IMG/VR virus record: IMGVR_UViG_3300028115_001816 | Span: 1 to 64,000 of that record | Strand: one strand, 5' to 3' | Source: a virus | Length of the DNA stretch: 64,000 nt | Part shown: positions 1 through 64,000 of the stretch, one piece after another | Layout of the letters: every line of letters begins with the position of its first letter | Numbering within the stretch: position 1 is the first letter of the stretch | Translations under genes and position numbers: made by a program | Notes under the pieces: generated by a model | The model's database searches: none | Told to the model about the DNA's origin: nothing | The model's input: only the letters and a program-made list of their open reading frames with translations

Positions 1-403
1 TAAGAATGCCTTTTTGATGTACTCTTACTCTAATGTGCCCATTGTACCAGTCATCTGATTCCAGTACTTTATATCTGAATTGTTCTCTTGCTTCTATATA
101 AGATAGTTCTGCTTTACTTGAACAGAAATATAATATCTTACGTTTGAATTTATCTTTGCCTAATGTTTCGACGTCTTGTGTAAGTTCGTCTGATGAGCCA
201 TAATAATCACGCCAATCACTTTCTACTAGTGTACGACGTTTGTTTTTTCTGCCTTTGAGGGGAGGTTTAGTCTTCTTAAATTGAGCCAGTTTTTTACCAA
301 TATATTTTTTGTCGTTTGTAGTATTTGTTATCAAATATACAAAACCAATCATGCCTTCTGGTATTTCTTTAACGATTTTGTTTTTGTAATACCAGTTTTG
401 CAT
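1..403 (-). CDS. GIY-YIG endonuclease (T4 EndoII/Seg-like), 3' end runs off window
   Basis: Not in ORF track. Hand translation from ATG at 403: MQNWYYKNKIVKEIPEGMIGFVYLITNTTNDKKYIGKK...ESDWRDYYGSS...YNGHI; GFVY-x10-YIG is a GIY-YIG motif. Confidence 0.8.
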   Translation of the reverse strand, partial: MQNWYYKNKIVKEIPEGMIGFVYLITNTTNDKKYIGKKLAQFKKTKPPLKGRKNKRRTLVESDWRDYYGSSDELTQDVETLGKDKFKRKILYFCSSKAELSYIEAREQFRYKVLESDDWYNGHIRVRVHQKGIL

Positions 404-425
404 GTTATCTTGTATATATCTTTCT

Positions 426-599
426 TTACATATTATTCTTTTTATCTTGGATTTCTGCACGCCTTGCTTTTGCAAGTTTGCCTAATTCGCCTAATGCTTT
501 TCTTGCACGAGCCGCAGCTGCTTTCACACCCTTAGTTTCAAATGATTCTGATTCCTTTAGGTATGCTTCATATGCTTCTATAATTTTTTCGTGTGACAT
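426..599 (-). CDS. Small basic histone H1-like (Hc1-type) DNA-binding protein, 57 aa
   Basis: Not in ORF track. MSHEKIIEAYEAYLKESESFETKGVKAAAARARKALGELGKLAKARRAEIQDKKNNM; GGAG RBS upstream; KGxKAAxxRARK resembles Hc1/HctA. Confidence 0.7.
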   Translation of the reverse strand: MSHEKIIEAYEAYLKESESFETKGVKAAAARARKALGELGKLAKARRAEIQDKKNNM

Positions 600-609
600 T
601 TTTTGTCTC

Positions 610-1503
610 CTATTTTAATTGTATCTCTTGTTTCCATTGAGACCGTTTATTTAAAGTTTTACCACAACTTCTTTTACAAACATAGAATGGATTGTTATTG
701 TCCAATCTGACTTGATATTCGTTCATCAGTTGTTCTGGTAAATGTTGAAGTATATCCTTATTACGTTCTTTATTTGTATAATATACTTCAGCAATATGAC
801 AACAAGGAAATTCCTGACCTTTGTAATCTACATAGGTAGATTTTTCATTATTACGTTCACATTGTATACTTGTTATATTATCATAGTCAATATAATTATA
901 ATTATTTACTGGTTTTATATGGTCAAATTGAAAAATATCCCATCTATCTGTTTCTTTACTACGAAACCATGTAAATCCCATGTCATTAGCAAGTTGTTTA
1001 CATTCTTCTACTTGGTGTTTGTTATGGTCAAATACTAACATATCCCAATGAGCACTTGCTCCTGCATCTATGTATGCTTTTGCATTTTCCATAATCTTTT
1101 TAAATTGTACACCTACTCTATAGATATGATTTGTATCTTCTAATCCATCTATACTAAACACAACATAGTCATAAACACCTGTAAGTAAGTTTGCACATTC
1201 ACGCCACCATTTTGGATTTCTTATACTACCATTAGTGTTTATACCAATTACTGTATCTGGCCGTATTTCTTTTACCCATTTTATTTTGTCTAGTAATTTT
1301 ATATCTGCACAAGGGTCGCCTACAGTGCCACAAAAGAATATTTTTTCTAATGTTTTTATATTTTTAGTTACATGTAATTTAAAATCATATATGTCAAGAT
1401 CAGCAAGACTAACTATACAACCTTCGCCATTTGTATTTCTTGCACACATAGGACAGGCGGCATTACATTTACTAGTAGGTTCAAAATGTAATATTTTTAC
1501 CAT
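610..1503 (-). CDS. Radical SAM protein with C-terminal twitch/SPASM-like Cys motif
   Basis: CNAACPMC (CxxxCxxC), GTVGDP, INTNGS, FSIDG; C-terminal C..FPCC..CKRSC. Confidence 0.85.
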   Translation of the reverse strand: MVKILHFEPTSKCNAACPMCARNTNGEGCIVSLADLDIYDFKLHVTKNIKTLEKIFFCGTVGDPCADIKLLDKIKWVKEIRPDTVIGINTNGSIRNPKWWRECANLLTGVYDYVVFSIDGLEDTNHIYRVGVQFKKIMENAKAYIDAGASAHWDMLVFDHNKHQVEECKQLANDMGFTWFRSKETDRWDIFQFDHIKPVNNYNYIDYDNITSIQCERNNEKSTYVDYKGQEFPCCHIAEVYYTNKERNKDILQHLPEQLMNEYQVRLDNNNPFYVCKRSCGKTLNKRSQWKQEIQLK

Positions 1504-2528
1504 TCTGTAACATGTTCCCGATCAAAAAGTTTTGCTTTTATGCATTTAGTTTTACATTCTAAATTATCAAACTTTTTAAATTCACCTTGCCACCAGTCAT
1601 CTGCTAGTATTTCATCTAGTGTATTGTTATATAAATTAAATTTTGTTTCAGCAAGTTTATTCCATTTTTCATTGTGTGGATAACGTAGAGCAGTCCAGCA
1701 ACAAGGATAAAATTCGCCAGTTGCTTTCAGGAATACACCTTTATTGCCTATATAGCAAAGTGCTGGATATTCTGTACTATTTTGCAATTCTTTTGCACGT
1801 TGCCAGAATGTTTCTTTTAAGTCTGCACCAGGACGTTGTTTTGCAGTAATATAATTTTGTTCTCGTTCAAATCTATGCCCACTAGCAATAAGTTTTTTGT
1901 CTAATGGTTGTAATAAATCATCATTGCCATATGCATCTGGATATGTACTACCAAATTTTGTACTTTTAGTAAGTTGCCAACAATCAAAATTATAGTCATA
2001 TGCAAGTTTTACTATTTTTTTTAAATCTGTTTCGTTAAATCTAAAAGCAATTGTTGCAATTACTGTATATGTAGTTTTATTGTATTTTCTAAAAGTTACT
2101 ATACCATCAATAATACTGTTCCAGTCACAGTTTATCCTATATTTACTGTTACTATCTTGGTCCCATCCATCTAAACTCCAGTGTATTTCATCATACTCGT
2201 TGCAGTATGAAGCAAGTTTTTGCCACCAGTCTAAAGTTTTGTAACTTCCATTTGTTATTATTAATAATTGAATGCTAGGATTTATATTTTTAATCCATTC
2301 TACAATTTCTAAAAACTGTTTTGCATATATTGGGTCGCCATCATCTCCACAAAAACTTATTTTGCGTATCTTTTTTATTTGTGATTCGCCTATCTGATTA
2401 CGGAAGAAGTCCAATGTAAGTTGACGATTAAGTAGTGTTTCTGGTATTTCTGCTCTAGTGCATCTAGGGCATTTTAGTGTACATATACTGCTTACTTCTA
2501 TATGCCAATGATCTAGTGCTATGTTCAT
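1497..2528 (-). CDS. Radical SAM protein with C-terminal twitch/SPASM-like Cys motif
   Basis: CTLKCPRC, GDDGDP, ITNGS, WSLDG; C-terminal C..YPCC..CKTKC; paralog of 610-1503. Confidence 0.85.
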   Translation of the reverse strand: MNIALDHWHIEVSSICTLKCPRCTRAEIPETLLNRQLTLDFFRNQIGESQIKKIRKISFCGDDGDPIYAKQFLEIVEWIKNINPSIQLLIITNGSYKTLDWWQKLASYCNEYDEIHWSLDGWDQDSNSKYRINCDWNSIIDGIVTFRKYNKTTYTVIATIAFRFNETDLKKIVKLAYDYNFDCWQLTKSTKFGSTYPDAYGNDDLLQPLDKKLIASGHRFEREQNYITAKQRPGADLKETFWQRAKELQNSTEYPALCYIGNKGVFLKATGEFYPCCWTALRYPHNEKWNKLAETKFNLYNNTLDEILADDWWQGEFKKFDNLECKTKCIKAKLFDREHVTEW

Positions 2529-4288
2529 GCAATTTCAACATCCGTATCGTAACTAGTAAAACCATTTTCTTTTATAACTTTAAGTACATTATTTACACGG
2601 CCAATTAGTTCATCTTTATGTGAAACTAACCACACACTCTTATTACGTTCTCTACTCATACGTTTTAGTACACCCATACTGTTTTCAACACCAGAGCTAT
2701 CCATACCACTGTCAACTAGTTCGTCTATGAATAATAAGTTAATTGGTTGATATAAACTTTCCCACACATCACGGAATGCCCAACTTAAACTTAATATTAG
2801 TCTGTTACGTTCACCTCTACTTAAATTATCAAAGTCTAAATCTCTACCTAGTTCTTGTATTTCTACAGTCAAGTCGTTTTGGAATACTACAGTATGTGGT
2901 AGTCCAATTGCATTTAAGTATTGATCTAGTCTTGTATTTAAGTATGACAAGTTTTGTTCTATGATTCTTTTACGTATAAAACTATCTTTGTTTGTTAGTA
3001 GTTTTAGTAAAAACTCTTGATGTTGTTGTACTCTTGTAAGTTCATTTATACTGTCCCAACTTATTTCCTGTACGGCAGTAGTTTCCATATCTGCAATTTG
3101 ATCAACATAAGGATCAATTTCATCTTGTTTAGTGTTAAGTTGAGACTCTAATGTAGATAAACTTGATCTGTGATTATGTGCATCATTTACACTGTCATAA
3201 AATGTTTTAGGTTTATCAGGTACAGTTTGTTTTTGTGTTTCTAGTTCGGCTATACCTTTTTCTAATTCTTGCAAAAAATTAGTTGCGTCATCAAATTCTT
3301 TTTGTGCTTTTTGTATTTGTTCTTTATGTGTTTCCAAGTGTGTAACACTCTGTTTACAACTACCACATATACCTTCATTTACATTATCTAATGCTTTTTT
3401 AGTACGATTACTATCACGTTCTGCTCTACTAATTTGTGCTTGTAGTGCTGATATATCTTTTGTTAGTTGTATTTGTGCATTGTTTAAGATATGCCAATCG
3501 TTTAGTTCAGTGTGTATTCTTAGTTCTTTATCGATATCTACGTGTGCTAGATCATCTATTGCAGTTTTTAGTTTGGATATATCTTCATCTTTTTTCTTTT
3601 GCCAAAGTGATTGTCTGCGTTTAAGAGCATCAACCTGTTCTGTAATTTTACTATTTGCATCTTCAACTGCTTTGATACGAAACTCTTCCTGTTGGATTTT
3701 GTTTTTAGTAGCACGTAATTGTTCTTTTAAGTTTTCTGCTTTTTCAGATAGTATAGTTATTCCTAATAACTGTTCTATTATAGCACGTTGATCGTTTTGT
3801 CGCATACTTAAGAAAGGTTCACTGTAGGTATTTAGAGCCAGTACATGTTTGAACATAGCATGACTCATACCCAACAAGTTTTCTATTGCTTTTTGTGTCT
3901 CTCTACTATCGCCCTGTGCATAATCATCTGCTTCTTGCTCATTGTTGTTTATATAAAACTTAAGAACATTACTTTTCCGGCCACGTTCAATTCTATATTG
4001 AACTCCGTCTTTTTCAAACTCAACAGTAACTAACATATTTTTGCCGTTAGTTTTGTTTATTAGATTGTCTTTACGAATGTTAGTTAGTGCATCACCATAT
4101 AATGCATAACTTAGTGCATTGATAATTGTAGTTTTGCCTGTACCATTTCTAGCACCAGCATCACCGCCACCTGTATCTAAGTTTTCACCCAGTACCAGTG
4201 TAAGATCATTACGATTAAAGTCGATCGCTTGTGTAGTATTTCCTACACTCATAAAGTTTTTTACTGTAAGAGTATCGATTTTAAAAAT
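2525..4288 (-). CDS. gp46: Recombination endonuclease ATPase subunit (gp46/SbcC/Rad50-like); start extended to ATT at 4288
   Basis: Walker A NGTGKTT, coiled coil with CGSC zinc hook, LSRGE signature, LLFIDE Walker B, SH. Upstream in-frame FKIDTLTVKNF restores the usual N-terminus. Confidence 0.93.
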   Translation of the reverse strand: MFKIDTLTVKNFMSVGNTTQAIDFNRNDLTLVLGENLDTGGGDAGARNGTGKTTIINALSYALYGDALTNIRKDNLINKTNGKNMLVTVEFEKDGVQYRIERGRKSNVLKFYINNNEQEADDYAQGDSRETQKAIENLLGMSHAMFKHVLALNTYSEPFLSMRQNDQRAIIEQLLGITILSEKAENLKEQLRATKNKIQQEEFRIKAVEDANSKITEQVDALKRRQSLWQKKKDEDISKLKTAIDDLAHVDIDKELRIHTELNDWHILNNAQIQLTKDISALQAQISRAERDSNRTKKALDNVNEGICGSCKQSVTHLETHKEQIQKAQKEFDDATNFLQELEKGIAELETQKQTVPDKPKTFYDSVNDAHNHRSSLSTLESQLNTKQDEIDPYVDQIADMETTAVQEISWDSINELTRVQQHQEFLLKLLTNKDSFIRKRIIEQNLSYLNTRLDQYLNAIGLPHTVVFQNDLTVEIQELGRDLDFDNLSRGERNRLILSLSWAFRDVWESLYQPINLLFIDELVDSGMDSSGVENSMGVLKRMSRERNKSVWLVSHKDELIGRVNNVLKVIKENGFTSYDTDVEIA

Positions 4289-4307
4289 GGTTAACTCCTG
4301 ATGAATT

Positions 4308-4994
4308 TTATATATTATAGTGATTTAGTATAGTAGTTGTCAAATTAAGTTCGTCTGTAAAAAATTTATTTGATTTTATTTTTACAATTGTTGTATTAAA
4401 TTCTTCGAATGTGTTTATGTATAAAAATTTACTAATAGTACTAGTGAACAAACTATCTAGATACATGCTTTTATCGCAATTACTATAGTGCCACAATTCA
4501 CATTGTTCAATTTTTAAAAAAGGCTCTAGTCCCATTTCATTCAACAAAGGCCTATTAATTGATACTCCAGCCCAGTCTACATCATCTACTATTAACACAC
4601 CATTAGGCAATAAGTGAGGCATTATATTAATGAAATCTTTTTTGACATCAGGTTCTTTATGACTGCCGTCTATTAAAATAAGATCAAATTTGTTAATTTT
4701 AGTAAAGTCAAAAGTTGTACTATCATGTTCGAAATCAGTACGTTTTTGTTTACCGTATATTTTGTAAAAAAGATCAGTATTCAGTTTTATATCTATACCA
4801 GTAATGTTTATGTCTGGGTTACATTCTAATATTAGACCACTAGTACTGCCTTGATATATTCCTATTTCTAAATAATCTTTAAATTGAAATTGCTTAAAAA
4901 AGTCCCACAATACTACTGCATCGGTAGTGCATCTCATCATAATGTCAAATTTATTATAATTTTTCCAGAATTTAGTTTGGGTAAATTTTTTCAT
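4308..4994 (-). CDS. Class I SAM-dependent methyltransferase (Methyltransf_24-like)
   Basis: YLEIGIYQGST, GIDI, FDLILIDGSH, LLPNGVLIVDD motifs. Confidence 0.8.
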   Translation of the reverse strand: MKKFTQTKFWKNYNKFDIMMRCTTDAVVLWDFFKQFQFKDYLEIGIYQGSTSGLILECNPDINITGIDIKLNTDLFYKIYGKQKRTDFEHDSTTFDFTKINKFDLILIDGSHKEPDVKKDFINIMPHLLPNGVLIVDDVDWAGVSINRPLLNEMGLEPFLKIEQCELWHYSNCDKSMYLDSLFTSTISKFLYINTFEEFNTTIVKIKSNKFFTDELNLTTTILNHYNI

Positions 4995-6005
4995 TTATAA
5001 GTTCCGATATATATCCAACATTAATTTACTATCATATTGTTTACTATCGATTTGTTGTAATTGACTTGTAACTATACTATCTACACTTTCGAAGTTTATT
5101 TCACCTTGTATCTGCATATCCATGTCTTCATTCTTTACTGGTATAAGACTCATTTCTCGCAAAGAGTATTCAGTCATGAACGTTTCTTTTATAAAATTCG
5201 CTTCTTCATAACTTATGTCTACATCTAAATTTACACGAGCATATGTTTTTGGGCTCAAATATTTTTCAGGACCTTCTAATAATTGACTAATTTTTAGTGT
5301 GCGATATTTAGGTTGATCAGGCCATGCAATAAATTGTTTTGTGCCATCCCAGTCTAGTATCATCATACCTCTTTCATCGTCCCATGCATCACTGTAGTTG
5401 TGTGGAAAAGCATTTCCTGTGTAAATTACATTATCACGTTCCTGTCTTTTGTGAAAATGTCCTGTAAAAACTGTACCACACCGTCCAAAGTCTGTATGAT
5501 TTAGTTCTCCATGGTCAGGCATTTGTACCATTGCGTTCATATAAAAGTGAGGAAGTTCAAAATGTCCAATTACATAATCAGCCTTTATCTTTTGCATTTG
5601 TTTGTGTTCGTCGCCTACTAACCAAGGTATAAATGCAACGCCATCAACTGTAGTAATATCGTTATAGAATTGAATATTTTCAAATTTTTTAATAAATGCA
5701 ATACTATTATAGTCACGTTTATCTCTGTAGTATTCATCATGATTGCCCGGTATGAAGTGTACGACATCAAAGTTTGTATTCAGTAACTCCAGTGCTTGTA
5801 AACTGTAATTCAGTGTAGCAACATTGATACTTGCACGTTGATGGTGCCAGTCACCCATAAAAATACAGGTATCTGCATTCTGTGCTTTTGCTTCAGCACA
5901 AAACCAAGTAACAAAATCAAGACAATCTTTATTGAATGTTTGACTGTTGCTTTTATTTCCAAAGTGAATATCCGTAAAGACGGCGGCCCGTTTGAATAAA
6001 CTCAT
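4995..6005 (-). CDS. gp47: Recombination endonuclease nuclease subunit (gp47/SbcD/Mre11-like)
   Basis: Metallophosphoesterase motifs DIHFG, GDWHH, GNHD, GHFE, GHFH; upstream of gp46. Confidence 0.93.
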   Translation of the reverse strand: MSLFKRAAVFTDIHFGNKSNSQTFNKDCLDFVTWFCAEAKAQNADTCIFMGDWHHQRASINVATLNYSLQALELLNTNFDVVHFIPGNHDEYYRDKRDYNSIAFIKKFENIQFYNDITTVDGVAFIPWLVGDEHKQMQKIKADYVIGHFELPHFYMNAMVQMPDHGELNHTDFGRCGTVFTGHFHKRQERDNVIYTGNAFPHNYSDAWDDERGMMILDWDGTKQFIAWPDQPKYRTLKISQLLEGPEKYLSPKTYARVNLDVDISYEEANFIKETFMTEYSLREMSLIPVKNEDMDMQIQGEINFESVDSIVTSQLQQIDSKQYDSKLMLDIYRNL

Positions 6006-6011
6006 GTACGT

Positions 6012-6039
6012 ATTATAGCATCTTATAGATTATTGTCAA
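6012..6039 (-). promoter_or_regulatory. Sigma70-type promoter for gp47 operon, extended -10, probably leaderless
   Basis: Minus strand TTGACA(6039-6034)-N16-TATAAT(6017-6012) with TGn, then 6 nt to ATG at 6005; no SD. Confidence 0.75.
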
Positions 6040-6851
6040 GTGATAGGTTCTGCACTTTTCGCCATTTCATTTTCGTTTTGTCTAGTATAACTTGGATTTA
6101 ACCCAGCACTTTCTAGTATATCATCTCTAATTGCTTGGTTTTTCTTTTCTAAGTTTAGTACACGAGTAAAACTATTTGTAATAGCGGCAGTATAGTAAGC
6201 AAATGGATTTTCACTCTTGCTTTCGTCAAATTGTAGTCCGATTTGCGTTAATTGTAATAATGCTTGACTACGCATCTCATCATTGTAGGTATAACCACGC
6301 CAGTTTGAACGTGTTCCGTAGCGTTCACACAGTTTCATATACATTCTAGCAAGTTTACTTGTAGTTTTGCCATGTGTTTTGCTAAATTGTCCGTTTTCTA
6401 GTCCACCTTCCCAATGACTTTTTCCAACTAATATTGTATTATCGTCATCATCTATTCTATAGTGTTGAAAAGGAGGAAAGTTACACTGTACATGATGGTC
6501 TGCAACTGTTTTTGGATTCTTTTTACGTCCTGGGTGTAGAGGAATATGATCGTGTGTCATAATTCTAAACACTACATCTTTTTTATTGATCTTTTTCCAA
6601 TCTACTGCAAAGTCTGCTTGCTTTACCTTAAGTCCTTCTGCTCTAGCTGCTTCGTAATTTTGTTTTTGTATACGATCTGCTTGGTTTCGTTTTGCTTGAG
6701 CAACTGTTCTTATGTTTATTTTTTCAATATTTGGTAAAATGATGTCATACACATCATCACCTTCAGCAACAAAACTGCTATATGTATTTTTACTTTTGTG
6801 TATTTCCTTTAACAAGTCACGATTGTTAAGGTAATTTTTACGTTTTATCAT
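6036..6851 (-). CDS. gp55: Late-transcription sigma factor (T4 gp55-like)
   Basis: NYLNNRDLLKEI and NWRGYTYNDEM..FDESKSENPFAYYT; gp55-gp47-gp46 order as in T4-like phages. Confidence 0.85.
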   Translation of the reverse strand: MIKRKNYLNNRDLLKEIHKSKNTYSSFVAEGDDVYDIILPNIEKINIRTVAQAKRNQADRIQKQNYEAARAEGLKVKQADFAVDWKKINKKDVVFRIMTHDHIPLHPGRKKNPKTVADHHVQCNFPPFQHYRIDDDDNTILVGKSHWEGGLENGQFSKTHGKTTSKLARMYMKLCERYGTRSNWRGYTYNDEMRSQALLQLTQIGLQFDESKSENPFAYYTAAITNSFTRVLNLEKKNQAIRDDILESAGLNPSYTRQNENEMAKSAEPIT

Positions 6852-6877
6852 ATATGGGATTCCTTTTATATACGTAT

Positions 6878-6907
6878 ATTATACAGCCTATAAATATACT
6901 TATGCAA
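6878..6907 (-). promoter_or_regulatory. Putative sigma70-type promoter for gp55
   Basis: Minus strand TTGCAT(6907-6902)-N18-TATAAT(6883-6878), AAGGA SD-like element before ATG 6851. Confidence 0.5.
6889..6896 (+). promoter_or_regulatory. T4-type late promoter TATAAATA
   Basis: Exact T4 late consensus about 35 nt upstream of first structural gene. Confidence 0.75.
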
Positions 6908-6930
6908 TATAAAAATAAGGATTTTTTTAA

Positions 6931-7779
6931 GTGTCATTTGATTTAGGACAAAAATTTACCCGTAAAGCGAAACAATTTACAGAAGATGCAGTCGGAAGAG
7001 CACTTCCGGGCAATGATCCTCTAAGTAAAGTTGGTCGTAATGTATTAGATGCTAGTGCGAATAGATTAATATCATCTGGGTTAAATTTTCTTAAAGATAA
7101 TAAATTTATAAATGATATCATTACTACTACTTTTCGAGACAATGATACACGAGTTAGATTATCACTTAGTCCGGACAGTGGTCCAATATTATATAAAAGT
7201 TTAAGTAATAGATTGTTAGAACCACTTTCAGACACAAATGGTGTATTATTTCCATATACCCCTACAATAAGTGTAAGCCATACTGCACAATATACTGGTA
7301 TGCATCCTACACATAGTAACTATGTTCAGCACAGTTACAATGCAAGTTCAGTAGATGCAATTAGTATAGACGGATATTTTACTGCGAATAATGCAGACGA
7401 AGCAAGATATGTTTTTGCAGTATTACATTTTTTACGAAGTGCTTACAAAATGTTTTTTGGTACAGATGCTAACAGAGGCACACCTCCTCCTGTGTTAAGA
7501 TTAAGTGGTTATGGGCCTTTCAATTACCATAGTGTGCCGGTAGTCCTAACAAATTTTACAGAAATAATGTCAGCTGATAGAGATTATATAGAAGTACCAC
7601 TTGCATCAGCACCTGATGCAGCAACAAAAACAATGATTCCAACTTATATGAATATGACTATGACACTAAGTCCAATATACACTAAACAACAAATATCTAA
7701 TTTTGGTTTAGATAGTTTTGCACGTGGTGATCTAATAGGAAGACCAGGTGGTGGAAGTCAAGGTGGAGGATTTTTATAA
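6931..7779 (+). CDS. Putative baseplate/tail-tube-associated protein
   Basis: GTG start with AAGGA SD; FPYTP and GTPPPVLRLSGYG motifs; first gene of baseplate block. Confidence 0.55.
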   Translation: MSFDLGQKFTRKAKQFTEDAVGRALPGNDPLSKVGRNVLDASANRLISSGLNFLKDNKFINDIITTTFRDNDTRVRLSLSPDSGPILYKSLSNRLLEPLSDTNGVLFPYTPTISVSHTAQYTGMHPTHSNYVQHSYNASSVDAISIDGYFTANNADEARYVFAVLHFLRSAYKMFFGTDANRGTPPPVLRLSGYGPFNYHSVPVVLTNFTEIMSADRDYIEVPLASAPDAATKTMIPTYMNMTMTLSPIYTKQQISNFGLDSFARGDLIGRPGGGSQGGGFL

Positions 7780-8081
7780 TGGCAGTTGAATACAGTAGCG
7801 ATAGCCCATATTCTGATACTAGTCAATATAGTTATTATTTAGATGTACTTACACCAAGAATTATTTTGCCCTATAAAGATGATGTTCTACATACACTTAC
7901 ACAAGTGCATCAATATAGACCAGATCTTTTAGCATATGATTTGTATGGAAACAACAATTTATGGTGGGTATTTCAAGCAAGAAATCCAAATGCTTTTGAG
8001 GATCCTATTTGGGATTTTCAAACAGGTGTAAAATTTTATCTACCTAAGAAAGAAACAATTGATACTGCGTTAGGAATTTAG
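7779..8081 (+). CDS. gp53: Baseplate wedge protein (gp53-like, LysM-type)
   Basis: YRPDLLAYDLYG..LWWVF..RNP motif; size and position. Confidence 0.75.
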   Translation: MAVEYSSDSPYSDTSQYSYYLDVLTPRIILPYKDDVLHTLTQVHQYRPDLLAYDLYGNNNLWWVFQARNPNAFEDPIWDFQTGVKFYLPKKETIDTALGI

Positions 8082-8082
8082 T

Positions 8083-10701
8083 ATGGCAGTACCTCCAAAT
8101 AAAAAATTTCAAAATCCATCACCACAGGATTTAAGTTTATTCACAGAACCTGTTGATCGTATTAAAATACCTGCAGGTACAACTATAGCATATGCTAATG
8201 ATGCAATAGATAGAAATGTAGATTACAGTAAATCTGAAAATCCAGTGAATACAGATGGAATACCTAGAATTACTATATACCCTAATAATCAAGATTTTTC
8301 TGATTTTGCTGGACCAAATCCAAATAAAAAAGGCACACCTGAAGATATAGAGTACGGTGGATTCACTAATAATGATTTCAATGGACTTATGGGATCCAGA
8401 GATAGTGCAACCGGAGCAATTCCAGGATTAAATTCTAATAAAAAGCCTGTAAAAGTTTCAACAAGTAAAGATGCAGGCACTAACACAAAGGCAATCACAA
8501 AACCTTTTACTGAAAATTTAGCATCTGTGCCTATAGAACCAAGAGCAAACGAACTTAACCAGTATGCAAGTGTTTCTTATAATATTGCACTTTATATGAT
8601 GAACAGTAGAAGTTATGTTGATATAACAAAGTCTCCAAGCAATCCAAGTGATGCATTAAAATATCCAAATAGCCAACTCTTAATGCGTAGTGGTGGAGTT
8701 GGATTAGATCAAACAGATGGACAAGGTAATATTGTCAATGACTTTTCCAATGACTTTTTCATAGATGATCTAGAAATAAGTAATGTTGCAGTTGGGCCTA
8801 ATAAGTTTAGACATAATACAAATGCTACAGATATAAGATTTACTATAACTGAACCTCGAGGAGTAACACTATTGGAAAGGTTACAAAGGTTGGCTGGTAC
8901 TGTGTTAGTGACTACTAGAGAAAAGTATATTCATGCTCCATATCTTTTAGAAATAAAGTTTAAAGGATATAATCAAACTGGTAAGCCTGTGCCGACACTT
9001 AGTAAACCTAAATATATACCTATAAGAATTACAGATATGACATTTGAAGTAACAGCAAGTGGCACTCAATATCGTGTCACTGCAGTGCCTTTTTCTAATC
9101 AAGCATTAAAATCGATTGTTAGTACAATACCACATAATATTGAATTAACTGCAAAAACTGTTGGCGATATTTTTAATAGTGAAGTAACAAAAGTTGTTGA
9201 CGAATCAACTAAAATTAATAATACAAACCAAGGTATAGACGGACCTGCAGTTTCTCCATCATTAGTAAAAAGAACAAAAGTTAAAAATCTTGGAGAAATT
9301 TTAACTGATAGTCAAAAAACACGCACAGGAACACCCCCTCTATCAGGTAATGCTAAAACTATTATCTCAAAAAATGGTAAACCATATCAAGTACCTCCTC
9401 CTGCAGAAAAATATGATACTTATAATTTTTTAATTGCAGATGAGATTGCAAACGCAAAGTTAAATTTAGGTGACTTGTATGATGTGCTAAACACTCCTGT
9501 TCCTACTGATGGTGAAAAGAAGAATAAGAAAAAAACAGATCGTAGTCAGTTTGAAACATATGTTCAAGGTTTAACAAGGGGTGTAAAGTTAGATAAAGAT
9601 ACAGGTATTTTTAAAATAAACGCTGGTACAGATATTTCTAAGTTAATAAATTTAGTAATAATGCATAGTGATTACATGGATAAAAATATAGAAGAAAATC
9701 CAGATCAATATGCAAAGTCAGGTGATCCAATAAATTGGTTTTCAATTAGACCTGTAATACAAAGTGCTACTGGTAAAGGCGGAGGATACGATAGAAAAGA
9801 GGGCAGATACAAATATGATATAATGTTTGCAGTAGAAAAAGCTACTATATATTATCATGATTTTCCCTGGGCTAAGAAGAGTAAACCAATAGGACAAGGA
9901 TATCATAAAACCTATGATTATATTTTTAGCGGACAAAATACCCAAGTTTTAGATTTTCAACTAAAGTTTAACACTGCATTTTTACAGGTTATGACTGCTG
10001 GCACAGGAAGTCCTTTTGCAAACAAGTCTGCTACTGCACCTTTTACTCCTGTGCAAAAAGAAGTAGTTGATAGTATTGAGGGAAATACTACTAATGTTGC
10101 AGATAACATCACACGTAAACGAGCAAAAGATCTTTTTAGTAGTGTAATGAGCGATGGTGTTGATATGGTAAATTTAGACATGCAAATTGTAGGAGATCCT
10201 GCATGGATTCCAACAAGTGATGCGTATTGGCAGGACAAAGTACGCAAAGGTGAACAATATACACAGGCTTTTATGGAAGATGGTACGATAAATTACAATC
10301 TTTCACCGCCTTTCATACAAGTAAATTTAAAAACACCAACAGATTATAATGAAACTACAGGATTACAAGATCCTAGCAAAGCAATAAACAGTAGTTTTAG
10401 TGGTATATATCGTATAACACAAGTTGATAGTACATTCTCAGGAGGAGCATTTCAACAAAGGTTAACAGGACTAAGAGCACCTATGCAATCAGTAGCAGGA
10501 GGAGTTGCTCGTGATCCAAAACAAAATGAAACTGCAGAAAGAAATGCAGTAATAGATGAGTTTAGTGATAATGCTTTAAGTTACTTGCAAAAACAAGCAA
10601 AAGATTATAAAATGAAAGATGTTAGAGTCAAAATTCCTCATCCTAATGATAGTATACCATTGGGGTTAAATGATTATGACGAAACTGATACTTTTACATA
10701 G
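8083..10701 (+). CDS. Putative baseplate hub / tail protein
   Basis: Between gp53 and gp5; C-terminal IVGDP...SGIYRITQVDSTFSGGAFQQRL as in hub/late-control-D folds. Confidence 0.55.
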   Translation: MAVPPNKKFQNPSPQDLSLFTEPVDRIKIPAGTTIAYANDAIDRNVDYSKSENPVNTDGIPRITIYPNNQDFSDFAGPNPNKKGTPEDIEYGGFTNNDFNGLMGSRDSATGAIPGLNSNKKPVKVSTSKDAGTNTKAITKPFTENLASVPIEPRANELNQYASVSYNIALYMMNSRSYVDITKSPSNPSDALKYPNSQLLMRSGGVGLDQTDGQGNIVNDFSNDFFIDDLEISNVAVGPNKFRHNTNATDIRFTITEPRGVTLLERLQRLAGTVLVTTREKYIHAPYLLEIKFKGYNQTGKPVPTLSKPKYIPIRITDMTFEVTASGTQYRVTAVPFSNQALKSIVSTIPHNIELTAKTVGDIFNSEVTKVVDESTKINNTNQGIDGPAVSPSLVKRTKVKNLGEILTDSQKTRTGTPPLSGNAKTIISKNGKPYQVPPPAEKYDTYNFLIADEIANAKLNLGDLYDVLNTPVPTDGEKKNKKKTDRSQFETYVQGLTRGVKLDKDTGIFKINAGTDISKLINLVIMHSDYMDKNIEENPDQYAKSGDPINWFSIRPVIQSATGKGGGYDRKEGRYKYDIMFAVEKATIYYHDFPWAKKSKPIGQGYHKTYDYIFSGQNTQVLDFQLKFNTAFLQVMTAGTGSPFANKSATAPFTPVQKEVVDSIEGNTTNVADNITRKRAKDLFSSVMSDGVDMVNLDMQIVGDPAWIPTSDAYWQDKVRKGEQYTQAFMEDGTINYNLSPPFIQVNLKTPTDYNETTGLQDPSKAINSSFSGIYRITQVDSTFSGGAFQQRLTGLRAPMQSVAGGVARDPKQNETAERNAVIDEFSDNALSYLQKQAKDYKMKDVRVKIPHPNDSIPLGLNDYDETDTFT

Positions 10702-10721
10702 ACAATACATAGAGATATTTA

Positions 10722-13700
10722 ATGGCAGTAGATACAACAAGACAAGGCTCAAAAGGAGGCGATCCTCAATACAATCCAGAACTTCGAGGCGTAAGCGAAG
10801 AACGTGGTATTGTAGTTGGTATAGTCAAAGCAAATGTGCATGGTTCCCATATGGGTATTATACAAGTTTATATACCAGAAATGTCAACTGACGAAGAGGA
10901 TAAAAGTCAGTGGAGAACAGTTAGATATTGTACGCCTTTTTATAGTAGAGTAGACAGTACAGAAGGCGCAAATAACAAAAATCGTTATATTGATACCAAA
11001 ATGCCGTCGGGTATTGTAACTCCTCCACCTGATCTAGGCACTACTGTGCTTTGTTTCTTCCCACACGGCAAAAATAATGAAGGTTATTACTTTGCGTGTG
11101 TACCAGATACCTATATGATGCAAACTTTACCTGAACCTACTGTAGTAGAGGACTTTGAAAATGGACCATATGTAGGTGGTGAATTAAACGATAAGAAAAA
11201 TAACCCTAATGATATTGTAAATTGGAAACAACAACTAAGACCTGAAGATTTTATTACACAAAAGATTGTTAAGGAACAAGGTTTATTAAACGATAGAGTA
11301 AGAGGCCTTAATAATAGTAGTTATATGAGAGAATCTCCAAGTGAGATTATAGGCATAAGCAGTAAAGGACGAAGAATTACTGAAAGTGGCAAGGATTTTT
11401 TAAAAGAAAATGCTGCTGCACTAAAAAACCCTAATACTACAGATGAAAAAATATTAGAAGGACTATTAGGGCCTATTGCTAGACGAAAAGGACATAGTAT
11501 TGCTCTAGATGATGGCGATATAGAAGGAAATAGTAATCAAATACGTCTACGTACAAGTACAGGACATCAAATTTTACTCAATGACAGTGAAGGAATTATA
11601 TATGTAGGTAATTCTACTGGTAGTGTTTGGATAGAACTTGGAAATCAAGGCACAATGGATGTTTTTGCTAATGACAGTATAAACTTTCGTAGTAAAAATA
11701 TAAATTTTCACGCAGATGAAAACATAAAATTTCACAGTAAAGGGTATACACAACTTGTAAGTGAACAACAGATGCATTTACAATCAGGTGACGATTTTGT
11801 AGTAAGCAGTGAAGGCGATACAGGTATCACAACTAAAAAGTTTAGTGTAACTGCAAGTGGACAAATGAATTTAAGTGGAGGTGCTACTGCTAGTATAAAA
11901 GCAAGTGGTATTATGGCAGTAAGTGGGGCACTAGTAATGTTGCAAGGTCCTAGTTTAGGATCACAAAGTGCAAAACCAGTAAGACCACAGCAGAAATTAG
12001 ATGCAAAGTATGATGCTGCTCAAGGAAAGTATGTTCTTAATAGAGATAGTGTTACTACTACAACTGTAGACAGATTAGCAACACACGAACCTTTTGTTTC
12101 TCATGGCGAGAAAAACACAAGCACTGGTTACTCTGGAGGATTAGCAGGCGGTGGTGGTCTTGGTGCAGCTTTTAGTATTATAAGTACAGGTTTTCAGATA
12201 GCAAGTTCTTTACCACCGGGTACATTTGGTAATATTCCTGGCGCCGATTTCAGTGACTTTGCAGGAACAAATTTATTTGGCACAGATGTTAGTGATTTTG
12301 CAGGAAATAATCTTTTTGATAATATTGGTTTAGATGCCTTTGGCGGTGCAGGAGATGCAGTAATAGACTTCAGTGATTTTGCTACTGGCGGTTCTAGTAC
12401 CTTTTCACCTGGTTTCTTTACAGATGTTACAGATACATTTACGCAAATTTCTGATACAATAGGAAACAAAATACAGACTTTCACAGATGCAGTTGGTGAT
12501 ACAATCGGAAAATACGGAAATAGTATTACAGGTACAGATATTACTAGTCAAGATTTTCCTGGAATAGATGCTTTCGGAGGTGCTGGCACTAGTATAGGTG
12601 GACTTCAGGGTGACTTTAGTGATTTTTCAGCTATTTCTCCATCTATTGATAGTGTTGCAAGTGGTGGTACAGGTATAGGTTTTATAGATGATTTAGCAAA
12701 TTCAAATTTGGGCAAATTAGTAGTTGATGGCTCAGGTAAAATTGTAGACATTGCAAAAGAAGTAGCTGATCAATATCAGGCTGATTTGCCACAAATACAA
12801 AAAGGTTTACAAAAGTTAAGTGCAGTCAGTAGTATTGCTAGTGCTGCTGGTGTAAATGTATCTGGTGTAGATAAGTTGTCAGGATTTTTACTTGAACCCA
12901 AGATTGCAGGATTTGAGATTACTGATGTTGTAAAACAATTAGATACAGGATTTAGCATAGGTGACTTAGACAGTACAGATATGCAAGGCTTGGCGGCTGC
13001 AGTTGTAAAAGTATCAGGCAGTAATAACTCAAATAGTTTTATAAACAGTACAACTAAAGCAATGGGAAAATATGGATTTACTGTTGACCAATTAAAAGCA
13101 GCTGGTTATGTTAGACCGGAAGCAAAATTTAATGATCAATTGTTACAAAGTAGTGTGTGGACAGGAAAAGATAATATTAATAGCCATACCAAATTTTTAG
13201 CAAACGCTGGTATACAGGAGCAAACATACCAACAAGTTATTGCAAGTACATACCAAACACTAGTTAATAGTGGTGCAATCACACCTAATGATAAACCTAA
13301 GGAAATTATGGCAATGCTTGCCGGATCATCAATTAGTAATGCTGATATTGTAAAACAAGTTAGATTTGGTAATGCAACTATTGATGGACCAATTCGTAAT
13401 ACTACAGGAATTCCACAAAACGGTGATGTTTTAAGTTTTGTAAAAGATGCTATGCAAAAAGGCGGAGCCGCAAGTGACTTAGTCACAAATTTAAAGAATA
13501 AAAATGATACAGGTATACAAGATTTGTCAACACTTAAAGTATTTCAAGGCACTCTTAAAACAGGAGAAACACTAAGAAATATTAACGGTGTAAGTTATGT
13601 TGTTCCTGCTCCTGCTAATGATCCTTATTCTGGACCTAATGGTGGAAAGAAGAGAGATTTAGATCAAAGAATTGCTAAACTTGAGAAAGATAGATCTCAA

Positions 13701-13790
13701 TTAGTAAAAGATGGCAATGATGACAAAAATATAATAGAACGAATAAGCGATACTCTTAGTGATTTATATGCACAGAGAAACAATTTATAA
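10722..13790 (+). CDS. gp5: Baseplate central spike (gp5/VgrG-like) with acidic Gly/Phe repeats and C-terminal lysozyme-like region
   Basis: N-terminal OB-fold (GIVK..GIIQVYIP..PPDLGTTVLCFF), RLRTSTGHQILLND, beta-helix repeats, HEPF. Confidence 0.75.
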   Translation: MAVDTTRQGSKGGDPQYNPELRGVSEERGIVVGIVKANVHGSHMGIIQVYIPEMSTDEEDKSQWRTVRYCTPFYSRVDSTEGANNKNRYIDTKMPSGIVTPPPDLGTTVLCFFPHGKNNEGYYFACVPDTYMMQTLPEPTVVEDFENGPYVGGELNDKKNNPNDIVNWKQQLRPEDFITQKIVKEQGLLNDRVRGLNNSSYMRESPSEIIGISSKGRRITESGKDFLKENAAALKNPNTTDEKILEGLLGPIARRKGHSIALDDGDIEGNSNQIRLRTSTGHQILLNDSEGIIYVGNSTGSVWIELGNQGTMDVFANDSINFRSKNINFHADENIKFHSKGYTQLVSEQQMHLQSGDDFVVSSEGDTGITTKKFSVTASGQMNLSGGATASIKASGIMAVSGALVMLQGPSLGSQSAKPVRPQQKLDAKYDAAQGKYVLNRDSVTTTTVDRLATHEPFVSHGEKNTSTGYSGGLAGGGGLGAAFSIISTGFQIASSLPPGTFGNIPGADFSDFAGTNLFGTDVSDFAGNNLFDNIGLDAFGGAGDAVIDFSDFATGGSSTFSPGFFTDVTDTFTQISDTIGNKIQTFTDAVGDTIGKYGNSITGTDITSQDFPGIDAFGGAGTSIGGLQGDFSDFSAISPSIDSVASGGTGIGFIDDLANSNLGKLVVDGSGKIVDIAKEVADQYQADLPQIQKGLQKLSAVSSIASAAGVNVSGVDKLSGFLLEPKIAGFEITDVVKQLDTGFSIGDLDSTDMQGLAAAVVKVSGSNNSNSFINSTTKAMGKYGFTVDQLKAAGYVRPEAKFNDQLLQSSVWTGKDNINSHTKFLANAGIQEQTYQQVIASTYQTLVNSGAITPNDKPKEIMAMLAGSSISNADIVKQVRFGNATIDGPIRNTTGIPQNGDVLSFVKDAMQKGGAASDLVTNLKNKNDTGIQDLSTLKVFQGTLKTGETLRNINGVSYVVPAPANDPYSGPNGGKKRDLDQRIAKLEKDRSQLVKDGNDDKNIIERISDTLSDLYAQRNNL

Positions 13791-13799
13791 GGAAGAGAG

Positions 13800-14171
13800 A
13801 TGGCAGTAGCAGTATACAAAGGTATTAGCACAGTAAATAACAATTTTGGAAGTATTAAATTAACCGATACTGATCTAATAAAGAGAGATTTGCTAAACCA
13901 CTTTGCAATACGCAAAGGTGAAAAACTAATGAATGCTGAATTTGGTACAAGCCTAAGAGATCTTATTATGGATCCATTAACAGAAGAAACTAAAGCATTG
14001 ATAGTTCAGGAAGTTGATGATGTAATAAAAAATGATCCAAGAGTCAGATCAGAGGGAGTTACTATTGATGAATATGAAGGTGGATTGCGTATTGAAATGG
14101 CAGTGAGATATGTCATTAACAATCAAGTAGAAAACCTAATGGTTAAGTTTGATAGGCCTACTGCAGAATAA
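13800..14171 (+). CDS. gp25: Baseplate wedge subunit gp25-like
   Basis: IRKGEKLMNAEFGTSL..DP..DPRV motif. Confidence 0.88.
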   Translation: MAVAVYKGISTVNNNFGSIKLTDTDLIKRDLLNHFAIRKGEKLMNAEFGTSLRDLIMDPLTEETKALIVQEVDDVIKNDPRVRSEGVTIDEYEGGLRIEMAVRYVINNQVENLMVKFDRPTAE

Positions 14172-14191
14172 TATACCTATATAATACAGTG

Positions 14192-14199
14192 AATAAATA
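14192..14199 (+). promoter_or_regulatory. Late promoter variant AATAAATA
   Basis: Intergenic ATAAATA core upstream of AGGA SD and gp6 start. Confidence 0.6.
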
Positions 14200-14224
14200 C
14201 TGCAATAGATAGGAATATTTAATA

Positions 14225-17200
14225 ATGGCTGCAAGTACAAGACAAGTAAATTTATTCGCTGCTGAAGACTGGAAAAAAGTCTACGAGACTTTTAGAGAAG
14301 CAGATTTTCAAAGTTATGATTACGAAACAATTCGTAAAAGTATGGTGGATTATATCCGCACATACTATCCTGAAGATTTCAACGATTTTATAGAATCAAG
14401 TGAATATATTGCACTTATAGATATGATTGCGTTCTTAGGACAATCATTAAGTTTCCGTGCAGACTTAAATGCTAGAGAAAACTTTTTAGAAACTGCTCAG
14501 CGTAGAGATAGCATCCTTAGATTAGCACGTATGCTAAACTACTATCCTAAACGTCAGCAGATTGCAAGAGGTTTTATAAAAGTTACTAGCGTAAGAACTA
14601 CAGAAGAAGTTACAGACAGTAATGGCAATAGTTTACGAGATACAGAAATAGTATGGGGAGATCCTACAAACAGTGATTTCTTAGAACAATTCACAACTAT
14701 TCTAAACAGTGCATTTGTAAGCACACAAAAATTTGGAAACCCTGCACTAAAAAATACTATTGGTGGTATTAATATAGAAGAATATCAATTAAGTCTTAAT
14801 GCAGGCACAATACCTGTTTATGATTTCAAAACAGTTGTTGGATCACAAAACTTAGAATTTGAATTAGTAAATGGAACATACAGTGGTAAAGATTTCTTGT
14901 ATGAACTACCTCCACAGCCTACCAGCACTACTAATATATTATATAGAAATGATAATAGAGGTTTTAATAGTGCTAACAATGGTTTCTTTTTCTACTTTAA
15001 ACAAGGTAGTTTACAGAGTGCAGACTTTACAATAGAGGAAAAATTACCTAATAGAACAGTAGAAATTGATGTAAACAACATTGATAACAATGATGTTTGG
15101 TTATATTCACTAGATGATCAAGGCAACGAAACTACACGTTGGGAAAAAGTGCCTGCTATTTCAGGTAACAACGTAATTTATAACAGCCTTAGTCAGCAGA
15201 ATAAAAATTTATTTACTGTGCGTAGTCGTGCAAATGATCAAATAAGTTTGGTTTTTGGTGATGACGTATTTGCAAATGTACCAGTAGGTGATTTTCGTGT
15301 ATATTTTAGAACAGGTGTTGGAACAACATATAAAATATCACCGGACGATATGCAAAATCTTCAGATTGTTATTCCATATGTAAGTCAAGTAAATCAAATT
15401 GAAAATTTAACAGTAAGTTTAAGTTTAACAACAACCGTTGCAAATGCAAGTGGTAGAGAAAACTTACGTGATGTAAAAGAGAAAGCACAACAACAATATT
15501 ATACACAAGATCGTATGATAACTGGAGAAGATTATCAGATCTTGCCGTACACAAAGTTTAGTAACATTATCAAATCTAAAGCAATTAATAGAACTGCCAG
15601 TGGAATAAGTCGTTATTTAGATGTTCGTGATACTACAGGAAAATATAGTAGTACTAACATAGTGGCAGAGGACGGTATATTTTATCGTACAGAAGATTTA
15701 CAAAATTTTCAATTTACTTTTGTAACAGATAGTGATATTAGTAATGTTATATCAACACAAGTAGAAAGAAATATTCTTAAAAAAGATAGTTTACACTATT
15801 ATCTCAAAAATTATGGTGGCACAGATGTCACAAGTTTAAATGCAGAATGGAATCTTACTACTAGTTCAAGTGGAACTTGCACAGGCTATTTTAAGAATGA
15901 TGCAGATGCTCCTCTCAAAATAGGAGATTTTACAAGTAGTAATTTGAAATTTGCTAAAGTTGGTGCATTGTTAAAATTTACTGCTCCTGCAGGAAAAGTT
16001 TTTGATGTAAACAACAATCTTATTACTGGAACAAGTGGTACAATTAATACAAAAGATTTTATATGGGCCAGTATTTCAGCAGTAGTAACTGATGGAACAA
16101 ATCAAGGTGTTGGAAATTTAGATACAGGACAAGGACCTGTCACACTTACAGAAGTAATACCAAGTGATGCAGTTTTAGATAAAGTAATTGCAGTTTGGAA
16201 TACAACTATTACTTCTGCAGTTAGAAATGAAATAATACAGGCGATTGGTGATTATAAAACATTTGGATTACGTTATGATTTGGATACACAGGCTTGGGTT
16301 ATTATTACAAATGCTAATTTAAATCAAGCAAATACTTTTAGTTTAGACAATGCAGGAAATACTAGTAGCACAGGATTAGATAACAGCTGGTTTTTTAAAT
16401 TTACAAATGATGGAAGCACATACACTGTAAATTATAGATCAACTAGTTATATTTTTGAAAGTAAACTTGAAACACGCTTTTATTTTGATAAAGATTTAAG
16501 TATATTTGACCCTAGAACTGGTAAAACAATCAAGGACAAGATTAATATTCTTAAAGTAAATTCTTTGCCAGATACAACAGGCAGTCTTGCAGTAGATTAT
16601 GCCATGCAAGTTGATGATGTAATTACAGAAACAGATGGTTACATTTTAACAAACAGAATAAAAGTTACATTTCCTGATATAGATAGTGATGGTGTAGTTG
16701 ACAATCCAGATGTGTTTGATATAATTGTTGCACCGGATGTAAACGCAACAACAAAAGTTGTTTTTTATGAGACAGATACAAGTAGTGGAGGTTATCTCAC
16801 TTATTCTGCAGTAGACGCAACTAGTATAGAGCAAAGATATACTACCCAGTCTGCAATAAATGAAGTAATTGCACAGTTTTCTAACGGACAAGTATTTTAT
16901 GCAAGTGCTGATGATAAATTTTACATACTAAGTGTTAGTGGAGCAAACGTAAAGAGTATTGCACAAACTACTGATTATGTAAAAAGAACTGGACGAGATC
17001 AACTATTATTTCAATATACACACAACAGTCCTAATAATAGACGTATTGATCCAAGTCCAAGTAATATAACTGACTTGTTTTTACTAACTAGACAATATGA
17101 CACCGACTATAGAAACTATATAACTGATATTACAGGCTCAGTACCAAAACCTGCTAATCCTACTACTAATGAATTGCGTGATCAATATGGATCACTTGAA

Positions 17201-17764
17201 TCTTATAAAAGTGTTAGTGATACTATAATTTTTAATGGTATTACTTATAGACCACTTTTTGGCGACAAAGCAGACGAAGAATTACAAGCAACTTTTAAAG
17301 TTGTGAAAAATAATAGTACACTAATTAGTGATTCCGAAATTAAAGAAAAAGTTATTGTTGCAATTAACAACTACTTTGCAATTGAAAATTGGGATTTTGG
17401 AGATGTCTTTTACTTTAGTGAATTGTCTGCATATCTTTATAATGCATTATCTCCTGACGTCCTTAGTATTTTAATTGTTCCTAAGTTATCTACTAGCAAC
17501 TTCGGAAGTTTATTTCAGATTCAAAGTCAAAGAGACGAAATACTAATAAGTGCAGCTACAGTCAATGATGTAGAAGTTATAGACGTTATTACTGCTAATA
17601 GCTTACAAGCATCAGGAAATATTGTTAATACTACTTCAACAAATCTAGTAACTGAAAGTGTTAGTGCAAACAGTACGAGCACTAGTGTAAGCACAACAAG
17701 CACTAGTGTAAGTTCATCTACAACTACTGTAAGTTCTAGTTCTAGTGGAGGTTATAGTTACTAA
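14225..17764 (+). CDS. gp6: Baseplate wedge subunit gp6-like, with Ser/Thr-rich C-terminal tail
   Basis: DFNDFIESSE, ENFLETAQRRDSILRLARMLNY, FGDDVF, QDRMITGEDY motifs. Confidence 0.85.
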   Translation: MAASTRQVNLFAAEDWKKVYETFREADFQSYDYETIRKSMVDYIRTYYPEDFNDFIESSEYIALIDMIAFLGQSLSFRADLNARENFLETAQRRDSILRLARMLNYYPKRQQIARGFIKVTSVRTTEEVTDSNGNSLRDTEIVWGDPTNSDFLEQFTTILNSAFVSTQKFGNPALKNTIGGINIEEYQLSLNAGTIPVYDFKTVVGSQNLEFELVNGTYSGKDFLYELPPQPTSTTNILYRNDNRGFNSANNGFFFYFKQGSLQSADFTIEEKLPNRTVEIDVNNIDNNDVWLYSLDDQGNETTRWEKVPAISGNNVIYNSLSQQNKNLFTVRSRANDQISLVFGDDVFANVPVGDFRVYFRTGVGTTYKISPDDMQNLQIVIPYVSQVNQIENLTVSLSLTTTVANASGRENLRDVKEKAQQQYYTQDRMITGEDYQILPYTKFSNIIKSKAINRTASGISRYLDVRDTTGKYSSTNIVAEDGIFYRTEDLQNFQFTFVTDSDISNVISTQVERNILKKDSLHYYLKNYGGTDVTSLNAEWNLTTSSSGTCTGYFKNDADAPLKIGDFTSSNLKFAKVGALLKFTAPAGKVFDVNNNLITGTSGTINTKDFIWASISAVVTDGTNQGVGNLDTGQGPVTLTEVIPSDAVLDKVIAVWNTTITSAVRNEIIQAIGDYKTFGLRYDLDTQAWVIITNANLNQANTFSLDNAGNTSSTGLDNSWFFKFTNDGSTYTVNYRSTSYIFESKLETRFYFDKDLSIFDPRTGKTIKDKINILKVNSLPDTTGSLAVDYAMQVDDVITETDGYILTNRIKVTFPDIDSDGVVDNPDVFDIIVAPDVNATTKVVFYETDTSSGGYLTYSAVDATSIEQRYTTQSAINEVIAQFSNGQVFYASADDKFYILSVSGANVKSIAQTTDYVKRTGRDQLLFQYTHNSPNNRRIDPSPSNITDLFLLTRQYDTDYRNYITDITGSVPKPANPTTNELRDQYGSLESYKSVSDTIIFNGITYRPLFGDKADEELQATFKVVKNNSTLISDSEIKEKVIVAINNYFAIENWDFGDVFYFSELSAYLYNALSPDVLSILIVPKLSTSNFGSLFQIQSQRDEILISAATVNDVEVIDVITANSLQASGNIVNTTSTNLVTESVSANSTSTSVSTTSTSVSSSTTTVSSSSSGGYSY

Positions 17765-20700
17765 TGGCTCTTAAAAAAAGTTCTGTATTATTACCTAGTG
17801 TCTTTCAAACGATTAAAAATGAAAAGTTTTTAAATGCTACAGTTGACCAATTAATTAGTGAACCTAATTTAAAAAGGTTCAATAGTTTTATAGGTCGTAA
17901 ATTTGCTCCTAACTTTACAGTTGGTGATGGATATATTCAGGAAGCAAGTGTTGATAGACAAAACTATCAATTAGAACCAGCAGTAGTTTCTCGTAATGAT
18001 GCAAACCAGATAGAACACTTAACTGGATATATAGATTTTGTAAACAAACTAGGTTATAACAATGTTGATACTACACGTCATAACGACCTGTTTTCACAAC
18101 AGTATTATAATTATAGTGGTTTTGTAGATTTTGATAAACTAGTAAATTATGGCGAATACTTTTGGTTGCCTGCAGGCCCAGACAGTGTACAAGTTTTCAA
18201 TAGTATAGTTGATACTGAAAAAACATACACAGTATATAGAAGTGGTGATGATATAAGATTTGACAGTACTACTGCAGATCCTAATAGAACTATTATACTT
18301 GCAAGAGGCGGAACTTATAACTTTGAATTAAGTGAAACAGGAAATCCTTTTTGGATCCAAACTGAAACTGGAACTAGCGGAATAAGTTCTTACAGTACTG
18401 CAACTAGTACTAGAGAAGTACTAGGCGTTTCTAATAATGGTGCTACAACTGGCACTGTAACATTTACTGTTCCAGACGTTGATACACAAAATGAAGAAAT
18501 AAATGCAGTACAAGCAGCAAATCCTGACTTTGCAACAGATTTAACTTATAGACAGATACATAATCAGCCCTATAGTACTTTTATTGATACACATGGTGGT
18601 ATAGACAAACAAACAATTATAGATGGAAAAACTCTTGTATTTGTAAATACATCAACAATTTCTAGTGATTGGTCTTCAGCTCCCATAACAGAAGGTGGAT
18701 TTGGCAGTTCTTTTGATGAAACTACAGTAATTGATATAGAAAATAGATATGATGTATACAACATAGAAATACAAACTATAGATAGTGTTGATACAATAAT
18801 ACTAACAAGAGTCACAGATTGGCCACAAGGACAAAAAGTAAAAATTAAACAAGGTGATTCTTACGGAAGCAGAGAATTTTTTAAAGGTGGTGATTCATTA
18901 CCAAAATTAATTGCACCCTATACTGCTGGTGCTACTACATTATATTATCAAGATGGTAGTGTTGAAAATAAGTTTGGAAAAATTACACTAGTTGAGATAG
19001 ATGAGATTAGTCCAATTGATATAGAAAATGATATTGTTGGAAAAACAGTTTATACAAGTGATAATGATGTAACTTTTACTAATGGTTTGAAGGTTGAATT
19101 TAACAGTGATGTTACACCTAGTACATATGCAAGTAGAGAATATTTTGTAGAAGGAGTAGGACAACCTCAAGGTATAACACTGACTCCTGTTGACGAATTG
19201 CTTACTCCCGAAACTTACAGTGTCAGTAGTAGTGATGGGTTTGATACTGTTGCGTATGATGCTGGCGGATGGGACGGTACACTTAATGCGCCTACTACTC
19301 AAGACTATATAGTAATAAATCGTAGTAGTCCAGATAGAAATGCGTGGAGTAGAGGAAATCGCTGGTTTCATAGAGCAGTGATAGAAGCTACTGCAGGTTA
19401 TAATGAATATACTGCAGTAATAGATGACAGTGCTAGAGCAAAAAGACCTATAATTGAATTCTATGGTGGACTTGAACTTTACAATATGGGTACGACTAGT
19501 AAAGCACCGGTCACAGTAGTAGATACTACACAAACAGATGCGTTTAGTAATGTTAATGGTTCAACTGGTTATTTTGCTGATGGTATAGATTTACAACAGG
19601 ATAATACTGTAATTTTTAGTGCAGATACAGATTCAGATGTCAGTAATAAAGTTTATCGTGTAGATATTGTAGATCAAGATGCAAATATTTCAACAGATCC
19701 AATTATTAATCTTGTGCAAATAGATACAGTTGCAGACGGAGATTGTGTTTTAAGTACACTGGGTGCTACCAACCAAGGTAAACAGTATTGGTTAGATGGT
19801 ACTACTTGGCGTACTGCACAACAAAAGACTACTATTAATCAAGATCCATTATTTGATATTTTTGATCCAGATCATGTTAGTTTTAGTGACCAAACAAAGT
19901 ATCCTAGTAGTAATTTTGTTGGCAACAAACTTTTTAGTTACAAAAGAAATGGCAATGCTGCACCTGATGCAATTTTAAATTTTGGTTTAACCTATAAAAA
20001 TTTTAGCACACTAGGTGATATTGTTTTTGATAATAATTTTGATACTGATAAGTTTCAATACACAAAAAACACAGGCAACGTAAATGTAATTTTAAGAAGT
20101 GGTCACGTTCATCAGTTTGACGCTCAAGGTGCCAGATCTTTATATAATGGTTGGACAAAAGTTCTTGAACAAAGTGTACAATATCAGGTAGTATCATATG
20201 ATGTTACAGCCAATGAATTATATAGTTTTGAAATAGGTGCAAGTGTAGATACAACTAAAACTATTCAACCTTTACGTGTATTTGTAAATGGAAAATTTAT
20301 TGCACCAAGCAAATATACACACTTAGTACAAAGCGAAAGAGAATATGTTGTTTTTACAAATAAACTTGCAGTTGATGATGTAGTTACTATTAAATTTTTT
20401 AGTAATACAAAAGCATCAAATAGCTTTTATGAAGTTCCTAGTAATTTAGAAAACAACTCCAGTAATGCAACTTTTCCTACACTTACACTAGGACAGATGC
20501 GTAACCATGTCACAACTTTTAGTACATTTATCCAAGATTTATCGGGTGTTGCTCCGGGTAATAGTAATATAAGAGATAAAAACTTTAGAGGTTACCCTGG
20601 AGATATATTACAACATAGTGCAGGACTAATAACACCAATATATGCACTTACAAACAACGAAGCAAATGTAATAAAAAGTATAAACTATGTCAAGAACGAA

Positions 20701-23700
20701 TACACAAAATTTAAAAATAGTTTTATAGACAATATAAACAAACTAGATTTAGATTTGACAAATCCTAGTAAGTGTGTTGATGACATTATAACACATATGG
20801 TAGGCAAGAAAACTAGTGCATTTCCATTCTATTACAGTGACATGCTTCCATGGGGTTCGCAAAAAAGTCAAGTAGTATACACAATTGATGATTCTACTGA
20901 GGTTGAATTTGAGTTTACAACACAGTTTGATTTGACAAGTATATCTAACAGAGGTGTTCTTGTTTATAAAAATACCACACTCTTAGTAGAAGGCAAAGAT
21001 TATACATTTGACACAGTAGAAGCAAAAGTTTTACTTACAACTAATAATCTAGGTACAAGCAACATTGGTTTAGCAGTAAATGATACAATTACTATTGTAG
21101 AATATTCAAACAATGAAGGAAGTTTTTGTCCTCCTACTCCTAGTAAACTTGGATTATATTATAAATTTGAGCCTTACAAGTATACAGACAATACTTATAC
21201 AACTGCAAAAACAGTAGTACAAGGACATGATGGTAGTACCTGGATAGGATATAATGATATAAGAGACGATATTGTTTTAGAGTTTGAAAAGCGTGTCTAC
21301 AATAATATAAAAACACAATACAAGACAAATCTGTTTGATTTTTCAGAAGTAAAACCAGGATATTTTAGAAGCTCATTAACAAATCTTAATGAATCTAATA
21401 ACATAATTAGAAGTTACTTTGGCGAATGGGCTTTAAAAAATAAAGTAAGGCTACAAGAAAATACAATAACAGATAACACAAATTTATTTACATGGAACTA
21501 TACGACTAGTGTAAACACACTAAACAGAGAACGTATACCTGGATATTGGAGAGGTATATATAGATGGTTCTATGACACTGATACACCGCATACTACACCT
21601 TGGGAAATGCTAGGACTTAGTGTTAAACCTATGTGGTGGGACGATAGATATGGCGAAGCACCTTATACTAGTGGTAACACAGTATTATGGGAAGACTTGC
21701 GTGATGGAAAACTTTACAGTGATGCTACAGGAACTACGTTTACGACTGTAACAAACAGAAAACGTCCTGACTTATTAACTATTATTCCAGTTGATCCACA
21801 AGGAAATTTAAGAGCACCTGGCGAGTTCTTAACTGAAGGCACAGTAGTTACAAACAACAATGAGCCTTGGGCATTTAGTGATGGCAGTCCTGCAGAAACT
21901 GCTTGGGTTAGAAGTAGTGAGTATCCTTTTGTAATGCAAATACTAGCTGCCAATTTAAGACCTGCAAAGTACGGTGCATTAATGTTTGATACAAACTTAT
22001 TAGAATATAATGCAGTATATGATCAAATACTACAAACAGGAAAAAGTTATAGACCTGCACTAAATGATTTACAAATGCACGGTACACTACTTACTGATGG
22101 TACTGTACAAAAAGCAGAAGGTTATAACCAATTCATAAGTGAATATATCACAAGTACAGGGTTTAGTATAAATGATACTATTACAAATTTTAAAAACTTA
22201 GAACTAAATCTTTGTTATGGTATAGCAGGATTCACTGATAAAAAATATTTAAAAGTAGTAGCAGAAAGTGTTACACCAAGTAGCGAAAGTGAAAATATTT
22301 TTATTCCAGATGAAAATTTAAACATCTTTCTTAAGAAGAGTTTACCATTAGAACGTATTTTGTATAGTGGCGTTCAGATTATTAAAAGAACAAATGGTTA
22401 TGAATTACAAGGTTATGATACAGAAAATCCATTTTTCAAAATTATCCCTAGTGAACGGACTACAAATCCTTACGAACATACTGTAGGACAAAATACATAT
22501 TTTGAGTTTCAACAGTATGAAAACGTGATTGCTAATATTCCATATGGCACAGTAATCACAACAAAACAACAAGTATTTGACTTTTTAGTAAGTTATCAGA
22601 GATATCTTTTAAGTAAAGGATTTGTTTTTGATGGAATCACATCTAGAGGTGATAAAAATGATTTTGTTACAGGTGGTAAAGAATTTGCTTTTTGGACAGA
22701 TCAAAATTGGGAAACAAATAGTGTTATAGTTTTGAGTCCATTTAGTGAAGGTCTTAAATTAAATAGAGCTCTTGCTACGGTAGATGATATTACAGTAAAT
22801 GGAAGTCCTAAAGATGCTAATGGAAGTATTATAAATCCAAAATTTTATGATGTTACACGTATTGATAATTTTGTAGAAATAATTTTAGACAAAGAAAATA
22901 CACAACTTTATAGTGTACAACTTGATCCAATTCAATATGAACATGCCATAGTTTTAGATAATCAAACTATTTTCAACGATGTTATTTTCCAACCAGAACT
23001 AGGAAATAGACATGATAGATTAAAACTTATTGGTTCTAAAAGTGGAGACTGGAATGGAACACTACACGCTCCTGGCTTCTTTTTAAATGAAGATAAAATC
23101 AACATTTGGCAATCATACGTAGATTATAAAAAAGGTGATTTAGTAAGTTTTCAAAATAAAACATATTCTGCCAAGTATGAGATAACTGGGAGCAACATTT
23201 TTAACTTTGATGACTGGAATGTTGTTAACAATATGCAGACTGGCCTAATTAAAAACTTAACTAATAAAGCAAGTCAATTTAAAGAATTTTTTGAGATAGA
23301 CGGACTTAATTTAGAAGATGGCGTTGATAAACTAGGTAAAGGCACAATAGGGTTCAATCAAAAGGATTATCTTGCAGGATTAGGTTTAGATGATGTGAGT
23401 CAGGTAAAGTTTTATCAAGGCATGATAAAACAAAAAGGTACCGGATCTGCAATTAACAAACTTATAGATGCTAAACTTACAAATTTAGATCAATCTATAG
23501 ATTATTTTGAAGAATGGGCGTTTAGAGTTGGTGAATATGGAAGTATTGACAGCAACCAAGTAATAGAAGCAATTATTCCGGAAGAAAATGCAACGAATAA
23601 TCCTGTAGTGATACATTATCATAATAACGGAGAATTAAGTACTCTTACAGATGATGATCATTACCATATTCAACAAAAAGATTTATATAAAACACCTAAC

Positions 23701-26700
23701 AATTATACCAGTGATGTTTTCCCAATCAGAGATTCAAATACTGATACTAAAAATGATTTAGATACTGCAGGATATGCAAGACTAGATGATGTGGATTACA
23801 CTGCATTTACTGCAGATGAATTAGTTGATTTATCAAATAATTTAGCAGTCATAGGAAAAGGCGACAAAATATGGACTGCAACTGATACAAATAATACATG
23901 GAGTATACGTAGAGTTGATGAAACTTTAAGTACAATTACTAGTGTACAAAGCACAGGCAATGGATATTTAATTTATACAACAGATACTAATCACGGATTA
24001 GTAAAAGATGACTTTGTAATTATTAGAGCTCAACAACCAATAGGAAAAGTTGCTAAGATATTTGAAGTATCTAGTCCAAATAGTTTTACAATTGCTGATA
24101 CAACAACAGAAGCTGATATACAAAACGTTAGTATCCCAATGTTCAAACTTAGTAATGTAAGATTTACACAAGCAAGTGATTTAAGTTCATATACTCCTAT
24201 AAATGGTTGGAATAATAAAGAAGTCGTATGGGTAGATAAGGATAAAGAAAATAAGTGGAGTGTATTACAAAATACTAGACCATGGACAACTACTGGTATT
24301 AAATCTACTGCAAGTGTTACTGCAAGTGATAATCTAGGAACAAGTATAACAATTAATGCACAAGGGACACTAGCAATTGCAGGAGCACCGGAACAAGATG
24401 CAGGTGCAATTATTCCATTTAGACGTGCAGAAAGTGGTGCACTAGTAGAAGGCAATATTAGAACAGATGCTACAATAGGTGATAGTTTAGATAGATTTGG
24501 AGAAGCAGTAGCGGCAGGCATAGATTATATTGCAGTCGGAGCACCAGAAACAGAAACTGGCACAGGAGCAGTATTCATTTATTTTGTAGATGTGGCAGGA
24601 GACTTAAATAGACGTCCTACTATTAGACCAAGTGGTTTGAGTAGTTCTGCTAATTTTGGTAAAAGTGTTGTAATGAGTGGCAATGGTAGATACTTATTTG
24701 TTGGTGCTCCTGGTGATAACACAATTTACGCATACACCTTAGTAACAATTCCTGAATCTAGTGTTGCTGTTGATACAATTACAAGTGATACAAGTGCAAT
24801 ATACTCTATTAATTTTACGCCTATAAGTCAAGAAACATTAAATGTAGTTGATCAAAACGGTAAAGTCTATCTTCCAAACAAAGATTTTACACTAAGTGGT
24901 CCAAGCCAGATTACGTTTACTGCAAATCCTGCGAATTTATTACAAATTGTTGTAAGACAACAAGACTACTTTGCACTAAGTGATACAATAACTCCTTTTG
25001 ATAGTATGTCTGGGGACAACTATGGTTATTCTATTGATTGTGATTACAGTGGTAGAAATATTGTAGTAGGTGCTCCTAATGCTAGTGTTGCAGGAACAGA
25101 CAGTGCAGTTATTGCAGATGCTGGTGAAGTTAGCGTTATTTCACAAGTTGTCCAACAGTTTGCTGGTGATGGAAGTACAAAAATATTTACTACTCAAGAG
25201 ACATTACAAACAAAAATCTTTGTAGAAGTAGATGGAATACTACAAACAGAAACAGATAATGCAGACGTTCCTACAGACAATGATGGAAGTAGTGAAGGAT
25301 TTTATCTAAGATCTAGCAATACAATTACATTCAAGTATTCACCAGCTTCAGGTGCTAAAATTGTTGTATACACTGGTACATATTTTGAAAAACAAAAAAT
25401 AGATCAAAACGTAACAGGACAGACGCCGTCTACTGGAGAGCAATTTGGTTATAGTGTTGCTATTGATAGCAGAGGGACAATGATCGCTATTGGTAGTCCT
25501 GGTGAAGATGAAATAGATATAGATACAGGTAGTGTGTTTGTTTTTCAAGATAGTGGTAAAAACTACGGAACTGTCACAACAAATACACCTCATAATCAAA
25601 CTTCAGGCGATACATTTTATATAGATAACAGATTGATTACTGTTACAAGTAGTGCAGATAATCCAAGTAATTTAGCAAGCGATATCAATCTTGCTAGTAT
25701 TCCAGGTGTTACAGCAAGTGTCAACTCAAATGGTGCAATAGTCATAACATCTACTAATACAGAGGAATATAATAAACTTACAATTAATCCTGGTACAGGA
25801 CAGATGTTTGCAAGAGATGATGTATTTGAAATATTTAAATTTACACAAAAAATAAATCATCCTCAAGGAGCATCAAACGAAAACTTTGGTAGAGCAGTAG
25901 CATTTGACAAGTACATCAATAATGTAACACTATTAGGCGGGACAAGAAACTTAGTTGCTAGTAGTGATAAGGCAAGTACACGACTAAGTGTCAGATTTGA
26001 TGTTGAATCGAATTCAAATAAAGAAAATTATTTAGATGCTACTACCACATTTGATGCTGAAGGTACAACATTTACAGACAAGAGAACAGAAAGTGGAGCT
26101 GCATATCTATATGAATTGCTAGATGCTCACAGTGCTACTATTGATAATCCAGATAAGTTAGTATTTGGCCAACAGTTGACAACAACAAACGTTGCAACTG
26201 CTGATCAATTTGGATTCAGTGTAGCCTTTAATGATAATAGAATTTATGTAGGTAGTCCCCAAGACACAATAGTTAGAGGTTCTGTAACTTTAACTAACAG
26301 CGGAAGTGTATACGAATTTAACAATGATAACAGATTAAGTAGTTGGACTGCTATACGAAATGAAGACACTAGAATAGATGTAACACAAATTAATCGTGTT
26401 GCACTTTATAATAAAAATACAAAAGAAATAAGTGTATTTTTGGATTACATTGATCCAGTAAAAGGTAAAATTGCAGGTGTTGCAAATGCAGAATTAAGTT
26501 ATGTTAGTAAAACAGATCCTGCAATGTACGCAAACAGTTTATGGAGTTACAAATACAAGCATAGACTATGGTGGGATACTAGCACAGTTCACTACTTAAA
26601 TGCTGAACAAAGCGATTTAGATTATCGTAAAAATTATTGGGGAACAACTTTTCCAGGTAGTACAATAGATGTATATGAATGGATTGAAAGTAATGTACCG

Positions 26701-29700
26701 CCAAGTGAGTATACAGGCGAAGGCACAGTAAAAGATGTAAACTTATTTACTAGTGCTAATGTTTACAATAGTTCATCTGATAGCACACAACTTAGATATT
26801 ATTTTTGGGTAAGTGGCAGAACAGATATCCCAACAGAAGCAGAATTTAGAACAATTAGTGCAGATAGTGTACGCAGTCTCATAGAAGATCCAAAAGCTCA
26901 AGGTTTGCCTTATGTTACATTTTTAGACAGAGATGCAGTTGCACTTTACAACTGTAAAGATTATTTTGCCGATCAAGATACTGTGTTTAGTGTAAACTAT
27001 GATGTGGTTAAAAACGAAGGTGTACTACACAGCGAGTTTGAATTATTTGGTAAAGGAAACACAGATCAGGATATTCCAACTAGAATTTACAATAAGTTAG
27101 TTGATAGTTTAGCAGGAAGTGATAGTGTTGGTAATATTGTTCCAGATCCTTTTTTAAGTGAAGTAGAAAAATATGGTGTATTGACACAACCAAGGCAGAG
27201 TATGTTTGTTAATAGAGCTAGTGCATTAAAAGTTTTAGTAGAATATTGTAACAAAATATTTAAAACTGCTCCATTTGCAAAGAATTCAACAATGACAAAG
27301 TTATTGAGTAGCGAAAATATTCCTACAGTAAACAGTGGTGAATACAATAAAAGTGTAGATACACTAGCAGAAAGAGACTATTTAAACACTGCAATTCTTA
27401 GTACAGGTTATAAAGTTTTAGTATTAGAAGACGAAAGTAAAAGCGATTATTGGACAATATATTCACTAAATGCTGATAAAACTTGGTTGTTAGTGAACAT
27501 ACAAGGATATAACACTGCTGACTATTGGTCTTATGCTACTTACTATGCAACAGGTTACGATAGTACTACAGTTCCTAATTTTCAAGTACCAACAGAAGCA
27601 GACTTACAAACTTTGACTACTGCAGTAGAAGGTGATGTAGCAAAAGTGGTAAGTAATGACTCTGGTGATATGAGTATGTTTGCGTTAGATAACAACGGAA
27701 CATGGAATGAAGTTATTACAGAAAAAGGAACAATACAGTTTAATGCTAGTCTTTATTCATTTGCCACATTAAATTCAAACTTTCAAGCAACTGGTTTTGA
27801 TAATGATGGATTTGATTTTGGAAGTTTTGATAAAGTACCTACACAAGAAATTAGACAAATTTTTGATGCACTTACAAATGATATATTTGTAGACACTTAT
27901 AAAATTAACATGAATGAATTGTTTTTTAGGTTAATGGAATATGCATTAAATGAAACATCATTTACTAATGACTGGATTTTTAAAAGTAGTTTTATTAGTG
28001 TGGCACATAAATTACGCAGTTTAGATCAATACAATACATTTAAGTATGATAACACTACTTTTATTGAAAATTTTATAGAAGAAGTAAAACCTTATAAAAC
28101 TAAAATAAGAGAGTATATAAGCAAATATGATAAAGTAGATCAATTTGACGGAGATACAACAGACTTTGATTTACATCCATTTTACGATAGTGAACTAAGT
28201 TTTTTCCGTAGTCCAAGTGGAGATTATAGCGGAGACGAAGTACTTCAGACTCAAGGACTTAACAAACCTTGGAGCGAGAATTACGGCTATAGATTAGATA
28301 GTATTAGTATTGTAAATGCAGGATCAGGTTATCTTACAGATCCTACAGTAACCATTAGTGCCCCTCAACTAGCAGGAGGTGTACAAGCAACTGCCACTGC
28401 TACAACAAATGGTGATATAATCACAAGTATTACAATGGCAAATAAAGGAAGTGGGTATACTTCTGAACCAACTGTTACAATAACAGGCAGTGGTACAGGT
28501 ATACTAGTAAGTCCTAGACTTGTTAATAATACTGTAAGAAGTTTTGATACTACAATTAAGTTTGATAGAATAACTTATTCTAGTGATATTAAAGACTGGA
28601 CAGCAAATACTGCTTATACAACAGGTGATATTGTAGCATATCAGAACACTACAACACAAACACAAGAAGTTTATACTGTTACTGCAGATTTTACAAGTGG
28701 TACAACTTTTAGTGTTGAAGACGCTAGTGGCACAACTGTACTTACAGTAAAAGCAGACGAAGATTTCACAAATACTGCAGACAGAATACACGCTTACTAT
28801 TATCCTTCATCAGGTATGATAGGAGATGATTTAGAATTACTGCAAAAAGGCACAGGCTATTTAGGAACTAAAGTAACAGGCCCAGGATTTGACCAAAACC
28901 CTGGCTTTGATAGTAGTAATTTTGATGTGATAGGTTTTGATAACTTTGAGATTGATGAAGAAGGACTGGCAGTTCTTGCTGGTGTTGATACAGTTTTTAG
29001 AGGAACTGAGTTTGCAGATGACGCAATTGGTAGTGAATACATAGTAAGGGGATATGTTGCTGATGGATACACAAGTCGAGTAAGTTTAGGTTTAGACCCT
29101 GAAAGTATAATTGTAGACGGAGCAGGGTTTGTTGATACTTATAACAGTCATGCACCTGAAGAACTGATACCAGGTAGAGTATATGATACACTAGATATGG
29201 AAGTTTATACGCATCCAAGTCATGATTATGAAGTAGATGGAGGGTCTCCACAGATACAACATACTTCTTATAGTAACTTGCTTGATAGTTTTTCTGAAGG
29301 ATTCGTTGAACCTGGATATGTTGAAGGTGATTATGTCTCACTTACCGGCACTACAATTAGTCAACGTGATTTTCAATATGGAGATCCTACGAAAAGTTCT
29401 GAGGATTATGAGTACTTAATTGTATACCAAAATGACTTGAGAATATACAATTTTACTACAAATTACACAGATAAAACTGTTACTTTAACTGATCCTATAT
29501 TAGCTACAGATTCTATTCATATCTATGCATATAGTCAAGTTGGTGAAAAATTAATTGGTGAGTATACAGAAATAGGCGACGGAAGTAGTGTAAATTTCCT
29601 TTTAGGAAATACACCAGCACAAACAAAACAAACACTGGTATTTGTAGATGGCGTAGAGACTAGTGTAACAGTAAGTGAACAGGATGATAGGACGCTTATT

Positions 29701-31032
29701 GTTTTTAGTTCTCCTCCAAGAAACGGAGCTCATATACATGCGTTTGTGTATAGCCAAGAAACAGATAGAGATGCACCAACAAGAATAGCATTACAAACTA
29801 CAACACTAACTTCAGGTACATTCATATATGCATTAGATAATACAGTAAATTATGCACAACCTTTTAGTGCAAATACAGTAGTAGAAATAGATAATGTAAG
29901 GCTGCGTCCTGCAAACTCTGCATACTATACAGGTGATGGAGCAACAACACAATATAATATTGCGGGCACTGCAGGTGAATCTACAATTGGAAATATAAAT
30001 GATATAGGTGTTACAGTTATTTCAAAGTCTACAGGACAAGCACTAAATGGTGTAAGAGATATAGATTTTACTGTAGCCACAGGAGTAAATTTCATAACAC
30101 TTACTACTGCACCTGCTGACGGTGATACAATAATTGTGTATAACAATGCAGATGCAGAGTATATAATTAGTGCGTCCGGTGAAGAAATTGTAATTAATAG
30201 CTCAGTAAGTTTTACAAGTAGTAGTGTAATGCGTGTCAATACTTTTGCAAATCACGATCCTTTACGTATACAAACTAAGGTATACGAAGGAGACCCTGGT
30301 GGAGGTAGATATCAATTTGATAGAACTATTACTGATACTGCTTATCTTTGGGTAACTTTAGATGGACTTAGAATTCATCCAGGAGAATTTAGTGTTGAAA
30401 ATAATGAAATAGTAATGAGTGAAGTCATTAGTGATACTTTGACTGCTAGTAGTTTAATAGTTGCTACTCATATAACTGAAAATACAATGGGTCCTAGTAC
30501 AGGTTTTAGAATATTCCAAGACATGAACGGAAACATAGAATATTTAAGATTGTGTAAAGATAACACTACTACTACAGTTTTGCCTGCTCTACCTACAGAT
30601 ACGAAGATATATGTGAACGATGCAAGTGTCCTTCCGTATATAGAACCAACAAGTGAATACCCAGGTGTAGTGTTTATTGGCGGCGAAAGAATAACTTATT
30701 GGGAAGTAAATTTAGAGGAAAATTATATTACAGGATTACGTAGAGCAACAAACGGTACTGCTATGGTACAACGTATGACAGAAGGCTTTTTAGTAGTTGA
30801 TGGAGGAAAAGATCAACTATTGCCTGCTACAAATACGCATACAAATACTTGGTATAATGCAGGTTCAGGTACTGCAGCAGACGGTTTAGGATTACAACAA
30901 TCTACTACTACAAATGCAAACTTTTTAAATGCTTGCCAGGCAGAAATTCCTAATTTTAGAGCAGAATTGAATGCCGGTGAATATATGGTTGACGACTATG
31001 TAGTTGATGACTACGTAGAAGTAAGACAATAA
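17764..31032 (+). CDS. Giant (4422 aa) baseplate wedge/virion protein with FG-GAP propeller and CBM5/12-like modules
   Basis: Uninterrupted ORF after gp6; FDKLVNYGEYFWLP and EVKPYKTKIRE segments; seven FG-GAP-like repeats; two WxxxxxYxxGD modules. Confidence 0.75.
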   Translation: MALKKSSVLLPSVFQTIKNEKFLNATVDQLISEPNLKRFNSFIGRKFAPNFTVGDGYIQEASVDRQNYQLEPAVVSRNDANQIEHLTGYIDFVNKLGYNNVDTTRHNDLFSQQYYNYSGFVDFDKLVNYGEYFWLPAGPDSVQVFNSIVDTEKTYTVYRSGDDIRFDSTTADPNRTIILARGGTYNFELSETGNPFWIQTETGTSGISSYSTATSTREVLGVSNNGATTGTVTFTVPDVDTQNEEINAVQAANPDFATDLTYRQIHNQPYSTFIDTHGGIDKQTIIDGKTLVFVNTSTISSDWSSAPITEGGFGSSFDETTVIDIENRYDVYNIEIQTIDSVDTIILTRVTDWPQGQKVKIKQGDSYGSREFFKGGDSLPKLIAPYTAGATTLYYQDGSVENKFGKITLVEIDEISPIDIENDIVGKTVYTSDNDVTFTNGLKVEFNSDVTPSTYASREYFVEGVGQPQGITLTPVDELLTPETYSVSSSDGFDTVAYDAGGWDGTLNAPTTQDYIVINRSSPDRNAWSRGNRWFHRAVIEATAGYNEYTAVIDDSARAKRPIIEFYGGLELYNMGTTSKAPVTVVDTTQTDAFSNVNGSTGYFADGIDLQQDNTVIFSADTDSDVSNKVYRVDIVDQDANISTDPIINLVQIDTVADGDCVLSTLGATNQGKQYWLDGTTWRTAQQKTTINQDPLFDIFDPDHVSFSDQTKYPSSNFVGNKLFSYKRNGNAAPDAILNFGLTYKNFSTLGDIVFDNNFDTDKFQYTKNTGNVNVILRSGHVHQFDAQGARSLYNGWTKVLEQSVQYQVVSYDVTANELYSFEIGASVDTTKTIQPLRVFVNGKFIAPSKYTHLVQSEREYVVFTNKLAVDDVVTIKFFSNTKASNSFYEVPSNLENNSSNATFPTLTLGQMRNHVTTFSTFIQDLSGVAPGNSNIRDKNFRGYPGDILQHSAGLITPIYALTNNEANVIKSINYVKNEYTKFKNSFIDNINKLDLDLTNPSKCVDDIITHMVGKKTSAFPFYYSDMLPWGSQKSQVVYTIDDSTEVEFEFTTQFDLTSISNRGVLVYKNTTLLVEGKDYTFDTVEAKVLLTTNNLGTSNIGLAVNDTITIVEYSNNEGSFCPPTPSKLGLYYKFEPYKYTDNTYTTAKTVVQGHDGSTWIGYNDIRDDIVLEFEKRVYNNIKTQYKTNLFDFSEVKPGYFRSSLTNLNESNNIIRSYFGEWALKNKVRLQENTITDNTNLFTWNYTTSVNTLNRERIPGYWRGIYRWFYDTDTPHTTPWEMLGLSVKPMWWDDRYGEAPYTSGNTVLWEDLRDGKLYSDATGTTFTTVTNRKRPDLLTIIPVDPQGNLRAPGEFLTEGTVVTNNNEPWAFSDGSPAETAWVRSSEYPFVMQILAANLRPAKYGALMFDTNLLEYNAVYDQILQTGKSYRPALNDLQMHGTLLTDGTVQKAEGYNQFISEYITSTGFSINDTITNFKNLELNLCYGIAGFTDKKYLKVVAESVTPSSESENIFIPDENLNIFLKKSLPLERILYSGVQIIKRTNGYELQGYDTENPFFKIIPSERTTNPYEHTVGQNTYFEFQQYENVIANIPYGTVITTKQQVFDFLVSYQRYLLSKGFVFDGITSRGDKNDFVTGGKEFAFWTDQNWETNSVIVLSPFSEGLKLNRALATVDDITVNGSPKDANGSIINPKFYDVTRIDNFVEIILDKENTQLYSVQLDPIQYEHAIVLDNQTIFNDVIFQPELGNRHDRLKLIGSKSGDWNGTLHAPGFFLNEDKINIWQSYVDYKKGDLVSFQNKTYSAKYEITGSNIFNFDDWNVVNNMQTGLIKNLTNKASQFKEFFEIDGLNLEDGVDKLGKGTIGFNQKDYLAGLGLDDVSQVKFYQGMIKQKGTGSAINKLIDAKLTNLDQSIDYFEEWAFRVGEYGSIDSNQVIEAIIPEENATNNPVVIHYHNNGELSTLTDDDHYHIQQKDLYKTPNNYTSDVFPIRDSNTDTKNDLDTAGYARLDDVDYTAFTADELVDLSNNLAVIGKGDKIWTATDTNNTWSIRRVDETLSTITSVQSTGNGYLIYTTDTNHGLVKDDFVIIRAQQPIGKVAKIFEVSSPNSFTIADTTTEADIQNVSIPMFKLSNVRFTQASDLSSYTPINGWNNKEVVWVDKDKENKWSVLQNTRPWTTTGIKSTASVTASDNLGTSITINAQGTLAIAGAPEQDAGAIIPFRRAESGALVEGNIRTDATIGDSLDRFGEAVAAGIDYIAVGAPETETGTGAVFIYFVDVAGDLNRRPTIRPSGLSSSANFGKSVVMSGNGRYLFVGAPGDNTIYAYTLVTIPESSVAVDTITSDTSAIYSINFTPISQETLNVVDQNGKVYLPNKDFTLSGPSQITFTANPANLLQIVVRQQDYFALSDTITPFDSMSGDNYGYSIDCDYSGRNIVVGAPNASVAGTDSAVIADAGEVSVISQVVQQFAGDGSTKIFTTQETLQTKIFVEVDGILQTETDNADVPTDNDGSSEGFYLRSSNTITFKYSPASGAKIVVYTGTYFEKQKIDQNVTGQTPSTGEQFGYSVAIDSRGTMIAIGSPGEDEIDIDTGSVFVFQDSGKNYGTVTTNTPHNQTSGDTFYIDNRLITVTSSADNPSNLASDINLASIPGVTASVNSNGAIVITSTNTEEYNKLTINPGTGQMFARDDVFEIFKFTQKINHPQGASNENFGRAVAFDKYINNVTLLGGTRNLVASSDKASTRLSVRFDVESNSNKENYLDATTTFDAEGTTFTDKRTESGAAYLYELLDAHSATIDNPDKLVFGQQLTTTNVATADQFGFSVAFNDNRIYVGSPQDTIVRGSVTLTNSGSVYEFNNDNRLSSWTAIRNEDTRIDVTQINRVALYNKNTKEISVFLDYIDPVKGKIAGVANAELSYVSKTDPAMYANSLWSYKYKHRLWWDTSTVHYLNAEQSDLDYRKNYWGTTFPGSTIDVYEWIESNVPPSEYTGEGTVKDVNLFTSANVYNSSSDSTQLRYYFWVSGRTDIPTEAEFRTISADSVRSLIEDPKAQGLPYVTFLDRDAVALYNCKDYFADQDTVFSVNYDVVKNEGVLHSEFELFGKGNTDQDIPTRIYNKLVDSLAGSDSVGNIVPDPFLSEVEKYGVLTQPRQSMFVNRASALKVLVEYCNKIFKTAPFAKNSTMTKLLSSENIPTVNSGEYNKSVDTLAERDYLNTAILSTGYKVLVLEDESKSDYWTIYSLNADKTWLLVNIQGYNTADYWSYATYYATGYDSTTVPNFQVPTEADLQTLTTAVEGDVAKVVSNDSGDMSMFALDNNGTWNEVITEKGTIQFNASLYSFATLNSNFQATGFDNDGFDFGSFDKVPTQEIRQIFDALTNDIFVDTYKINMNELFFRLMEYALNETSFTNDWIFKSSFISVAHKLRSLDQYNTFKYDNTTFIENFIEEVKPYKTKIREYISKYDKVDQFDGDTTDFDLHPFYDSELSFFRSPSGDYSGDEVLQTQGLNKPWSENYGYRLDSISIVNAGSGYLTDPTVTISAPQLAGGVQATATATTNGDIITSITMANKGSGYTSEPTVTITGSGTGILVSPRLVNNTVRSFDTTIKFDRITYSSDIKDWTANTAYTTGDIVAYQNTTTQTQEVYTVTADFTSGTTFSVEDASGTTVLTVKADEDFTNTADRIHAYYYPSSGMIGDDLELLQKGTGYLGTKVTGPGFDQNPGFDSSNFDVIGFDNFEIDEEGLAVLAGVDTVFRGTEFADDAIGSEYIVRGYVADGYTSRVSLGLDPESIIVDGAGFVDTYNSHAPEELIPGRVYDTLDMEVYTHPSHDYEVDGGSPQIQHTSYSNLLDSFSEGFVEPGYVEGDYVSLTGTTISQRDFQYGDPTKSSEDYEYLIVYQNDLRIYNFTTNYTDKTVTLTDPILATDSIHIYAYSQVGEKLIGEYTEIGDGSSVNFLLGNTPAQTKQTLVFVDGVETSVTVSEQDDRTLIVFSSPPRNGAHIHAFVYSQETDRDAPTRIALQTTTLTSGTFIYALDNTVNYAQPFSANTVVEIDNVRLRPANSAYYTGDGATTQYNIAGTAGESTIGNINDIGVTVISKSTGQALNGVRDIDFTVATGVNFITLTTAPADGDTIIVYNNADAEYIISASGEEIVINSSVSFTSSSVMRVNTFANHDPLRIQTKVYEGDPGGGRYQFDRTITDTAYLWVTLDGLRIHPGEFSVENNEIVMSEVISDTLTASSLIVATHITENTMGPSTGFRIFQDMNGNIEYLRLCKDNTTTTVLPALPTDTKIYVNDASVLPYIEPTSEYPGVVFIGGERITYWEVNLEENYITGLRRATNGTAMVQRMTEGFLVVDGGKDQLLPATNTHTNTWYNAGSGTAADGLGLQQSTTTNANFLNACQAEIPNFRAELNAGEYMVDDYVVDDYVEVRQ

Positions 31033-31038
31033 TGTGTT

Positions 31039-31046
31039 GATAAATA
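31039..31046 (+). promoter_or_regulatory. Late promoter variant GATAAATA
   Basis: Intergenic, upstream of GAGGA SD of tail fibre gene. Confidence 0.65.
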
Positions 31047-31083
31047 CTCTTATACGCATTGATATACTAAGGATGAGGATAAA

Positions 31084-33891
31084 ATGGCAATAACACTTAG
31101 AGGAAATAAAAGTCAAGCACTGACATTTAATGAAATGGACGGTAACTTTACTGACTTGGATGGAAGAGCTACAACGCTTGAAGGTAGTACTGTACAAACA
31201 GTTAATGGATTAAGTCCTACAAGTAATGCAATAACAATAACCACTGCAAACATTACTGAAAATACAAACTTATATTATACTGATGCAAGAGCCAGAGCTA
31301 GTATAAGTGTTGTTGATAGTGGAGGTGATGGTAGCATAGGTTACAACAGCAGTACAGGGGCAATAACTTATACTGGACCAAGTGCTTCTGAAGTAAGAGC
31401 TCACTTTAGTGCAGGTGAAGGCATTGATATATCCTCCGGTACAATATCTGGTGAAGATGCATCCTCATCAAATAAAGGCATAGCATCCTTCTCTGGATCG
31501 GAATTTACAGTGACATCAGGTGATGTTGCAATTAATGACGCAACAACCTCTGCTAAAGGTATTGCTTCATTTAGTAGTGATCATTTTGACGTATCATCAG
31601 GTGCAGTTACAATTAAAGCAGACAGTATTGATGATACTCATATAGACTTTGGTACAGGCACAAATCAAGTTAGTACTGCAGATATTCCTGAAGAAACTAA
31701 TTTATATTATACAAATGCACGTGCCGATTCACGTATTTCTTCTGCAAGTGTTGGGGATTTAAGTGACGTTGATATAACAACTTCAGCACCAAGTGCAAAT
31801 GATGTATTAACATGGAACGCAGTGGATGGTGAATTTCAGCCAGCTGCAGCACCTGGTGCGGCAGGTGGTGAAGCAAACACTGGTAGTAATGTAGGTACAG
31901 GAAGTGGATTATTCAAAACTAAAGTAGGTTCTGATTTACAATTCAAAAGTATAATTGGTACAGATCCAATTGTTGCAACATCAAATACAAACGATGTAAC
32001 TTTAACTTGGGATCCTGCAGCAGATCTTGATATTAATTCAAATAAATTAAGAAACGTCACAGATCCAACAAGTGCTCAAGATGCTGCAACTAAAGCATAT
32101 GTAGATAGTCAAGTAAGTTCAGTCAGTACAACTGCAATTAGTCAAGGTAACAGTGATGTTACTGTAACAGACAGTGGAACTGGACAGGTAGTTACTACTA
32201 TTGATGGTACTGCAGAATTAACAATAGTAAGTGCAAGTGCAACATTTGGTGGTAACATAATTATACCAGATGCAGGCAATATTGGTAGTGCAAGTGATAC
32301 AGATGCTATAGCAATTGCATCTGATGGAAATGTGACATTCAGTCAAGATGTAACTGTGACTGGTGATTTAACTGTAAATGGAGACACAACAACTGTCAGT
32401 ACTACTAATATGGTAGTAAGTGATAACTTAATTGAACTTAATAATGGTGCATCAAGTAACGCAAACGATAGTGGTATTGTTATTGAAAGAGGAAGTACAG
32501 GCGATAATGCATTTATAGGTTGGGATGAATCATCTGATAAATTTATAGTAGGTACAACTACTGCTACAGGTGCAAGTACAGGTACTCTTGCAATTACAAC
32601 AGGAACACTAGTAGCAAACGTTGAAGGCAATGTCACTGGTGACGTAACTGGTGATGTAACTGGAAATGCTGATACTGCTACAAGTGCAGCAACTCTTACT
32701 ACAGCCAGAGCAATTGCACTAAGTGGTGATGTTGTAGGAACTGCAAACTTTGATGGTAGTGCAGGAATAAGTATTTCTACTACAATCCAGGCTAATAGTG
32801 TTGCATTGGGTACAGATACAACTGGTAGCTATGTAGAATCATTAGTTGCTGGTGCATTAATTGATTTACAAAATAACACTGGTGAGGGAGCTACTCCTAC
32901 TATTGATGTTGACTTGTCGGAACTTACAGACGGTACAGAAGATATCATAGGGTCACAAGACGAATTAGTTTATCTGGATAATGGAAGTCAAAAACGTAAA
33001 CTTATTTCAGAAATATCAATTGGTGAATTTACAACTGCAAATCAAATTGCATTAGGGACTGATACAACCGGAAACTATGTTGCCGCAGGTGCTACAAGCG
33101 GTAGTGGTATTAGCGGTAGTGTAAGTAGTGAAGGTGGAACATTTACAGTTACATCAAACGCAACTAATGCAAATACCGGTTCAACTATTGTATTCCGTGA
33201 CGGTAGTGGAAATTTTAGTGCAGGTACTATTACTGCTAATTTAACAGGTAACGTTACAGGAGACGTAACAGGTGATCTTACTGGCAATGCTGATACTGCT
33301 ACAACTGCTACATCTGCAACAAGTGCAACGTCTGCAACAAGTGCAACTACTGCAACTACTGCTACTAATGTTACAACAACAGATAATACTGCAAACAATG
33401 AAACAGTATACATTACATTTGTAGATGGAACAAGTGGCGGACAAGGTATCGAAGTTGATAGTACAGGATTAACATACAATCCAAGTACAAACACATTAAC
33501 AACAAGTGTTTTTAGTGGAGAAGCAACTGCAGCACAATACGCTGACTTGGCAGAAAAATACACAACTGATGAAACATATTTACCAGGAACAGTAATGGCA
33601 GTAGGTGGTGATGCAGAAACAACTGCAGCAAGTGCAAGTTCACAATACATAGCAGGTGTTATATCAACAGATCCTGCGTATTTAATGAATAGTGGCTCAG
33701 ATGGACAAGCAATTGCACTAGTTGGTCGTGTACCGGTTAGAGTAGTTGGTAGTGTAACAAAAGGACAAGCAGTATTTGCAACAGATAATGGTGTAGCAAG
33801 TACAGATGGTACAGGCCCAATCGTTGGAATTGCATTAGAAACAAATAGCAATTCAGACGAAAAGAGTGTAGAATGTATGCTTAAGGTGTAA
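31084..33891 (+). CDS. Tail fibre/spike with C-terminal intramolecular chaperone-like domain
   Basis: T/S/G-rich; repeats TNLYYTxARA x2, KGIASFS x2, ALGTDTTG x2, GNVTGDVTG x2; C-terminal YADLAE...GRVPVRV. Confidence 0.8.
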   Translation: MAITLRGNKSQALTFNEMDGNFTDLDGRATTLEGSTVQTVNGLSPTSNAITITTANITENTNLYYTDARARASISVVDSGGDGSIGYNSSTGAITYTGPSASEVRAHFSAGEGIDISSGTISGEDASSSNKGIASFSGSEFTVTSGDVAINDATTSAKGIASFSSDHFDVSSGAVTIKADSIDDTHIDFGTGTNQVSTADIPEETNLYYTNARADSRISSASVGDLSDVDITTSAPSANDVLTWNAVDGEFQPAAAPGAAGGEANTGSNVGTGSGLFKTKVGSDLQFKSIIGTDPIVATSNTNDVTLTWDPAADLDINSNKLRNVTDPTSAQDAATKAYVDSQVSSVSTTAISQGNSDVTVTDSGTGQVVTTIDGTAELTIVSASATFGGNIIIPDAGNIGSASDTDAIAIASDGNVTFSQDVTVTGDLTVNGDTTTVSTTNMVVSDNLIELNNGASSNANDSGIVIERGSTGDNAFIGWDESSDKFIVGTTTATGASTGTLAITTGTLVANVEGNVTGDVTGDVTGNADTATSAATLTTARAIALSGDVVGTANFDGSAGISISTTIQANSVALGTDTTGSYVESLVAGALIDLQNNTGEGATPTIDVDLSELTDGTEDIIGSQDELVYLDNGSQKRKLISEISIGEFTTANQIALGTDTTGNYVAAGATSGSGISGSVSSEGGTFTVTSNATNANTGSTIVFRDGSGNFSAGTITANLTGNVTGDVTGDLTGNADTATTATSATSATSATSATTATTATNVTTTDNTANNETVYITFVDGTSGGQGIEVDSTGLTYNPSTNTLTTSVFSGEATAAQYADLAEKYTTDETYLPGTVMAVGGDAETTAASASSQYIAGVISTDPAYLMNSGSDGQAIALVGRVPVRVVGSVTKGQAVFATDNGVASTDGTGPIVGIALETNSNSDEKSVECMLKV

Positions 33892-33893
33892 TA

Positions 33894-34559
33894 ATGAAAG
33901 ATAACGATATGGAAAAAACGGATATTGAACAACCTCAAGCACCAGAAAGTGCAATTAAAGATACTAGCGGTGTAATGATGGAAGGACACATTCGTATTTT
34001 TGATCCTGAAACAGGTGAAGATTACGTTAATAAAAGAAATGCTATACACTATGAAAATATGAGCGAAGCACTTGCATTAAGTATAGCAAACAAAACAACA
34101 GGTTTTATACATGAAATGAGTTTTGGTAATGGTGGCACTAGTGTAGATCCTACAGGTGTTATTACGTATCTACCAGCAAATAGCAGTGGTAGTAATGCAA
34201 ACTTATACAACCAAACATATTACAAAGTAGTAGATGATAATAGTAGTTTGAATACAGATACTGCTAGAAATAAACTTACAATTAGTCATACAACAGGACA
34301 AATTTACACTGATATAGTTGTAAGTTGTTTGCTTGATTACGGTGAACCTAATAGTCAAGCGGCGTTTGATAACACAAGTAATTTTAATGATACATATACA
34401 TTTGATGAGCTTGGTTTAAGAAGTTGGACAGGTACAGTGAACACAGGTAAACTGTTAACCCATGTTGTTTTTCATCCTGTACAAAAAAGTTTGAATAGAC
34501 TTATACAAATAGATTATACAGTTAGAATACAAACATTGACTAATCTTAGTAGTATATAA
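33894..34559 (+). CDS. Hypothetical virion structural protein
   Basis: Within tail block; NAIH, FGNGG, FDELGL, LLTHVVFHPVQKS. Confidence 0.6.
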   Translation: MKDNDMEKTDIEQPQAPESAIKDTSGVMMEGHIRIFDPETGEDYVNKRNAIHYENMSEALALSIANKTTGFIHEMSFGNGGTSVDPTGVITYLPANSSGSNANLYNQTYYKVVDDNSSLNTDTARNKLTISHTTGQIYTDIVVSCLLDYGEPNSQAAFDNTSNFNDTYTFDELGLRSWTGTVNTGKLLTHVVFHPVQKSLNRLIQIDYTVRIQTLTNLSSI

Positions 34560-34579
34560 TATACTATGTTAATTTAGTT

Positions 34580-34587
34580 GATAAATA
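34580..34587 (+). promoter_or_regulatory. Late promoter variant GATAAATA
   Basis: Intergenic, upstream of GGAG SD and ATG 34617. Confidence 0.65.
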
Positions 34588-34616
34588 TTACTAACGAATA
34601 GCGGAGCAACTTAAAG

Positions 34617-36071
34617 ATGGCTTATACAGTTAATAAAACCAATGGCACAATCCTTGCTACAGTAGCAGATGGTACAATTGATACAACAACTGATCTTACA
34701 CTAATAGGTAAGAACTATGCAGGATACGGTGAATTTTTTAATGAAAATTTGGTAAAATTATTAGAAAATTTTGCAAATACTAGTGCACCTAGTAGTCCAA
34801 TTGCTGGTCAAATGTGGTGGGATAGTACAAACAGTTTATTAAAAGTTTACACAGGTACTGCTTTTAAAACAGTAAGTAGTAGTACTTCAAGTGCAAGTAC
34901 ACCTACTACAAATGTTACTGGTGATTTATGGTGGGACACAACTAACGGACAGTTAAAGGTTTACAACGGAACAAGTTTTACAACTATTGGCCCAAGTTTT
35001 ACAAGTGGCACAGGAACTTCAGGTGCTATTGTTGAAACAGTAACTGACAGTGGTGCAACAGATCACGTAGTAGTAAAAATATACACAAACAATACAGTGG
35101 TAGCAACAGTATCAAAAGATGCTACATTTACTCCGCAATCAGCTCTTTCAGGATTTGCAACAATTAAACCAGGTGTTCAACTTTCAACTGCAGTTTCAAA
35201 TGCAAAATTCCAAGGTACTGCAACAGATTCAGACCAACTAGGTGGTATTGCTGCAGCAAACTTTTTACGTAGTGATGCAAGTGATAGTACAAGTGGCGTA
35301 CTTAGTGTACTTAATGATACAGGAATTGTTGTTGGTGTTGACAGTGACTTTACGGTAGGTGTTAGCGGAAGTGACATTAGTTTAAGTAATGCAACAAGTG
35401 ATGGTGATATACTAATTAAAGTGAATGATGGCGGCGTTGTTTCAACTGCTATGACATTTGACGGTGCTACAAACCGTGTAAGTGTTGCAGGAGCACCAAC
35501 CGATAGTTTACATATTGCAACAAAAGCATATGTTGATGCTACAGTATCAGGTGCAGGAGCACTAGCAACCACAGGTGGTACAATGACAGGTGATATACTT
35601 GTAAGTGGCACAGTAAACTTTGGTAGTAGCGGAAATAGAGTTAGTACAGTATTTGCAACAACATTTAATGGAACTGCTACTGCAGCTGAATATGCTGACT
35701 TGGCAGAAAATTTTGTACCAGACAACAATTATGCACCAGGCACAGTAGTTGCACTAGGTGGTGTAGAAGAAATTACTGCAGTAAATGAAGAATTATCAGA
35801 TAAAGTGTTTGGTGTTGTAAGTAGTCAACCAGCATATTTAATGAATAGTGCTCAACAAGGCGGTGCACCAGTTGCGGTAGCCGGAAGAGTGCCTGTAAGA
35901 GTTACAGGAAGAATAAATAAAGGTGATAGACTTGTTAGTGCTGGTAACGGACTTGCAAGAGCAGCAAATACAGAAGAATCAATAAATGCTTTTAATGTAA
36001 TTGGTAGAGCAATTCAAACTAAAAATACACTAGAAGAAGGCACAGTGGAAGCCTTTGTTACCATTAATTAA
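34617..36071 (+). CDS. Short tail fibre with C-terminal chaperone-like domain
   Basis: LIGKNYAGYGE..LLENFA, two GxxWWD..LKVY repeats, YADLAE...GRVPVRV C-terminus. Confidence 0.75.
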   Translation: MAYTVNKTNGTILATVADGTIDTTTDLTLIGKNYAGYGEFFNENLVKLLENFANTSAPSSPIAGQMWWDSTNSLLKVYTGTAFKTVSSSTSSASTPTTNVTGDLWWDTTNGQLKVYNGTSFTTIGPSFTSGTGTSGAIVETVTDSGATDHVVVKIYTNNTVVATVSKDATFTPQSALSGFATIKPGVQLSTAVSNAKFQGTATDSDQLGGIAAANFLRSDASDSTSGVLSVLNDTGIVVGVDSDFTVGVSGSDISLSNATSDGDILIKVNDGGVVSTAMTFDGATNRVSVAGAPTDSLHIATKAYVDATVSGAGALATTGGTMTGDILVSGTVNFGSSGNRVSTVFATTFNGTATAAEYADLAENFVPDNNYAPGTVVALGGVEEITAVNEELSDKVFGVVSSQPAYLMNSAQQGGAPVAVAGRVPVRVTGRINKGDRLVSAGNGLARAANTEESINAFNVIGRAIQTKNTLEEGTVEAFVTIN

Positions 36072-36084
36072 CGGAGAAATTTAA

Positions 36085-36984
36085 ATGGCTTACACCTCAG
36101 GTGATACAATACTAGACAATCATTATAATGATTTTGCAACTTCAGTAAATGCAATATGGGGTTCAGGATCAGGCGATAAAGGATATGGACAAACTAATAC
36201 AGTAAGTAGTGTTAGTGCAGGTACAACTGTAACAGCTTCGCAATGGACAACATTACTAGCAAGAATTACTAGTGCTGCAAACCATCAAAGCTCAAGTATT
36301 ACTAGTATTAGTAATCCTAGTGCAGGTGATACAATTAGTGCATATGCTGCTTTATCAGGAAATATTAGTACAATTACAACTAACAGATTAAATGTACATG
36401 CAAGAGATTCAATTTCAGAATCAAGTTGTAGTACAACAACTACACTTACTGGTACAATTGAACAACGTGGTACATGGGCTTGGGGAAGTGAAGCACAAGC
36501 AAGATACTTTTTTAATGCTGGCGGAAGACTACGTGTACGTTGGGATTTAACTGGACACACTAGTGACAGTAAAGCAAATGAATGGAATAACTTAGCAGCA
36601 GCTTGTGGTAACTTTTATATCTATGCACAAAGTTCAGGTAAGTCAGGTGGTAGTGGAAGTGCTAGTACAAATAATGGAAATGCAGGTTGGCACGATATGA
36701 CAGGTTCTTATGTAACTTATTTTCAACAATATGAAGATACAGGACCATACACTGCAAGTAACATTCAACTAGAATATTATAAAACAGGCGGTAGTGTACT
36801 ATTTAGAAGTAAATGGAACGATGCCGCTGCAGACCAAACTAGTTATAACAAAAACATTTATAACGTACTAGACCAAGTTGATGGCACAAAACTCACCTAT
36901 TTTGGACACGAAGAGCCAACAACAACTTACATTTCAGATACATGGGGCAATGGTCCTTCACAAACTGTTAACGCTAACGGTTAA
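36085..36984 (+). CDS. Ser/Thr/Gly-rich virion protein
   Basis: GGAG SD; GYGQT, ARYFFNAGG motifs; last gene of tail block. Confidence 0.6.
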   Translation: MAYTSGDTILDNHYNDFATSVNAIWGSGSGDKGYGQTNTVSSVSAGTTVTASQWTTLLARITSAANHQSSSITSISNPSAGDTISAYAALSGNISTITTNRLNVHARDSISESSCSTTTTLTGTIEQRGTWAWGSEAQARYFFNAGGRLRVRWDLTGHTSDSKANEWNNLAAACGNFYIYAQSSGKSGGSGSASTNNGNAGWHDMTGSYVTYFQQYEDTGPYTASNIQLEYYKTGGSVLFRSKWNDAAADQTSYNKNIYNVLDQVDGTKLTYFGHEEPTTTYISDTWGNGPSQTVNANG

Positions 36985-37006
36985 TTGTAAAACAAAATTT
37001 TTATAC

Positions 37007-37035
37007 TTGACAGGCGCTACGGCGCCTGTTATAAT
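37007..37035 (+). promoter_or_regulatory. Consensus sigma70 promoter TTGACA-N17-TATAAT, extended -10, leaderless
   Basis: TTGACA 37007-37012, TG 37027-37028, TATAAT 37030-37035, ATG at 37042. Confidence 0.85.
37010..37029. repeat. Perfect inverted repeat ACAGGCGC-TACG-GCGCCTGT (cUACGg hairpin)
   Basis: 8-bp GC-rich stem with UNCG loop in an AT-rich intergenic region; no clear U tract. Confidence 0.85.
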
Positions 37036-37041
37036 ATCAGC

Positions 37042-37386
37042 ATGACAAATCAAGAAGAATATGCTCGTGAAAGATTCGAGCTCAATAGACAAAAACAAAC
37101 ACTAAAAGAACAACAACAACAAAGATTGACTGTGCCTTATAATGGAGGACTGTTCAAAGTTGATATGACACTGCTAAACTATTTGTACATGAAGTGTGCA
37201 AATGCAGGATTATTTCAATCCAGCAGAGAGGATATACTAACTGACAGTTACGATACACCTATAAAAATAGATGTGCAAGAATTATTAGTACTAGCAGACC
37301 AACGTTGGAAAGAAGTTCATAATGATTGGTACAATCAATACCAAGAACTTAAAACAAAACGCAAAGCAGGTGACGTTGAAGTCTAA
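37042..37386 (+). CDS. Hypothetical protein
   Basis: First ORF after the promoter; no recognised motif. Confidence 0.7.
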   Translation: MTNQEEYARERFELNRQKQTLKEQQQQRLTVPYNGGLFKVDMTLLNYLYMKCANAGLFQSSREDILTDSYDTPIKIDVQELLVLADQRWKEVHNDWYNQYQELKTKRKAGDVEV

Positions 37387-38155
37387 AGGTGTACTGTTAT
37401 TATACAGTGAGAATAGTAAGTTAGATTATGAACGTCTGGCTGAACTTGCAGCACGACTAGCAGAGCATTATTTAGGTGTTCCTAGTACTATTGTAAAACT
37501 AGATGTTGTCCAAGAAAATATTCGTACATTTAGATATGAAGATGGCGTTGAAACTATAGCATGGAATAACATAGGACGTTATGATGCTTTTAATTTAAGT
37601 CCATATGATGAAACCATTCTTATTGATACCGACTATTTCATTCAAAATGATAACCTAGCAAACTATTTTGAAACCGATCAAGACTTTTTATGTCATAATA
37701 GTAGTTATGATGTAACAGGAAATGAGATATTTAGACACAACCGTTTTTTAGAAAGTGGTGGTAATGGATTTGAAATGCGTTGGGCCACAGTAGTATATTT
37801 TAAGAAGAGCAAACATGCAAAACAGATCTTTGATACTTGGAGGACTGTTTACGAAAATTATGAATATTATGGTAAATTGTTAGGATTTAGACGTACGCCT
37901 TTTCGAAATGATTTTGCATTAAGTATTGCTCACAATATTTGTAATGGATATGCAAATACAAACACATTTGTACACAACTTGCCTGCAATAAGCACAACAG
38001 ACAGTGTAATAGACTATGGAAATAATAATTGGTTAATCAAATATAATATTAGAAATAGTAAAAACATAATGCGTTATAAGGGTGATTTACATGTTATGAA
38101 TAAAAAATGTATTTTACAAACTGACGTATACGATAAACTATGGAATAGTATATGA
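37376..38155 (+). CDS. GT-A fold glycosyltransferase-like protein
   Basis: LSPYDETILIDTDY (DxD), RNDFALSIA, HVMNK; likely TTG start at 37376 after AGGTG (track start 37322). Confidence 0.65.
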   Translation: MKSKGVLLLYSENSKLDYERLAELAARLAEHYLGVPSTIVKLDVVQENIRTFRYEDGVETIAWNNIGRYDAFNLSPYDETILIDTDYFIQNDNLANYFETDQDFLCHNSSYDVTGNEIFRHNRFLESGGNGFEMRWATVVYFKKSKHAKQIFDTWRTVYENYEYYGKLLGFRRTPFRNDFALSIAHNICNGYANTNTFVHNLPAISTTDSVIDYGNNNWLIKYNIRNSKNIMRYKGDLHVMNKKCILQTDVYDKLWNSI

Positions 38156-38970
38156 GAGAAAAGAAATACAACCAAGGATATTTAACTTTTGCTCAAGGCA
38201 AACAATATCTAAATTGTGCCTACTTGCTTGCTCTTAGTGTTAAAACTTATTGTAAAATTAATAAGTTTGCAGTTGTTGTAGACGAAAATACTCCTGTGCC
38301 AGAACATATGACTAGAGTTTTTGATGAAGTTATTACAATACCTACTATGGAACCTTTTGCAAATGAGTGCCTAGCATGGGAACTTACACCATTTAAAGAA
38401 ACATTTAAGGTTGAGAGTGATATGCTTATTACAAGTAGTATAGATCACTGGTGGTCAGGGGTTAGACTCAAAAATATTTGTTTTACTACACAAGTTTGTA
38501 ACTATAGAGGTGAGTTTGCAGATGATAGTAACTATAGAAAAATGTGGCAAGAAAACAATATGCTCAATGTTTATAATGGCTTTATGTATTTTAGGCATTG
38601 TGTAGAAACAAAGAAGTTTTTTGACGATTGCAAAACTGTATTAAATACATTTAATATATACAAATCGAGTATTTTGAAAAATTGCAGACACGAGTACGCA
38701 GATACAGATGTGTTTATGAGCATAGTTGCTACTGAAACTGGTAGCGAAGATTTTTATGTGCCGACACTAGACTATCCGACATTCACACATATGAAACGTT
38801 ATATAAATCGATTTGGTACAGATGATTGGCGTGATGCGTGTAGTTGGGCATTAACAGATGATAAAATATTTTTAGTAAATGGATATGCCCAAACACGCCC
38901 TTTCCATTATTATCACAAAGACTTTTGCACAGAGGAGTTAACCAAAAGATATGAGCAGTTCGTTCTTTGA
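38152..38970 (+). CDS. GT-A fold glycosyltransferase-like protein
   Basis: QGYLTFAQ, FDEVI, LTPFKETFKVESDM (ExD), PFHYYHK; paralog of previous gene. Confidence 0.6.
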   Translation: MREKKYNQGYLTFAQGKQYLNCAYLLALSVKTYCKINKFAVVVDENTPVPEHMTRVFDEVITIPTMEPFANECLAWELTPFKETFKVESDMLITSSIDHWWSGVRLKNICFTTQVCNYRGEFADDSNYRKMWQENNMLNVYNGFMYFRHCVETKKFFDDCKTVLNTFNIYKSSILKNCRHEYADTDVFMSIVATETGSEDFYVPTLDYPTFTHMKRYINRFGTDDWRDACSWALTDDKIFLVNGYAQTRPFHYYHKDFCTEELTKRYEQFVL

Positions 38971-39235
38971 AGCACAACATGTATTCGAGTCTGCACCACC
39001 TCCAGAAATACGTTTGTATTATAATCAAGAAGGTGTTATACTTGATAAAAAATATGTAAAAAAGGATTTATCCGAAAACAAAACTTACATTGTAATTACA
39101 CAAGAACAGTATGATGCAATCAATTTTGAAAGACATCGTGTAATAGATAAAGAATTAGTTTGGATAACGCCTAAAAAAACAAACTGGTTTTTAAAACAGG
39201 AAGAATTAGCAAGGAATCCTTATGTCAAAGATTGA
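38951..39235 (+). CDS. Hypothetical protein
   Basis: Overlaps both neighbours in the coupled operon. Confidence 0.6.
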   Translation: MSSSFFEAQHVFESAPPPEIRLYYNQEGVILDKKYVKKDLSENKTYIVITQEQYDAINFERHRVIDKELVWITPKKTNWFLKQEELARNPYVKD

Positions 39236-40133
39236 TGTAGCAGATTTAGATTGTATATATCTAAGTTATGATGAACCTAAAAAAGAAGAGTTCTGGGCTA
39301 AGATACAAAACATGGTACCCTGGGCAAAACGTGTTGACGGCGTTAAAGGATCTGATGCTGCACACAAAGCAGCAGCCAGTGCTAGTGATACTGAGCGTTT
39401 TGTACTAATAGATGGCGACAATATGCCTTATCCAGAATTTTTCGATATAACTTTAGATATAAAACCTGAACATGAAGACTGTGTATTTCGTTGGAAAGCA
39501 GTGAACGCAGTCAACGGACTTATGTATGGTAACGGAGGTATAAGTTGTTGGACACGTGAGTTTGTAAACAACATGCAGACACATGAAAATAGCAATGGAG
39601 CAGATGAAAACGAAGTAGAGTTTTGTTATGATCCAAAATATTTGGCTATGAATAATGTTTATAGCACCACGCATCCTAATGGTGATGAGTTCCACGCATG
39701 GAGAGCAGGATTTAGAGAAGGTGTAAAGATGTGTTTGAAGAAAGGCACAAAGCCTAGTCTGTTAGAATTTAACGAAATGGTTCATCGCAGTAACTTTGAT
39801 AGACTAAGCATATGGCACAACATAGGTGCTGACGCAGAATATGGTGATAGTTGTATAGCAGGTGCTAGATATGGTACTTACAGGACAATGCTTACTGAAT
39901 GGGATTACACAGAAGTACAAGACTTTTACCATTTAGGCGAAATATACAGTGAATGGAAGACTGTTGATCAAACAAACATAAACAAGTTATTACAAACACG
40001 TTTAGGATTACACATAAGTGAGTTTACAAGTGAACAGAGTAAATTTTTTAAAAAACACTACTACAATACCTATACAAAATCAGATCCTATGACATTAGAA
40101 ATAGATATGCTAAGAAAGTCTGAAGGATGGTAA
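39222..40133 (+). CDS. Glycosyltransferase-like protein
   Basis: LSYDEP, RVDGVKGSDAAHKAAA, FVLIDGDN (DxD), NGLMYGNGG, AWRAGFREGVKM. Confidence 0.6.
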   Translation: MSKIDVADLDCIYLSYDEPKKEEFWAKIQNMVPWAKRVDGVKGSDAAHKAAASASDTERFVLIDGDNMPYPEFFDITLDIKPEHEDCVFRWKAVNAVNGLMYGNGGISCWTREFVNNMQTHENSNGADENEVEFCYDPKYLAMNNVYSTTHPNGDEFHAWRAGFREGVKMCLKKGTKPSLLEFNEMVHRSNFDRLSIWHNIGADAEYGDSCIAGARYGTYRTMLTEWDYTEVQDFYHLGEIYSEWKTVDQTNINKLLQTRLGLHISEFTSEQSKFFKKHYYNTYTKSDPMTLEIDMLRKSEGW

Positions 40134-41101
40134 CAATAGATATTACGCCTTACTGTGGAGCATCTAGGAATTGGAATACTGAAATATTAGCCTGTAAGAT
40201 TGCTCAAAACTCTAATGAAAAAATTATATTAGACCTCAAACATGAGGGTTGGGATATAGTTGAAAATGGTATAGAACAAAAGGTAAAGATTATTTGTGAT
40301 GAATTAAAAATACCTTACACACAAATAGAATTTAGAAGTAGTGATAGACTATGCAAAGCAAAAACATTCAAACATAAAAATACTATCGAACTTTTAAACT
40401 TTTTTGCAAGACTTTTTCAACAAGATATTCAAATAGTTTTGCCTAATAAGTTTCAATATGGATTATTCTGTGGTCGTGCAAGCAATGAAAGGTTATATGC
40501 CTTTTATCATCACAAAAATTGGAAGTATTCGAATAAAGGCAAAGCAAGTATGCATTTAGATGTTAATGATGTGCCGGAAGTTACTAGTGATTATGCAGAA
40601 TTTATCATTGAGTATAACAAAAAATGGAAAGAACTATGTAAAATACTACCATATAGCGATGTATCTCATTACATGAAACCTCCATTGCGTAGACAATCTG
40701 AAGACAAAAATCTATGGAATAACATTTATAAAGACATAGCAATAGAAATTGTTTGTGAAACAAATACAACTCCAGATACTTTTTTCATGACTGAAAAAAT
40801 TATACGTCCTATTGCATATGGAAAACTTTTTTTAGTAATAGGCAGTCCTAACTTTGAATTAAATTTAAAACATATTGGCTTTGACATTTTTGATGATATT
40901 ATTGACAAAAATTATGATAAAGAAAGTAGTTACATGAGAGTAGATAATGTTTTTCAAAGTTTAGAAAAGTTTTTAAGTAATCCAATAGATATAGAAGCAT
41001 TACTGCCACGACTAGAAGCAAACAAAAAAGTTTTAAATAAATTACCAGTGACAATGGCTGGAAACAAGATAGCAAAACTATTAGGACTTGATAATGAGTG
41101 A
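40127..41101 (+). CDS. GT10-like (fucosyltransferase-motif) glycosyltransferase candidate
   Basis: EIVCET..FMTEKIIRPI..FLVIG..GFDIFDDIIDKNYD resembles the GT10 E..YITEK donor motif. Confidence 0.5.
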   Translation: MVTIDITPYCGASRNWNTEILACKIAQNSNEKIILDLKHEGWDIVENGIEQKVKIICDELKIPYTQIEFRSSDRLCKAKTFKHKNTIELLNFFARLFQQDIQIVLPNKFQYGLFCGRASNERLYAFYHHKNWKYSNKGKASMHLDVNDVPEVTSDYAEFIIEYNKKWKELCKILPYSDVSHYMKPPLRRQSEDKNLWNNIYKDIAIEIVCETNTTPDTFFMTEKIIRPIAYGKLFLVIGSPNFELNLKHIGFDIFDDIIDKNYDKESSYMRVDNVFQSLEKFLSNPIDIEALLPRLEANKKVLNKLPVTMAGNKIAKLLGLDNE

Positions 41102-42452
41102 TTACTATCAAGATGCACTTGTTGCAAAAGATAAATTAGCAAATATAAGTGATAGTTTCTGTTTGGCTAAATGGAAACAAGTAAGTCTGCATCTTACTAC
41201 TGGACATACTAATAGTTGTTATCATCCTCCTTTACATAAAATTCCAATTGCACCACTCTGGGATAATCCTAGTGCATTACATAATACAGAACACAAAAAA
41301 CAAAGTCGCCGTGAAATGATGCAAGGCGTAAAATGTACAGATTGTAATTATTGTTGGAATATAGAAGCACAAGGTAACATAAGTGATAGGCATTATCGTA
41401 GTGGTGAGCCTTGGGCAATGGATAGTTTTGATGAAATAGTTGCTAATCCAGATGCAGATATAAATCCTAGTTATGTAGAAGTTAATTTTAATAATGTTTG
41501 TAATCTTGCATGTAGTTATTGTTCACCACAATTTAGTAGTACATGGACAAAAGAAACTAATTCACTAGGTGCATGGCCCACTACTACACCTCATAATGCT
41601 CCAGAACACTTTACAGGTGAACGCAGAGCAATACCTAACAGAGAAGAAAATCCATACAGAGAAGCATTTTGGCGTTGGTGGCCTGACCTATATAAAGATT
41701 TAAAACATTTTCGTATGACAGGAGGCGAACCTACTATGGATCCAAACACTTACCGTGTGTTTGACTATGTGCTTGAGAATCCCAAAACAGATCTTCATCT
41801 AAATACTACAAGTAATTTTAGCGTTGAAGAAAAGATATGGCAAAAGTACAAGTCGTATGTTCAGCGACTATGTCAAGGTCAACAAATAGAGCATTTTATG
41901 CAATTTGTCAGTCTCGATACTTGGGGTTCTCAAGCAGAATACATTAGACATGGTTTAAACTTTGACCTTGCGATAAATAGATGTGAAGAGTTTGTTAGAG
42001 ATGTACCATATAGAAGCAGTCTAACATTCATCATCACAATGAACAACCTTAGTATTCTTTCATTAAAAAAACTTTTAGAGTATATAGTATACTTGCGTAA
42101 AACATATACAGATACGTATCAACGTATTTGGTTCGATACACCGCTTTTGTATACACCAGAATGGCAAAGTTTACAAATACTTCCTAAAGAATTTAGTATT
42201 TTAATGGATGATATAGTGAAGTATATGGAAGATAACTTAGATGAAATGCATGGATTTAAAGATTACGAAGTTCTTAAGATGAAGAGAGATAGAGATTGGA
42301 TGTTAGCAGGTACAGAAAATGTAGAACGTAAAAGAGGTGACTTTTTTAAGTTTTTTAGCGAACATGATCGTCGCAGAGGAACAAACTTTTTAGAAACATT
42401 TCCTGAGATGGCAACTTTTTGGCAACAGTGCGAGTATTGGAGTAGTAAATGA
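41088..42452 (+). CDS. N-terminal twitch-domain radical SAM protein
   Basis: FCLAKW..SCYH..CNYCW, then CNLACSYC, TGGEP. Confidence 0.88.
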   Translation: MIMSDYYQDALVAKDKLANISDSFCLAKWKQVSLHLTTGHTNSCYHPPLHKIPIAPLWDNPSALHNTEHKKQSRREMMQGVKCTDCNYCWNIEAQGNISDRHYRSGEPWAMDSFDEIVANPDADINPSYVEVNFNNVCNLACSYCSPQFSSTWTKETNSLGAWPTTTPHNAPEHFTGERRAIPNREENPYREAFWRWWPDLYKDLKHFRMTGGEPTMDPNTYRVFDYVLENPKTDLHLNTTSNFSVEEKIWQKYKSYVQRLCQGQQIEHFMQFVSLDTWGSQAEYIRHGLNFDLAINRCEEFVRDVPYRSSLTFIITMNNLSILSLKKLLEYIVYLRKTYTDTYQRIWFDTPLLYTPEWQSLQILPKEFSILMDDIVKYMEDNLDEMHGFKDYEVLKMKRDRDWMLAGTENVERKRGDFFKFFSEHDRRRGTNFLETFPEMATFWQQCEYWSSK

Positions 42453-42826
42453 ATAGAATAAAAAAACTTAATCCTTCTATAAATCCTATTACGTTTAAGG
42501 ACGGAAGAGGCATTATACAGACTTACCTGCCAGAAACAGATACAATAAAAGAATGGAACTATATTGTTACACTTAAAGGTGCTGTAAGAGGACATCATTA
42601 TCATAAAGAATTTGATGAATATATTATGTTTGTTGATGGTGAGGGTGTATACACTGAACTAACAGATGGCAAAGAGCTAGTAACTCCAGTAGCATCTGGT
42701 GATTGTGTATACTTACCCATGCATGTACCACATACATTCTATCCTACTGCTGACTGCAAAATGATTGCACTGATTACTAAAAGATGGGATAAATGCCAAG
42801 AACCTATAACAAAGGTACAGATATGA
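42449..42826 (+). CDS. Cupin, FdtA/WxcM-like sugar ketoisomerase
   Basis: DGRG, VRGHHYH, PMHVPH cupin motifs. Confidence 0.7.
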   Translation: MNRIKKLNPSINPITFKDGRGIIQTYLPETDTIKEWNYIVTLKGAVRGHHYHKEFDEYIMFVDGEGVYTELTDGKELVTPVASGDCVYLPMHVPHTFYPTADCKMIALITKRWDKCQEPITKVQI

Positions 42827-43719
42827 AAATAATGATTACAGGTGCATTAGGTTATTTAGGCACTCAACTTCTATCACAACTTGTTGATACTGATGTAGAA
42901 ATAATAGCCATTGACAATAGCACTGAAGCAATATCAAGTCGATTAGGAAGTTTTTTATACAACACTAAATTTTCTTTTTACAATGTAAATGTAACCGATA
43001 CACAGCGATTAAACGCATTGCCCAAAGTTGATTTAATTGTACATTTAGCCAGTGTGGTAGGATATATTAGTTGTAATATTACTCCTGGACTAGCACATGA
43101 CACAAACGTAATAGGTACAGAAAATATTGCTAATTTAAATACTCCTGTTATATATCTAAGCAGTGGAAGTATATACGGTGAAATCGGAGACGTGTGCAAT
43201 GAGGAAACACAAATTAATCCTAAAAGTCTATATGCCGAACATAAAGTTCTCGGCGAGAAGGCGGTAAGTCGCGTTTCCAATGTTATACTTAGACCTGCGA
43301 CATTGTTTGGCTGTAGTTATAAGATCAGAGACGACTTACTGGTACACACACTGATACAAGACGCAGTTAGAACTAACTATATAGATTTATATCAGCCTTA
43401 TGCTCGTAGAAGTTTTTATAGCGTCCGTAAAATGGCTAGTCTTTTAAAATATATATGTGAAAATTACAGTAAATTTGAAGGTGAAGTAGTGAACGTAGGA
43501 TGTGAAACCGGAAACCTTACTAAAAGACAGTTATGTGAAATTATTTCAAAATATACTAACACGGATATTAGAATAGTGCTTGGCCAGGATTTGGATAGTA
43601 GAGATTATAACATTGATTATGGAAAACTTAAATCTTTATGGTCAGAGTATGATGAAAATTTTGAATTACATATACCCAAATTGGTGAGATATTATGAAAA
43701 TATTAGTAACAGGAAGTAG
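42823..43719 (+). CDS. NAD-dependent epimerase/dehydratase (extended SDR)
   Basis: MKIMITGALGYLG, HLA, SSGSIYG, YAEHK; start at second Met overlapping upstream stop. Confidence 0.88.
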   Translation: MKIMITGALGYLGTQLLSQLVDTDVEIIAIDNSTEAISSRLGSFLYNTKFSFYNVNVTDTQRLNALPKVDLIVHLASVVGYISCNITPGLAHDTNVIGTENIANLNTPVIYLSSGSIYGEIGDVCNEETQINPKSLYAEHKVLGEKAVSRVSNVILRPATLFGCSYKIRDDLLVHTLIQDAVRTNYIDLYQPYARRSFYSVRKMASLLKYICENYSKFEGEVVNVGCETGNLTKRQLCEIISKYTNTDIRIVLGQDLDSRDYNIDYGKLKSLWSEYDENFELHIPKLVRYYENISNRK

Positions 43720-44506
43720 GGGTTTCTTCGGACAAAATTGTGTAAAGTATTTTACACAGCGTGGGCATAGTGTTACTGCTTGGACAGAAGATGTTAGAAT
43801 AAGTATGCCTGATGAAAACTATGACGTTTTGATGCCATTTGCTTGTAAGATAGGCGGTCGTAAAGGTATGGATAACAAGGCCTTGATGATAGCGGGAAAT
43901 GTTGAAATAGACAGATGCCAATTTTTGTGGGCAGAAAAGCACTGTGGCAGGATAGTATATCCAGGCAGTAGTAGTGCTTATCCACGTGAAGATTCAATAT
44001 TCTTAGAGCATAGGGTAGGAAGCGACATTCCGTCGGACGATATATATGGACTTTACAATTATTTTAGTGAACGAATGCTTGCCCATTGTAGCATTCCTTC
44101 TAGCATTGTTAGACCAGTTAATGTATACGGACCTGGACAAAGTTTACACTATCCAATGCCTAGTATTATTGAACGTACAAAACGTGGAGAATGCAGTGTA
44201 TGGGGTAGCGGAAAACAAGCACGAGATTGGATACACATTGATGATGTAATGCGTATATTTGAATACTGTGCTACTAGCAATGAAAATATTATAGTTAACG
44301 CCGGTTGTGGGACGGCAATAACTTTTATAGAACTTGCTGAAACTGTGTATCGTATTATACACGGGCATACTATACCAGTAATAACAGATCCTTCTCAACC
44401 CGAAGGCCCATTATATAGGCAAGCAGATATCACACGATTAGAAAGTTTTGGATTGCTTCCCCTTATTAGTTTACAAGAAGGTATTAAGGGAATGATTGAT
44501 GCTTGA
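43694..44506 (+). CDS. NAD-dependent epimerase/dehydratase, atypical YxxxN
   Basis: TGSRGFFG, SSSAYP, RPVNVYGPGQ, RDWIHIDD; catalytic motif reads YGLYN. Confidence 0.82.
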   Translation: MKILVTGSRGFFGQNCVKYFTQRGHSVTAWTEDVRISMPDENYDVLMPFACKIGGRKGMDNKALMIAGNVEIDRCQFLWAEKHCGRIVYPGSSSAYPREDSIFLEHRVGSDIPSDDIYGLYNYFSERMLAHCSIPSSIVRPVNVYGPGQSLHYPMPSIIERTKRGECSVWGSGKQARDWIHIDDVMRIFEYCATSNENIIVNAGCGTAITFIELAETVYRIIHGHTIPVITDPSQPEGPLYRQADITRLESFGLLPLISLQEGIKGMIDA

Positions 44507-45539
44507 AAAAGTTGGAATTCACTTTCCTAAAGATTGGCAATATGGACCTGAAGAAATACATATATTTGATAGCACTGCAAAACAAGTAGACAAACAGTTT
44601 CCTAATGATCGTAATCTAGTTATAAACACTACTTGGTTTGGTCCTCAATTTTCTAATGGCGAATGGAAAAAGGCTAACAGTTTTGATCAAGATTTTGATA
44701 ATCTATTCTTGCTTAGTGTAATAGATCCTTTACACTTGCAAAATGAAGACTTAGATTTGCTAATAAAGAAATATAACATAAAAAATGTTTATAGGATAGG
44801 AATGTTTGAAGGCAGTGAGCACGAATGGAACTTTCATGCGTTAATCGGCAAGGATCTGATGCCCAATTATACTGAAGAACAAGTGCTAATGCAAGATCCT
44901 ACATATATCTATATGCTTTATCAACGTAAACCAAGATATCATAGAATAGAAATAACGGAGATACTTAGACAACGTAATTTATTACAAGATGGAATAGTTA
45001 CATTAGGAGGACCAGATTCTGAAACAAAGTGGGAAGGTCATCATAAAGATTGGGAAGTTTTAAAAATCGAAGATTATCCAGAGAATTATTTAGGTACAGG
45101 AGGTCCAAAAGATGCATTTGGCGGAGTGCCTGATGATTTAGTAACAGTTGGCAGACTAGATTTATGGCAATCCCATTTTTTAAATATATCTAGCGAAACA
45201 GTGTTTGATGAATGGGAACCGTTATTAGTCACAGAAAAGATGTGGAAACCTATTATTGGGCTAAGACCTTTCATAGTGCATGGAAACCCTAAAACATATT
45301 CTTGGATGAGAAAAAATGGTTTCAAAACATTTAATAATTACTGGAAACATATTGATGTGGAAAATCTTGGTGCTCATGATACTGTTTATAGAGTTATAGA
45401 ATTTCTAAAAACACAAGATCTATCAAAAATGTACATTGACATGTTAGCAGACTTACGCTACAATAAAGAACGATTTTATGAGTTTAGTAGCGAGCAAGAA
45501 TATAAAATGGAGAACATTTTTGAAAATTATAAGCCCTAA
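44496..45539 (+). CDS. GT10-like glycosyltransferase candidate
   Basis: RKPRYHR, LNISSET..VTEKMWKPIIGLRPFIVHG..GFKTF. Confidence 0.5.
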   Translation: MMLEKVGIHFPKDWQYGPEEIHIFDSTAKQVDKQFPNDRNLVINTTWFGPQFSNGEWKKANSFDQDFDNLFLLSVIDPLHLQNEDLDLLIKKYNIKNVYRIGMFEGSEHEWNFHALIGKDLMPNYTEEQVLMQDPTYIYMLYQRKPRYHRIEITEILRQRNLLQDGIVTLGGPDSETKWEGHHKDWEVLKIEDYPENYLGTGGPKDAFGGVPDDLVTVGRLDLWQSHFLNISSETVFDEWEPLLVTEKMWKPIIGLRPFIVHGNPKTYSWMRKNGFKTFNNYWKHIDVENLGAHDTVYRVIEFLKTQDLSKMYIDMLADLRYNKERFYEFSSEQEYKMENIFENYKP

Positions 45540-46620
45540 TATTTTTTTCCCTCGTATGCTTTTGGAAGAATATAAAGAATATTTTGAAAAAGCACATAGT
45601 AAACTAAGTCCTTGTGATAGTATCTTTGTTTGTATGTTCGATGATATAAAAAGTTATGCTTTTACCCAAAATAAGGTTATTATATTTTATATAGATACTT
45701 TTTTTGATCATAGACAAATTGAAGATTATGTTGAAGTTTTTAATTTACATAAAGATAAACAATTTTATGTTTTTTCAGATAAGTTCAATTTACAGTCTGA
45801 TATGTATGCACCAAATTGTAAACATTTTCAAATAGGATTAGGTGATCAAAGTGTTCTACAATTAGGCACACATGCTACCGCAGTTGAGGATAAGAATTTT
45901 GATAGTGACTGTATTGGTATTTCTTTAAATAGACAACCTAGAAATTTTAGGTTAATGCTTATCTCTTATTTACTAGGCATAAATTTTAATCAACATTGTA
46001 GGATTACTGCACCATTACTACAGACAAGAATTAAAGAAGAGAAAAATATTCTAAATATATGTAATTATGATTTTTATGACTACACAGATACTATACTAAA
46101 GGGTTGGGAAAAAGCCAAACAAAATGATGGAATAACAGATACAACTGATGCGTGGGAGCCTATTAATGTAAAGGAAAAAGTAAAGTCTGATGAGACAGTA
46201 AATCCTTTAGAAAATTATAATCTTAGACTAACACCAATGTTTAAAAACAGTTTTGTTGAGGTTGTGTGTGAAACGAACTACGATTACAATTTTTCCTGTA
46301 TCACTGAAAAAACAATGCAAAACCAATTAGGAAAAAATTTTCCACTATATATGTGCAATACTGGGTATGTAAAATACTTACGTGATAATGGTTTTGATTG
46401 TTTTGATGATATTATAGACCACTCTTATGATAAAGAGACAGATCCAATTTTGCGAATGGTAAAAATGATACAAGATAATAAAATGTTGTTTATTGATACA
46501 GAAAAAACCAAAAACCTGTGGATTAAAAATAGTAATAGGTTTGATTACAATGTAAAATGCTTAGTTAAAATATATACTGATATAAGTAATAAAATTAAGA
46601 ATGTATTAGATGAATTGTGA
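45478..46620 (+). CDS. GT10-like glycosyltransferase candidate (start uncertain)
   Basis: SLNRQPRNFR, EVVCET..ITEKT..FPL..GFDCFDDIIDHSYD. Confidence 0.5.
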   Translation: MSLVASKNIKWRTFLKIISPNIFFPRMLLEEYKEYFEKAHSKLSPCDSIFVCMFDDIKSYAFTQNKVIIFYIDTFFDHRQIEDYVEVFNLHKDKQFYVFSDKFNLQSDMYAPNCKHFQIGLGDQSVLQLGTHATAVEDKNFDSDCIGISLNRQPRNFRLMLISYLLGINFNQHCRITAPLLQTRIKEEKNILNICNYDFYDYTDTILKGWEKAKQNDGITDTTDAWEPINVKEKVKSDETVNPLENYNLRLTPMFKNSFVEVVCETNYDYNFSCITEKTMQNQLGKNFPLYMCNTGYVKYLRDNGFDCFDDIIDHSYDKETDPILRMVKMIQDNKMLFIDTEKTKNLWIKNSNRFDYNVKCLVKIYTDISNKIKNVLDEL

Positions 46621-48112
46621 TATCTTGTTAATAAATGTTCCAAGGATAAGTTTGGTATATCCTCCTGCAGGCACAAGTTTACTGAAAGGGGTTGTAGAAC
46701 AACAAGGATTTACCTGTACTGTAAAGGATGCAAACTTTGAATTATTAGATAGCATTAAAGATCCAGATGATTTTGAAACAATTACAAATTATTTTACTAT
46801 CCCTAATGCAGAAATTACTACAAATTGTCAAAATATTATAGACGAATGGTATACTGACCTTGTAAATTATATACTTAAACTTAATCCTAAACATGTTGGT
46901 ATAAGTGTTTTTACATTTGAATGTCAGGTTGCTACTCGTGAACTTTGTAAACTTTTAAGGCAAGTTTATAATGGTAAAATTATAATAGGAGGTGCTGGAT
47001 TAAGTACTACAGGTATTGCAACACAAGTAAATGACTTTGGAAATAACCTTTTAGAAAATAATCTAGTAGATTATTACGTTAGAGGTGAAGGAGAACTTGC
47101 ACTTGTTGATATATTAAAAGAAAATAAAGGTGCAGGCATAAACAATGACAATTATATTCAAATTGAAGACCTTAATAGTTTAGCATATCCAAATTATGAT
47201 GATGTTATCAAGTACAAATACCATTATGCAATAGAGAATATACAACTTCCAATAACAACTAGCAGAGGTTGTGTAAGACGTTGCAGTTTTTGTGATATAC
47301 ATGCATTTTGGAAAAAGTATACATATAGATCTGGCGAAAATATTGCAAAGGAAATGGTTAGTCATTATGAAAAATATGGTGTACGTGACTTTTTCTTTAC
47401 AGATAGTTTAATTAATGGCAATCTTAAAAGTTTTAGACAATTATGTGATTGCTTGGTGACGTATTATGAAGAAAACAATTTGCCAGACAGATTTTTTAGT
47501 TGGGGAGGACAATGGATTGTAAGAACAGAAAAACATTTGAGTCCAGATGACTATAAAAATGCTGCACGTAGTGGTATGAATGGACTTGCAATGGGTGTTG
47601 AAAGCCTAAGTGAGCAAGTTCGTAAGGATATGAATAAAGGATTTAAGAACGAAGACATAGATTATACACTTGAACAGTTTAGATTACATAGTATTAACTG
47701 TTATTTTCTAATGATTGTAGGATATCCAACAGAAACTGAAGAACATCACTTAGAAACAATGCAGAACTTTGTAAAATATCAAGGATATGCTATAGATGGT
47801 ACAATATTTGGAGTAAACTTGGGAGGAACACTTAGTATTGACGAAGGAAGTCCTCTACATCAAGATAGTATACACTTTGGACTAGAACCTACTACAGAAA
47901 ATGAAGAATTATTTGGATTAGATTGGACAAGCAAAGAAAATCCAAAACTTACACTACTGGAAAGAATAAATCGACGAATTGACCTACAGGAATTACTTAT
48001 GGATTTAGGATATACTGTATGGAACGGTGATCACCAATTAAAAAGACTTAAAGCAAGTTATGAGCGTATTAAACAAAATACCTATCACTTTAAAGATATA
48101 CTACACTCATAG
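46610..48112 (+). CDS. Cobalamin-binding (class B) radical SAM protein
   Basis: PPAG..LK, VGISVF, IIIGG, RGEGE B12 domain; SRGCVRRCSFC; GVES; IVGYPTET. Confidence 0.9.
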   Translation: MNCDILLINVPRISLVYPPAGTSLLKGVVEQQGFTCTVKDANFELLDSIKDPDDFETITNYFTIPNAEITTNCQNIIDEWYTDLVNYILKLNPKHVGISVFTFECQVATRELCKLLRQVYNGKIIIGGAGLSTTGIATQVNDFGNNLLENNLVDYYVRGEGELALVDILKENKGAGINNDNYIQIEDLNSLAYPNYDDVIKYKYHYAIENIQLPITTSRGCVRRCSFCDIHAFWKKYTYRSGENIAKEMVSHYEKYGVRDFFFTDSLINGNLKSFRQLCDCLVTYYEENNLPDRFFSWGGQWIVRTEKHLSPDDYKNAARSGMNGLAMGVESLSEQVRKDMNKGFKNEDIDYTLEQFRLHSINCYFLMIVGYPTETEEHHLETMQNFVKYQGYAIDGTIFGVNLGGTLSIDEGSPLHQDSIHFGLEPTTENEELFGLDWTSKENPKLTLLERINRRIDLQELLMDLGYTVWNGDHQLKRLKASYERIKQNTYHFKDILHS

Positions 48113-48569
48113 TGGACATGAAAATGGCTGGCCACTATGTAGAGTCCTATGGGATAACAAACAAGTAGCAAACTTTAAAGCAGATGGACAAGAGATTGAA
48201 TTTACTGTGATGCCTAAACCTAAAGGTACAAGCACACTAATTGTAGAACATTATGGAAAAAATGTATATGAAGAACACGATAAATTTATAGAAATAATAG
48301 GTATGAGAATAAACAATATTCCTTTAAAGAATATACTATGGGAATCTACACAGTATCCTATTACTGCACCATGGGACGAACCTTGGCAAGAAGAAGGAAA
48401 CTTATATCTAGGTCATAATGGCCATATAGTGTGGCACTTTAGTAATCCAGTTTTACTAGACATACAAAATAGATTAGGTGTTAAGAAGAAACCACAAGAA
48501 GGGCAGGAAAGCACTAAGAAAGTTTTACAAGAAATAAAAGAATATTTTAGAAATGAAAAAGATAGATAA
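48060..48569 (+). CDS. Hypothetical protein (paralog of 49188-49493)
   Basis: HYGKN..DKFIEI..YLGHNGHIVWHF. Confidence 0.6.
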   Translation: MSVLNKIPITLKIYYTHSGHENGWPLCRVLWDNKQVANFKADGQEIEFTVMPKPKGTSTLIVEHYGKNVYEEHDKFIEIIGMRINNIPLKNILWESTQYPITAPWDEPWQEEGNLYLGHNGHIVWHFSNPVLLDIQNRLGVKKKPQEGQESTKKVLQEIKEYFRNEKDR

Positions 48570-49191
48570 TTTTTTTACAGAAAACGATTGTAAGTGGTTT
48601 CAATGGTATCATAACGTTTTGCCAGAGTCTAGAGATAACGGACTACGTATACAAACTATGACACATTTTGCACAACCATTTTTTGCTAGAAAGTTAAAAC
48701 AAATACAAAGTTTACTTCCAGATAATGAAGAAGTTACTACATTGAATATAAATTTTGATTATGGTGCAGGCGGAATACATAGCGATGGATATCTCGAGCA
48801 TGATAAAAATGATAAAATTGCAAATAGTTATCTAATACCTATTCAAGTCCATCCTACAGACAAGTATTACACAGTAATTTTCGAACAAACTAGTATGGAA
48901 GCAATTACGTTCAATGGTGAACTTGGACTAGGAGATAAAGGTATAACAACTTATAGGCAAGTGTCTAGGGAAGAATTTGGATTAAGTAACGAACCTTTTG
49001 ATAAAGATGTTTATAATAAGTATCTTACTCATTTAAATTATGATGCACTAAAAGGTTTGACAGTTGCACACATTCATGCATGGACACTAGGCAGTGCTAT
49101 GACTTGGCCCAGACAAAACTTTCATGTTAGTGCAAACTTTATAAACAAGGACACAAGAGCAAGTGTATTAATTGTTACGAGATATAAATGA
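48553..49191 (+). CDS. Putative 2OG-Fe(II) oxygenase-like protein
   Basis: IHSD (HxD), SYLIPI, distal NFHVS and R; DSBH-like spacing. Confidence 0.45.
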   Translation: MKKIDNFFTENDCKWFQWYHNVLPESRDNGLRIQTMTHFAQPFFARKLKQIQSLLPDNEEVTTLNINFDYGAGGIHSDGYLEHDKNDKIANSYLIPIQVHPTDKYYTVIFEQTSMEAITFNGELGLGDKGITTYRQVSREEFGLSNEPFDKDVYNKYLTHLNYDALKGLTVAHIHAWTLGSAMTWPRQNFHVSANFINKDTRASVLIVTRYK

Positions 49192-49493
49192 TAGAATTCG
49201 AATTCGAAAACAACGGTAGTTTAGAATATGAAGTTACACTCACAAACAATGGTGCTAAGATAAGATTCTTTGGAAAAAATTATAGTACAAATACAGAAGA
49301 TCATGTTATAATAAAGAATATAATTTATAAAGATTTAATTTTACCAGAACTTTTTGGATACACAAAAATGACAACAGACAATAAAGATTATGCTAACTTA
49401 ACTAATGTAAATTATATTTCATTTAATGGTATATGGGAATTAAAATTTACAGAACAAGATATTAAAAATATACTAAAGAAGAAACTTACATGA
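49188..49493 (+). CDS. Hypothetical protein (paralog of 48060-48569)
   Basis: FFGKN..DHVIIKNI..YISFNGIWELKF. Confidence 0.55.
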   Translation: MIEFEFENNGSLEYEVTLTNNGAKIRFFGKNYSTNTEDHVIIKNIIYKDLILPELFGYTKMTTDNKDYANLTNVNYISFNGIWELKFTEQDIKNILKKKLT

Positions 49494-50890
49494 CTGAAGG
49501 TAATCCAGAAAATAATTTAGAACGTATTTTACAAAACACATTACCGCCACATGATTTCAAACGTGAGCATTTGGATACAAGAAGTGCAAGTTTTTGTGGT
49601 GCAAAATGGTATAATGCTACAGTATGGCTTGGTAGTGGCATGACAACTAGTTGTCATCATCCATTACCACATAAAATAGATGCAGAAGCAGTCAAAACAA
49701 ATCCTAAACTGTTACACAATACTCCTGAGAAAAAAGAACAACGCAGACAAATGCAGTGTGGCGAAAGACCTGCAGGATGTGAATACTGCTGGAAAATTGA
49801 GGACATGGGTCCTGACCATATAAGTGATAGAATTTATAAAAGTTGGATATATACAGATGAGGAACTTACTGATGCATTTACAACAGACTATAAAGAAGAT
49901 TTTGAACTTAGAAGTCTTGAAATCGCCTTTGATAGAACATGCAATTTTGCTTGCAGTTATTGTAATCCTGCGTTTTCAAGCACATGGGTAAAAGATATAA
50001 ACAATAAAGGACCATACCAAAATCTGCAAAGTGATGGTAGAGGACATTTCATACATCCACATGATAGTAACCAGTTGTATGGATACGGAGAGTATAATCC
50101 ATATGTAGAAGCATTCTTTAAATGGTGGGAAAGTGATTTACATAAAACACTAAGGCAATTAAGAGTAACAGGTGGCGAACCACTAATGAGTGCAGACTTA
50201 TGGAAACTTATAGAATGGTTTGAAAAGAATGGCGATAAAAGTCAAACAAGTTTAGCAATTAATAGTAATTTAGTAGCAAAACCAGAATTAATACAAAGAC
50301 TTGTTGATGTTAAATCTCACTTGCCAAGTTTAGGTGTTTACAGTAGTTGCGAAGCAGTAGATTCTAGTGCAGAATATATTCGTGATGGTATGGTATTTGA
50401 TCAGTGGTGGCAAAACATGCAAAAATTACATGAAGCAGATATTGACACACATTGTATGATGACAATAAATGCACTTTGTTTAGAAACGTTGCCTGAACTT
50501 GTGGATCGTATAATGCAAAAGCGAAAAGAGTATAATGGTAATAGATTTGCAATAATGAGTTTCAATATACTAAGATTTCCAAGTTTTCAAAGTCCTTTAG
50601 TGCTGAGCAATGAAATAAAAAAATATCATGTAGAGAAACTTACTGAACTTAGAAAAAAGTGGGCACCTAAGTATCTTAATAGGAGTGATTGTTTTCATGA
50701 GTTTGAACTAGGACAGTTGGATAGACTTATAGAATATTTACAAGTAGTAGATAAGCCACACAGTGAAGGTTTTGATATGCCTAGATTACACAATGACTTC
50801 AAACAATTTTACACACAATATGATATTAGACGCAACAAAAATTTTACAAAAACTTTTCCAGAATTAGAAGAATGGTATGAGTCGCTCTAA
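49490..50890 (+). CDS. N-terminal twitch-domain radical SAM protein
   Basis: FCGAKW..SCHH..CEYCW; CNFACSYC; TGGEP; closest to 41088-42452. Confidence 0.88.
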   Translation: MTEGNPENNLERILQNTLPPHDFKREHLDTRSASFCGAKWYNATVWLGSGMTTSCHHPLPHKIDAEAVKTNPKLLHNTPEKKEQRRQMQCGERPAGCEYCWKIEDMGPDHISDRIYKSWIYTDEELTDAFTTDYKEDFELRSLEIAFDRTCNFACSYCNPAFSSTWVKDINNKGPYQNLQSDGRGHFIHPHDSNQLYGYGEYNPYVEAFFKWWESDLHKTLRQLRVTGGEPLMSADLWKLIEWFEKNGDKSQTSLAINSNLVAKPELIQRLVDVKSHLPSLGVYSSCEAVDSSAEYIRDGMVFDQWWQNMQKLHEADIDTHCMMTINALCLETLPELVDRIMQKRKEYNGNRFAIMSFNILRFPSFQSPLVLSNEIKKYHVEKLTELRKKWAPKYLNRSDCFHEFELGQLDRLIEYLQVVDKPHSEGFDMPRLHNDFKQFYTQYDIRRNKNFTKTFPELEEWYESL

Positions 50891-52181
50891 AACAGAAAAA
50901 TATTACGAAACTTACGACTACAATAGTAGGAGGCCAGTCTTTGTAGAATTAGAATCCTTACGTGATGATCAACAAAAAAAATTAATTGAAAGTAAGTATT
51001 TTTGTATGATTCCTTGGACACATATACACGGATTTCCAACAGGAGAAGCATACCCTTGTTGTTTAGGTGAGATGAAACACCCTATTGGAAACATGAGAGA
51101 AAATACTCTAGAGGAAATATGGAATGGTGAGCAATATACACAAATGCGTACTAATATGCTTGCAGACAGGCCTTGTAAAGAGTGTACACGTTGTTACGAA
51201 CAAGAAGAACAAGGATTTTTTAGTATGCGTAATAGCAGTAATAAACATTTCGGACATCATATACATAAAGTAGATCAAGGAATTAATCCAAATTTTGAAT
51301 TAGTCTATTGGGATATACGTTTTAGTAATCAATGTAATTTAAAATGTCGTAGTTGTGGTCCTATGTTTAGTAGTTTATGGTATGATGATCATGTAAAAAT
51401 GCATGGACAACCTCCTAATCATAAACGTATAGAATGGGCCGGGCGTAACAAGAATGATATTTGGGAACAAATGATCCCACATATAGACCATATAGAGCAA
51501 ATATATTTTGCAGGTGGTGAACCACTTATAATGCAAGAGCATTACAATATACTTAAAGAATTAGTAAAAAGAGAAAAGTTTGATGTAAAGTTAATATATA
51601 ATACAAACTTTAATGAAACATTGTATAAAGATTTAGATGTACTAGATTATTGGGGAATGTTTGATAGCGTTAGTGTAGGTGCAAGTTTAGATGCTAGTGG
51701 CAATCGTGCAGAACTAATGCGTAAAGGTTGTGACTGGAATAAAATTACTGCTAACAGAGAACGTATGTTAAAAAAATGTCCAAAAGTAGATTTTTATATT
51801 AGTCCTACACTAAGTTTAATGAATGTAGATCATATACCAGACTTTCATAAGGATTGGGTAGAGCGTGGTTTGTTGAAACCACAAGATTTAAATATAAACA
51901 TTTTACAGAGTCCAGATTGGTATCGTGTAGATTGTTTACCAGATAATATTAAAAAGGATTTAACACATAAATTAAATGAACATATAAACTGGTTAAGTCC
52001 TAAAGATAATTTGCAAAGAGCAACAAACGGATTCAAAAGTCTTATAAGTTTTATGAATGCACAAGATAATACAACTCATTTAGAAAAGTTCAATCAAGTA
52101 ACAACTCAATTAGACAAAGTAAGGATAGAAAATTTTTATAAAGTCTTTCCAGAGTTAGAAAGTCTAAAACAGTATGCATAA
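50877..52181 (+). CDS. N-terminal twitch-domain radical SAM protein
   Basis: FCMIPW..PCC..CTRCY; CNLKCRSC; AGGEP. Confidence 0.88.
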   Translation: MSRSKTEKYYETYDYNSRRPVFVELESLRDDQQKKLIESKYFCMIPWTHIHGFPTGEAYPCCLGEMKHPIGNMRENTLEEIWNGEQYTQMRTNMLADRPCKECTRCYEQEEQGFFSMRNSSNKHFGHHIHKVDQGINPNFELVYWDIRFSNQCNLKCRSCGPMFSSLWYDDHVKMHGQPPNHKRIEWAGRNKNDIWEQMIPHIDHIEQIYFAGGEPLIMQEHYNILKELVKREKFDVKLIYNTNFNETLYKDLDVLDYWGMFDSVSVGASLDASGNRAELMRKGCDWNKITANRERMLKKCPKVDFYISPTLSLMNVDHIPDFHKDWVERGLLKPQDLNINILQSPDWYRVDCLPDNIKKDLTHKLNEHINWLSPKDNLQRATNGFKSLISFMNAQDNTTHLEKFNQVTTQLDKVRIENFYKVFPELESLKQYA

Positions 52182-53343
52182 ATGTATATTACCATGGATT
52201 AGTATAGAAGCAACACCTATGGGAACAACAAGACCCTGTTGTTTATATACAGACGAAATACCAAATATCAATCTTAAAAATAGTACACTAGACGATGCTT
52301 TTAATAGTAGAACTATGCGTGATTTAAGACGTAGTTTTAGAAGAGGTGAAAAGCCTGAAGGATGTAGGAATTGTTGGCGTGAAGAAGATGCAGGGAAAAA
52401 AAGCAAGCGGCAATATATGTTAGATAAGTTTAAACATTTAAATGTTGAATATAAAGACAACAAGGGTGAGAAACTTCTATTTTTAGACTTAAAATTAGGA
52501 AACATTTGTAACTTAAAATGTCGTATTTGTGGAAGCTGGAGTAGTAGTAAATGGGCACAAGAAGAATGGGATTACACAGGAAAACATAAAGATCATATAG
52601 CAAAAAAGTGGCTAAAGGACGGGCAGTGGGTAAGAAAATCGCCTAACTTTTGGAAAAACTTAGATGAATTATTACCACAAATAAAATACTTTGAATTTAC
52701 TGGTGGTGAGCCTTGGATGATAAAACAACATTTTGAATTATTACAACGTGCAGTTGAACAAGGTTTTGCAAAAGATATTGACATTCATTACAATACAAAC
52801 ACTACACAGTACCCAAAAGATCCAACTATATGGAAATATTTTAAACATGTACAGATTGCGTTTAGTGTAGACAACACAAAAGAACGTTTTGAGTATGAGC
52901 GTTATGGCGCAAAATGGAAAACATCAAATTCTAATATAAAAAAAGTTCATAGGTTGCGTGAACAAGGATATCCAATTACTACACAATTGTGTTGTACATG
53001 GAACATACAAAATATTTTTTATTTAGATGAAATATTAACTTGGGCATACACAATGGACTTTGATAATATACATTTTAATCTTATGCATGATCCTTGGGAA
53101 TTTAGTTTAAATTGTACCCCAAAAACTGCAAGAGCTCCTCTAATGCTTTATTTGCAAAAACAACAGATAAAACATAAGAAATATGCAACAGATATTCATG
53201 CTCTTAAACAAATTATTGTTGATAGTACTCACGAATCTAGTGATGATATAACAAAAAGATTAAGACGTACAGACTTATATCGTAATCAAAATTTTGCAAT
53301 AAGTCATAGTAAAATTGCAAAGGCTATAAACTATGAACTCTAA
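52174..53343 (+). CDS. N-terminal twitch-domain radical SAM protein
   Basis: CILPW..PCC..CRNCW; CNLKCRIC; TGGEP. Confidence 0.88.
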   Translation: MHKCILPWISIEATPMGTTRPCCLYTDEIPNINLKNSTLDDAFNSRTMRDLRRSFRRGEKPEGCRNCWREEDAGKKSKRQYMLDKFKHLNVEYKDNKGEKLLFLDLKLGNICNLKCRICGSWSSSKWAQEEWDYTGKHKDHIAKKWLKDGQWVRKSPNFWKNLDELLPQIKYFEFTGGEPWMIKQHFELLQRAVEQGFAKDIDIHYNTNTTQYPKDPTIWKYFKHVQIAFSVDNTKERFEYERYGAKWKTSNSNIKKVHRLREQGYPITTQLCCTWNIQNIFYLDEILTWAYTMDFDNIHFNLMHDPWEFSLNCTPKTARAPLMLYLQKQQIKHKKYATDIHALKQIIVDSTHESSDDITKRLRRTDLYRNQNFAISHSKIAKAINYEL

Positions 53344-54610
53344 ACCTGAAAATTTATGTATGGCTCCTTGGACTCATACATATCTTAGTCCACAAACAGA
53401 ACGCAGACTGTGTTGTGCTAGTCGTGAACCTGCACAAAATTTTAAACAGTATATCGATACTGCAGAAGGCACAAACGAATATAAACCACAGCCATTAGAA
53501 GAATATTGGAACAGTGAAAATATTAGGCGTATTCGTATACAGATGCTAAACAACGAAGTTCCTCCTGAATGTGTAGTATGTGATAAAAAATTATTAAACC
53601 AAGATGTATATAGAGATTATTTTAGTCATTTGTTTGCACACAAATGGCACGAAATAATTCCTAGCACAGATGAGACAGGCCATACTACTATGAAGCCTGT
53701 AAGTTGGGATTACCGTTTTAGCAACTTATGTAATTTTAAATGTAGAATGTGTGGTCCTATGTTGAGCAGTGCTTGGGAAACAGAAGCACGTAAGCAAGGC
53801 AAAATAGAACCTTGGATGGAAAAACCTGTAAAACGTAAAATAGAAGAATTCCAAAAAAACACAGTTGAACAAGAATTCTCAGATGCAGTTGAAGAACATA
53901 GAGTAGAAGAAATTTACTGGGTAGGTGGAGAACCACTTATGTACGAACAACACTGGCGTTATATGCAACGTATAATTGAATTAGGAGATGGCCCAGGTTT
54001 ATATGCACGTTACAATACTAATTTGCATAGGGTAAATTATAAAGGTATTAATCTTTATCAGGATATATTGGATAATATTCGTGATTGGCAAATATGTGCA
54101 AGTTTAGATGGAACAGGCAAAATTGGAGAGTACATTAGAACAGGTTTAGATTATAATGTATGGTTAGAAAATTTTAAACAAGGATTAGCACACAGTAGAA
54201 ACAGACGCATGATGCGTATAGATTTCACTTTAACATTACCGGGTTTATTTGATATAGTAAATATATGTAGATTAGCACGTGAACTAGATGTTGATATACT
54301 TGCTAAAGTAACTTTTGCATTTACACCAGATATTGCAATGAGTCCACTTTTCCTACCTAAAGATATATTACATTCATATATAAATGAATTGTTATTGACA
54401 AGTGAAGTGGATAATATTACAATTAGAAATATGCTTGTAAGTTTATTAGAGCGACCTACATTTGAAGAAGAATTTCCTGATGAATATGCAAAAGCAAGAA
54501 TCAAAGGCAAATGGCGTATGCAAGCAATGGATAATTTACGTGGTCGTATGAAGTTTGAAGATACACTTAAGACGCAACAAGCAAAAGACTTTTGGAATGG
54601 AATTTGTTAG
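53333..54610 (+). CDS. N-terminal twitch-domain radical SAM protein
   Basis: LCMAPW..LCC..CVVC; CNFKCRMC; VGGEP. Confidence 0.88.
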   Translation: MNSKPENLCMAPWTHTYLSPQTERRLCCASREPAQNFKQYIDTAEGTNEYKPQPLEEYWNSENIRRIRIQMLNNEVPPECVVCDKKLLNQDVYRDYFSHLFAHKWHEIIPSTDETGHTTMKPVSWDYRFSNLCNFKCRMCGPMLSSAWETEARKQGKIEPWMEKPVKRKIEEFQKNTVEQEFSDAVEEHRVEEIYWVGGEPLMYEQHWRYMQRIIELGDGPGLYARYNTNLHRVNYKGINLYQDILDNIRDWQICASLDGTGKIGEYIRTGLDYNVWLENFKQGLAHSRNRRMMRIDFTLTLPGLFDIVNICRLARELDVDILAKVTFAFTPDIAMSPLFLPKDILHSYINELLLTSEVDNITIRNMLVSLLERPTFEEEFPDEYAKARIKGKWRMQAMDNLRGRMKFEDTLKTQQAKDFWNGIC

Positions 54611-55066
54611 ATGAAAATATTAATATGTGGTTTGCCTGGTAGTGGCAAGAGTACACTTGCAAAACCTTTTGCAGAATTGCTAGGCGGTGTATGGATAAAC
54701 GCAGATCAAGTAAGAGAACAATATGACGATTGGGACTTCTCGCCTGAAGGCAGAATACGCCAAGCACAACGCATGAGATATTTAAGTGATGGTGTTTTAA
54801 GAGCAGGAGGTATTGCAGTTGCTGATTTTGTTTGTCCAACTGAAAAGGCACGTAAAGAGTTTGATGCAGATTATGTAGTTTGGATGGATACTATTAAAGA
54901 AGGTCGGTTTGAAGACACTAATAAAATGTTTGAAAAGCCAACAGACGTAAATTATCACGTAGCAGATTGGTTTGATGATACACATGCACAATTACTTGAA
55001 GTAGTACAAAATTACATGCGTATGAAAGAAGGATTACCAACCCTACCTATAGGAGTAAAAAAATGA
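54611..55066 (+). CDS. cysC: Adenylyl-sulfate kinase-like P-loop kinase
   Basis: GLPGSGKST, NADQVR..DFSPEGR, ADFVCP, FEKP. Confidence 0.7.
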   Translation: MKILICGLPGSGKSTLAKPFAELLGGVWINADQVREQYDDWDFSPEGRIRQAQRMRYLSDGVLRAGGIAVADFVCPTEKARKEFDADYVVWMDTIKEGRFEDTNKMFEKPTDVNYHVADWFDDTHAQLLEVVQNYMRMKEGLPTLPIGVKK

Positions 55067-55479
55067 GTTTTGATTGGAAAAAACCCACAGTACAAATGCT
55101 TGGTAGATGGCAACCCTGGCATGAAGGACATACACAATTGTTTGAACGTGCAATAGAGATAACAGGACAAGTTTGTATTATGGTTCGTGATGTAGGTGGA
55201 ATAATTGGCGAAGATGCAGGTGCAGGAAGAACAATAAAACAAGATGATAATCCTTTTGATTTTGATAAAGTTTCTGAAGATATTGCAGGAAAATTATTTA
55301 CCAGAGGATATATAATAGGTGAAGAATTTGAAGTAATGCTAGTTCCTAATATTGTAGATATTAGTTACGGAAGAGGTGTAGGTTATACATTTACAGAACA
55401 TGACTTAGGAGAACGTGTTCATAATATTAGTGCAACTAAAATAAGAAAAGAAATGAGAGAAAATGGTGAATTGGATTAG
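55063..55479 (+). CDS. HxGH nucleotidyltransferase (cytidylyltransferase-like)
   Basis: GRWQPWHEGH, DNPF, ISATKIR. Confidence 0.8.
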   Translation: MSFDWKKPTVQMLGRWQPWHEGHTQLFERAIEITGQVCIMVRDVGGIIGEDAGAGRTIKQDDNPFDFDKVSEDIAGKLFTRGYIIGEEFEVMLVPNIVDISYGRGVGYTFTEHDLGERVHNISATKIRKEMRENGELD

Positions 55480-55495
55480 AAATATTAAATAAGGT

Positions 55496-56215
55496 ATGTA
55501 TTACGGAAACGATATTCTAATGTCCTTTGTAGAATATTCTGGCGGAAAATTTGTAAAAAATTGTATTTGTTTAAGTAAATATTTTTTATTCAATTCTAAA
55601 GATAAAGATTTAGAATACCTTATTAATAATCCCGAAGATTATCAATATAAACTCAAATGTATTTTAAGTACTTTGCCAAAAAAAGAAAATATGAAACATT
55701 GGAGGACATACGAATTTGGAGAAATAGATAGGAATAGTACAATTTTTTTGCTTGCTAAGAAAAAAGGATTTAGATTTGCAAGAACTATGCATAGTTTTAG
55801 TAAAGATCTTTTAAATCTTTGCAAAGATGCAGTTATAATTAAACTTATAAATTACGAAAAATTTAGAGATATTGCTAGTAAACTAAAACATGCAAATTTA
55901 AAAGAAACTGACGAATGTGAAAGCAAGTATAAAATAGTAGCAGGTGATGACTGGCCTTCATTTCAAAAATTACAAAGTTCAGGCTTTAATACAAAATTTT
56001 TAGAGATTACAGATCAAAATATATTAGAAGATATTCATAAATATTATCAATTTGGTACCATAGAAAATAAAATGTTTTTGTATGATAAAGATAAAATTTT
56101 TAATATGTCGGATTTTATGAGTCAAATGAAAAAATTATATGAGTATTTAAATCTAGATGATTTCAACGAGGAGTTGGTTTCGGTGTATTATACAGAATAT
56201 ATGAAATTACATTAG
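55496..56215 (+). CDS. Hypothetical protein
   Basis: N-terminal YSGGKF loop, internal YKIVAGDDWPSF; function not recognised. Confidence 0.55.
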   Translation: MYYGNDILMSFVEYSGGKFVKNCICLSKYFLFNSKDKDLEYLINNPEDYQYKLKCILSTLPKKENMKHWRTYEFGEIDRNSTIFLLAKKKGFRFARTMHSFSKDLLNLCKDAVIIKLINYEKFRDIASKLKHANLKETDECESKYKIVAGDDWPSFQKLQSSGFNTKFLEITDQNILEDIHKYYQFGTIENKMFLYDKDKIFNMSDFMSQMKKLYEYLNLDDFNEELVSVYYTEYMKLH

Positions 56216-56226
56216 GAAATAAGAAA

Positions 56227-56331
56227 ATGATAAATTGGGTCAAAAGTATTATTAATAAAATTAAACTTGAAATACGCTATAGAAAGCGTTTGAAAGAATT
56301 AAGAAAAAGGGATCCATTTATATACAAATGA
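56227..56331 (+). CDS. Small basic protein, 34 aa
   Basis: Not in ORF track. MINWVKSIINKIKLEIRYRKRLKELRKRDPFIYK; AGGA SD; ATGA overlap with carbamoyltransferase. Confidence 0.65.
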   Translation: MINWVKSIINKIKLEIRYRKRLKELRKRDPFIYK

Positions 56332-57842
56332 TATTAGGACTAAGTGCAGGCTTTCATGATGCTGGAGCCACGTTAATTGATAAAAGTGGAAATATAAGGT
56401 TTGCAGGACATGCAGAACGTTATAGCGGTGTAAAGAATGATGCAAATTTAAACCAACAGCTTGTTGATGATGCACTAAGTTATGGTAAGCCTACAAGTAT
56501 TGCTTGGTACGAAAATACATGGCTAAAAAGAACACGTCAACTTTACAGTGGTGAATGGCGAAAAGCAATTGACTTTAATACAAGTCCTAAAAAACTAGTA
56601 ATGCCATATTTTAAGCAAACAGGACTTCTTCCAAAAACACAAAAGTTATCTATAAAAAGTTATTCACATCACAAATGTCATGCTGCCGCAGGTTTTCAGA
56701 CAAGTCCATTTAAAGAAGCAATAGCCATAGTAGTAGATGCTATTGGTGAATGGGATACAATTAGTGTTTGGAAATGTAGTTACAAACCTGTATACTTAGG
56801 AAGACCAATTGCACAGTATAAAAAAATATGGCATCAAGTATATCCACACAGTATAGGACTTTATTATAGTGCAATTACAAAGTACATAGGACTTAAACCT
56901 ATGGAAGATGAATATATTACAATGGGTATGGCAGCATATGGAAAGGCATATTTAAAAGCATATGAAGATAATTTAAAACTTGTACATGATGAAAAAGAAA
57001 TACTGTTCACACAAAATATGCACATAGGTTTAGAGGACGACTATTTTGTAGGTACTGGTTGCGATAAATTTGATATTGCTTCTGGTGCTCAGAAAGTAGT
57101 TGAGCAATTATTAAGAGGATTGTTTGAACGTTTTGCTACAAGGCAAACGAACGTCGTATTCATGGGCGGAGTAGCACTTAATTGTGTTGCAAATTCTATG
57201 CTAGAAAGTCATTGTAAAGACTTATGGATTATGCCTAATCCTGGAGATTGTGGAAGTAGTTTAGGTGCGGCAGCTTTGCAATGGGGTAAAAAGTTGCATT
57301 GGCGAGGACCATACTTAGGACACAACATACCAGGTGAGTATCCAGTAGATGCTATTATTGGTGGTTTGATTAGTAATAAAATTGTAGGAGTAGCAAGTGG
57401 TAGAGCAGAGTTTGGACCACGTGCATTAGGCACAAGAAGTTTACTAGCAGATCCACGTGGTGAAGACATAAAAGACAAAGTAAATAGTATAAAGAAAAGA
57501 CAAAAATTTAGACCATTTGCTCCTATGATTCTTGAAGAACATTTTAAAGATGAATTTGTAGTTTACAAAAAAGACAAAGAACCTTATATGCAAAGTGTTT
57601 ACAAATGTAAACATCCGGAGTTATATCCAGCAATAGTACACAAAGATGGAACAAGTAGAGTACAAACTGTAGGAAAAAATGATCATCCAGATGTACGAGC
57701 ATTGTTAGAAAAGTGGTATTTTATGACAGGTTGTCCTATGTTGTTAAACACAAGTTTAAATATAAAAGGTGAACCTATGGTAAACAATCGTGCTGATGCA
57801 GATAGATTTCAAAAAAAGTATAATGTAAAGGTATATAGTTAA
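56328..57842 (+). CDS. Carbamoyltransferase (CmcH/NodU/TobZ family)
   Basis: GFHDAGA, HHKCHAA, VDAIGE, GGVALNC, GRAEFGPRALG.RS, FRPFAP, HKDGTSRVQTV, LNTSLN. Confidence 0.93.
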   Translation: MILGLSAGFHDAGATLIDKSGNIRFAGHAERYSGVKNDANLNQQLVDDALSYGKPTSIAWYENTWLKRTRQLYSGEWRKAIDFNTSPKKLVMPYFKQTGLLPKTQKLSIKSYSHHKCHAAAGFQTSPFKEAIAIVVDAIGEWDTISVWKCSYKPVYLGRPIAQYKKIWHQVYPHSIGLYYSAITKYIGLKPMEDEYITMGMAAYGKAYLKAYEDNLKLVHDEKEILFTQNMHIGLEDDYFVGTGCDKFDIASGAQKVVEQLLRGLFERFATRQTNVVFMGGVALNCVANSMLESHCKDLWIMPNPGDCGSSLGAAALQWGKKLHWRGPYLGHNIPGEYPVDAIIGGLISNKIVGVASGRAEFGPRALGTRSLLADPRGEDIKDKVNSIKKRQKFRPFAPMILEEHFKDEFVVYKKDKEPYMQSVYKCKHPELYPAIVHKDGTSRVQTVGKNDHPDVRALLEKWYFMTGCPMLLNTSLNIKGEPMVNNRADADRFQKKYNVKVYS

Positions 57843-58157
57843 ATGGTAGATGAAAACGAATTAAGACAAAGAGTAATTGAATCACTACAAACAGTGTACG
57901 ATCCTGAAATGCCCAGTGTAAGTGTATATGATTTAGGACTTATATATAAAATAGAAATAAAAGATGACTGGGTTGGCATAGAACACACACTTACCAGTAT
58001 GGCTTGTCCTTTTGCTGATCAAATTTGTGCAGACATAGAAAATGCAGTAATGACCACACCTGGTGTTCGTGCTATTGATAGACAGTTGGTATTTGAACCT
58101 ACATTTACAATGGAAATGGTTCCTGAAGAAACTAAACTAATTATGGGATGGTACTAA
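57843..58157 (+). CDS. DUF59/SufT (MIP18-like) Fe-S cluster maturation protein
   Basis: VYDPEM..SVYDLGLIY..TLTSMACP. Confidence 0.88.
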   Translation: MVDENELRQRVIESLQTVYDPEMPSVSVYDLGLIYKIEIKDDWVGIEHTLTSMACPFADQICADIENAVMTTPGVRAIDRQLVFEPTFTMEMVPEETKLIMGWY

Positions 58158-58264
58158 TGGATACTAGAATGCTATTTGGCTTACTTGCATTACCGTTACT
58201 TGCATATATTGGATACTATGTTGGTTTAGAGCTTTGGTGCTATGCATATGGACTTTTGTATTAA
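58157..58264 (+). CDS. Small hydrophobic protein, 35 aa
   Basis: Not in ORF track. MDTRMLFGLLALPLLAYIGYYVGLELWCYAYGLLY; TAATG coupling to upstream gene; fills the gap. Confidence 0.5.
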   Translation: MDTRMLFGLLALPLLAYIGYYVGLELWCYAYGLLY

Positions 58265-58267
58265 TTA

Positions 58268-59509
58268 ATGTTCGATATTTATTGTATGCAAATGGGTGGT
58301 AAAACAAGTCTGCCAAAACATACACAATATACCAGATATAATAATACTCATTTAGCAACTATAAAACGTATAGTTGAAAAAGCTCAGACTGAATACGTAT
58401 GGGTTGTAAGTGATTTATGTGACTATACAGATTTTGATTTCACATGGCAACCTGTTCCTTGGGAAGCAGATCAAATACATTGTTGGGCAAGTAACAATCA
58501 ACAGTATGGTGATACTTTTTTGATACCTGTAAGTGCGTTTAAGCGTCAAGCAGACACCCTAAAAGTATTAGGCTGGTACAAACATATAAATTGGCATAGT
58601 GATGGTGTAAAACGGACTACATTAGGCAACATGTATGACTGGATTCATTATAGTGATGCACGTTTTGAATTTACTCCTAATTTATGGGAAAAACGCATTC
58701 TACATAGTTTTGGAAAGAATGGTAGCGTACTACTAGTGCCTAGAGACTGTAAACAGTATTTTAGGACACAATATTATGACTATCCCTATATATTGCGTCA
58801 TACTGACTGGAATGTAAACGAAAAACCACAAGATATAGTGTTCATTAGTTATGACGAAAAAAACGCCGATTTAAACTATAATATACTTAAAAAACAGCAT
58901 TCGAGAACTAAAAGATTACATGGTATAAAAGGTATGGAAAATGCTTTGTATGAAGCAGCTATGCTAAGTGATACAGATTGGTTTTTTGCAGTATTTGCAA
59001 AAACACTTATACATGAAAATTTTGATTTTAGTTACTTGCCTGATAGACTACAAGGCAATAAGCATTATATCTTTAATTGTAAAAATACAGTAAACGATTT
59101 AGAATATGGACATATGGGGATAATTCTCTATAATAAACAAATGATTATAGAAAGTCATGACTATGAAAAGTTAGGCTTAGATTATACTATGAGTCATAGG
59201 CATGATGTCGTGCCTGAGGTAAGTTGTTATGGAGTTTTCAACACAAGTGCTTTTGAAACATGGCGAAGTGCATTTAGAGAAACAATAAAACTTGCACAAC
59301 AACTAGATGAAAAACCTACAATAGAAACCAGATATAGATTAAAAGTTTGGTGTACAAAAGCACAAGGTGACTTTGCAGAATATTGCACTGCAGGTGCTAA
59401 TCATGGAGTTGAGTTTTATAACCAATATAAAAATGATATGCAAGAATTAAAGAAAACTTTTAGATGGGATTGGTTGCAATCTTATTTTGATAACAAGTTT
59501 TTAACTTGA
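58268..59509 (+). CDS. Two-domain glycosyltransferase-like protein (C-terminal half paralogous to 39222-40133)
   Basis: TEYVWVVSD; DIVFISYDE, LHGIKG, NDLEYGHMG, TWRSAFRETIKL. Confidence 0.55.
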   Translation: MFDIYCMQMGGKTSLPKHTQYTRYNNTHLATIKRIVEKAQTEYVWVVSDLCDYTDFDFTWQPVPWEADQIHCWASNNQQYGDTFLIPVSAFKRQADTLKVLGWYKHINWHSDGVKRTTLGNMYDWIHYSDARFEFTPNLWEKRILHSFGKNGSVLLVPRDCKQYFRTQYYDYPYILRHTDWNVNEKPQDIVFISYDEKNADLNYNILKKQHSRTKRLHGIKGMENALYEAAMLSDTDWFFAVFAKTLIHENFDFSYLPDRLQGNKHYIFNCKNTVNDLEYGHMGIILYNKQMIIESHDYEKLGLDYTMSHRHDVVPEVSCYGVFNTSAFETWRSAFRETIKLAQQLDEKPTIETRYRLKVWCTKAQGDFAEYCTAGANHGVEFYNQYKNDMQELKKTFRWDWLQSYFDNKFLT

Positions 59510-60333
59510 TCAACAGTGTCTGCTACTGCTAATGCACTATTGATATTTGTAGTTGGTTGTTTTCTGCTTTTAACACAATTTATAAAATGTTCTAATTCGT
59601 ATTCTAAAGGTGATTTATCATAGTCATAAATGTAAACTGTTGGTGATACGGCTATGGCTCTGTTGTCTGTAACACGGTTGAGATAGTGTGTAACAGTATT
59701 TTGATCTTGGTCCCAAACTATTTGTCCCTTTGTTCCTAGTATAGTTGTCCTACGTATTCTTGTAGGCGAATACCAACTTACATCAATGTCAAATCGTTCT
59801 CCTGAAAACCATACTCTATCAGGATTTGTTTGGCTAGTAAAATTAAACTGCCTTGCCACTGTAGGTTTAATAGTGCCTATCAATTCTTGCACTATTGAAA
59901 TATCATGCACTGCTAAACTTAACAGTGGATCTGTTTTTGTTTGATATATCCCCCAATTTGATCTTTCACTACTAACATGTATGATTTCACCAATGTCAAT
60001 ATTTGTTATCTTTTCCATCTGTGGATGATGTATAAAGATATGTCCAACCATCAGTATATGATTGTCAACTATTCTTGCTATATGTTCTAATTGTTCTTCT
60101 GTTTCTGCCATTGGTTTTTCAACATAAACATCATGACCTCTGCTTAAAAGTTCTACAGTCTGTTCATAGTGTTGCCATAATGGAGTTGCAAGTATTACTG
60201 GGTCAGTGTTTTTGATATCGTCAATTGTTTGTCCATTTTTAATATCAATTATGTTTGTGCTTACACCAAGTTTTTGCAAACTTTGGTCAACTTTACTTCC
60301 CCAATAACCTGCACCAACTAAATTTACTTTCAT
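59482..60333 (-). CDS. Gfo/Idh/MocA oxidoreductase (WlbA/WbpB-like)
   Basis: VGAGYWG, ATP..H, VYVEKPMA, VGH, LAVHD. Confidence 0.88.
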   Translation of the reverse strand: MKVNLVGAGYWGSKVDQSLQKLGVSTNIIDIKNGQTIDDIKNTDPVILATPLWQHYEQTVELLSRGHDVYVEKPMAETEEQLEHIARIVDNHILMVGHIFIHHPQMEKITNIDIGEIIHVSSERSNWGIYQTKTDPLLSLAVHDISIVQELIGTIKPTVARQFNFTSQTNPDRVWFSGERFDIDVSWYSPTRIRRTTILGTKGQIVWDQDQNTVTHYLNRVTDNRAIAVSPTVYIYDYDKSPLEYELEHFINCVKSRKQPTTNINSALAVADTVDQVKNLLSK

Positions 60334-61409
60334 CGTACTTTTATAACCTTTTGTGCTATATATTCTACTTGTGAGTCTGTAAGACTTGGATAAACAGGTA
60401 TACTAAAAATTTCATTACTAAGTTTTTCTGTATTAGGCAAGTTTTTATGCCAGGGAGCAAATGCTGGTGTAGAGTGTGCAGGGTTTGCATAATGAATATT
60501 TGTTTGTATACCGTGTTCTAATAATTCATTTCTTATTCTATCTCTATTTTCATGTTGTAACACATAAACATAATAACTATGTTGTCCCCAACCTAATTCT
60601 TGCATTCTAGTATAATAATTTTTAAATTGCTCATTGTAGTATTGTGCAATTTGGTATTTTCGATCTAGCCATCCTTGTAAGTAAGGAAGTTTGGCTTGTA
60701 CTACCTTTGCTTGAATATTATCAATACGAGCATTATAACCTAAGTATTCGTATACGTATTTTGTATCTCTACCGTGGTTGCTATAGTACCTTGCTAAGTC
60801 TACTAAATCCTTGCGACCAGTAACACATCCTGCATCACCTATTGCTCCTAAATTTTTTACAGGATTAAAACTAATACACGTCAAATCTGCTAAACTGCCT
60901 ACTCGTCTATTTTTATATTTGTATCCAAAAGATTGAGCAGCATCCGCAATAGCAAAAATATTGTGTTTTCTACATAGAGATACTAATGCATCACAATCAG
61001 GAGTTTGACCATATAAATCTACCCATAATATTGCTTTAGTTTTATCTGTAATTAAACTTTCTGCTTGTGCAATATCTATAAGTCCTGTGGTTTCATCTAC
61101 ATCACAAAAAACTGGAGTAGCACCTACTGTGCATACTGCTTCAGGAGTACTTACAAAAGTATGACTTACAGTAATTACTTCATCGCCTGGGCCTATTCCA
61201 CATGCTTTTAAACTTATTTGTAATGCAGTAGTGCCAGAACCACATGCACTACAACCTTCTGCACCTGTATATTCAGCAAATATTTTTTCAAACTCTGTAA
61301 CATCAGGACCTGTAATAAAACTATTATTTTCCAAACAATGTTTTATTGCTTGGTCAATTTCTGTTTTACATTCTTGATATTCAGATTGTAAATCTGTAAA
61401 TGTTATCAT
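60330..61409 (-). CDS. DegT/DnrJ/EryC1/StrS PLP aminotransferase
   Basis: SGTTAL, GPGDEVI, DAAQSFG, SFNPVKNLGAIGDAG, GYNARID. Confidence 0.93.
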   Translation of the reverse strand: MITFTDLQSEYQECKTEIDQAIKHCLENNSFITGPDVTEFEKIFAEYTGAEGCSACGSGTTALQISLKACGIGPGDEVITVSHTFVSTPEAVCTVGATPVFCDVDETTGLIDIAQAESLITDKTKAILWVDLYGQTPDCDALVSLCRKHNIFAIADAAQSFGYKYKNRRVGSLADLTCISFNPVKNLGAIGDAGCVTGRKDLVDLARYYSNHGRDTKYVYEYLGYNARIDNIQAKVVQAKLPYLQGWLDRKYQIAQYYNEQFKNYYTRMQELGWGQHSYYVYVLQHENRDRIRNELLEHGIQTNIHYANPAHSTPAFAPWHKNLPNTEKLSNEIFSIPVYPSLTDSQVEYIAQKVIKVR

Positions 61410-62278
61410 AGTCTACTTAGAACTTCATCTAATCCTTGTGTCAGAGAAAATTTAGGACTGTAACCTAATTCTGTTTTTGCTTTAGTAATATCTAATGTGC
61501 CTCTTGTGGGATAATTATCAGGTACTGGTTCAGCAGTATAATTAGGTTTCTTGTTTAGTTTTTTATACAACATATTTGTAAAATTTTCAAGTGTATGTGC
61601 TTCGCTTCTAGTAATATTATAAATTTGATTATTAGCACCGTTTTCACATATTAGTTGTAAGCCTTGGATAACATCATCCACATGAGTAAAATCAAATAGG
61701 TTATCTGCACCTTTTAGTACTATAGGTTGATTGTTCATAATTTTGTTTATAAAAAGTTGCGTAACACGTTTACGATTATCACCATAACCATATACTGCAC
61801 TTGGTCTTACTATTGTATAATTGTTATGGAACTGCTTTACTATGCCTTCTCCTAGTAATTTTAGTTGTCCATATATATTGTTAGGAGATGCTAAGTCTTT
61901 CTCAGACATGGATTCTTTTGTCCAGTTACCGTATACCATACTACTGCTTATGTAAATAAAGTGACTGTCTTGATACTGTCTTATGGCTCTGCTTAATCCT
62001 TGAGTTCCAGTACGATATGCTTCTTTGGGATTTTGTATAACACTTGCTAGATTTGGTCTAGCTGCTAAAAAAATAACTGTATCAAATTCTAAGGGTGTAT
62101 TTGCAATACGATATATTTTGCCTCTTGGAATATCTAAATTTATATTTTGATCACTTAATAAATCAAATGTTGAACAATCGTATTTTTCATTGGATAGTTC
62201 TATAAAGCGACTGCCTATAAATCCTTCTCCGCCTATTAGTAATATTTTATCCAAAGTATACCTCATATAATACACCAA
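61406..62278 (-). CDS. NAD-dependent epimerase/dehydratase (start may be TTG at 62254)
   Basis: GGEGFIG, SSSMVYG, YGQLK, RPSAVYG, DFTHVDD. Confidence 0.88.
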   Translation of the reverse strand: MVYYMRYTLDKILLIGGEGFIGSRFIELSNEKYDCSTFDLLSDQNINLDIPRGKIYRIANTPLEFDTVIFLAARPNLASVIQNPKEAYRTGTQGLSRAIRQYQDSHFIYISSSMVYGNWTKESMSEKDLASPNNIYGQLKLLGEGIVKQFHNNYTIVRPSAVYGYGDNRKRVTQLFINKIMNNQPIVLKGADNLFDFTHVDDVIQGLQLICENGANNQIYNITRSEAHTLENFTNMLYKKLNKKPNYTAEPVPDNYPTRGTLDITKAKTELGYSPKFSLTQGLDEVLSRL

Positions 62279-62339
62279 TTACTACTGCACATATTACACA
62301 GTTCAATAAGTGTAGTGCTATATAATCACTAGGTTTCAT
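62247..62339 (-). CDS. Small hydrophobic protein, 30 aa
   Basis: Hand translation MKPSDYIALHLLNCVICAVVIGVLYEVYFG; overlaps neighbours. Confidence 0.4.
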   Translation of the reverse strand: MKPSDYIALHLLNCVICAVVIGVLYEVYFG

Positions 62340-62481
62340 TTTTATCTCTTGGGAAATATACTACTGCCACACTACCACATGTTGCACAACTAAAATTACT
62401 TTCTATTACAAACTCAGGATCGTCATCTAAGTCTTGGTCACCACCCCAGATAAGTTCGTCTTGACAATGCCAGCAGTTCAC
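62329..62481 (-). CDS. Small zinc-ribbon protein, 50 aa
   Basis: GTG start; MNCWHCQDELIWGGDQD...FSCATCGS (two CxxC). Confidence 0.65.
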   Translation of the reverse strand: MNCWHCQDELIWGGDQDLDDDPEFVIESNFSCATCGSVAVVYFPRDKNET

Positions 62482-62482
62482 T

Positions 62483-62593
62483 CTAAAAGAATCCTAATAA
62501 AGACATTGCGACTGCCCAACCTATTATTACAATACCAATGTTTGCTATCCACTTATGCCAAAAGTTTGGATCATTGTCATTTAATTTAAACAT
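62483..62593 (-). CDS. Small membrane protein, 36 aa
   Basis: MFKLNDNDPNFWHKWIANIGIVIIGWAVAMSLLGFF; GAGG SD. Confidence 0.5.
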   Translation of the reverse strand: MFKLNDNDPNFWHKWIANIGIVIIGWAVAMSLLGFF

Positions 62594-62803
62594 TTAATTA
62601 GCCTCGTTTATATTGTAAGTTTTTATAGTATCCTCAGTCATTATGCCTGTACGAAAGTTTTCTATAGCATCTTCTACATAATACATACTTTTGTCACTGT
62701 AGTCAACCAAACCTAACATTTTTCCGTCTTGATAAAATTCTACGTATACTTTGTCACCAACACGTTTAATTTTAGTATCACGATTTTCCATAATGTCAGT
62801 CAT
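62594..62803 (-). CDS. Hypothetical protein
   Basis: Start reassigned to ATG 62803 (AGGAG SD, ATGA overlap with upstream stop). Confidence 0.6.
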   Translation of the reverse strand: MTDIMENRDTKIKRVGDKVYVEFYQDGKMLGLVDYSDKSMYYVEDAIENFRTGIMTEDTIKTYNINEAN

Positions 62804-63039
62804 TTGTTCTCCTGTATTTTTTTGTAGATTGAATGTAAAATATAAAACCAAACACCATTTATAGCAGGTTCTACAAGTGCTACTGCACCAGCCTCCCACA
62901 AACTTGCTCCAGTCATAACACTTACAACAGTCATAGCAATTAATACATGACCCAGTGTATAGATAAGTGCAAGAGTAAGACTGCTGCCTTTGATTACATG
63001 TTTAAGAAAATTATAAGCACCTTGTGTAAATTCGGTCAT
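62800..63039 (-). CDS. DUF2061-like small membrane protein
   Basis: LALIYTLGHVLIA..ALVEPAINGVWFYILH. Confidence 0.65.
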   Translation of the reverse strand: MTEFTQGAYNFLKHVIKGSSLTLALIYTLGHVLIAMTVVSVMTGASLWEAGAVALVEPAINGVWFYILHSIYKKIQENK

Positions 63040-63254
63040 TATTCATCTCCGACTAAATCTCTTTGCTTGTCTTTGTACTCTAAATATTTCTCAAAAACTT
63101 GTTCTGGCTGAAGTTCTTTACTTTCCATGTAACGTATTGCATCACCTGCTCGTTTTACAACCCCCATTCTTACTAAGTATGAACAAGCAATTATAAAATC
63201 GTTTTTGCTACAATTTAACTTATTGATTAAATCTGCAGGATGTTTTGCTCCCAT
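63039..63254 (-). CDS. Hypothetical protein
   Basis: AAGGAG SD; coupled to downstream ORF. Confidence 0.6.
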   Translation of the reverse strand: MGAKHPADLINKLNCSKNDFIIACSYLVRMGVVKRAGDAIRYMESKELQPEQVFEKYLEYKDKQRDLVGDE

Positions 63255-63264
63255 ATTTTACTCC

Positions 63265-63927
63265 TTAAAGAGTTTTTGCTAAAGGAAATATTTCTGCTAT
63301 TACTTTAGCACATTCATGAGCAATTTCCATATGCTCTTTTTGTGTACCGTTTGCACCACGTAGTTCTATATAATGGAACCAACTTCTTAGTGTACCATTC
63401 ATGTATAGTGTTGTAGTTGTAATACCTTCTGGTAATACTTTACGAGCCTGTTCTTTAGCAATGCCATTACCTATTGCCCAGTCATAGGTTTCTTTGGCAA
63501 TATCTGCTACTGCTTTTTGTCGTTTATTCCAATTAGCCTGTAAAACCGCATCATCTACTTCTATACTATTTTGTCTATTTTTAGTATCTTGTAGTCTTGC
63601 TTCACTATATTCAAATAGTTCACCTTGTAAATCTGGATCAGCATAACGTTGACTGAATTCTTGAAAACTAAAACTTCTGTGTCTTACAATCTGATGTGCA
63701 ATATCACGAGTTGTTTTTATTTCCAAACATGCACTAACCATTTCTAATGGTGACCAATGTTGATGTTTTATTAAGTACCTAATAAGTTTTTCACTTGTTT
63801 CTGTATTGATTTGTGCAGTAGGATTACTTACTCTAGCACAGAATGCAATTAATTCCTGTACGTCATCTATACCTTCTGCTTCATATTCTGAAGCAGGTTT
63901 GCTATAACTTACTAATTTTACTTTCAT
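63265..63927 (-). CDS. thyX: FAD-dependent thymidylate synthase
   Basis: HWSPLEM, RHRSFSFQEFSQRY, AKEQARKVLP, TQKEH. Confidence 0.95.
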   Translation of the reverse strand: MKVKLVSYSKPASEYEAEGIDDVQELIAFCARVSNPTAQINTETSEKLIRYLIKHQHWSPLEMVSACLEIKTTRDIAHQIVRHRSFSFQEFSQRYADPDLQGELFEYSEARLQDTKNRQNSIEVDDAVLQANWNKRQKAVADIAKETYDWAIGNGIAKEQARKVLPEGITTTTLYMNGTLRSWFHYIELRGANGTQKEHMEIAHECAKVIAEIFPLAKTL

Positions 63928-64000
63928 TATAATACACTTTCTAACTTTGTTGCAAATTCTTCAAAGTAATTTTTATGACTTAATATACCAGGATGTTTGC
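63927..64000 (-). CDS. 3' end of an upstream gene (partial)
   Basis: ...KHPGILSHKNYFEEFATKLESVL-stop; TAATG overlap with thyX. Confidence 0.45.
   Translation of the reverse strand, partial: KHPGILSHKNYFEEFATKLESVL

What the first reader, a model, noticed from the sequence alone, without database searches (positions are those of the whole stretch)
37042..62278. Phage multi-radical-SAM glycan-tailoring island beside the tail genes (candidate new system)
Seen: about 25 kb of tightly coupled genes. They encode 6 rSAMs (5 N-twitch, 1 B12-dependent), about 7 GT-like genes from three apparent families, 3 SDR epimerases, a cupin, a Gfo/Idh/MocA plus DegT pair, an APS kinase plus nucleotidyltransferase, a carbamoyltransferase, a possible 2OG oxygenase and a DUF59 factor. 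The island starts directly after the last tail gene. Established: these families build nucleotide sugars, transfer them and decorate them. Inference: the phage makes an unusual radical-tailored glycan. The likeliest target is its own virion (Ser/Thr-rich tail proteins are adjacent); DNA hypermodification or host-surface remodelling are alternatives. No flippase, polymerase or obvious membrane enzyme is visible, which argues against a simple O-antigen locus.
Basis: partly seen in the sequence, partly recalled or inferred. Interest (0 to 1): 0.9.

Follow-up and report, generated by a model that had tools for sequence, protein, structure and literature searches.

The report
Jumbo-phage radical-SAM sugar-tailoring island
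A fragment of an uncultured salt-marsh giant phage carries, just behind its tail-fibre genes, 25 kb of soluble sugar-building and sugar-transferring enzymes plus six iron-sulfur "radical SAM" enzymes; five of these belong to a family with no known reaction, and the island most likely makes a heavily edited sugar decoration whose target is unmeasured.

Summary
Window 37042-62278 is a tightly packed block of about 31 soluble proteins. It has five NF033640 N-terminal-twitch radical SAM enzymes, one B12-type radical SAM and seven glycosyltransferase-fold proteins in three families. It also has three SDRs, a cupin, a Gfo/Idh/MocA-DegT pair, a P-loop kinase with an HxGH nucleotidyltransferase, a NodU/TobZ-type carbamoyltransferase and a DUF59 Fe-S helper.

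A conserved core recurs in all 24 related viral contigs fetched. A five-gene mini-version sits at the same place in the cultured Ralstonia jumbo phage RsoM2USA. The core is two GT8-like genes, a DGD-motif GT-A, five rSAM orthogroups, the carbamoyltransferase and an overlooked 34-codon basic micro-ORF.

Bacterial relatives of the rSAMs most often sit beside Wzt/GT2/DegT polysaccharide genes. So a radical-tailored glycan is well supported.

The target is not settled. The island has its own consensus sigma-70 promoter instead of the late-type motif of the tail genes. Metatranscriptome contigs drop about tenfold at its left edge. Virion glycosylation remains the leading guess. Host-surface remodelling, DNA modification and a glycopeptide product remain open.

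This scan has already reported the same kind of island in at least 81 other genomes. No searched paper characterises it.

The parts
36085..36984 (+). Context: Ser/Thr-rich (26%) 299-aa protein, the last gene of the tail-fibre block; no family hit
   Evidence: homologues precede the island in related loci
37007..37035 (+). Consensus sigma-70 promoter (TTGACA-17-TATAAT with TG), with a GC hairpin in the spacer; the ATG lies 7 nt downstream
   Evidence: 12/12 match; perfect copies at the same place in L010, L011, L012; fold z -4.4
37042..37386 (+). Conserved 114-aa protein of unknown function, first gene of the island
   Evidence: no Pfam/PHROG/NCBIfam hit; homologues in 18 loci
37322..38155 (+). 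GT8-like GT-A protein, distant paralogue of the next gene; the true start is probably GTG 37370 or TTG 37376
   Evidence: RsoM2USA ORF353 31% identical
38152..38970 (+). GT8-like GT-A glycosyltransferase candidate (ExD aligned to the DxD of glycogenin)
   Evidence: profile vs PDB glycogenin E 0.008; Atlas lead PF03407/PF01501; RsoM2USA ORF352 28% identical
38951..39235 (+). 94-aa unknown protein, present only in the closest relatives
39222..40133 (+). Most conserved non-rSAM gene: GT-A fold domain (residues 2-158) with an invariant DGD motif, plus a helical C-terminal domain
   Evidence: 60-76% identity in all loci; AF2 pLDDT 87; Foldseek RmlT 1e-4 and PBCV-1 A64R 1e-3; VIA Z 9.6; at least 8000 unnamed metagenome clusters; RsoM2USA ORF350 40% identical
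40127..41101 (+). Minimal GT-B fold glycosyltransferase candidate (family with 44496 and 45478)
   Evidence: AF2 pLDDT 86; all top Foldseek hits are GT-B; VIA Z 9.2-9.6 to T4 BGT/AGT, GT10 FucT and WsaF
41088..42452 (+). N-terminal-twitch radical SAM, orthogroup A
   Evidence: NF033640 315 bits; own clade with one member per phage; groups with RsoM2USA ORF349
42449..42826 (+). Cupin (possible NDP-sugar isomerase or epimerase), variable cassette
   Evidence: Cupin_2 32 bits; absent from related loci
42793..43719 (+). SDR NAD-dependent epimerase/dehydratase, variable
   Evidence: PF01370 89 bits
43694..44506 (+). SDR epimerase/dehydratase, variable
   Evidence: PF01370 86 bits
44496..45539 (+). 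GT-B family member, variable
   Evidence: shares homologues with 40127
45436..45464 (+). Internal sigma-70-like promoter (11/12) before 45478
   Evidence: perfect copies at the matching place in L009 and L014
45478..46620 (+). GT-B family member, paralogue of 40127
   Evidence: blastp E 7e-8; alignment A3
46610..48112 (+). B12-binding (class B) radical SAM, probable methyltransferase; variable cassette
   Evidence: present in L013, L033, L036 only
48060..49493 (+). Three small ORFs (169, 212 and 101 aa) that travel with the B12 rSAM; 48553-49191 is a possible 2OG-Fe(II) oxygenase
   Evidence: co-occurrence; HxD...H motif and Atlas DUF6445 lead
49490..50890 (+). N-terminal-twitch radical SAM, orthogroup B
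   Evidence: NF033640 309 bits; tree
50877..52181 (+). N-terminal-twitch radical SAM, orthogroup C, nested among bacterial sequences
   Evidence: NF033640 399 bits; at least 7584 homologues; tree
52174..53343 (+). N-terminal-twitch radical SAM, orthogroup E
   Evidence: NF033640 324 bits; tree
53333..54610 (+). N-terminal-twitch radical SAM, orthogroup D
   Evidence: NF033640 297 bits; tree
54611..55066 (+). P-loop kinase (AAA_33/APS-kinase type), specificity unknown
55063..55479 (+). Minimal HxGH nucleotidyltransferase (WHEGH and ISATKIR motifs)
55496..56215 (+). 239-aa unknown protein, not found in any related locus
56227..56331 (+). Micro-ORF of 34 codons: a very basic peptide ending in RKRDPFIYK, its stop overlapping the ATG of the next gene
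   Evidence: present in 24 of the 27 phage-type loci searched; up to 7 synonymous codons per position while 12 of the last 20 residues are invariant; 249 stand-alone cluster representatives, none fused to an enzyme
56328..57842 (+). NodU/CmcH/TobZ-type carbamoyltransferase, core gene
   Evidence: Carbam_trans_N 118 bits and Carbam_trans_C 172 bits; 51-73% identity in 24 loci
57843..58157 (+). DUF59/SufT-like Fe-S cluster assembly protein
   Evidence: PF01883 64 bits
58268..59509 (+). Two-domain protein; its C-terminal 230 aa are homologous to 39222 but DGD is replaced by FAK
59482..60333 (-). Gfo/Idh/MocA oxidoreductase (best hit: sugar-nucleotide 3-dehydrogenase type), variable
60330..61409 (-). 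DegT/PseC-type sugar aminotransferase, variable
   Evidence: PF01041 342 bits
61406..62278 (-). SDR epimerase/dehydratase (RmlD/GDP-mannose-dehydratase-like), variable

Best explanation
This is a conserved accessory island of an uncultured salt-marsh jumbo myophage. It encodes a wholly soluble pathway that makes, transfers and chemically edits unusual sugars in the infected cell.

Shown:
- Enzymes for nucleotide-sugar supply and tailoring: SDRs, a cupin, a dehydrogenase-aminotransferase pair and a kinase-nucleotidyltransferase pair.
- Seven glycosyltransferase-fold proteins in three families.
- Five anciently diverged, non-redundant N-terminal-twitch radical SAM enzymes, plus one B12-type radical SAM.
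- A carbamoyltransferase preceded by a translationally coupled, near-invariant 34-codon basic micro-ORF.
- An Fe-S assembly helper.
- A core that is conserved across a large aquatic phage lineage and, in reduced form, in the cultured phage RsoM2USA.
- The island's own sigma-70-type promoter.

Inferred:
- The glycosyltransferases assemble an oligosaccharide on a cytoplasmic acceptor.
- Each rSAM performs a different radical edit on the sugar or nucleotide-sugar (oxidation, dehydration, epimerisation or C-C chemistry), by analogy with BtrN, viperin, MoaA and BlsE.
- The B12 rSAM C-methylates the sugar and the carbamoyltransferase O-carbamoylates it.
- The variable cassettes diversify the product between phage strains.
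- The most likely acceptor is a phage-made protein, probably a Ser/Thr-rich tail fibre or baseplate protein. I put this last step at about 40%.
For: - Family and fold assignments.
- Core synteny in 24 viral loci, with variable cassettes between them.
- Five separate rSAM orthogroups, each with 95-100% SH-aLRT support.
- RsoM2USA ORF348-353 lie in the same order after the baseplate, giant structural protein and tail genes.
- In bacteria the commonest neighbour of N_Twi rSAMs is Wzt (16 of 73 loci), then GT2, DegT and PhyH.
- The nearest solved relatives of the rSAMs act on nucleotides or sugars (viperin 3e-7; the BtrN twitch domain aligned to the N-terminal domain, 5e-4; MoaA; BlsE).
- No transmembrane segment in any island protein.
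- No Wzm, WecA-type or WbaP-type transferase and no Wzy_C ligase in the complete RsoM2USA genome or in four related partial genomes.
- Adjacent tail-fibre proteins are 24-28% Ser+Thr.
- GT-A matches include protein-directed enzymes (glycogenin, PBCV-1 A64R, SunS/ThuS).
Against: - No glycan, acceptor or enzyme activity has been measured anywhere.
- The GT assignments rest on moderate fold scores (Z about 9.6, Foldseek 1e-3 to 1e-4) and one weak profile hit.
- The island is not co-regulated with the tail genes. It has a sigma-70 promoter rather than the late-like motif, and RNA-library contig depth falls about tenfold at 37000 (a weak hint by the tool's own rules).
- Adjacency to tail genes could be inherited synteny, because all carriers are related.
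- The record is only about 17% of the genome, so missing partners may lie elsewhere.
Confidence: 0.6

Rival explanations
1. Host-envelope remodelling. The phage enzymes build or edit an O-antigen-like chain on the host's own undecaprenyl-linked acceptor. The host ABC transporter exports it, changing the cell surface during the long latent period, for example to block superinfection. This is how the published 'host recognition cluster' of pelagimyophages and cyanomyophages was interpreted.
For: - Bacterial N_Twi rSAMs sit beside Wzt, GT2 and DegT genes.
- In ABC-transporter-dependent pathways the glycosyltransferases are soluble, so the lack of TM proteins fits.
- The early-type sigma-70 promoter and low RNA relative to late genes fit.
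- PMC7029224 describes tail-fibre-adjacent hypervariable islands with GT8 enzymes and radical SAM cassettes and proposes O-chain modification.
Against: - No initiating transferase, transporter or ligase in the island, in the complete RsoM2USA genome or in four relatives.
- Wzt transporters usually recognise a specific chain terminus, so a foreign glycan may not be exported.
- Conserved placement in the structural region across 35-40%-identity phages is not explained.
Confidence: 0.2
2. DNA hypermodification. The glycosyltransferases decorate a modified base in phage DNA with a tailored glycan to evade restriction, as in T-even and other phages.
For: - The GT-B model's top VIA rows include T4 beta- and alpha-glucosyltransferases (Z 9.3-9.6).
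- The island has an early-type promoter.
- It abuts thyX and replication genes on its right.
- It has a P-loop kinase and a nucleotidyltransferase.
- RsoM2USA is reported to have two ThyA-family genes, one of them divergent.
Against: - No hydroxymethylase, DpdA or other base-entry enzyme in the 78-kb record.
- ThyX here and full-length ThyA matches in two relatives look canonical.
- The T4 BGT/AGT rows are tied with many other GT-B enzymes.
- Seven GT-like proteins, six rSAMs and a carbamoyltransferase would far exceed any DNA glycan known to me.
Confidence: 0.08
3. Peptide-based or small-molecule product. The near-invariant 34-residue basic micropeptide is the scaffold or precursor on which the rSAMs, glycosyltransferases and carbamoyltransferase act (a RiPP-glycan hybrid, as with mycofactocin). 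Alternatively, the island makes a free aminoglycoside-like metabolite.
For: - The micro-ORF is under strong purifying selection at the protein level and present in 24 of the 27 phage-type loci searched.
- It is always stand-alone with a fixed C-terminus.
- Twitch/SPASM rSAMs are typical peptide maturases (weak NCBIfam hits; SkfB 6e-5).
- The enzyme types (BtrN-like rSAM, DegT, Gfo/Idh/MocA, TobZ-like carbamoyltransferase, B12 rSAM) also occur in aminoglycoside pathways (my knowledge).
Against: - No RRE/PqqD-like domain, peptidase or exporter was found.
- The RsoM2USA mini-module and the bacterial N_Twi loci lack the peptide.
- No 2-deoxy-scyllo-inosose synthase or other aminocyclitol entry enzyme was seen.
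- The peptide could equally be an enzyme partner or a translational coupling device.
Confidence: 0.12

Closest known systems
NCBIfam NF033640, N_Twi_rSAM (twitch domain-containing radical SAM protein)
   Same: All five paralogues pass the curated cut-off by a wide margin. They have the N-terminal 4-Cys auxiliary-cluster domain and the CxxxCxxC core.
   Different: The family is catalogued only. I found no characterised member in the literature searched. Here five ancient lineages of it are kept together in one phage island.
Host recognition cluster (hypervariable island beside tail fibres) of pelagimyophages and cyanomyophages, PMC7029224
   Same: A variable island in the structural region of large aquatic myophages with tail fibres, GT8 and other glycosyltransferases, LPS-type sugar genes and radical SAM cassettes.
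   Different: It was described in T4-like phages of about 150-200 kb, not Rak2/RsoM2USA-like jumbo phages. The rSAMs were not typed, no conserved core or micropeptide was described, and its function was only proposed. Homology between the two islands was not tested here.
RsoM2USA ORF348-353 (Ralstonia jumbo phage, MG752970; PMC8504454)
   Same: Same order after the baseplate wedge, giant structural protein and tail genes: two GT8-like genes, a DGD GT-A (40% identity), one N_Twi rSAM (36%) and a second 39222-like gene.
   Different: It has only one rSAM and no carbamoyltransferase, micropeptide, GT-B genes or sugar-tailoring cassettes. All genes are annotated hypothetical.
Virus-encoded virion glycosylation (mycobacteriophage capsid/tail glycans, Freeman et al. 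2023 as cited in PMC12619734; PBCV-1 A64R; Mimivirus fibril clusters)
   Same: Soluble viral glycosyltransferases and sugar-nucleotide enzymes act in the cytoplasm on virion proteins. The 39222 model matches PBCV-1 A64R and Mimivirus R699 among GT-A folds.
   Different: None of those systems is known to me to contain radical SAM enzymes or a carbamoyltransferase. No virion glycan has been shown for this lineage.
ABC-transporter-dependent O-antigen/polysaccharide loci of Bacteroidota, Bdellovibrionota and others that carry N_Twi rSAMs
   Same: They share the rSAM family together with GT2, DegT and PhyH neighbours.
   Different: The bacterial loci have Wzt and usually a single rSAM copy. The phage island has no transporter, initiating transferase or membrane protein.
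Mycofactocin/PQQ-type pathways (short peptide + SPASM/twitch rSAM, with a glycosyltransferase in mycofactocin)
   Same: A short invariant peptide is encoded among twitch/SPASM-type rSAMs and glycosyltransferases.
   Different: No RRE chaperone, peptidase or flavoenzyme was found. The peptide is strongly basic and unrelated in sequence. The resemblance is from my knowledge and was not tested.

Membership tests
NF033640 N_Twi_rSAM | Whole-protein HMM score at or above the curated cut-off of 170 bits | tested here: met
   297, 309, 315, 324 and 399 bits for the five ORFs
NF033640 N_Twi_rSAM | Radical SAM CxxxCxxC cluster motif and GGEP SAM-binding motif | tested here: met
   C153, C157, C160 and G213-G214-E215-P216 are invariant in 12 sequences
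NF033640 N_Twi_rSAM | Auxiliary-cluster (twitch/SPASM-like) Cys domain placed N-terminal to the core | tested here: met
   Pfam SPASM at residues 4-106 in three ORFs; C43, C62, C103 and C106 invariant; profile residues 30-102 align to the BtrN twitch domain
Class B (B12-binding) radical SAM methyltransferase | N-terminal cobalamin-binding domain plus radical SAM core | tested here: inconclusive
   Radical_SAM 61 bits. B12-binding 31.2 bits against a cut-off of 32.1. Best NCBIfam hits are B12-rSAM methyltransferase families, all below their cut-offs.
GT-A glycosyltransferase (39222 family) | Nucleotide-diphospho-sugar transferase fold with a DxD metal/nucleotide motif | tested here: met
   pLDDT 87; Foldseek RmlT 1e-4; VIA Z 9.6, rmsd 3.1 over 141 residues to B4GALNT1; D64-G-D66 invariant. 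Catalysis not testable.
GT8 (glycogenin/LgtC-type retaining GT-A) for 37322 and 38152 | Sequence membership and DxD motif | tested here: inconclusive
   No Pfam hit. Profile vs PDB glycogenin E 0.008 over 95 residues, with ExD aligned to DAD. Atlas lead PF03407/PF01501.
GT-B glycosyltransferase (40127, 44496, 45478) | Two Rossmann-like domains matching solved GT-B enzymes | tested here: met
   pLDDT 86. All top Foldseek hits are GT-B at E 1e-3 to 1e-2. VIA Z 9.2-9.6 over 220-250 residues. Scores are moderate, and only 40127 was modelled.
NodU/CmcH/TobZ carbamoyltransferase | Both Carbam_trans_N and Carbam_trans_C domains above cut-off | tested here: met
   118 and 172 bits. The NodU equivalog itself is not met (134 bits against 1000).
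O-antigen/capsule biosynthesis locus | Initiating phosphoglycosyl transferase, flippase or ABC transporter, and polymerase or ligase | tested here: not met
   No such Pfam hit in the island. No TM segment. PF01061, PF00953, PF04932 and PF02397 are absent from the complete RsoM2USA genome and four related records, while the controls ring. The window's own genome is only about 17% sampled.
Phage DNA hypermodification pathway | A base-entry enzyme (dNMP hydroxymethylase, DpdA and the like) linked to the transferases | tested here: inconclusive
   None in the 78-kb record. ThyX here and one full-length ThyA-type match in two of five relatives. Most of the genome is unseen.
RiPP biosynthetic cluster | Precursor peptide plus a recognition (RRE) element, maturase and usually a peptidase or exporter | tested here: inconclusive
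   A candidate peptide exists. No RRE, peptidase or exporter domain was found. Bacterial family members sit in polysaccharide loci without the peptide.
Virion glycosylation system | Glycan covalently attached to a virion protein and dependent on the phage enzymes | not testable with these tools
   Only context: position after the tail fibres and Ser/Thr-rich neighbours
   None of the 13 peptides scanned matched it at E up to 1. Very short queries are poorly served by HMM filters.

The most novel reading that the evidence does not exclude
The near-invariant, strongly basic 34-residue micropeptide (56227-56331) is the primer on which the glycogenin-like GT8 enzymes start a glycan, for example on one of its two invariant tyrosines. 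The GT-A and GT-B enzymes extend the chain. The five different N-twitch rSAMs, the B12 rSAM and the carbamoyltransferase then edit it. The phage's product would be a new kind of glycopeptide, a RiPP-glycan hybrid, and the first reactions for a radical SAM family of many thousands of members would be sugar edits on it.
Probability: 0.12. Interest if true: 0.9.

Novelty: new variant of a known kind. Interest (0 to 1): 0.7.

Why it matters
- The N-terminal-twitch radical SAM family has at least 7584 homologues and, as far as I could find, no characterised member. The 39222-type GT-A family has at least 8000 unnamed clusters.
- Both families are abundant in aquatic phage metagenomes. Assigning them a reaction would annotate a large block of viral dark matter.
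- If the product is a virion or cell-surface glycan, it bears on host range, superinfection and how jumbo phages are recognised. It would also add radical chemistry to viral glycobiology.
- The reduced version in the cultured phage RsoM2USA makes the question testable at the bench.

Tried and rejected
- Megablast of the island and of the baseplate region against 50,697 phage records found nothing. Only protein-level relatives exist.
- tblastn of two rSAMs and of 39222 against isolated phages found only RsoM2USA, Vibrio phages K566/K567 and one marine virus fragment.
- PHROGs, Pfam and NCBIfam gave nothing for 13 island ORFs.
- The 39222 profile had no meaningful PDB sequence hit. The GT-B family profile gave only a weak GT10 TEK-motif hit, E 0.19.
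- Literature searches for 'N-terminal twitch', for jumbo phage + radical SAM + glycosyltransferase, and for radical SAM + O-antigen + Wzt found no description of this system.
- The 'moraphage' paper (PMC12619734) lists four core glycosyltransferase orthogroups but no radical SAM genes. I could not show it is the same lineage.
- The SxtK/DUF5989 lead for the micropeptide was not supported. No fusion of the micropeptide to an enzyme was found.
- Bins without RNA-contig cover inside the island are not evidence of silence.
- The tree is the quick version. The careful search did not finish.
- I rejected recent tandem duplication as the origin of the five rSAMs. Each sits in its own orthogroup with one member per related phage.

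Full report
**What the DNA is.** The window is the first 64 kb of a 77.9-kb IMG/VR viral record that CheckV rates about 17% complete. Upstream of the finding lie T4-type baseplate and tail genes:
- PHROG hits to baseplate hub, wedge and tail-fibre families.
- A 1179-aa wedge protein 33-38% identical to those of Rak2, Atu_ph07, XaC1, SCTP-2 and other jumbo phages.
- A 4422-aa protein with FG-GAP repeats and a CBM5/12 module.

Near-identical DNA occurs in many 2018 salt-marsh metagenomes. Downstream, on the minus strand, are thyX, a VWA/metallopeptidase protein, an AAA protein and a 5'-3' exonuclease. The island therefore sits between the late structural block and a replication and nucleotide block.

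*Radical SAM enzymes.* Five ORFs pass the NCBIfam model NF033640 (N_Twi_rSAM) at 297-399 bits against a cut-off of 170.
- Pfam puts a SPASM domain before the radical SAM core in three of them.
- In an alignment with seven homologues, four N-terminal cysteines, the CxxxCxxC motif and GGEP are invariant.
- A profile of these proteins aligns its N-terminal domain to the C-terminal twitch domain of BtrN. Its best solved relatives are viperin, SkfB, BtrN, MoaA and BlsE.
- 46610-48112 is a B12-type radical SAM; its B12-binding domain scores just under the Pfam cut-off.

*Glycosyltransferase-like genes.* The "seven GT-like genes in three families" had no Pfam or PHROG hit, so I tested them by fold.
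- 39222-40133 models at pLDDT 87. Residues 2-158 are a GT-A fold: Foldseek gives RmlT 1e-4 and PBCV-1 A64R 1e-3, and VIA gives Z 9.6. The DGD motif is invariant.
- 58268-59509 carries a homologous domain (hhalign E 6e-41) in which DGD is replaced by FAK. It may be non-catalytic.
- 37322 and 38152 form one family whose profile hits glycogenin (GT8) at E 0.008, with ExD aligned to the DxD motif. There is also an Atlas lead to PF03407/GT8.
- 40127, 44496 and 45478 form a third family. The model of 40127 (pLDDT 86) matches only GT-B enzymes: Foldseek about 1e-3, and VIA Z 9.2-9.6 to T4 BGT/AGT, GT10 fucosyltransferases and WsaF.

These fold scores are moderate. The assignments are to fold class, not to activity.

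*Remaining items.*
- The kinase is a P-loop AAA_33/APS-kinase-type protein of unknown specificity.
- The 138-aa protein has the HxGH and ISxTKIR signatures of the nucleotidyltransferase superfamily.
- The "2OG oxygenase" is only a lead, at 48553-49191.
- No island protein has a predicted membrane span.

**Conservation.** A scan of IMG/VR with one rSAM returned 24 loci.
- A protein-versus-locus matrix shows a core present wherever the flank reaches. The core is the tail-fibre genes, 36085, 37042, 37322, 38152, 39222, rSAM 41088, rSAMs 49490, 50877, 52174 and 53333, the carbamoyltransferase and 58268. Identities are 22-95%.
- The SDRs, cupin, B12 rSAM with its three small partners, the kinase, DUF59, the GT-B copies and the three minus-strand sugar genes come and go.
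- Three "MAG" contigs (one Legionellales, two Haliscomenobacter) carry the same phage island. One of the Haliscomenobacter contigs (L034) also carries tail-fibre genes. All three are probably mis-binned phage.
- A quick maximum-likelihood tree places each of the five window rSAMs in its own clade, with SH-aLRT 95-100 and one member per related phage. Orthogroups 41088 and 49490 share a clade (98% support) that also holds the RsoM2USA enzyme. Orthogroup 50877 nests among bacterial sequences.
- The five are therefore old, distinct lineages and presumably not redundant.
- Related records hold 5-7 copies above the cut-off, whereas none of 14 model genomes does.

**A cultured relative.** Among 50,697 isolated-phage records, only Ralstonia phage RsoM2USA has the 39222 family and the 41088-type rSAM.
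- Its ORF353, 352, 350, 349 and 348 are, in order: two GT8-like proteins (31% and 28% identity), a 39222 homologue (40%), an N_Twi rSAM (36%) and a second 39222/58268-like protein.
- They lie on the same strand just after the baseplate wedge, a 2541-aa virion protein and the tail genes.
- The published description lists them as hypothetical (PMC8504454).
- Vibrio phages K566/K567 have four divergent rSAMs of this kind without the other genes.

**Bacterial context.** In 73 bacterial loci with a family member, mostly Bacteroidota, Bdellovibrionota and Alphaproteobacteria, the most frequent neighbour is a Wzt ABC-transporter ATPase with the Wzt_C domain (16 loci). GT2, DegT and PhyH-type dioxygenases follow. 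This ties the family to polysaccharide biosynthesis rather than to peptides.

**Regulation.** The only intergenic gap at the left edge holds a perfect TTGACA-17-TATAAT promoter with an extended -10.
- The promoter is conserved letter for letter in three relatives.
- A second site, matching 11 of 12 positions, precedes 45478. It is perfect in two relatives.
- By contrast, a T4-late-like [GAT]ATAAATA motif lies 33-45 nt before structural genes 6931, 14225, 31084 and 34617, and before no island gene.
- In contigs of four salt-marsh metatranscriptome runs, depth is 7-33 over 31000-37002 and 0-4 over 37003-50999. Contigs of three runs end at 36993-37000.
- The tool warns that contig depth cannot rank genes. 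The runs were found with island sequence, so any bias would favour the island. I treat the depth drop as a weak hint that the island is a separate unit with lower RNA levels.
- Calling the promoter classes "early" and "late" is inference by analogy with T4.

**An overlooked gene.** Following a lead in earlier notes of this scan, I found a 34-codon ORF at 56227-56331 whose stop overlaps the carbamoyltransferase ATG.
- It is present in 24 of the 27 phage-type loci searched. Twelve of its last 20 residues are invariant, and the peptide ends in RKRDPFIYK, while the same codons show up to seven synonymous forms. That is selection on the peptide, not on the DNA.
- A profile search of 1.84 billion representatives found 249 matches. 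All are short proteins, in almost all the match ends at the C-terminus, and none is fused to an enzyme.
- The peptide has no Pfam match. It is absent from RsoM2USA and from bacterial loci with carbamoyltransferases.

**Interpretation.** The best-supported reading is a cytoplasmic pathway that makes nucleotide sugars, transfers them, and edits them by radical chemistry, methylation and carbamoylation. The variable cassettes would diversify the product. The steps from enzyme family to substrate are inferences.

For the acceptor I rank four options.

*1. A phage protein, most likely a Ser/Thr-rich tail-fibre or baseplate protein (about 40%).*
- The module keeps its place in the structural region across very distant phages.
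- All its enzymes are soluble.
- The phages encode no initiating transferase, Wzm, or ligase.
- The GT-A matches include protein-directed enzymes.

*2. Host-surface remodelling through the host's own lipid carrier and transporter (about 20%).*
- This is how the published pelagimyophage "host recognition cluster" was read (PMC7029224).
- It fits the bacterial context and the early-type promoter.

*3. A peptide-based or free small-molecule product (about 12%).*
- The micropeptide prompts this option.

*4. DNA hypermodification (about 8%).*
- There is no base-entry enzyme in the fragment, and thymidylate synthases are ordinary here and in two relatives.
- RsoM2USA does have a second, divergent ThyA-family gene.

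**Novelty.** The rSAM family is catalogued but, in the literature I could search, uncharacterised. Tail-fibre-adjacent glycosyltransferase and radical SAM islands have been noted in marine T4-like phages without dissection. Virus-encoded virion glycosylation is known, but to my knowledge not with radical SAM enzymes.

This scan has already reported the same kind of island in at least 81 other genomes, including the RsoM2USA link, the micropeptide and, in one case, an early-type promoter. So this window is a further, well-documented member and not a first sighting. It adds a B12 rSAM cassette, a kinase-nucleotidyltransferase pair and metatranscriptome evidence for a transcription boundary.

Noticed in passing
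window 17764-31032 (+): A single 4422-aa ORF between the baseplate wedge and the tail-fibre genes, with FG-GAP repeats and a CBM5/12 module. It is the positional counterpart of RsoM2USA ORF361 (2541 aa, found in virions by MS according to PMC8504454).
   Followed up: partly
window 610-1503 (-) and 1497-2528 (-): Two further radical SAM genes that are not N-twitch type (one has a C-terminal SPASM domain). They lie next to an SbcC/gp46-like ATPase (2525-4252), a Methyltransf_24 gene (4308-4994) and a calcineurin-like phosphoesterase (4995-6005). Homologues occur in L030 and L036.
   Followed up: partly
window 6889, 14192, 31039, 34580 (+): A T4-late-like motif [GAT]ATAAATA lies 33-45 nt upstream of four structural genes. 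Only three other + strand copies exist in the 78-kb record.
   Followed up: partly
window 37008-37031: A 10-bp GC-rich hairpin with a UACG loop fills the spacer of the consensus promoter. The ATG at 37042 is 7 nt after the -10 element, so the mRNA may be leaderless. RNA-library contigs of three runs end just upstream, at 36993-37000.
   Followed up: partly
window 33161-33523 (inside tail-fibre gene 31084-33891): All four metatranscriptome runs show contigs with loose ends at 33161, 33202 and 33236, and one shows a 286-nt skip (33236 to 33523). The population seems to carry alternative sequence in this part of the tail fibre.
   Followed up: no
L033 (PBLX01000002.1), L034 and L035 (NZ_JBBAKG01 contigs): Contigs filed under a Legionellales MAG and a Haliscomenobacter MAG carry the phage island; L034 also carries tail-fibre genes. 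They look like mis-binned jumbo-phage DNA.
   Followed up: partly
window 46610-49493: The B12 radical SAM and the three small ORFs after it occur together in L033, L013 and a Flavobacterium MAG contig (L036). They look like a mobile cassette.
   Followed up: partly
RsoM2USA (MG752970) ORF10 and ORF473: The published annotation lists two ThyA-family genes, one of them divergent. This would be worth checking as a possible pyrimidine hydroxymethylase.
   Followed up: no
L114 (Vibrio phage K566, 161548-168284 of the record): A cluster of four divergent twitch-type radical SAM genes interleaved with hypothetical genes in a cultured 255-kb Vibrio phage. None of the island's glycosyltransferase families is present.
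   Followed up: partly

Follow-up and report, generated by a model that had tools for sequence, protein, structure and literature searches.

Five divergent radical SAM proteins with an N-terminal twitch domain (N-twitch) are encoded as a conserved cassette of orthologs behind phage tail-fiber genes, beside transferase genes and a carbamoyltransferase gene, which is a new genomic context. The window, i.e., the whole stretch of 64,000 nucleotides analyzed, is a fragment of an uncultured giant myovirus of salt-marsh and seawater origin, one of a clade in which the cassette is shared. We estimate a probability of roughly 0.5 that the five enzymes tailor, by successive radical reactions, a glycan that is built in the cytoplasm and may be carried on the virion fibers.

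The presence of five paralogous radical SAM proteins at these coordinates (Table 1), as put forward in the original prediction, was borne out by the NCBIfam model NF033640 (N_Twi_rSAM; model length 398, curated cut-off 170 bits), which matched all five from end to end with 297.1-399.4 bits and E-values from 2e-88 to 2e-119, the alignments spanning model positions 1-5 to 391-398. This family and its permuted architecture have already been catalogued, with no characterized member, and the same order of the twitch domain followed by CxxxCxxC was found in each of the five. Furthermore, the Pfam SPASM model (PF13186; cut-off 21.5 bits) matched the N-terminus of B1 (52 bits, residues 43-106), B2 (30.9 bits, residues 4-68), and B3 (22.3 bits); A1 and A2 gave no PF13186 match at E 0.01, yet their four Cys align. 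For PF04055, scores above the cut-off of 29.5 bits were obtained for A2, B2, and B3, and scores under it for A1 (23.2 bits) and B1 (27.3 bits).

Table 1. Features of the window, with positions counted from its first nucleotide and the main evidence for each.
Feature	Coordinates	Strand	Evidence and remarks
Tail-fiber-like, Ser/Thr-rich structural genes	33894..36984	+	PHROG tail-fiber matches, Peptidase_G2
Perfect sigma-70 consensus promoter-like site	37007..37035	+	12/12 matches, extended -10, ahead of island
Two GT8-like glycosyltransferase homologs	37322-38155, 38152-38970	+	Conserved in relatives and RsoM2USA
GT-A-fold transferase-like protein	39222..40133	+	Best conserved non-radical-SAM partner
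TEK-motif protein	40127..41101	+	C-terminal E-T..TEK..GFD.FDDIID common with 44496-45539 and 45478-46620
A1, N-twitch radical SAM, 454 aa, TTG start	41088..42452	+	NF033640, 314.8 bits, full length
Variable insert between A1 and A2	42449..49493	+	Pfam, NCBIfam
A2, N-twitch radical SAM, 466 aa	49490..50890	+	NF033640, 308.5 bits
B1, N-twitch radical SAM, 434 aa	50877..52181	+	NF033640, 399.4 bits
B2, N-twitch radical SAM, 389 aa	52174..53343	+	NF033640, 323.9 bits
B3, N-twitch radical SAM, 425 aa	53333..54610	+	NF033640, 297.1 bits
P-loop kinase-like protein	54611-55066	+	AAA_33, 39 bits; APS_kinase, 31 bits
HxGH nucleotidyltransferase-like protein	55063-55479	+	CTP_transf_like, 19.3 bits, under cut-off of 21
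Basic micro-protein, 34 aa	56227..56331	+	Ends RKRDPFIYK; stop overlaps ATG of next gene (ATGA)
NodU/CmcH/TobZ-type carbamoyltransferase	56328..57842	+	Carbam_trans_N, 117.6 bits; Carbam_trans_C, 171.7 bits
DUF59 / FeS_assembly_P protein	57843..58157	+	PF01883, 64.4 bits; conserved in several relatives
Paralog of the GT-A-like protein	58268..59509	+	RsoM2USA homologs match both; aligned together
Nucleotide-sugar genes: GFO/IDH/MocA oxidoreductase, DegT-type aminotransferase, NDP-sugar dehydratase/epimerase	59482..62278	-	Pfam

The order of parts within the proteins is an N-terminal twitch domain (residues ~40-110), a CxxxCxxC radical SAM barrel (core at residues ~140-350), and a family-specific helical C-terminal domain. 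In agreement with the earlier claim that the auxiliary Cys cluster lies ahead of CxxxCxxC, the twitch residues C43, C62, C103, and C106 precede C153, C157, and C160 (B1 numbering), all of them being invariant in an alignment of 62 sequences, and CxxxCxxC follows the N-terminal Cys set at a distance of ~50 residues. CxxxCxxC was detected in 113/113 family members from the related loci and is invariant in the family alignment together with the GGE SAM-binding motif. Conservation across the family is limited to four auxiliary Cys, compared to the seven or eight of a full SPASM domain, and these four twitch Cys should, judging from the sequences, fully ligate one auxiliary [4Fe-4S] cluster. The Cys patterns C-x-AKW .. 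SC(Y/H)H .. CxxCW for subtype A (A1 and A2) and C-xx-PW .. CC .. CxxC for subtype B (B1, B2, and B3) were present as described, and the terminal DxxRxxxF that had been ascribed to all five proteins was found in four of them; in B3, DxxK takes its place and the F at the expected spacing is missing.

The best solved match of the N-terminal profile was the C-terminal twitch domain of BtrN, a 2-deoxy-scyllo-inosamine dehydrogenase (4M7S/4M7T), whose auxiliary-cluster ligands align Cys-to-Cys with the four phage residues at similar spacing and with a one-residue shift at the second Cys. The twitch domains are homologous, and BtrN also shares the single auxiliary cluster predicted for the phage proteins and a carbohydrate-related genomic context. 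However, its twitch domain is C-terminal to the core, whereas that of the phage proteins is N-terminal; the phage proteins possess an extra C-terminal helical domain of ~80 residues, and the similarity between the cores is generic only. For B1, an AF2 model with a pLDDT of 93.1 and a pTM of 0.90 was obtained, and Foldseek and VIA-align searches with the core returned generic radical SAM neighbors only. BlsE and DesII, two radical SAM enzymes whose substrates are sugar nucleosides and nucleotide sugars, ranked high among the structural matches to the core (Z 12.5 and 12.3; PDB 7VOB, 8HZV), but these sugar-nucleotide enzymes tie with the peptide maturases SkfB, SuiB, and anSME (Z 12.5 to 11.9). 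Since the peptide maturases and MoaA lie within 1 Z unit and the identity to BlsE and DesII is 12-13%, this match provides no functional discrimination.

As had been predicted, the paralogs are divergent and neither near-identical nor degenerate. Pairwise identity amounts to 52-67% within orthogroups and 17-32% between them, so that the five proteins are not recent copies; with the motifs intact, neither degeneration nor recent duplication is a tenable explanation. Their sequences indicate five intact and anciently diverged copies. In the tree, five orthogroups with 12-13 phages each (13 for A1) were recovered with an SH-aLRT of 100 each, featuring long stems and shallow crowns, along with accessory orthogroups. 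The proposed division into two subtypes was upheld for A, which is a supported clade (SH-aLRT 99), and not for B, as B1, B2, and B3 represent three separate long-stemmed groups whose joint clade is unsupported. A comparison of the pockets had also been suggested: 18 positions are conserved within and differ between orthogroups, and since the model maps them to the hairpin of the twitch domain and to strands of the barrel, they would fit different pockets among the paralogs.

NF033640 is a very large, mostly viral family without a known reaction. A profile search returned 8,088 family clusters (50% identity) at E <= 1e-30, and more than 7,500 homologs of B1 were detected in metagenomes. The clusters nearest to the family are almost all viral or uncultured, consistent with the prediction of an N-twitch family without assigned function known mainly from uncultured organisms. 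Searching genome contigs with B1 yielded only SPASM-segment matches in bacterial MAGs, with a family member above the cut-off in 0/5 genomes; a phylum-wide search starting from one such MAG recorded the family in 0/285 genomes, the controls being likewise unmatched at that threshold. Literature searches on an N-terminal twitch/SPASM domain, or on radical SAM combined with jumbo phage, glycosyltransferase, or tail fiber, returned no relevant paper, and none on NF033640 was present in the library searched.

The order A1-A2-B1-B2-B3 constitutes a conserved ortholog cassette in 24 related viral contigs, always located 3' of tail-fiber genes and of soluble GT8-like and GT-A-like transferase genes. 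Conserved along with it are these transferases, the carbamoyltransferase, and the DUF59 Fe-S assembly protein (in several relatives), and the 34-aa micro-protein is a further partner. Four copies are in tandem in the window, as originally described, and all five are in most relatives, A1 and A2 being separated in the window by a 7-kb insert. This insert encodes a cupin, two NAD epimerase/dehydratases, two TEK-motif proteins, a B12-binding radical SAM protein, and three unknowns, and the A1|A2 junction of most relatives is without it or has different content. Sugar genes were inserted repeatedly at array-internal junctions. Ten ORFs inserted between array members in relatives had no Pfam match, and an FNR-like reductase is encoded within the island of relatives. 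The sugar context on which the original prediction had drawn recurs independently in three phage lineages; its epimerase, cupin, and B12 genes, however, belong to the variable insert and thus lie outside the conserved core.

Searches of cultured phages by blastn gave no match. Family relatives were found in two cultured phages, namely Ralstonia phage RsoM2USA and Vibrio phage K566. A1 is 36% identical to RsoM2USA ORF349 and A2 is 47% identical to ORF202, and ORF350, the homolog of the GT-A-like protein, adjoins the A-type radical SAM gene of that phage. In K566, two GT8 genes that pass the Pfam cut-off lie interspersed among four N-twitch paralogs. The order of fiber, GT8, GT8, GT-A, and radical SAM genes is kept as far as RsoM2USA and the distant contigs L039-L046.

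Regarding the neighboring genes, the tail-fiber-like proteins have an S+T content of 20-26%. The families of the two GT8-like proteins are homologous (hhalign, 98.8%), and that of the second matches glycogenin (GT8) at E 1.6e-4. The GT-A-like protein is 60-76% identical across relatives and 40% identical to ORF350 of RsoM2USA; it contains a DGD motif, and its AF2 model (pLDDT 87.6) was matched by Foldseek to RmlT, ArnC, PBCV-1 A64R, and SunS (E 3e-4 to 3e-3, TM 0.2-0.36). These glycosyltransferase assignments are weak, and we infer the link to a glycan through guilt by association. E223, K224, G251, F252, and F255 are invariant in the alignment of the TEK-motif proteins; the one preceding A1 is a candidate glycosyltransferase on the strength of the motif, recognized by eye, and had no Pfam match and no PDB sequence match. 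PDB profile searches with the families of the GT-A-like, the first GT8-like, and the TEK-motif proteins gave no match, and neither did Pfam for the genes starting at 36085, 40127, 44496, 45478, 48060, 48553, 49188, and 55496. The carbamoyltransferase is 51-73% identical in relatives and 45% in RsoM2USA, its nearest solved relatives being 7xb6, NovN, GdmN, and TobZ, and the aminotransferase among the nucleotide-sugar genes is nearest to QdtB and WbpE.

Because the radical SAM genes reside among sugar-transferring genes just behind tail-fiber genes, they probably modify a sugar decoration of an unusual kind. In such a pathway, each enzyme would split SAM, and the resulting 5'-deoxyadenosyl radical would remove a different sugar C-H hydrogen per enzyme, either from a nucleotide sugar or from a part of the glycan already on its acceptor, the twitch cluster accepting an electron or giving it back. 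Since each enzyme would abstract a different hydrogen, five distinct reactions may result, comprising oxidations, epimerizations, deoxygenations, or C-C couplings; the product would then be completed by carbamoylation. The favored acceptor would be the Ser/Thr-rich fiber proteins encoded just upstream. As no membrane segment was detected in any island ORF, assembly is probably cytoplasmic. The virions of mycobacteriophages and giant viruses are glycosylated by viral enzymes, providing a precedent for the proposed decoration of the fibers, and host-recognition clusters of pelagimyophages reportedly combine tail fibers with GT8 genes and cassettes of radical SAM genes as well (PMC7029224).

A peptide or protein substrate has to be considered as well. 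In this case, the radical SAM enzymes would modify the micro-protein with its C-terminus DPFIYK, or a fiber protein, much as PqqE does with PqqA and MftC with MftA, and the transferases and the carbamoyltransferase would subsequently decorate the product; mycofactocin, a radical SAM/SPASM product that is glycosylated afterwards, is a precedent. Most characterized SPASM/twitch enzymes use peptides, and the best fold matches include SkfB, SuiB, CteB, and anSME, which share the superfamily and the auxiliary-cluster module with the phage proteins (PqqE and MftC by analogy). The micro-protein, moreover, was found in 20 related loci, and its codon differences (875 synonymous vs. 243 non-synonymous, the C-terminal half being near-invariant) indicate strong purifying selection; no other element of the island is as well conserved. 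Its copy in RsoM2USA also ends in DPFIYK and adjoins the A2 ortholog and the carbamoyltransferase. With so conserved a small peptide encoded in the island, a peptide substrate is a credible alternative. However, the phage proteins differ from the SPASM maturases in their four auxiliary Cys (one predicted cluster, not two) and in their permuted order, and no RRE or PqqD-like domain was detected in the five proteins by NCBIfam and Pfam. Searches for the micro-protein (E up to 10) gave no copy in K566 (complete genome) or in L043 and L046 (partial records), despite 4 to 7 array copies in each, and the glycosyltransferases are the more universal array partners. The stop codon of the micro-protein is in every case coupled to the start of the next gene, be it a carbamoyltransferase, an FNR-like reductase, or DUF6071, which would suit a small subunit or a leader peptide better than a substrate. 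We regard peptide modification as less likely than glycan tailoring, yet as a serious alternative.

Remodeling of the host O-antigen or capsule during infection, e.g., to exclude other phages, appears unlikely. Such a role was proposed for the GT8 genes in the host-recognition clusters of pelagimyophages; that report names no radical SAM family, paralog structure, or product (PMC7029224). The WbpB/WbpE-like and dehydratase genes would suit pathways for surface-sugar precursors. The island is, however, without a flippase, polymerase, ligase, polyprenyl-phosphate transferase, or membrane protein, for which host machinery could serve, and the strict synteny with fiber genes across deep divergence would be left unexplained. 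An action on free nucleotides or DNA bases, comparable to viperin, MoaA, or thymidine hypermodification, with the transferases and the kinase building a DNA hypermodification, is very unlikely. In its favor are a weak resemblance of the core to viperin and MoaA, the presence in the island of genes for a P-loop kinase and a nucleotidyltransferase-like protein, the solubility of all island proteins, and the reported participation of radical SAM enzymes in phage thymidine hypermodification. Nevertheless, the viperin model (NF038283) scored 18-27 bits vs. a cut-off of 180, which led to rejection of a viperin identity, the island is fixed by tail-fiber rather than replication genes, and Pfam detected no hydroxymethylase or base-modifying gene in it.

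Returning to the tailoring of a glycan, a broader version is put forward tentatively: giant phages may devote five to more than seven N-twitch enzymes to an oxygen-independent pathway with its own Fe-S assembly helper (and a reductase in relatives), whose product, a glycan or a peptide-derived glycoconjugate, would be extensively edited, carbamoylated, and carried on the virion fibers. If true, twitch radical SAM enzymes would catalyze reactions of new types, and phages would have a new means of adjusting host recognition or escaping defenses; a product decorating the tail fibers would bear on host range and phage recognition. Radical SAM carbohydrate chemistry is rare and of biotechnological value, and, to our knowledge, no phage function of this kind has been described. 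The five orthologs now define a fixed set with predicted pocket differences, and with RsoM2USA and K566 in culture, genes of the family are open to knock-out.

The array appears to be part of one long operon beginning behind the tail-fiber genes and also comprising the genes for the GT8-like and GT-A-like transferases, the carbamoyltransferase, and the Fe-S assembly helper. The promoter-like site ahead of the island is the sole perfect sigma-70 site in 36900-56800, the overall site count being no higher than chance, and no convincing plus-strand terminator was found inside the array. Identical contigs across the island occurred in three metatranscriptome libraries, which DNA carry-over into RNA libraries may explain. 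Finally, a natural B1-B2 fusion (L007:9980-12535) was identified, two-module fusions are numerous in the protein universe, and such natural fusions point to enzymes working together.

The five cassette proteins (A1, A2, B1, B2, and B3, in 5' to 3' order) belong securely to the NCBIfam family NF033640 (N_Twi_rSAM), described as "twitch domain-containing radical SAM protein". All five ORFs span the whole model with 297-399 bits, the curated threshold being 170 bits, and the result was repeated on the DNA. In B1, B2, and B3, a SPASM-type domain above the Pfam cut-off was located at the N-terminus, with the Radical_SAM domain downstream. Within an alignment of 62 paralogs and orthologues, four N-terminal cysteines (C43, C62, C103, and C106; B1 numbering) and the CxxxCxxC triad (C153, C157, and C160) were invariant. 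The GGE motif was likewise invariant, together with a small number of Arg, Ser, Asn, and Thr residues. The sole solved match for the N-terminal part of the family profiles was the C-terminal twitch domain of BtrN (E 5.6e-4 for the whole-protein profile and 0.024 for the domain alone), which aligned Cys to Cys with the family profile, the second Cys being shifted by one residue. Whereas the twitch domain is C-terminal in BtrN, the aligned region is N-terminal in N_Twi_rSAM proteins. Given the full-length family matches, the invariant Cys sets, and the BtrN match, the original prediction of an array of radical SAM (rSAM) enzymes with a twitch domain preceding the core stands; the terminal DxxRxxxF motif, noted for all of them, was present in four proteins and missing from one. 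B1 was modelled confidently by AlphaFold2 as a single body (pLDDT 93.1, pTM 0.90), featuring a beta-hairpin between the first and second Cys, CxxC-bearing helices, a partial barrel, and a C-terminal helical domain.

Location of the features discussed
Feature	Position	Strand	Observation
rSAM gene	610-1503	-	adjoins SbcCD-like (gp46/47) genes
rSAM gene	1497-2528	-	adjoins SbcCD-like (gp46/47) genes; weak C-terminal SPASM match, the canonical domain order
4,422-aa single ORF	17764-31032	+	between baseplate wedge and fibre genes
TEK-motif protein	40127-41101
A1	41088-42452	+	NF033640 full-length match
A1/A2 junction block	42449-49493		variable insert
TEK-motif protein	44496-45539
TEK-motif protein	45478-46620
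B12 radical SAM	46610-48112
A2	49490-50890	+	NF033640 full-length match
B1	50877-52181	+	NF033640 full-length match
B2	52174-53343	+	NF033640 full-length match
B3	53333-54610	+	NF033640 full-length match
34-aa basic micro-protein	56227-56331	+	stop codon overlaps carbamoyltransferase start
DUF59/FeS_assembly_P gene	57843-58157	+	64 bits
ThyX gene	63265-63927	-	just past sugar genes

The permuted, twitch-first architecture is already catalogued, the family being uncharacterised. A literature search found no paper on the N-terminal twitch domain, and a pelagimyophage study (PMC7029224) briefly mentions radical SAM cassettes mixed with GT8 and fibre genes. The window contributes a further example of such an array, together with two cultured phages, RsoM2USA and K566, as experimental handles.

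Scanning of viral contigs with B1 revealed 24 loci. When their ORFs were mapped to the window, every locus that extends far enough yielded one orthologue of each cassette gene, with gene order unchanged. Four genes had been noted as tandem; in most relatives, all five are. In a maximum-likelihood tree of 80 proteins, the five orthogroups were each recovered with an SH-aLRT of 100, on stems of 0.84-2.8 changes per site and with shallow crowns. Identity amounted to 52-67% inside one orthogroup and 17-32% between orthogroups, A1 sharing 20-33% with the other cassette proteins. A1, A2, the RsoM2USA copy, and two accessory groups formed one clade (support 99), but the relationships of B1, B2, and B3 lacked supported resolution in this tree; of the two subtypes initially proposed, A is thus a supported clade and B is not. 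Furthermore, 18 alignment columns were at least 90% conserved within every group while holding at least three different residues among groups. In the B1 model, these lie on the twitch hairpin (49, 51, and 56) and on or adjoining barrel strands (144-150, 208-212, 240, and 307-316). Such elements line the substrate site in radical SAM barrels, and it is therefore reasonable to infer from the model that the orthogroups have distinct pockets.

In one relative, B1 and B2 are naturally fused in frame (L007:9980-12535, 851 aa), with both CxxxCxxC motifs intact. Among 1.84 billion representatives searched, 8,088 belonged to the family at E <=1e-30, and about a third of the best 150 matches carried two or three modules. 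Many multi-module proteins of this kind, 800-1,400 aa long, occur in the representative library.

Several partner genes were conserved with the cassette, namely two homologous GT8-like proteins (mutual hhalign 98.8%; glycogenin matched by the GT8-like profile at E 1.6e-4), the GT-A-fold protein at 39222 (60-76% conserved; paralogue at 58268), a NodU/TobZ-type carbamoyltransferase, and the DUF59 Fe-S assembly protein, through which the phage may contribute to the maturation of its own Fe-S enzymes. The opposite strand encodes an oxidoreductase, a QdtB/WbpE-like aminotransferase, and an NDP-sugar dehydratase. The A1/A2 junction block holds a cupin, two epimerases, the B12 radical SAM, and others; other relatives carry different cargo at the A1/A2 and B2/B3 junctions. 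Ser/Thr-rich fibre-like proteins are encoded upstream of the island, which starts at the region's only perfect sigma-70 consensus site, at 37007; stop and start codons of its genes overlap, and no convincing terminator was found inside it. A C-terminal E-T..TEK..GFD.FDDIID motif is common to three proteins (TEK-motif proteins). Neither Pfam nor the PDB gave a sequence match for them, and they may represent an undescribed transferase-like family.

Comparable arrangements were detected in other phage lineages. In the cultured Ralstonia giant phage RsoM2USA, the gene order is fibre, small ORF, two GT8-like, GT-A-like, and A-type rSAM; in more distant viral contigs, this upstream arrangement precedes a tandem run of N-twitch copies, numbering from at least two (in truncated loci) to at least seven. 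A second RsoM2USA locus (L047, 121000-131000) encodes an A2 orthologue (ORF202, 47% identical), a carbamoyltransferase (ORF199, 45% identical), and three DUF6071 proteins (ORF200, 201, and 203). The genes ORF199-ORF203 are all annotated as hypothetical. The cultured Vibrio phage K566 (~255 kb; L038, 155829-174761) harbours four full-length N-twitch paralogs (0303, 0305, 0306, and 0308) interleaved with GT8 genes (0304 and 0309, above the Pfam cut-off) and the GT4-like 0307.

The micro-protein recurs in 20 related loci; the C-terminal half is almost invariant and ends in RKRDPFIYK. Codon comparison indicates that it is translated and under constraint, because 875 synonymous differences face 243 non-synonymous ones. 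It is always coupled to the next gene, encoding a carbamoyltransferase, a reductase, or DUF6071. The second RsoM2USA locus contains an unannotated copy (125894-125989, minus strand) ending in DPFIYK; searches of K566 and two other array-holding records gave no match. Candidate roles for the micro-protein are those of leader peptide, small subunit, and substrate or scaffold. The islands of two relatives contain a gene for an FNR-like FAD/NAD(P) reductase (L001:17964-18674 and L002:15708-16433), a flavoprotein that could plausibly supply electrons to the rSAM enzymes. In both, the reductase gene is the one coupled to the micro-protein; the window lacks this gene.

Since glycosyltransferases recur beside rSAM genes in three lineages, sugar genes insert within the array, and the array position behind fibre genes is fixed, the best-supported reading, with a probability of about 0.5, is that the cassette enzymes would perform stepwise radical tailoring of a glycan built in the cytoplasm, a virion fibre protein being the favoured acceptor. 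The structural neighbours of the core tie (Z 12.5 to 11), BlsE and DesII, the substrates of which are a sugar nucleoside or nucleotide-sugar, standing level with peptide maturases, MoaA, and viperin. The peptide maturases in this tie would suit a peptide substrate, which we consider unlikely beside the recurrent glycosyltransferases. Remodelling of the host envelope by the island, in none of whose proteins a membrane-like segment was found, appears slightly more doubtful still, and modification of nucleotides or DNA by the cassette enzymes is the least likely of the three.

The window represents the initial 64 kb of a 77.9-kb IMG/VR record (CheckV completeness 17%). Its baseplate wedge shares ~35% identity with the wedges of giant myoviruses resembling Rak2, Atu_ph07, and SCTP-2, and hub, fibre, and SbcCD-like genes are also encoded. 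Metagenomes from salt marsh and seawater contain near-identical DNA. When 39000-58500 was divided into 30 bins, mismatch-free contigs from three salt-marsh metatranscriptome libraries covered 21 to 29 of them; this coverage is consistent with expression of the island, though DNA carry-over could also yield such contigs. Counting the B12 radical SAM and the two genes near the SbcCD-like genes, the window encodes eight rSAM genes in total; it also carries a flavin-dependent thymidylate synthase (ThyX).
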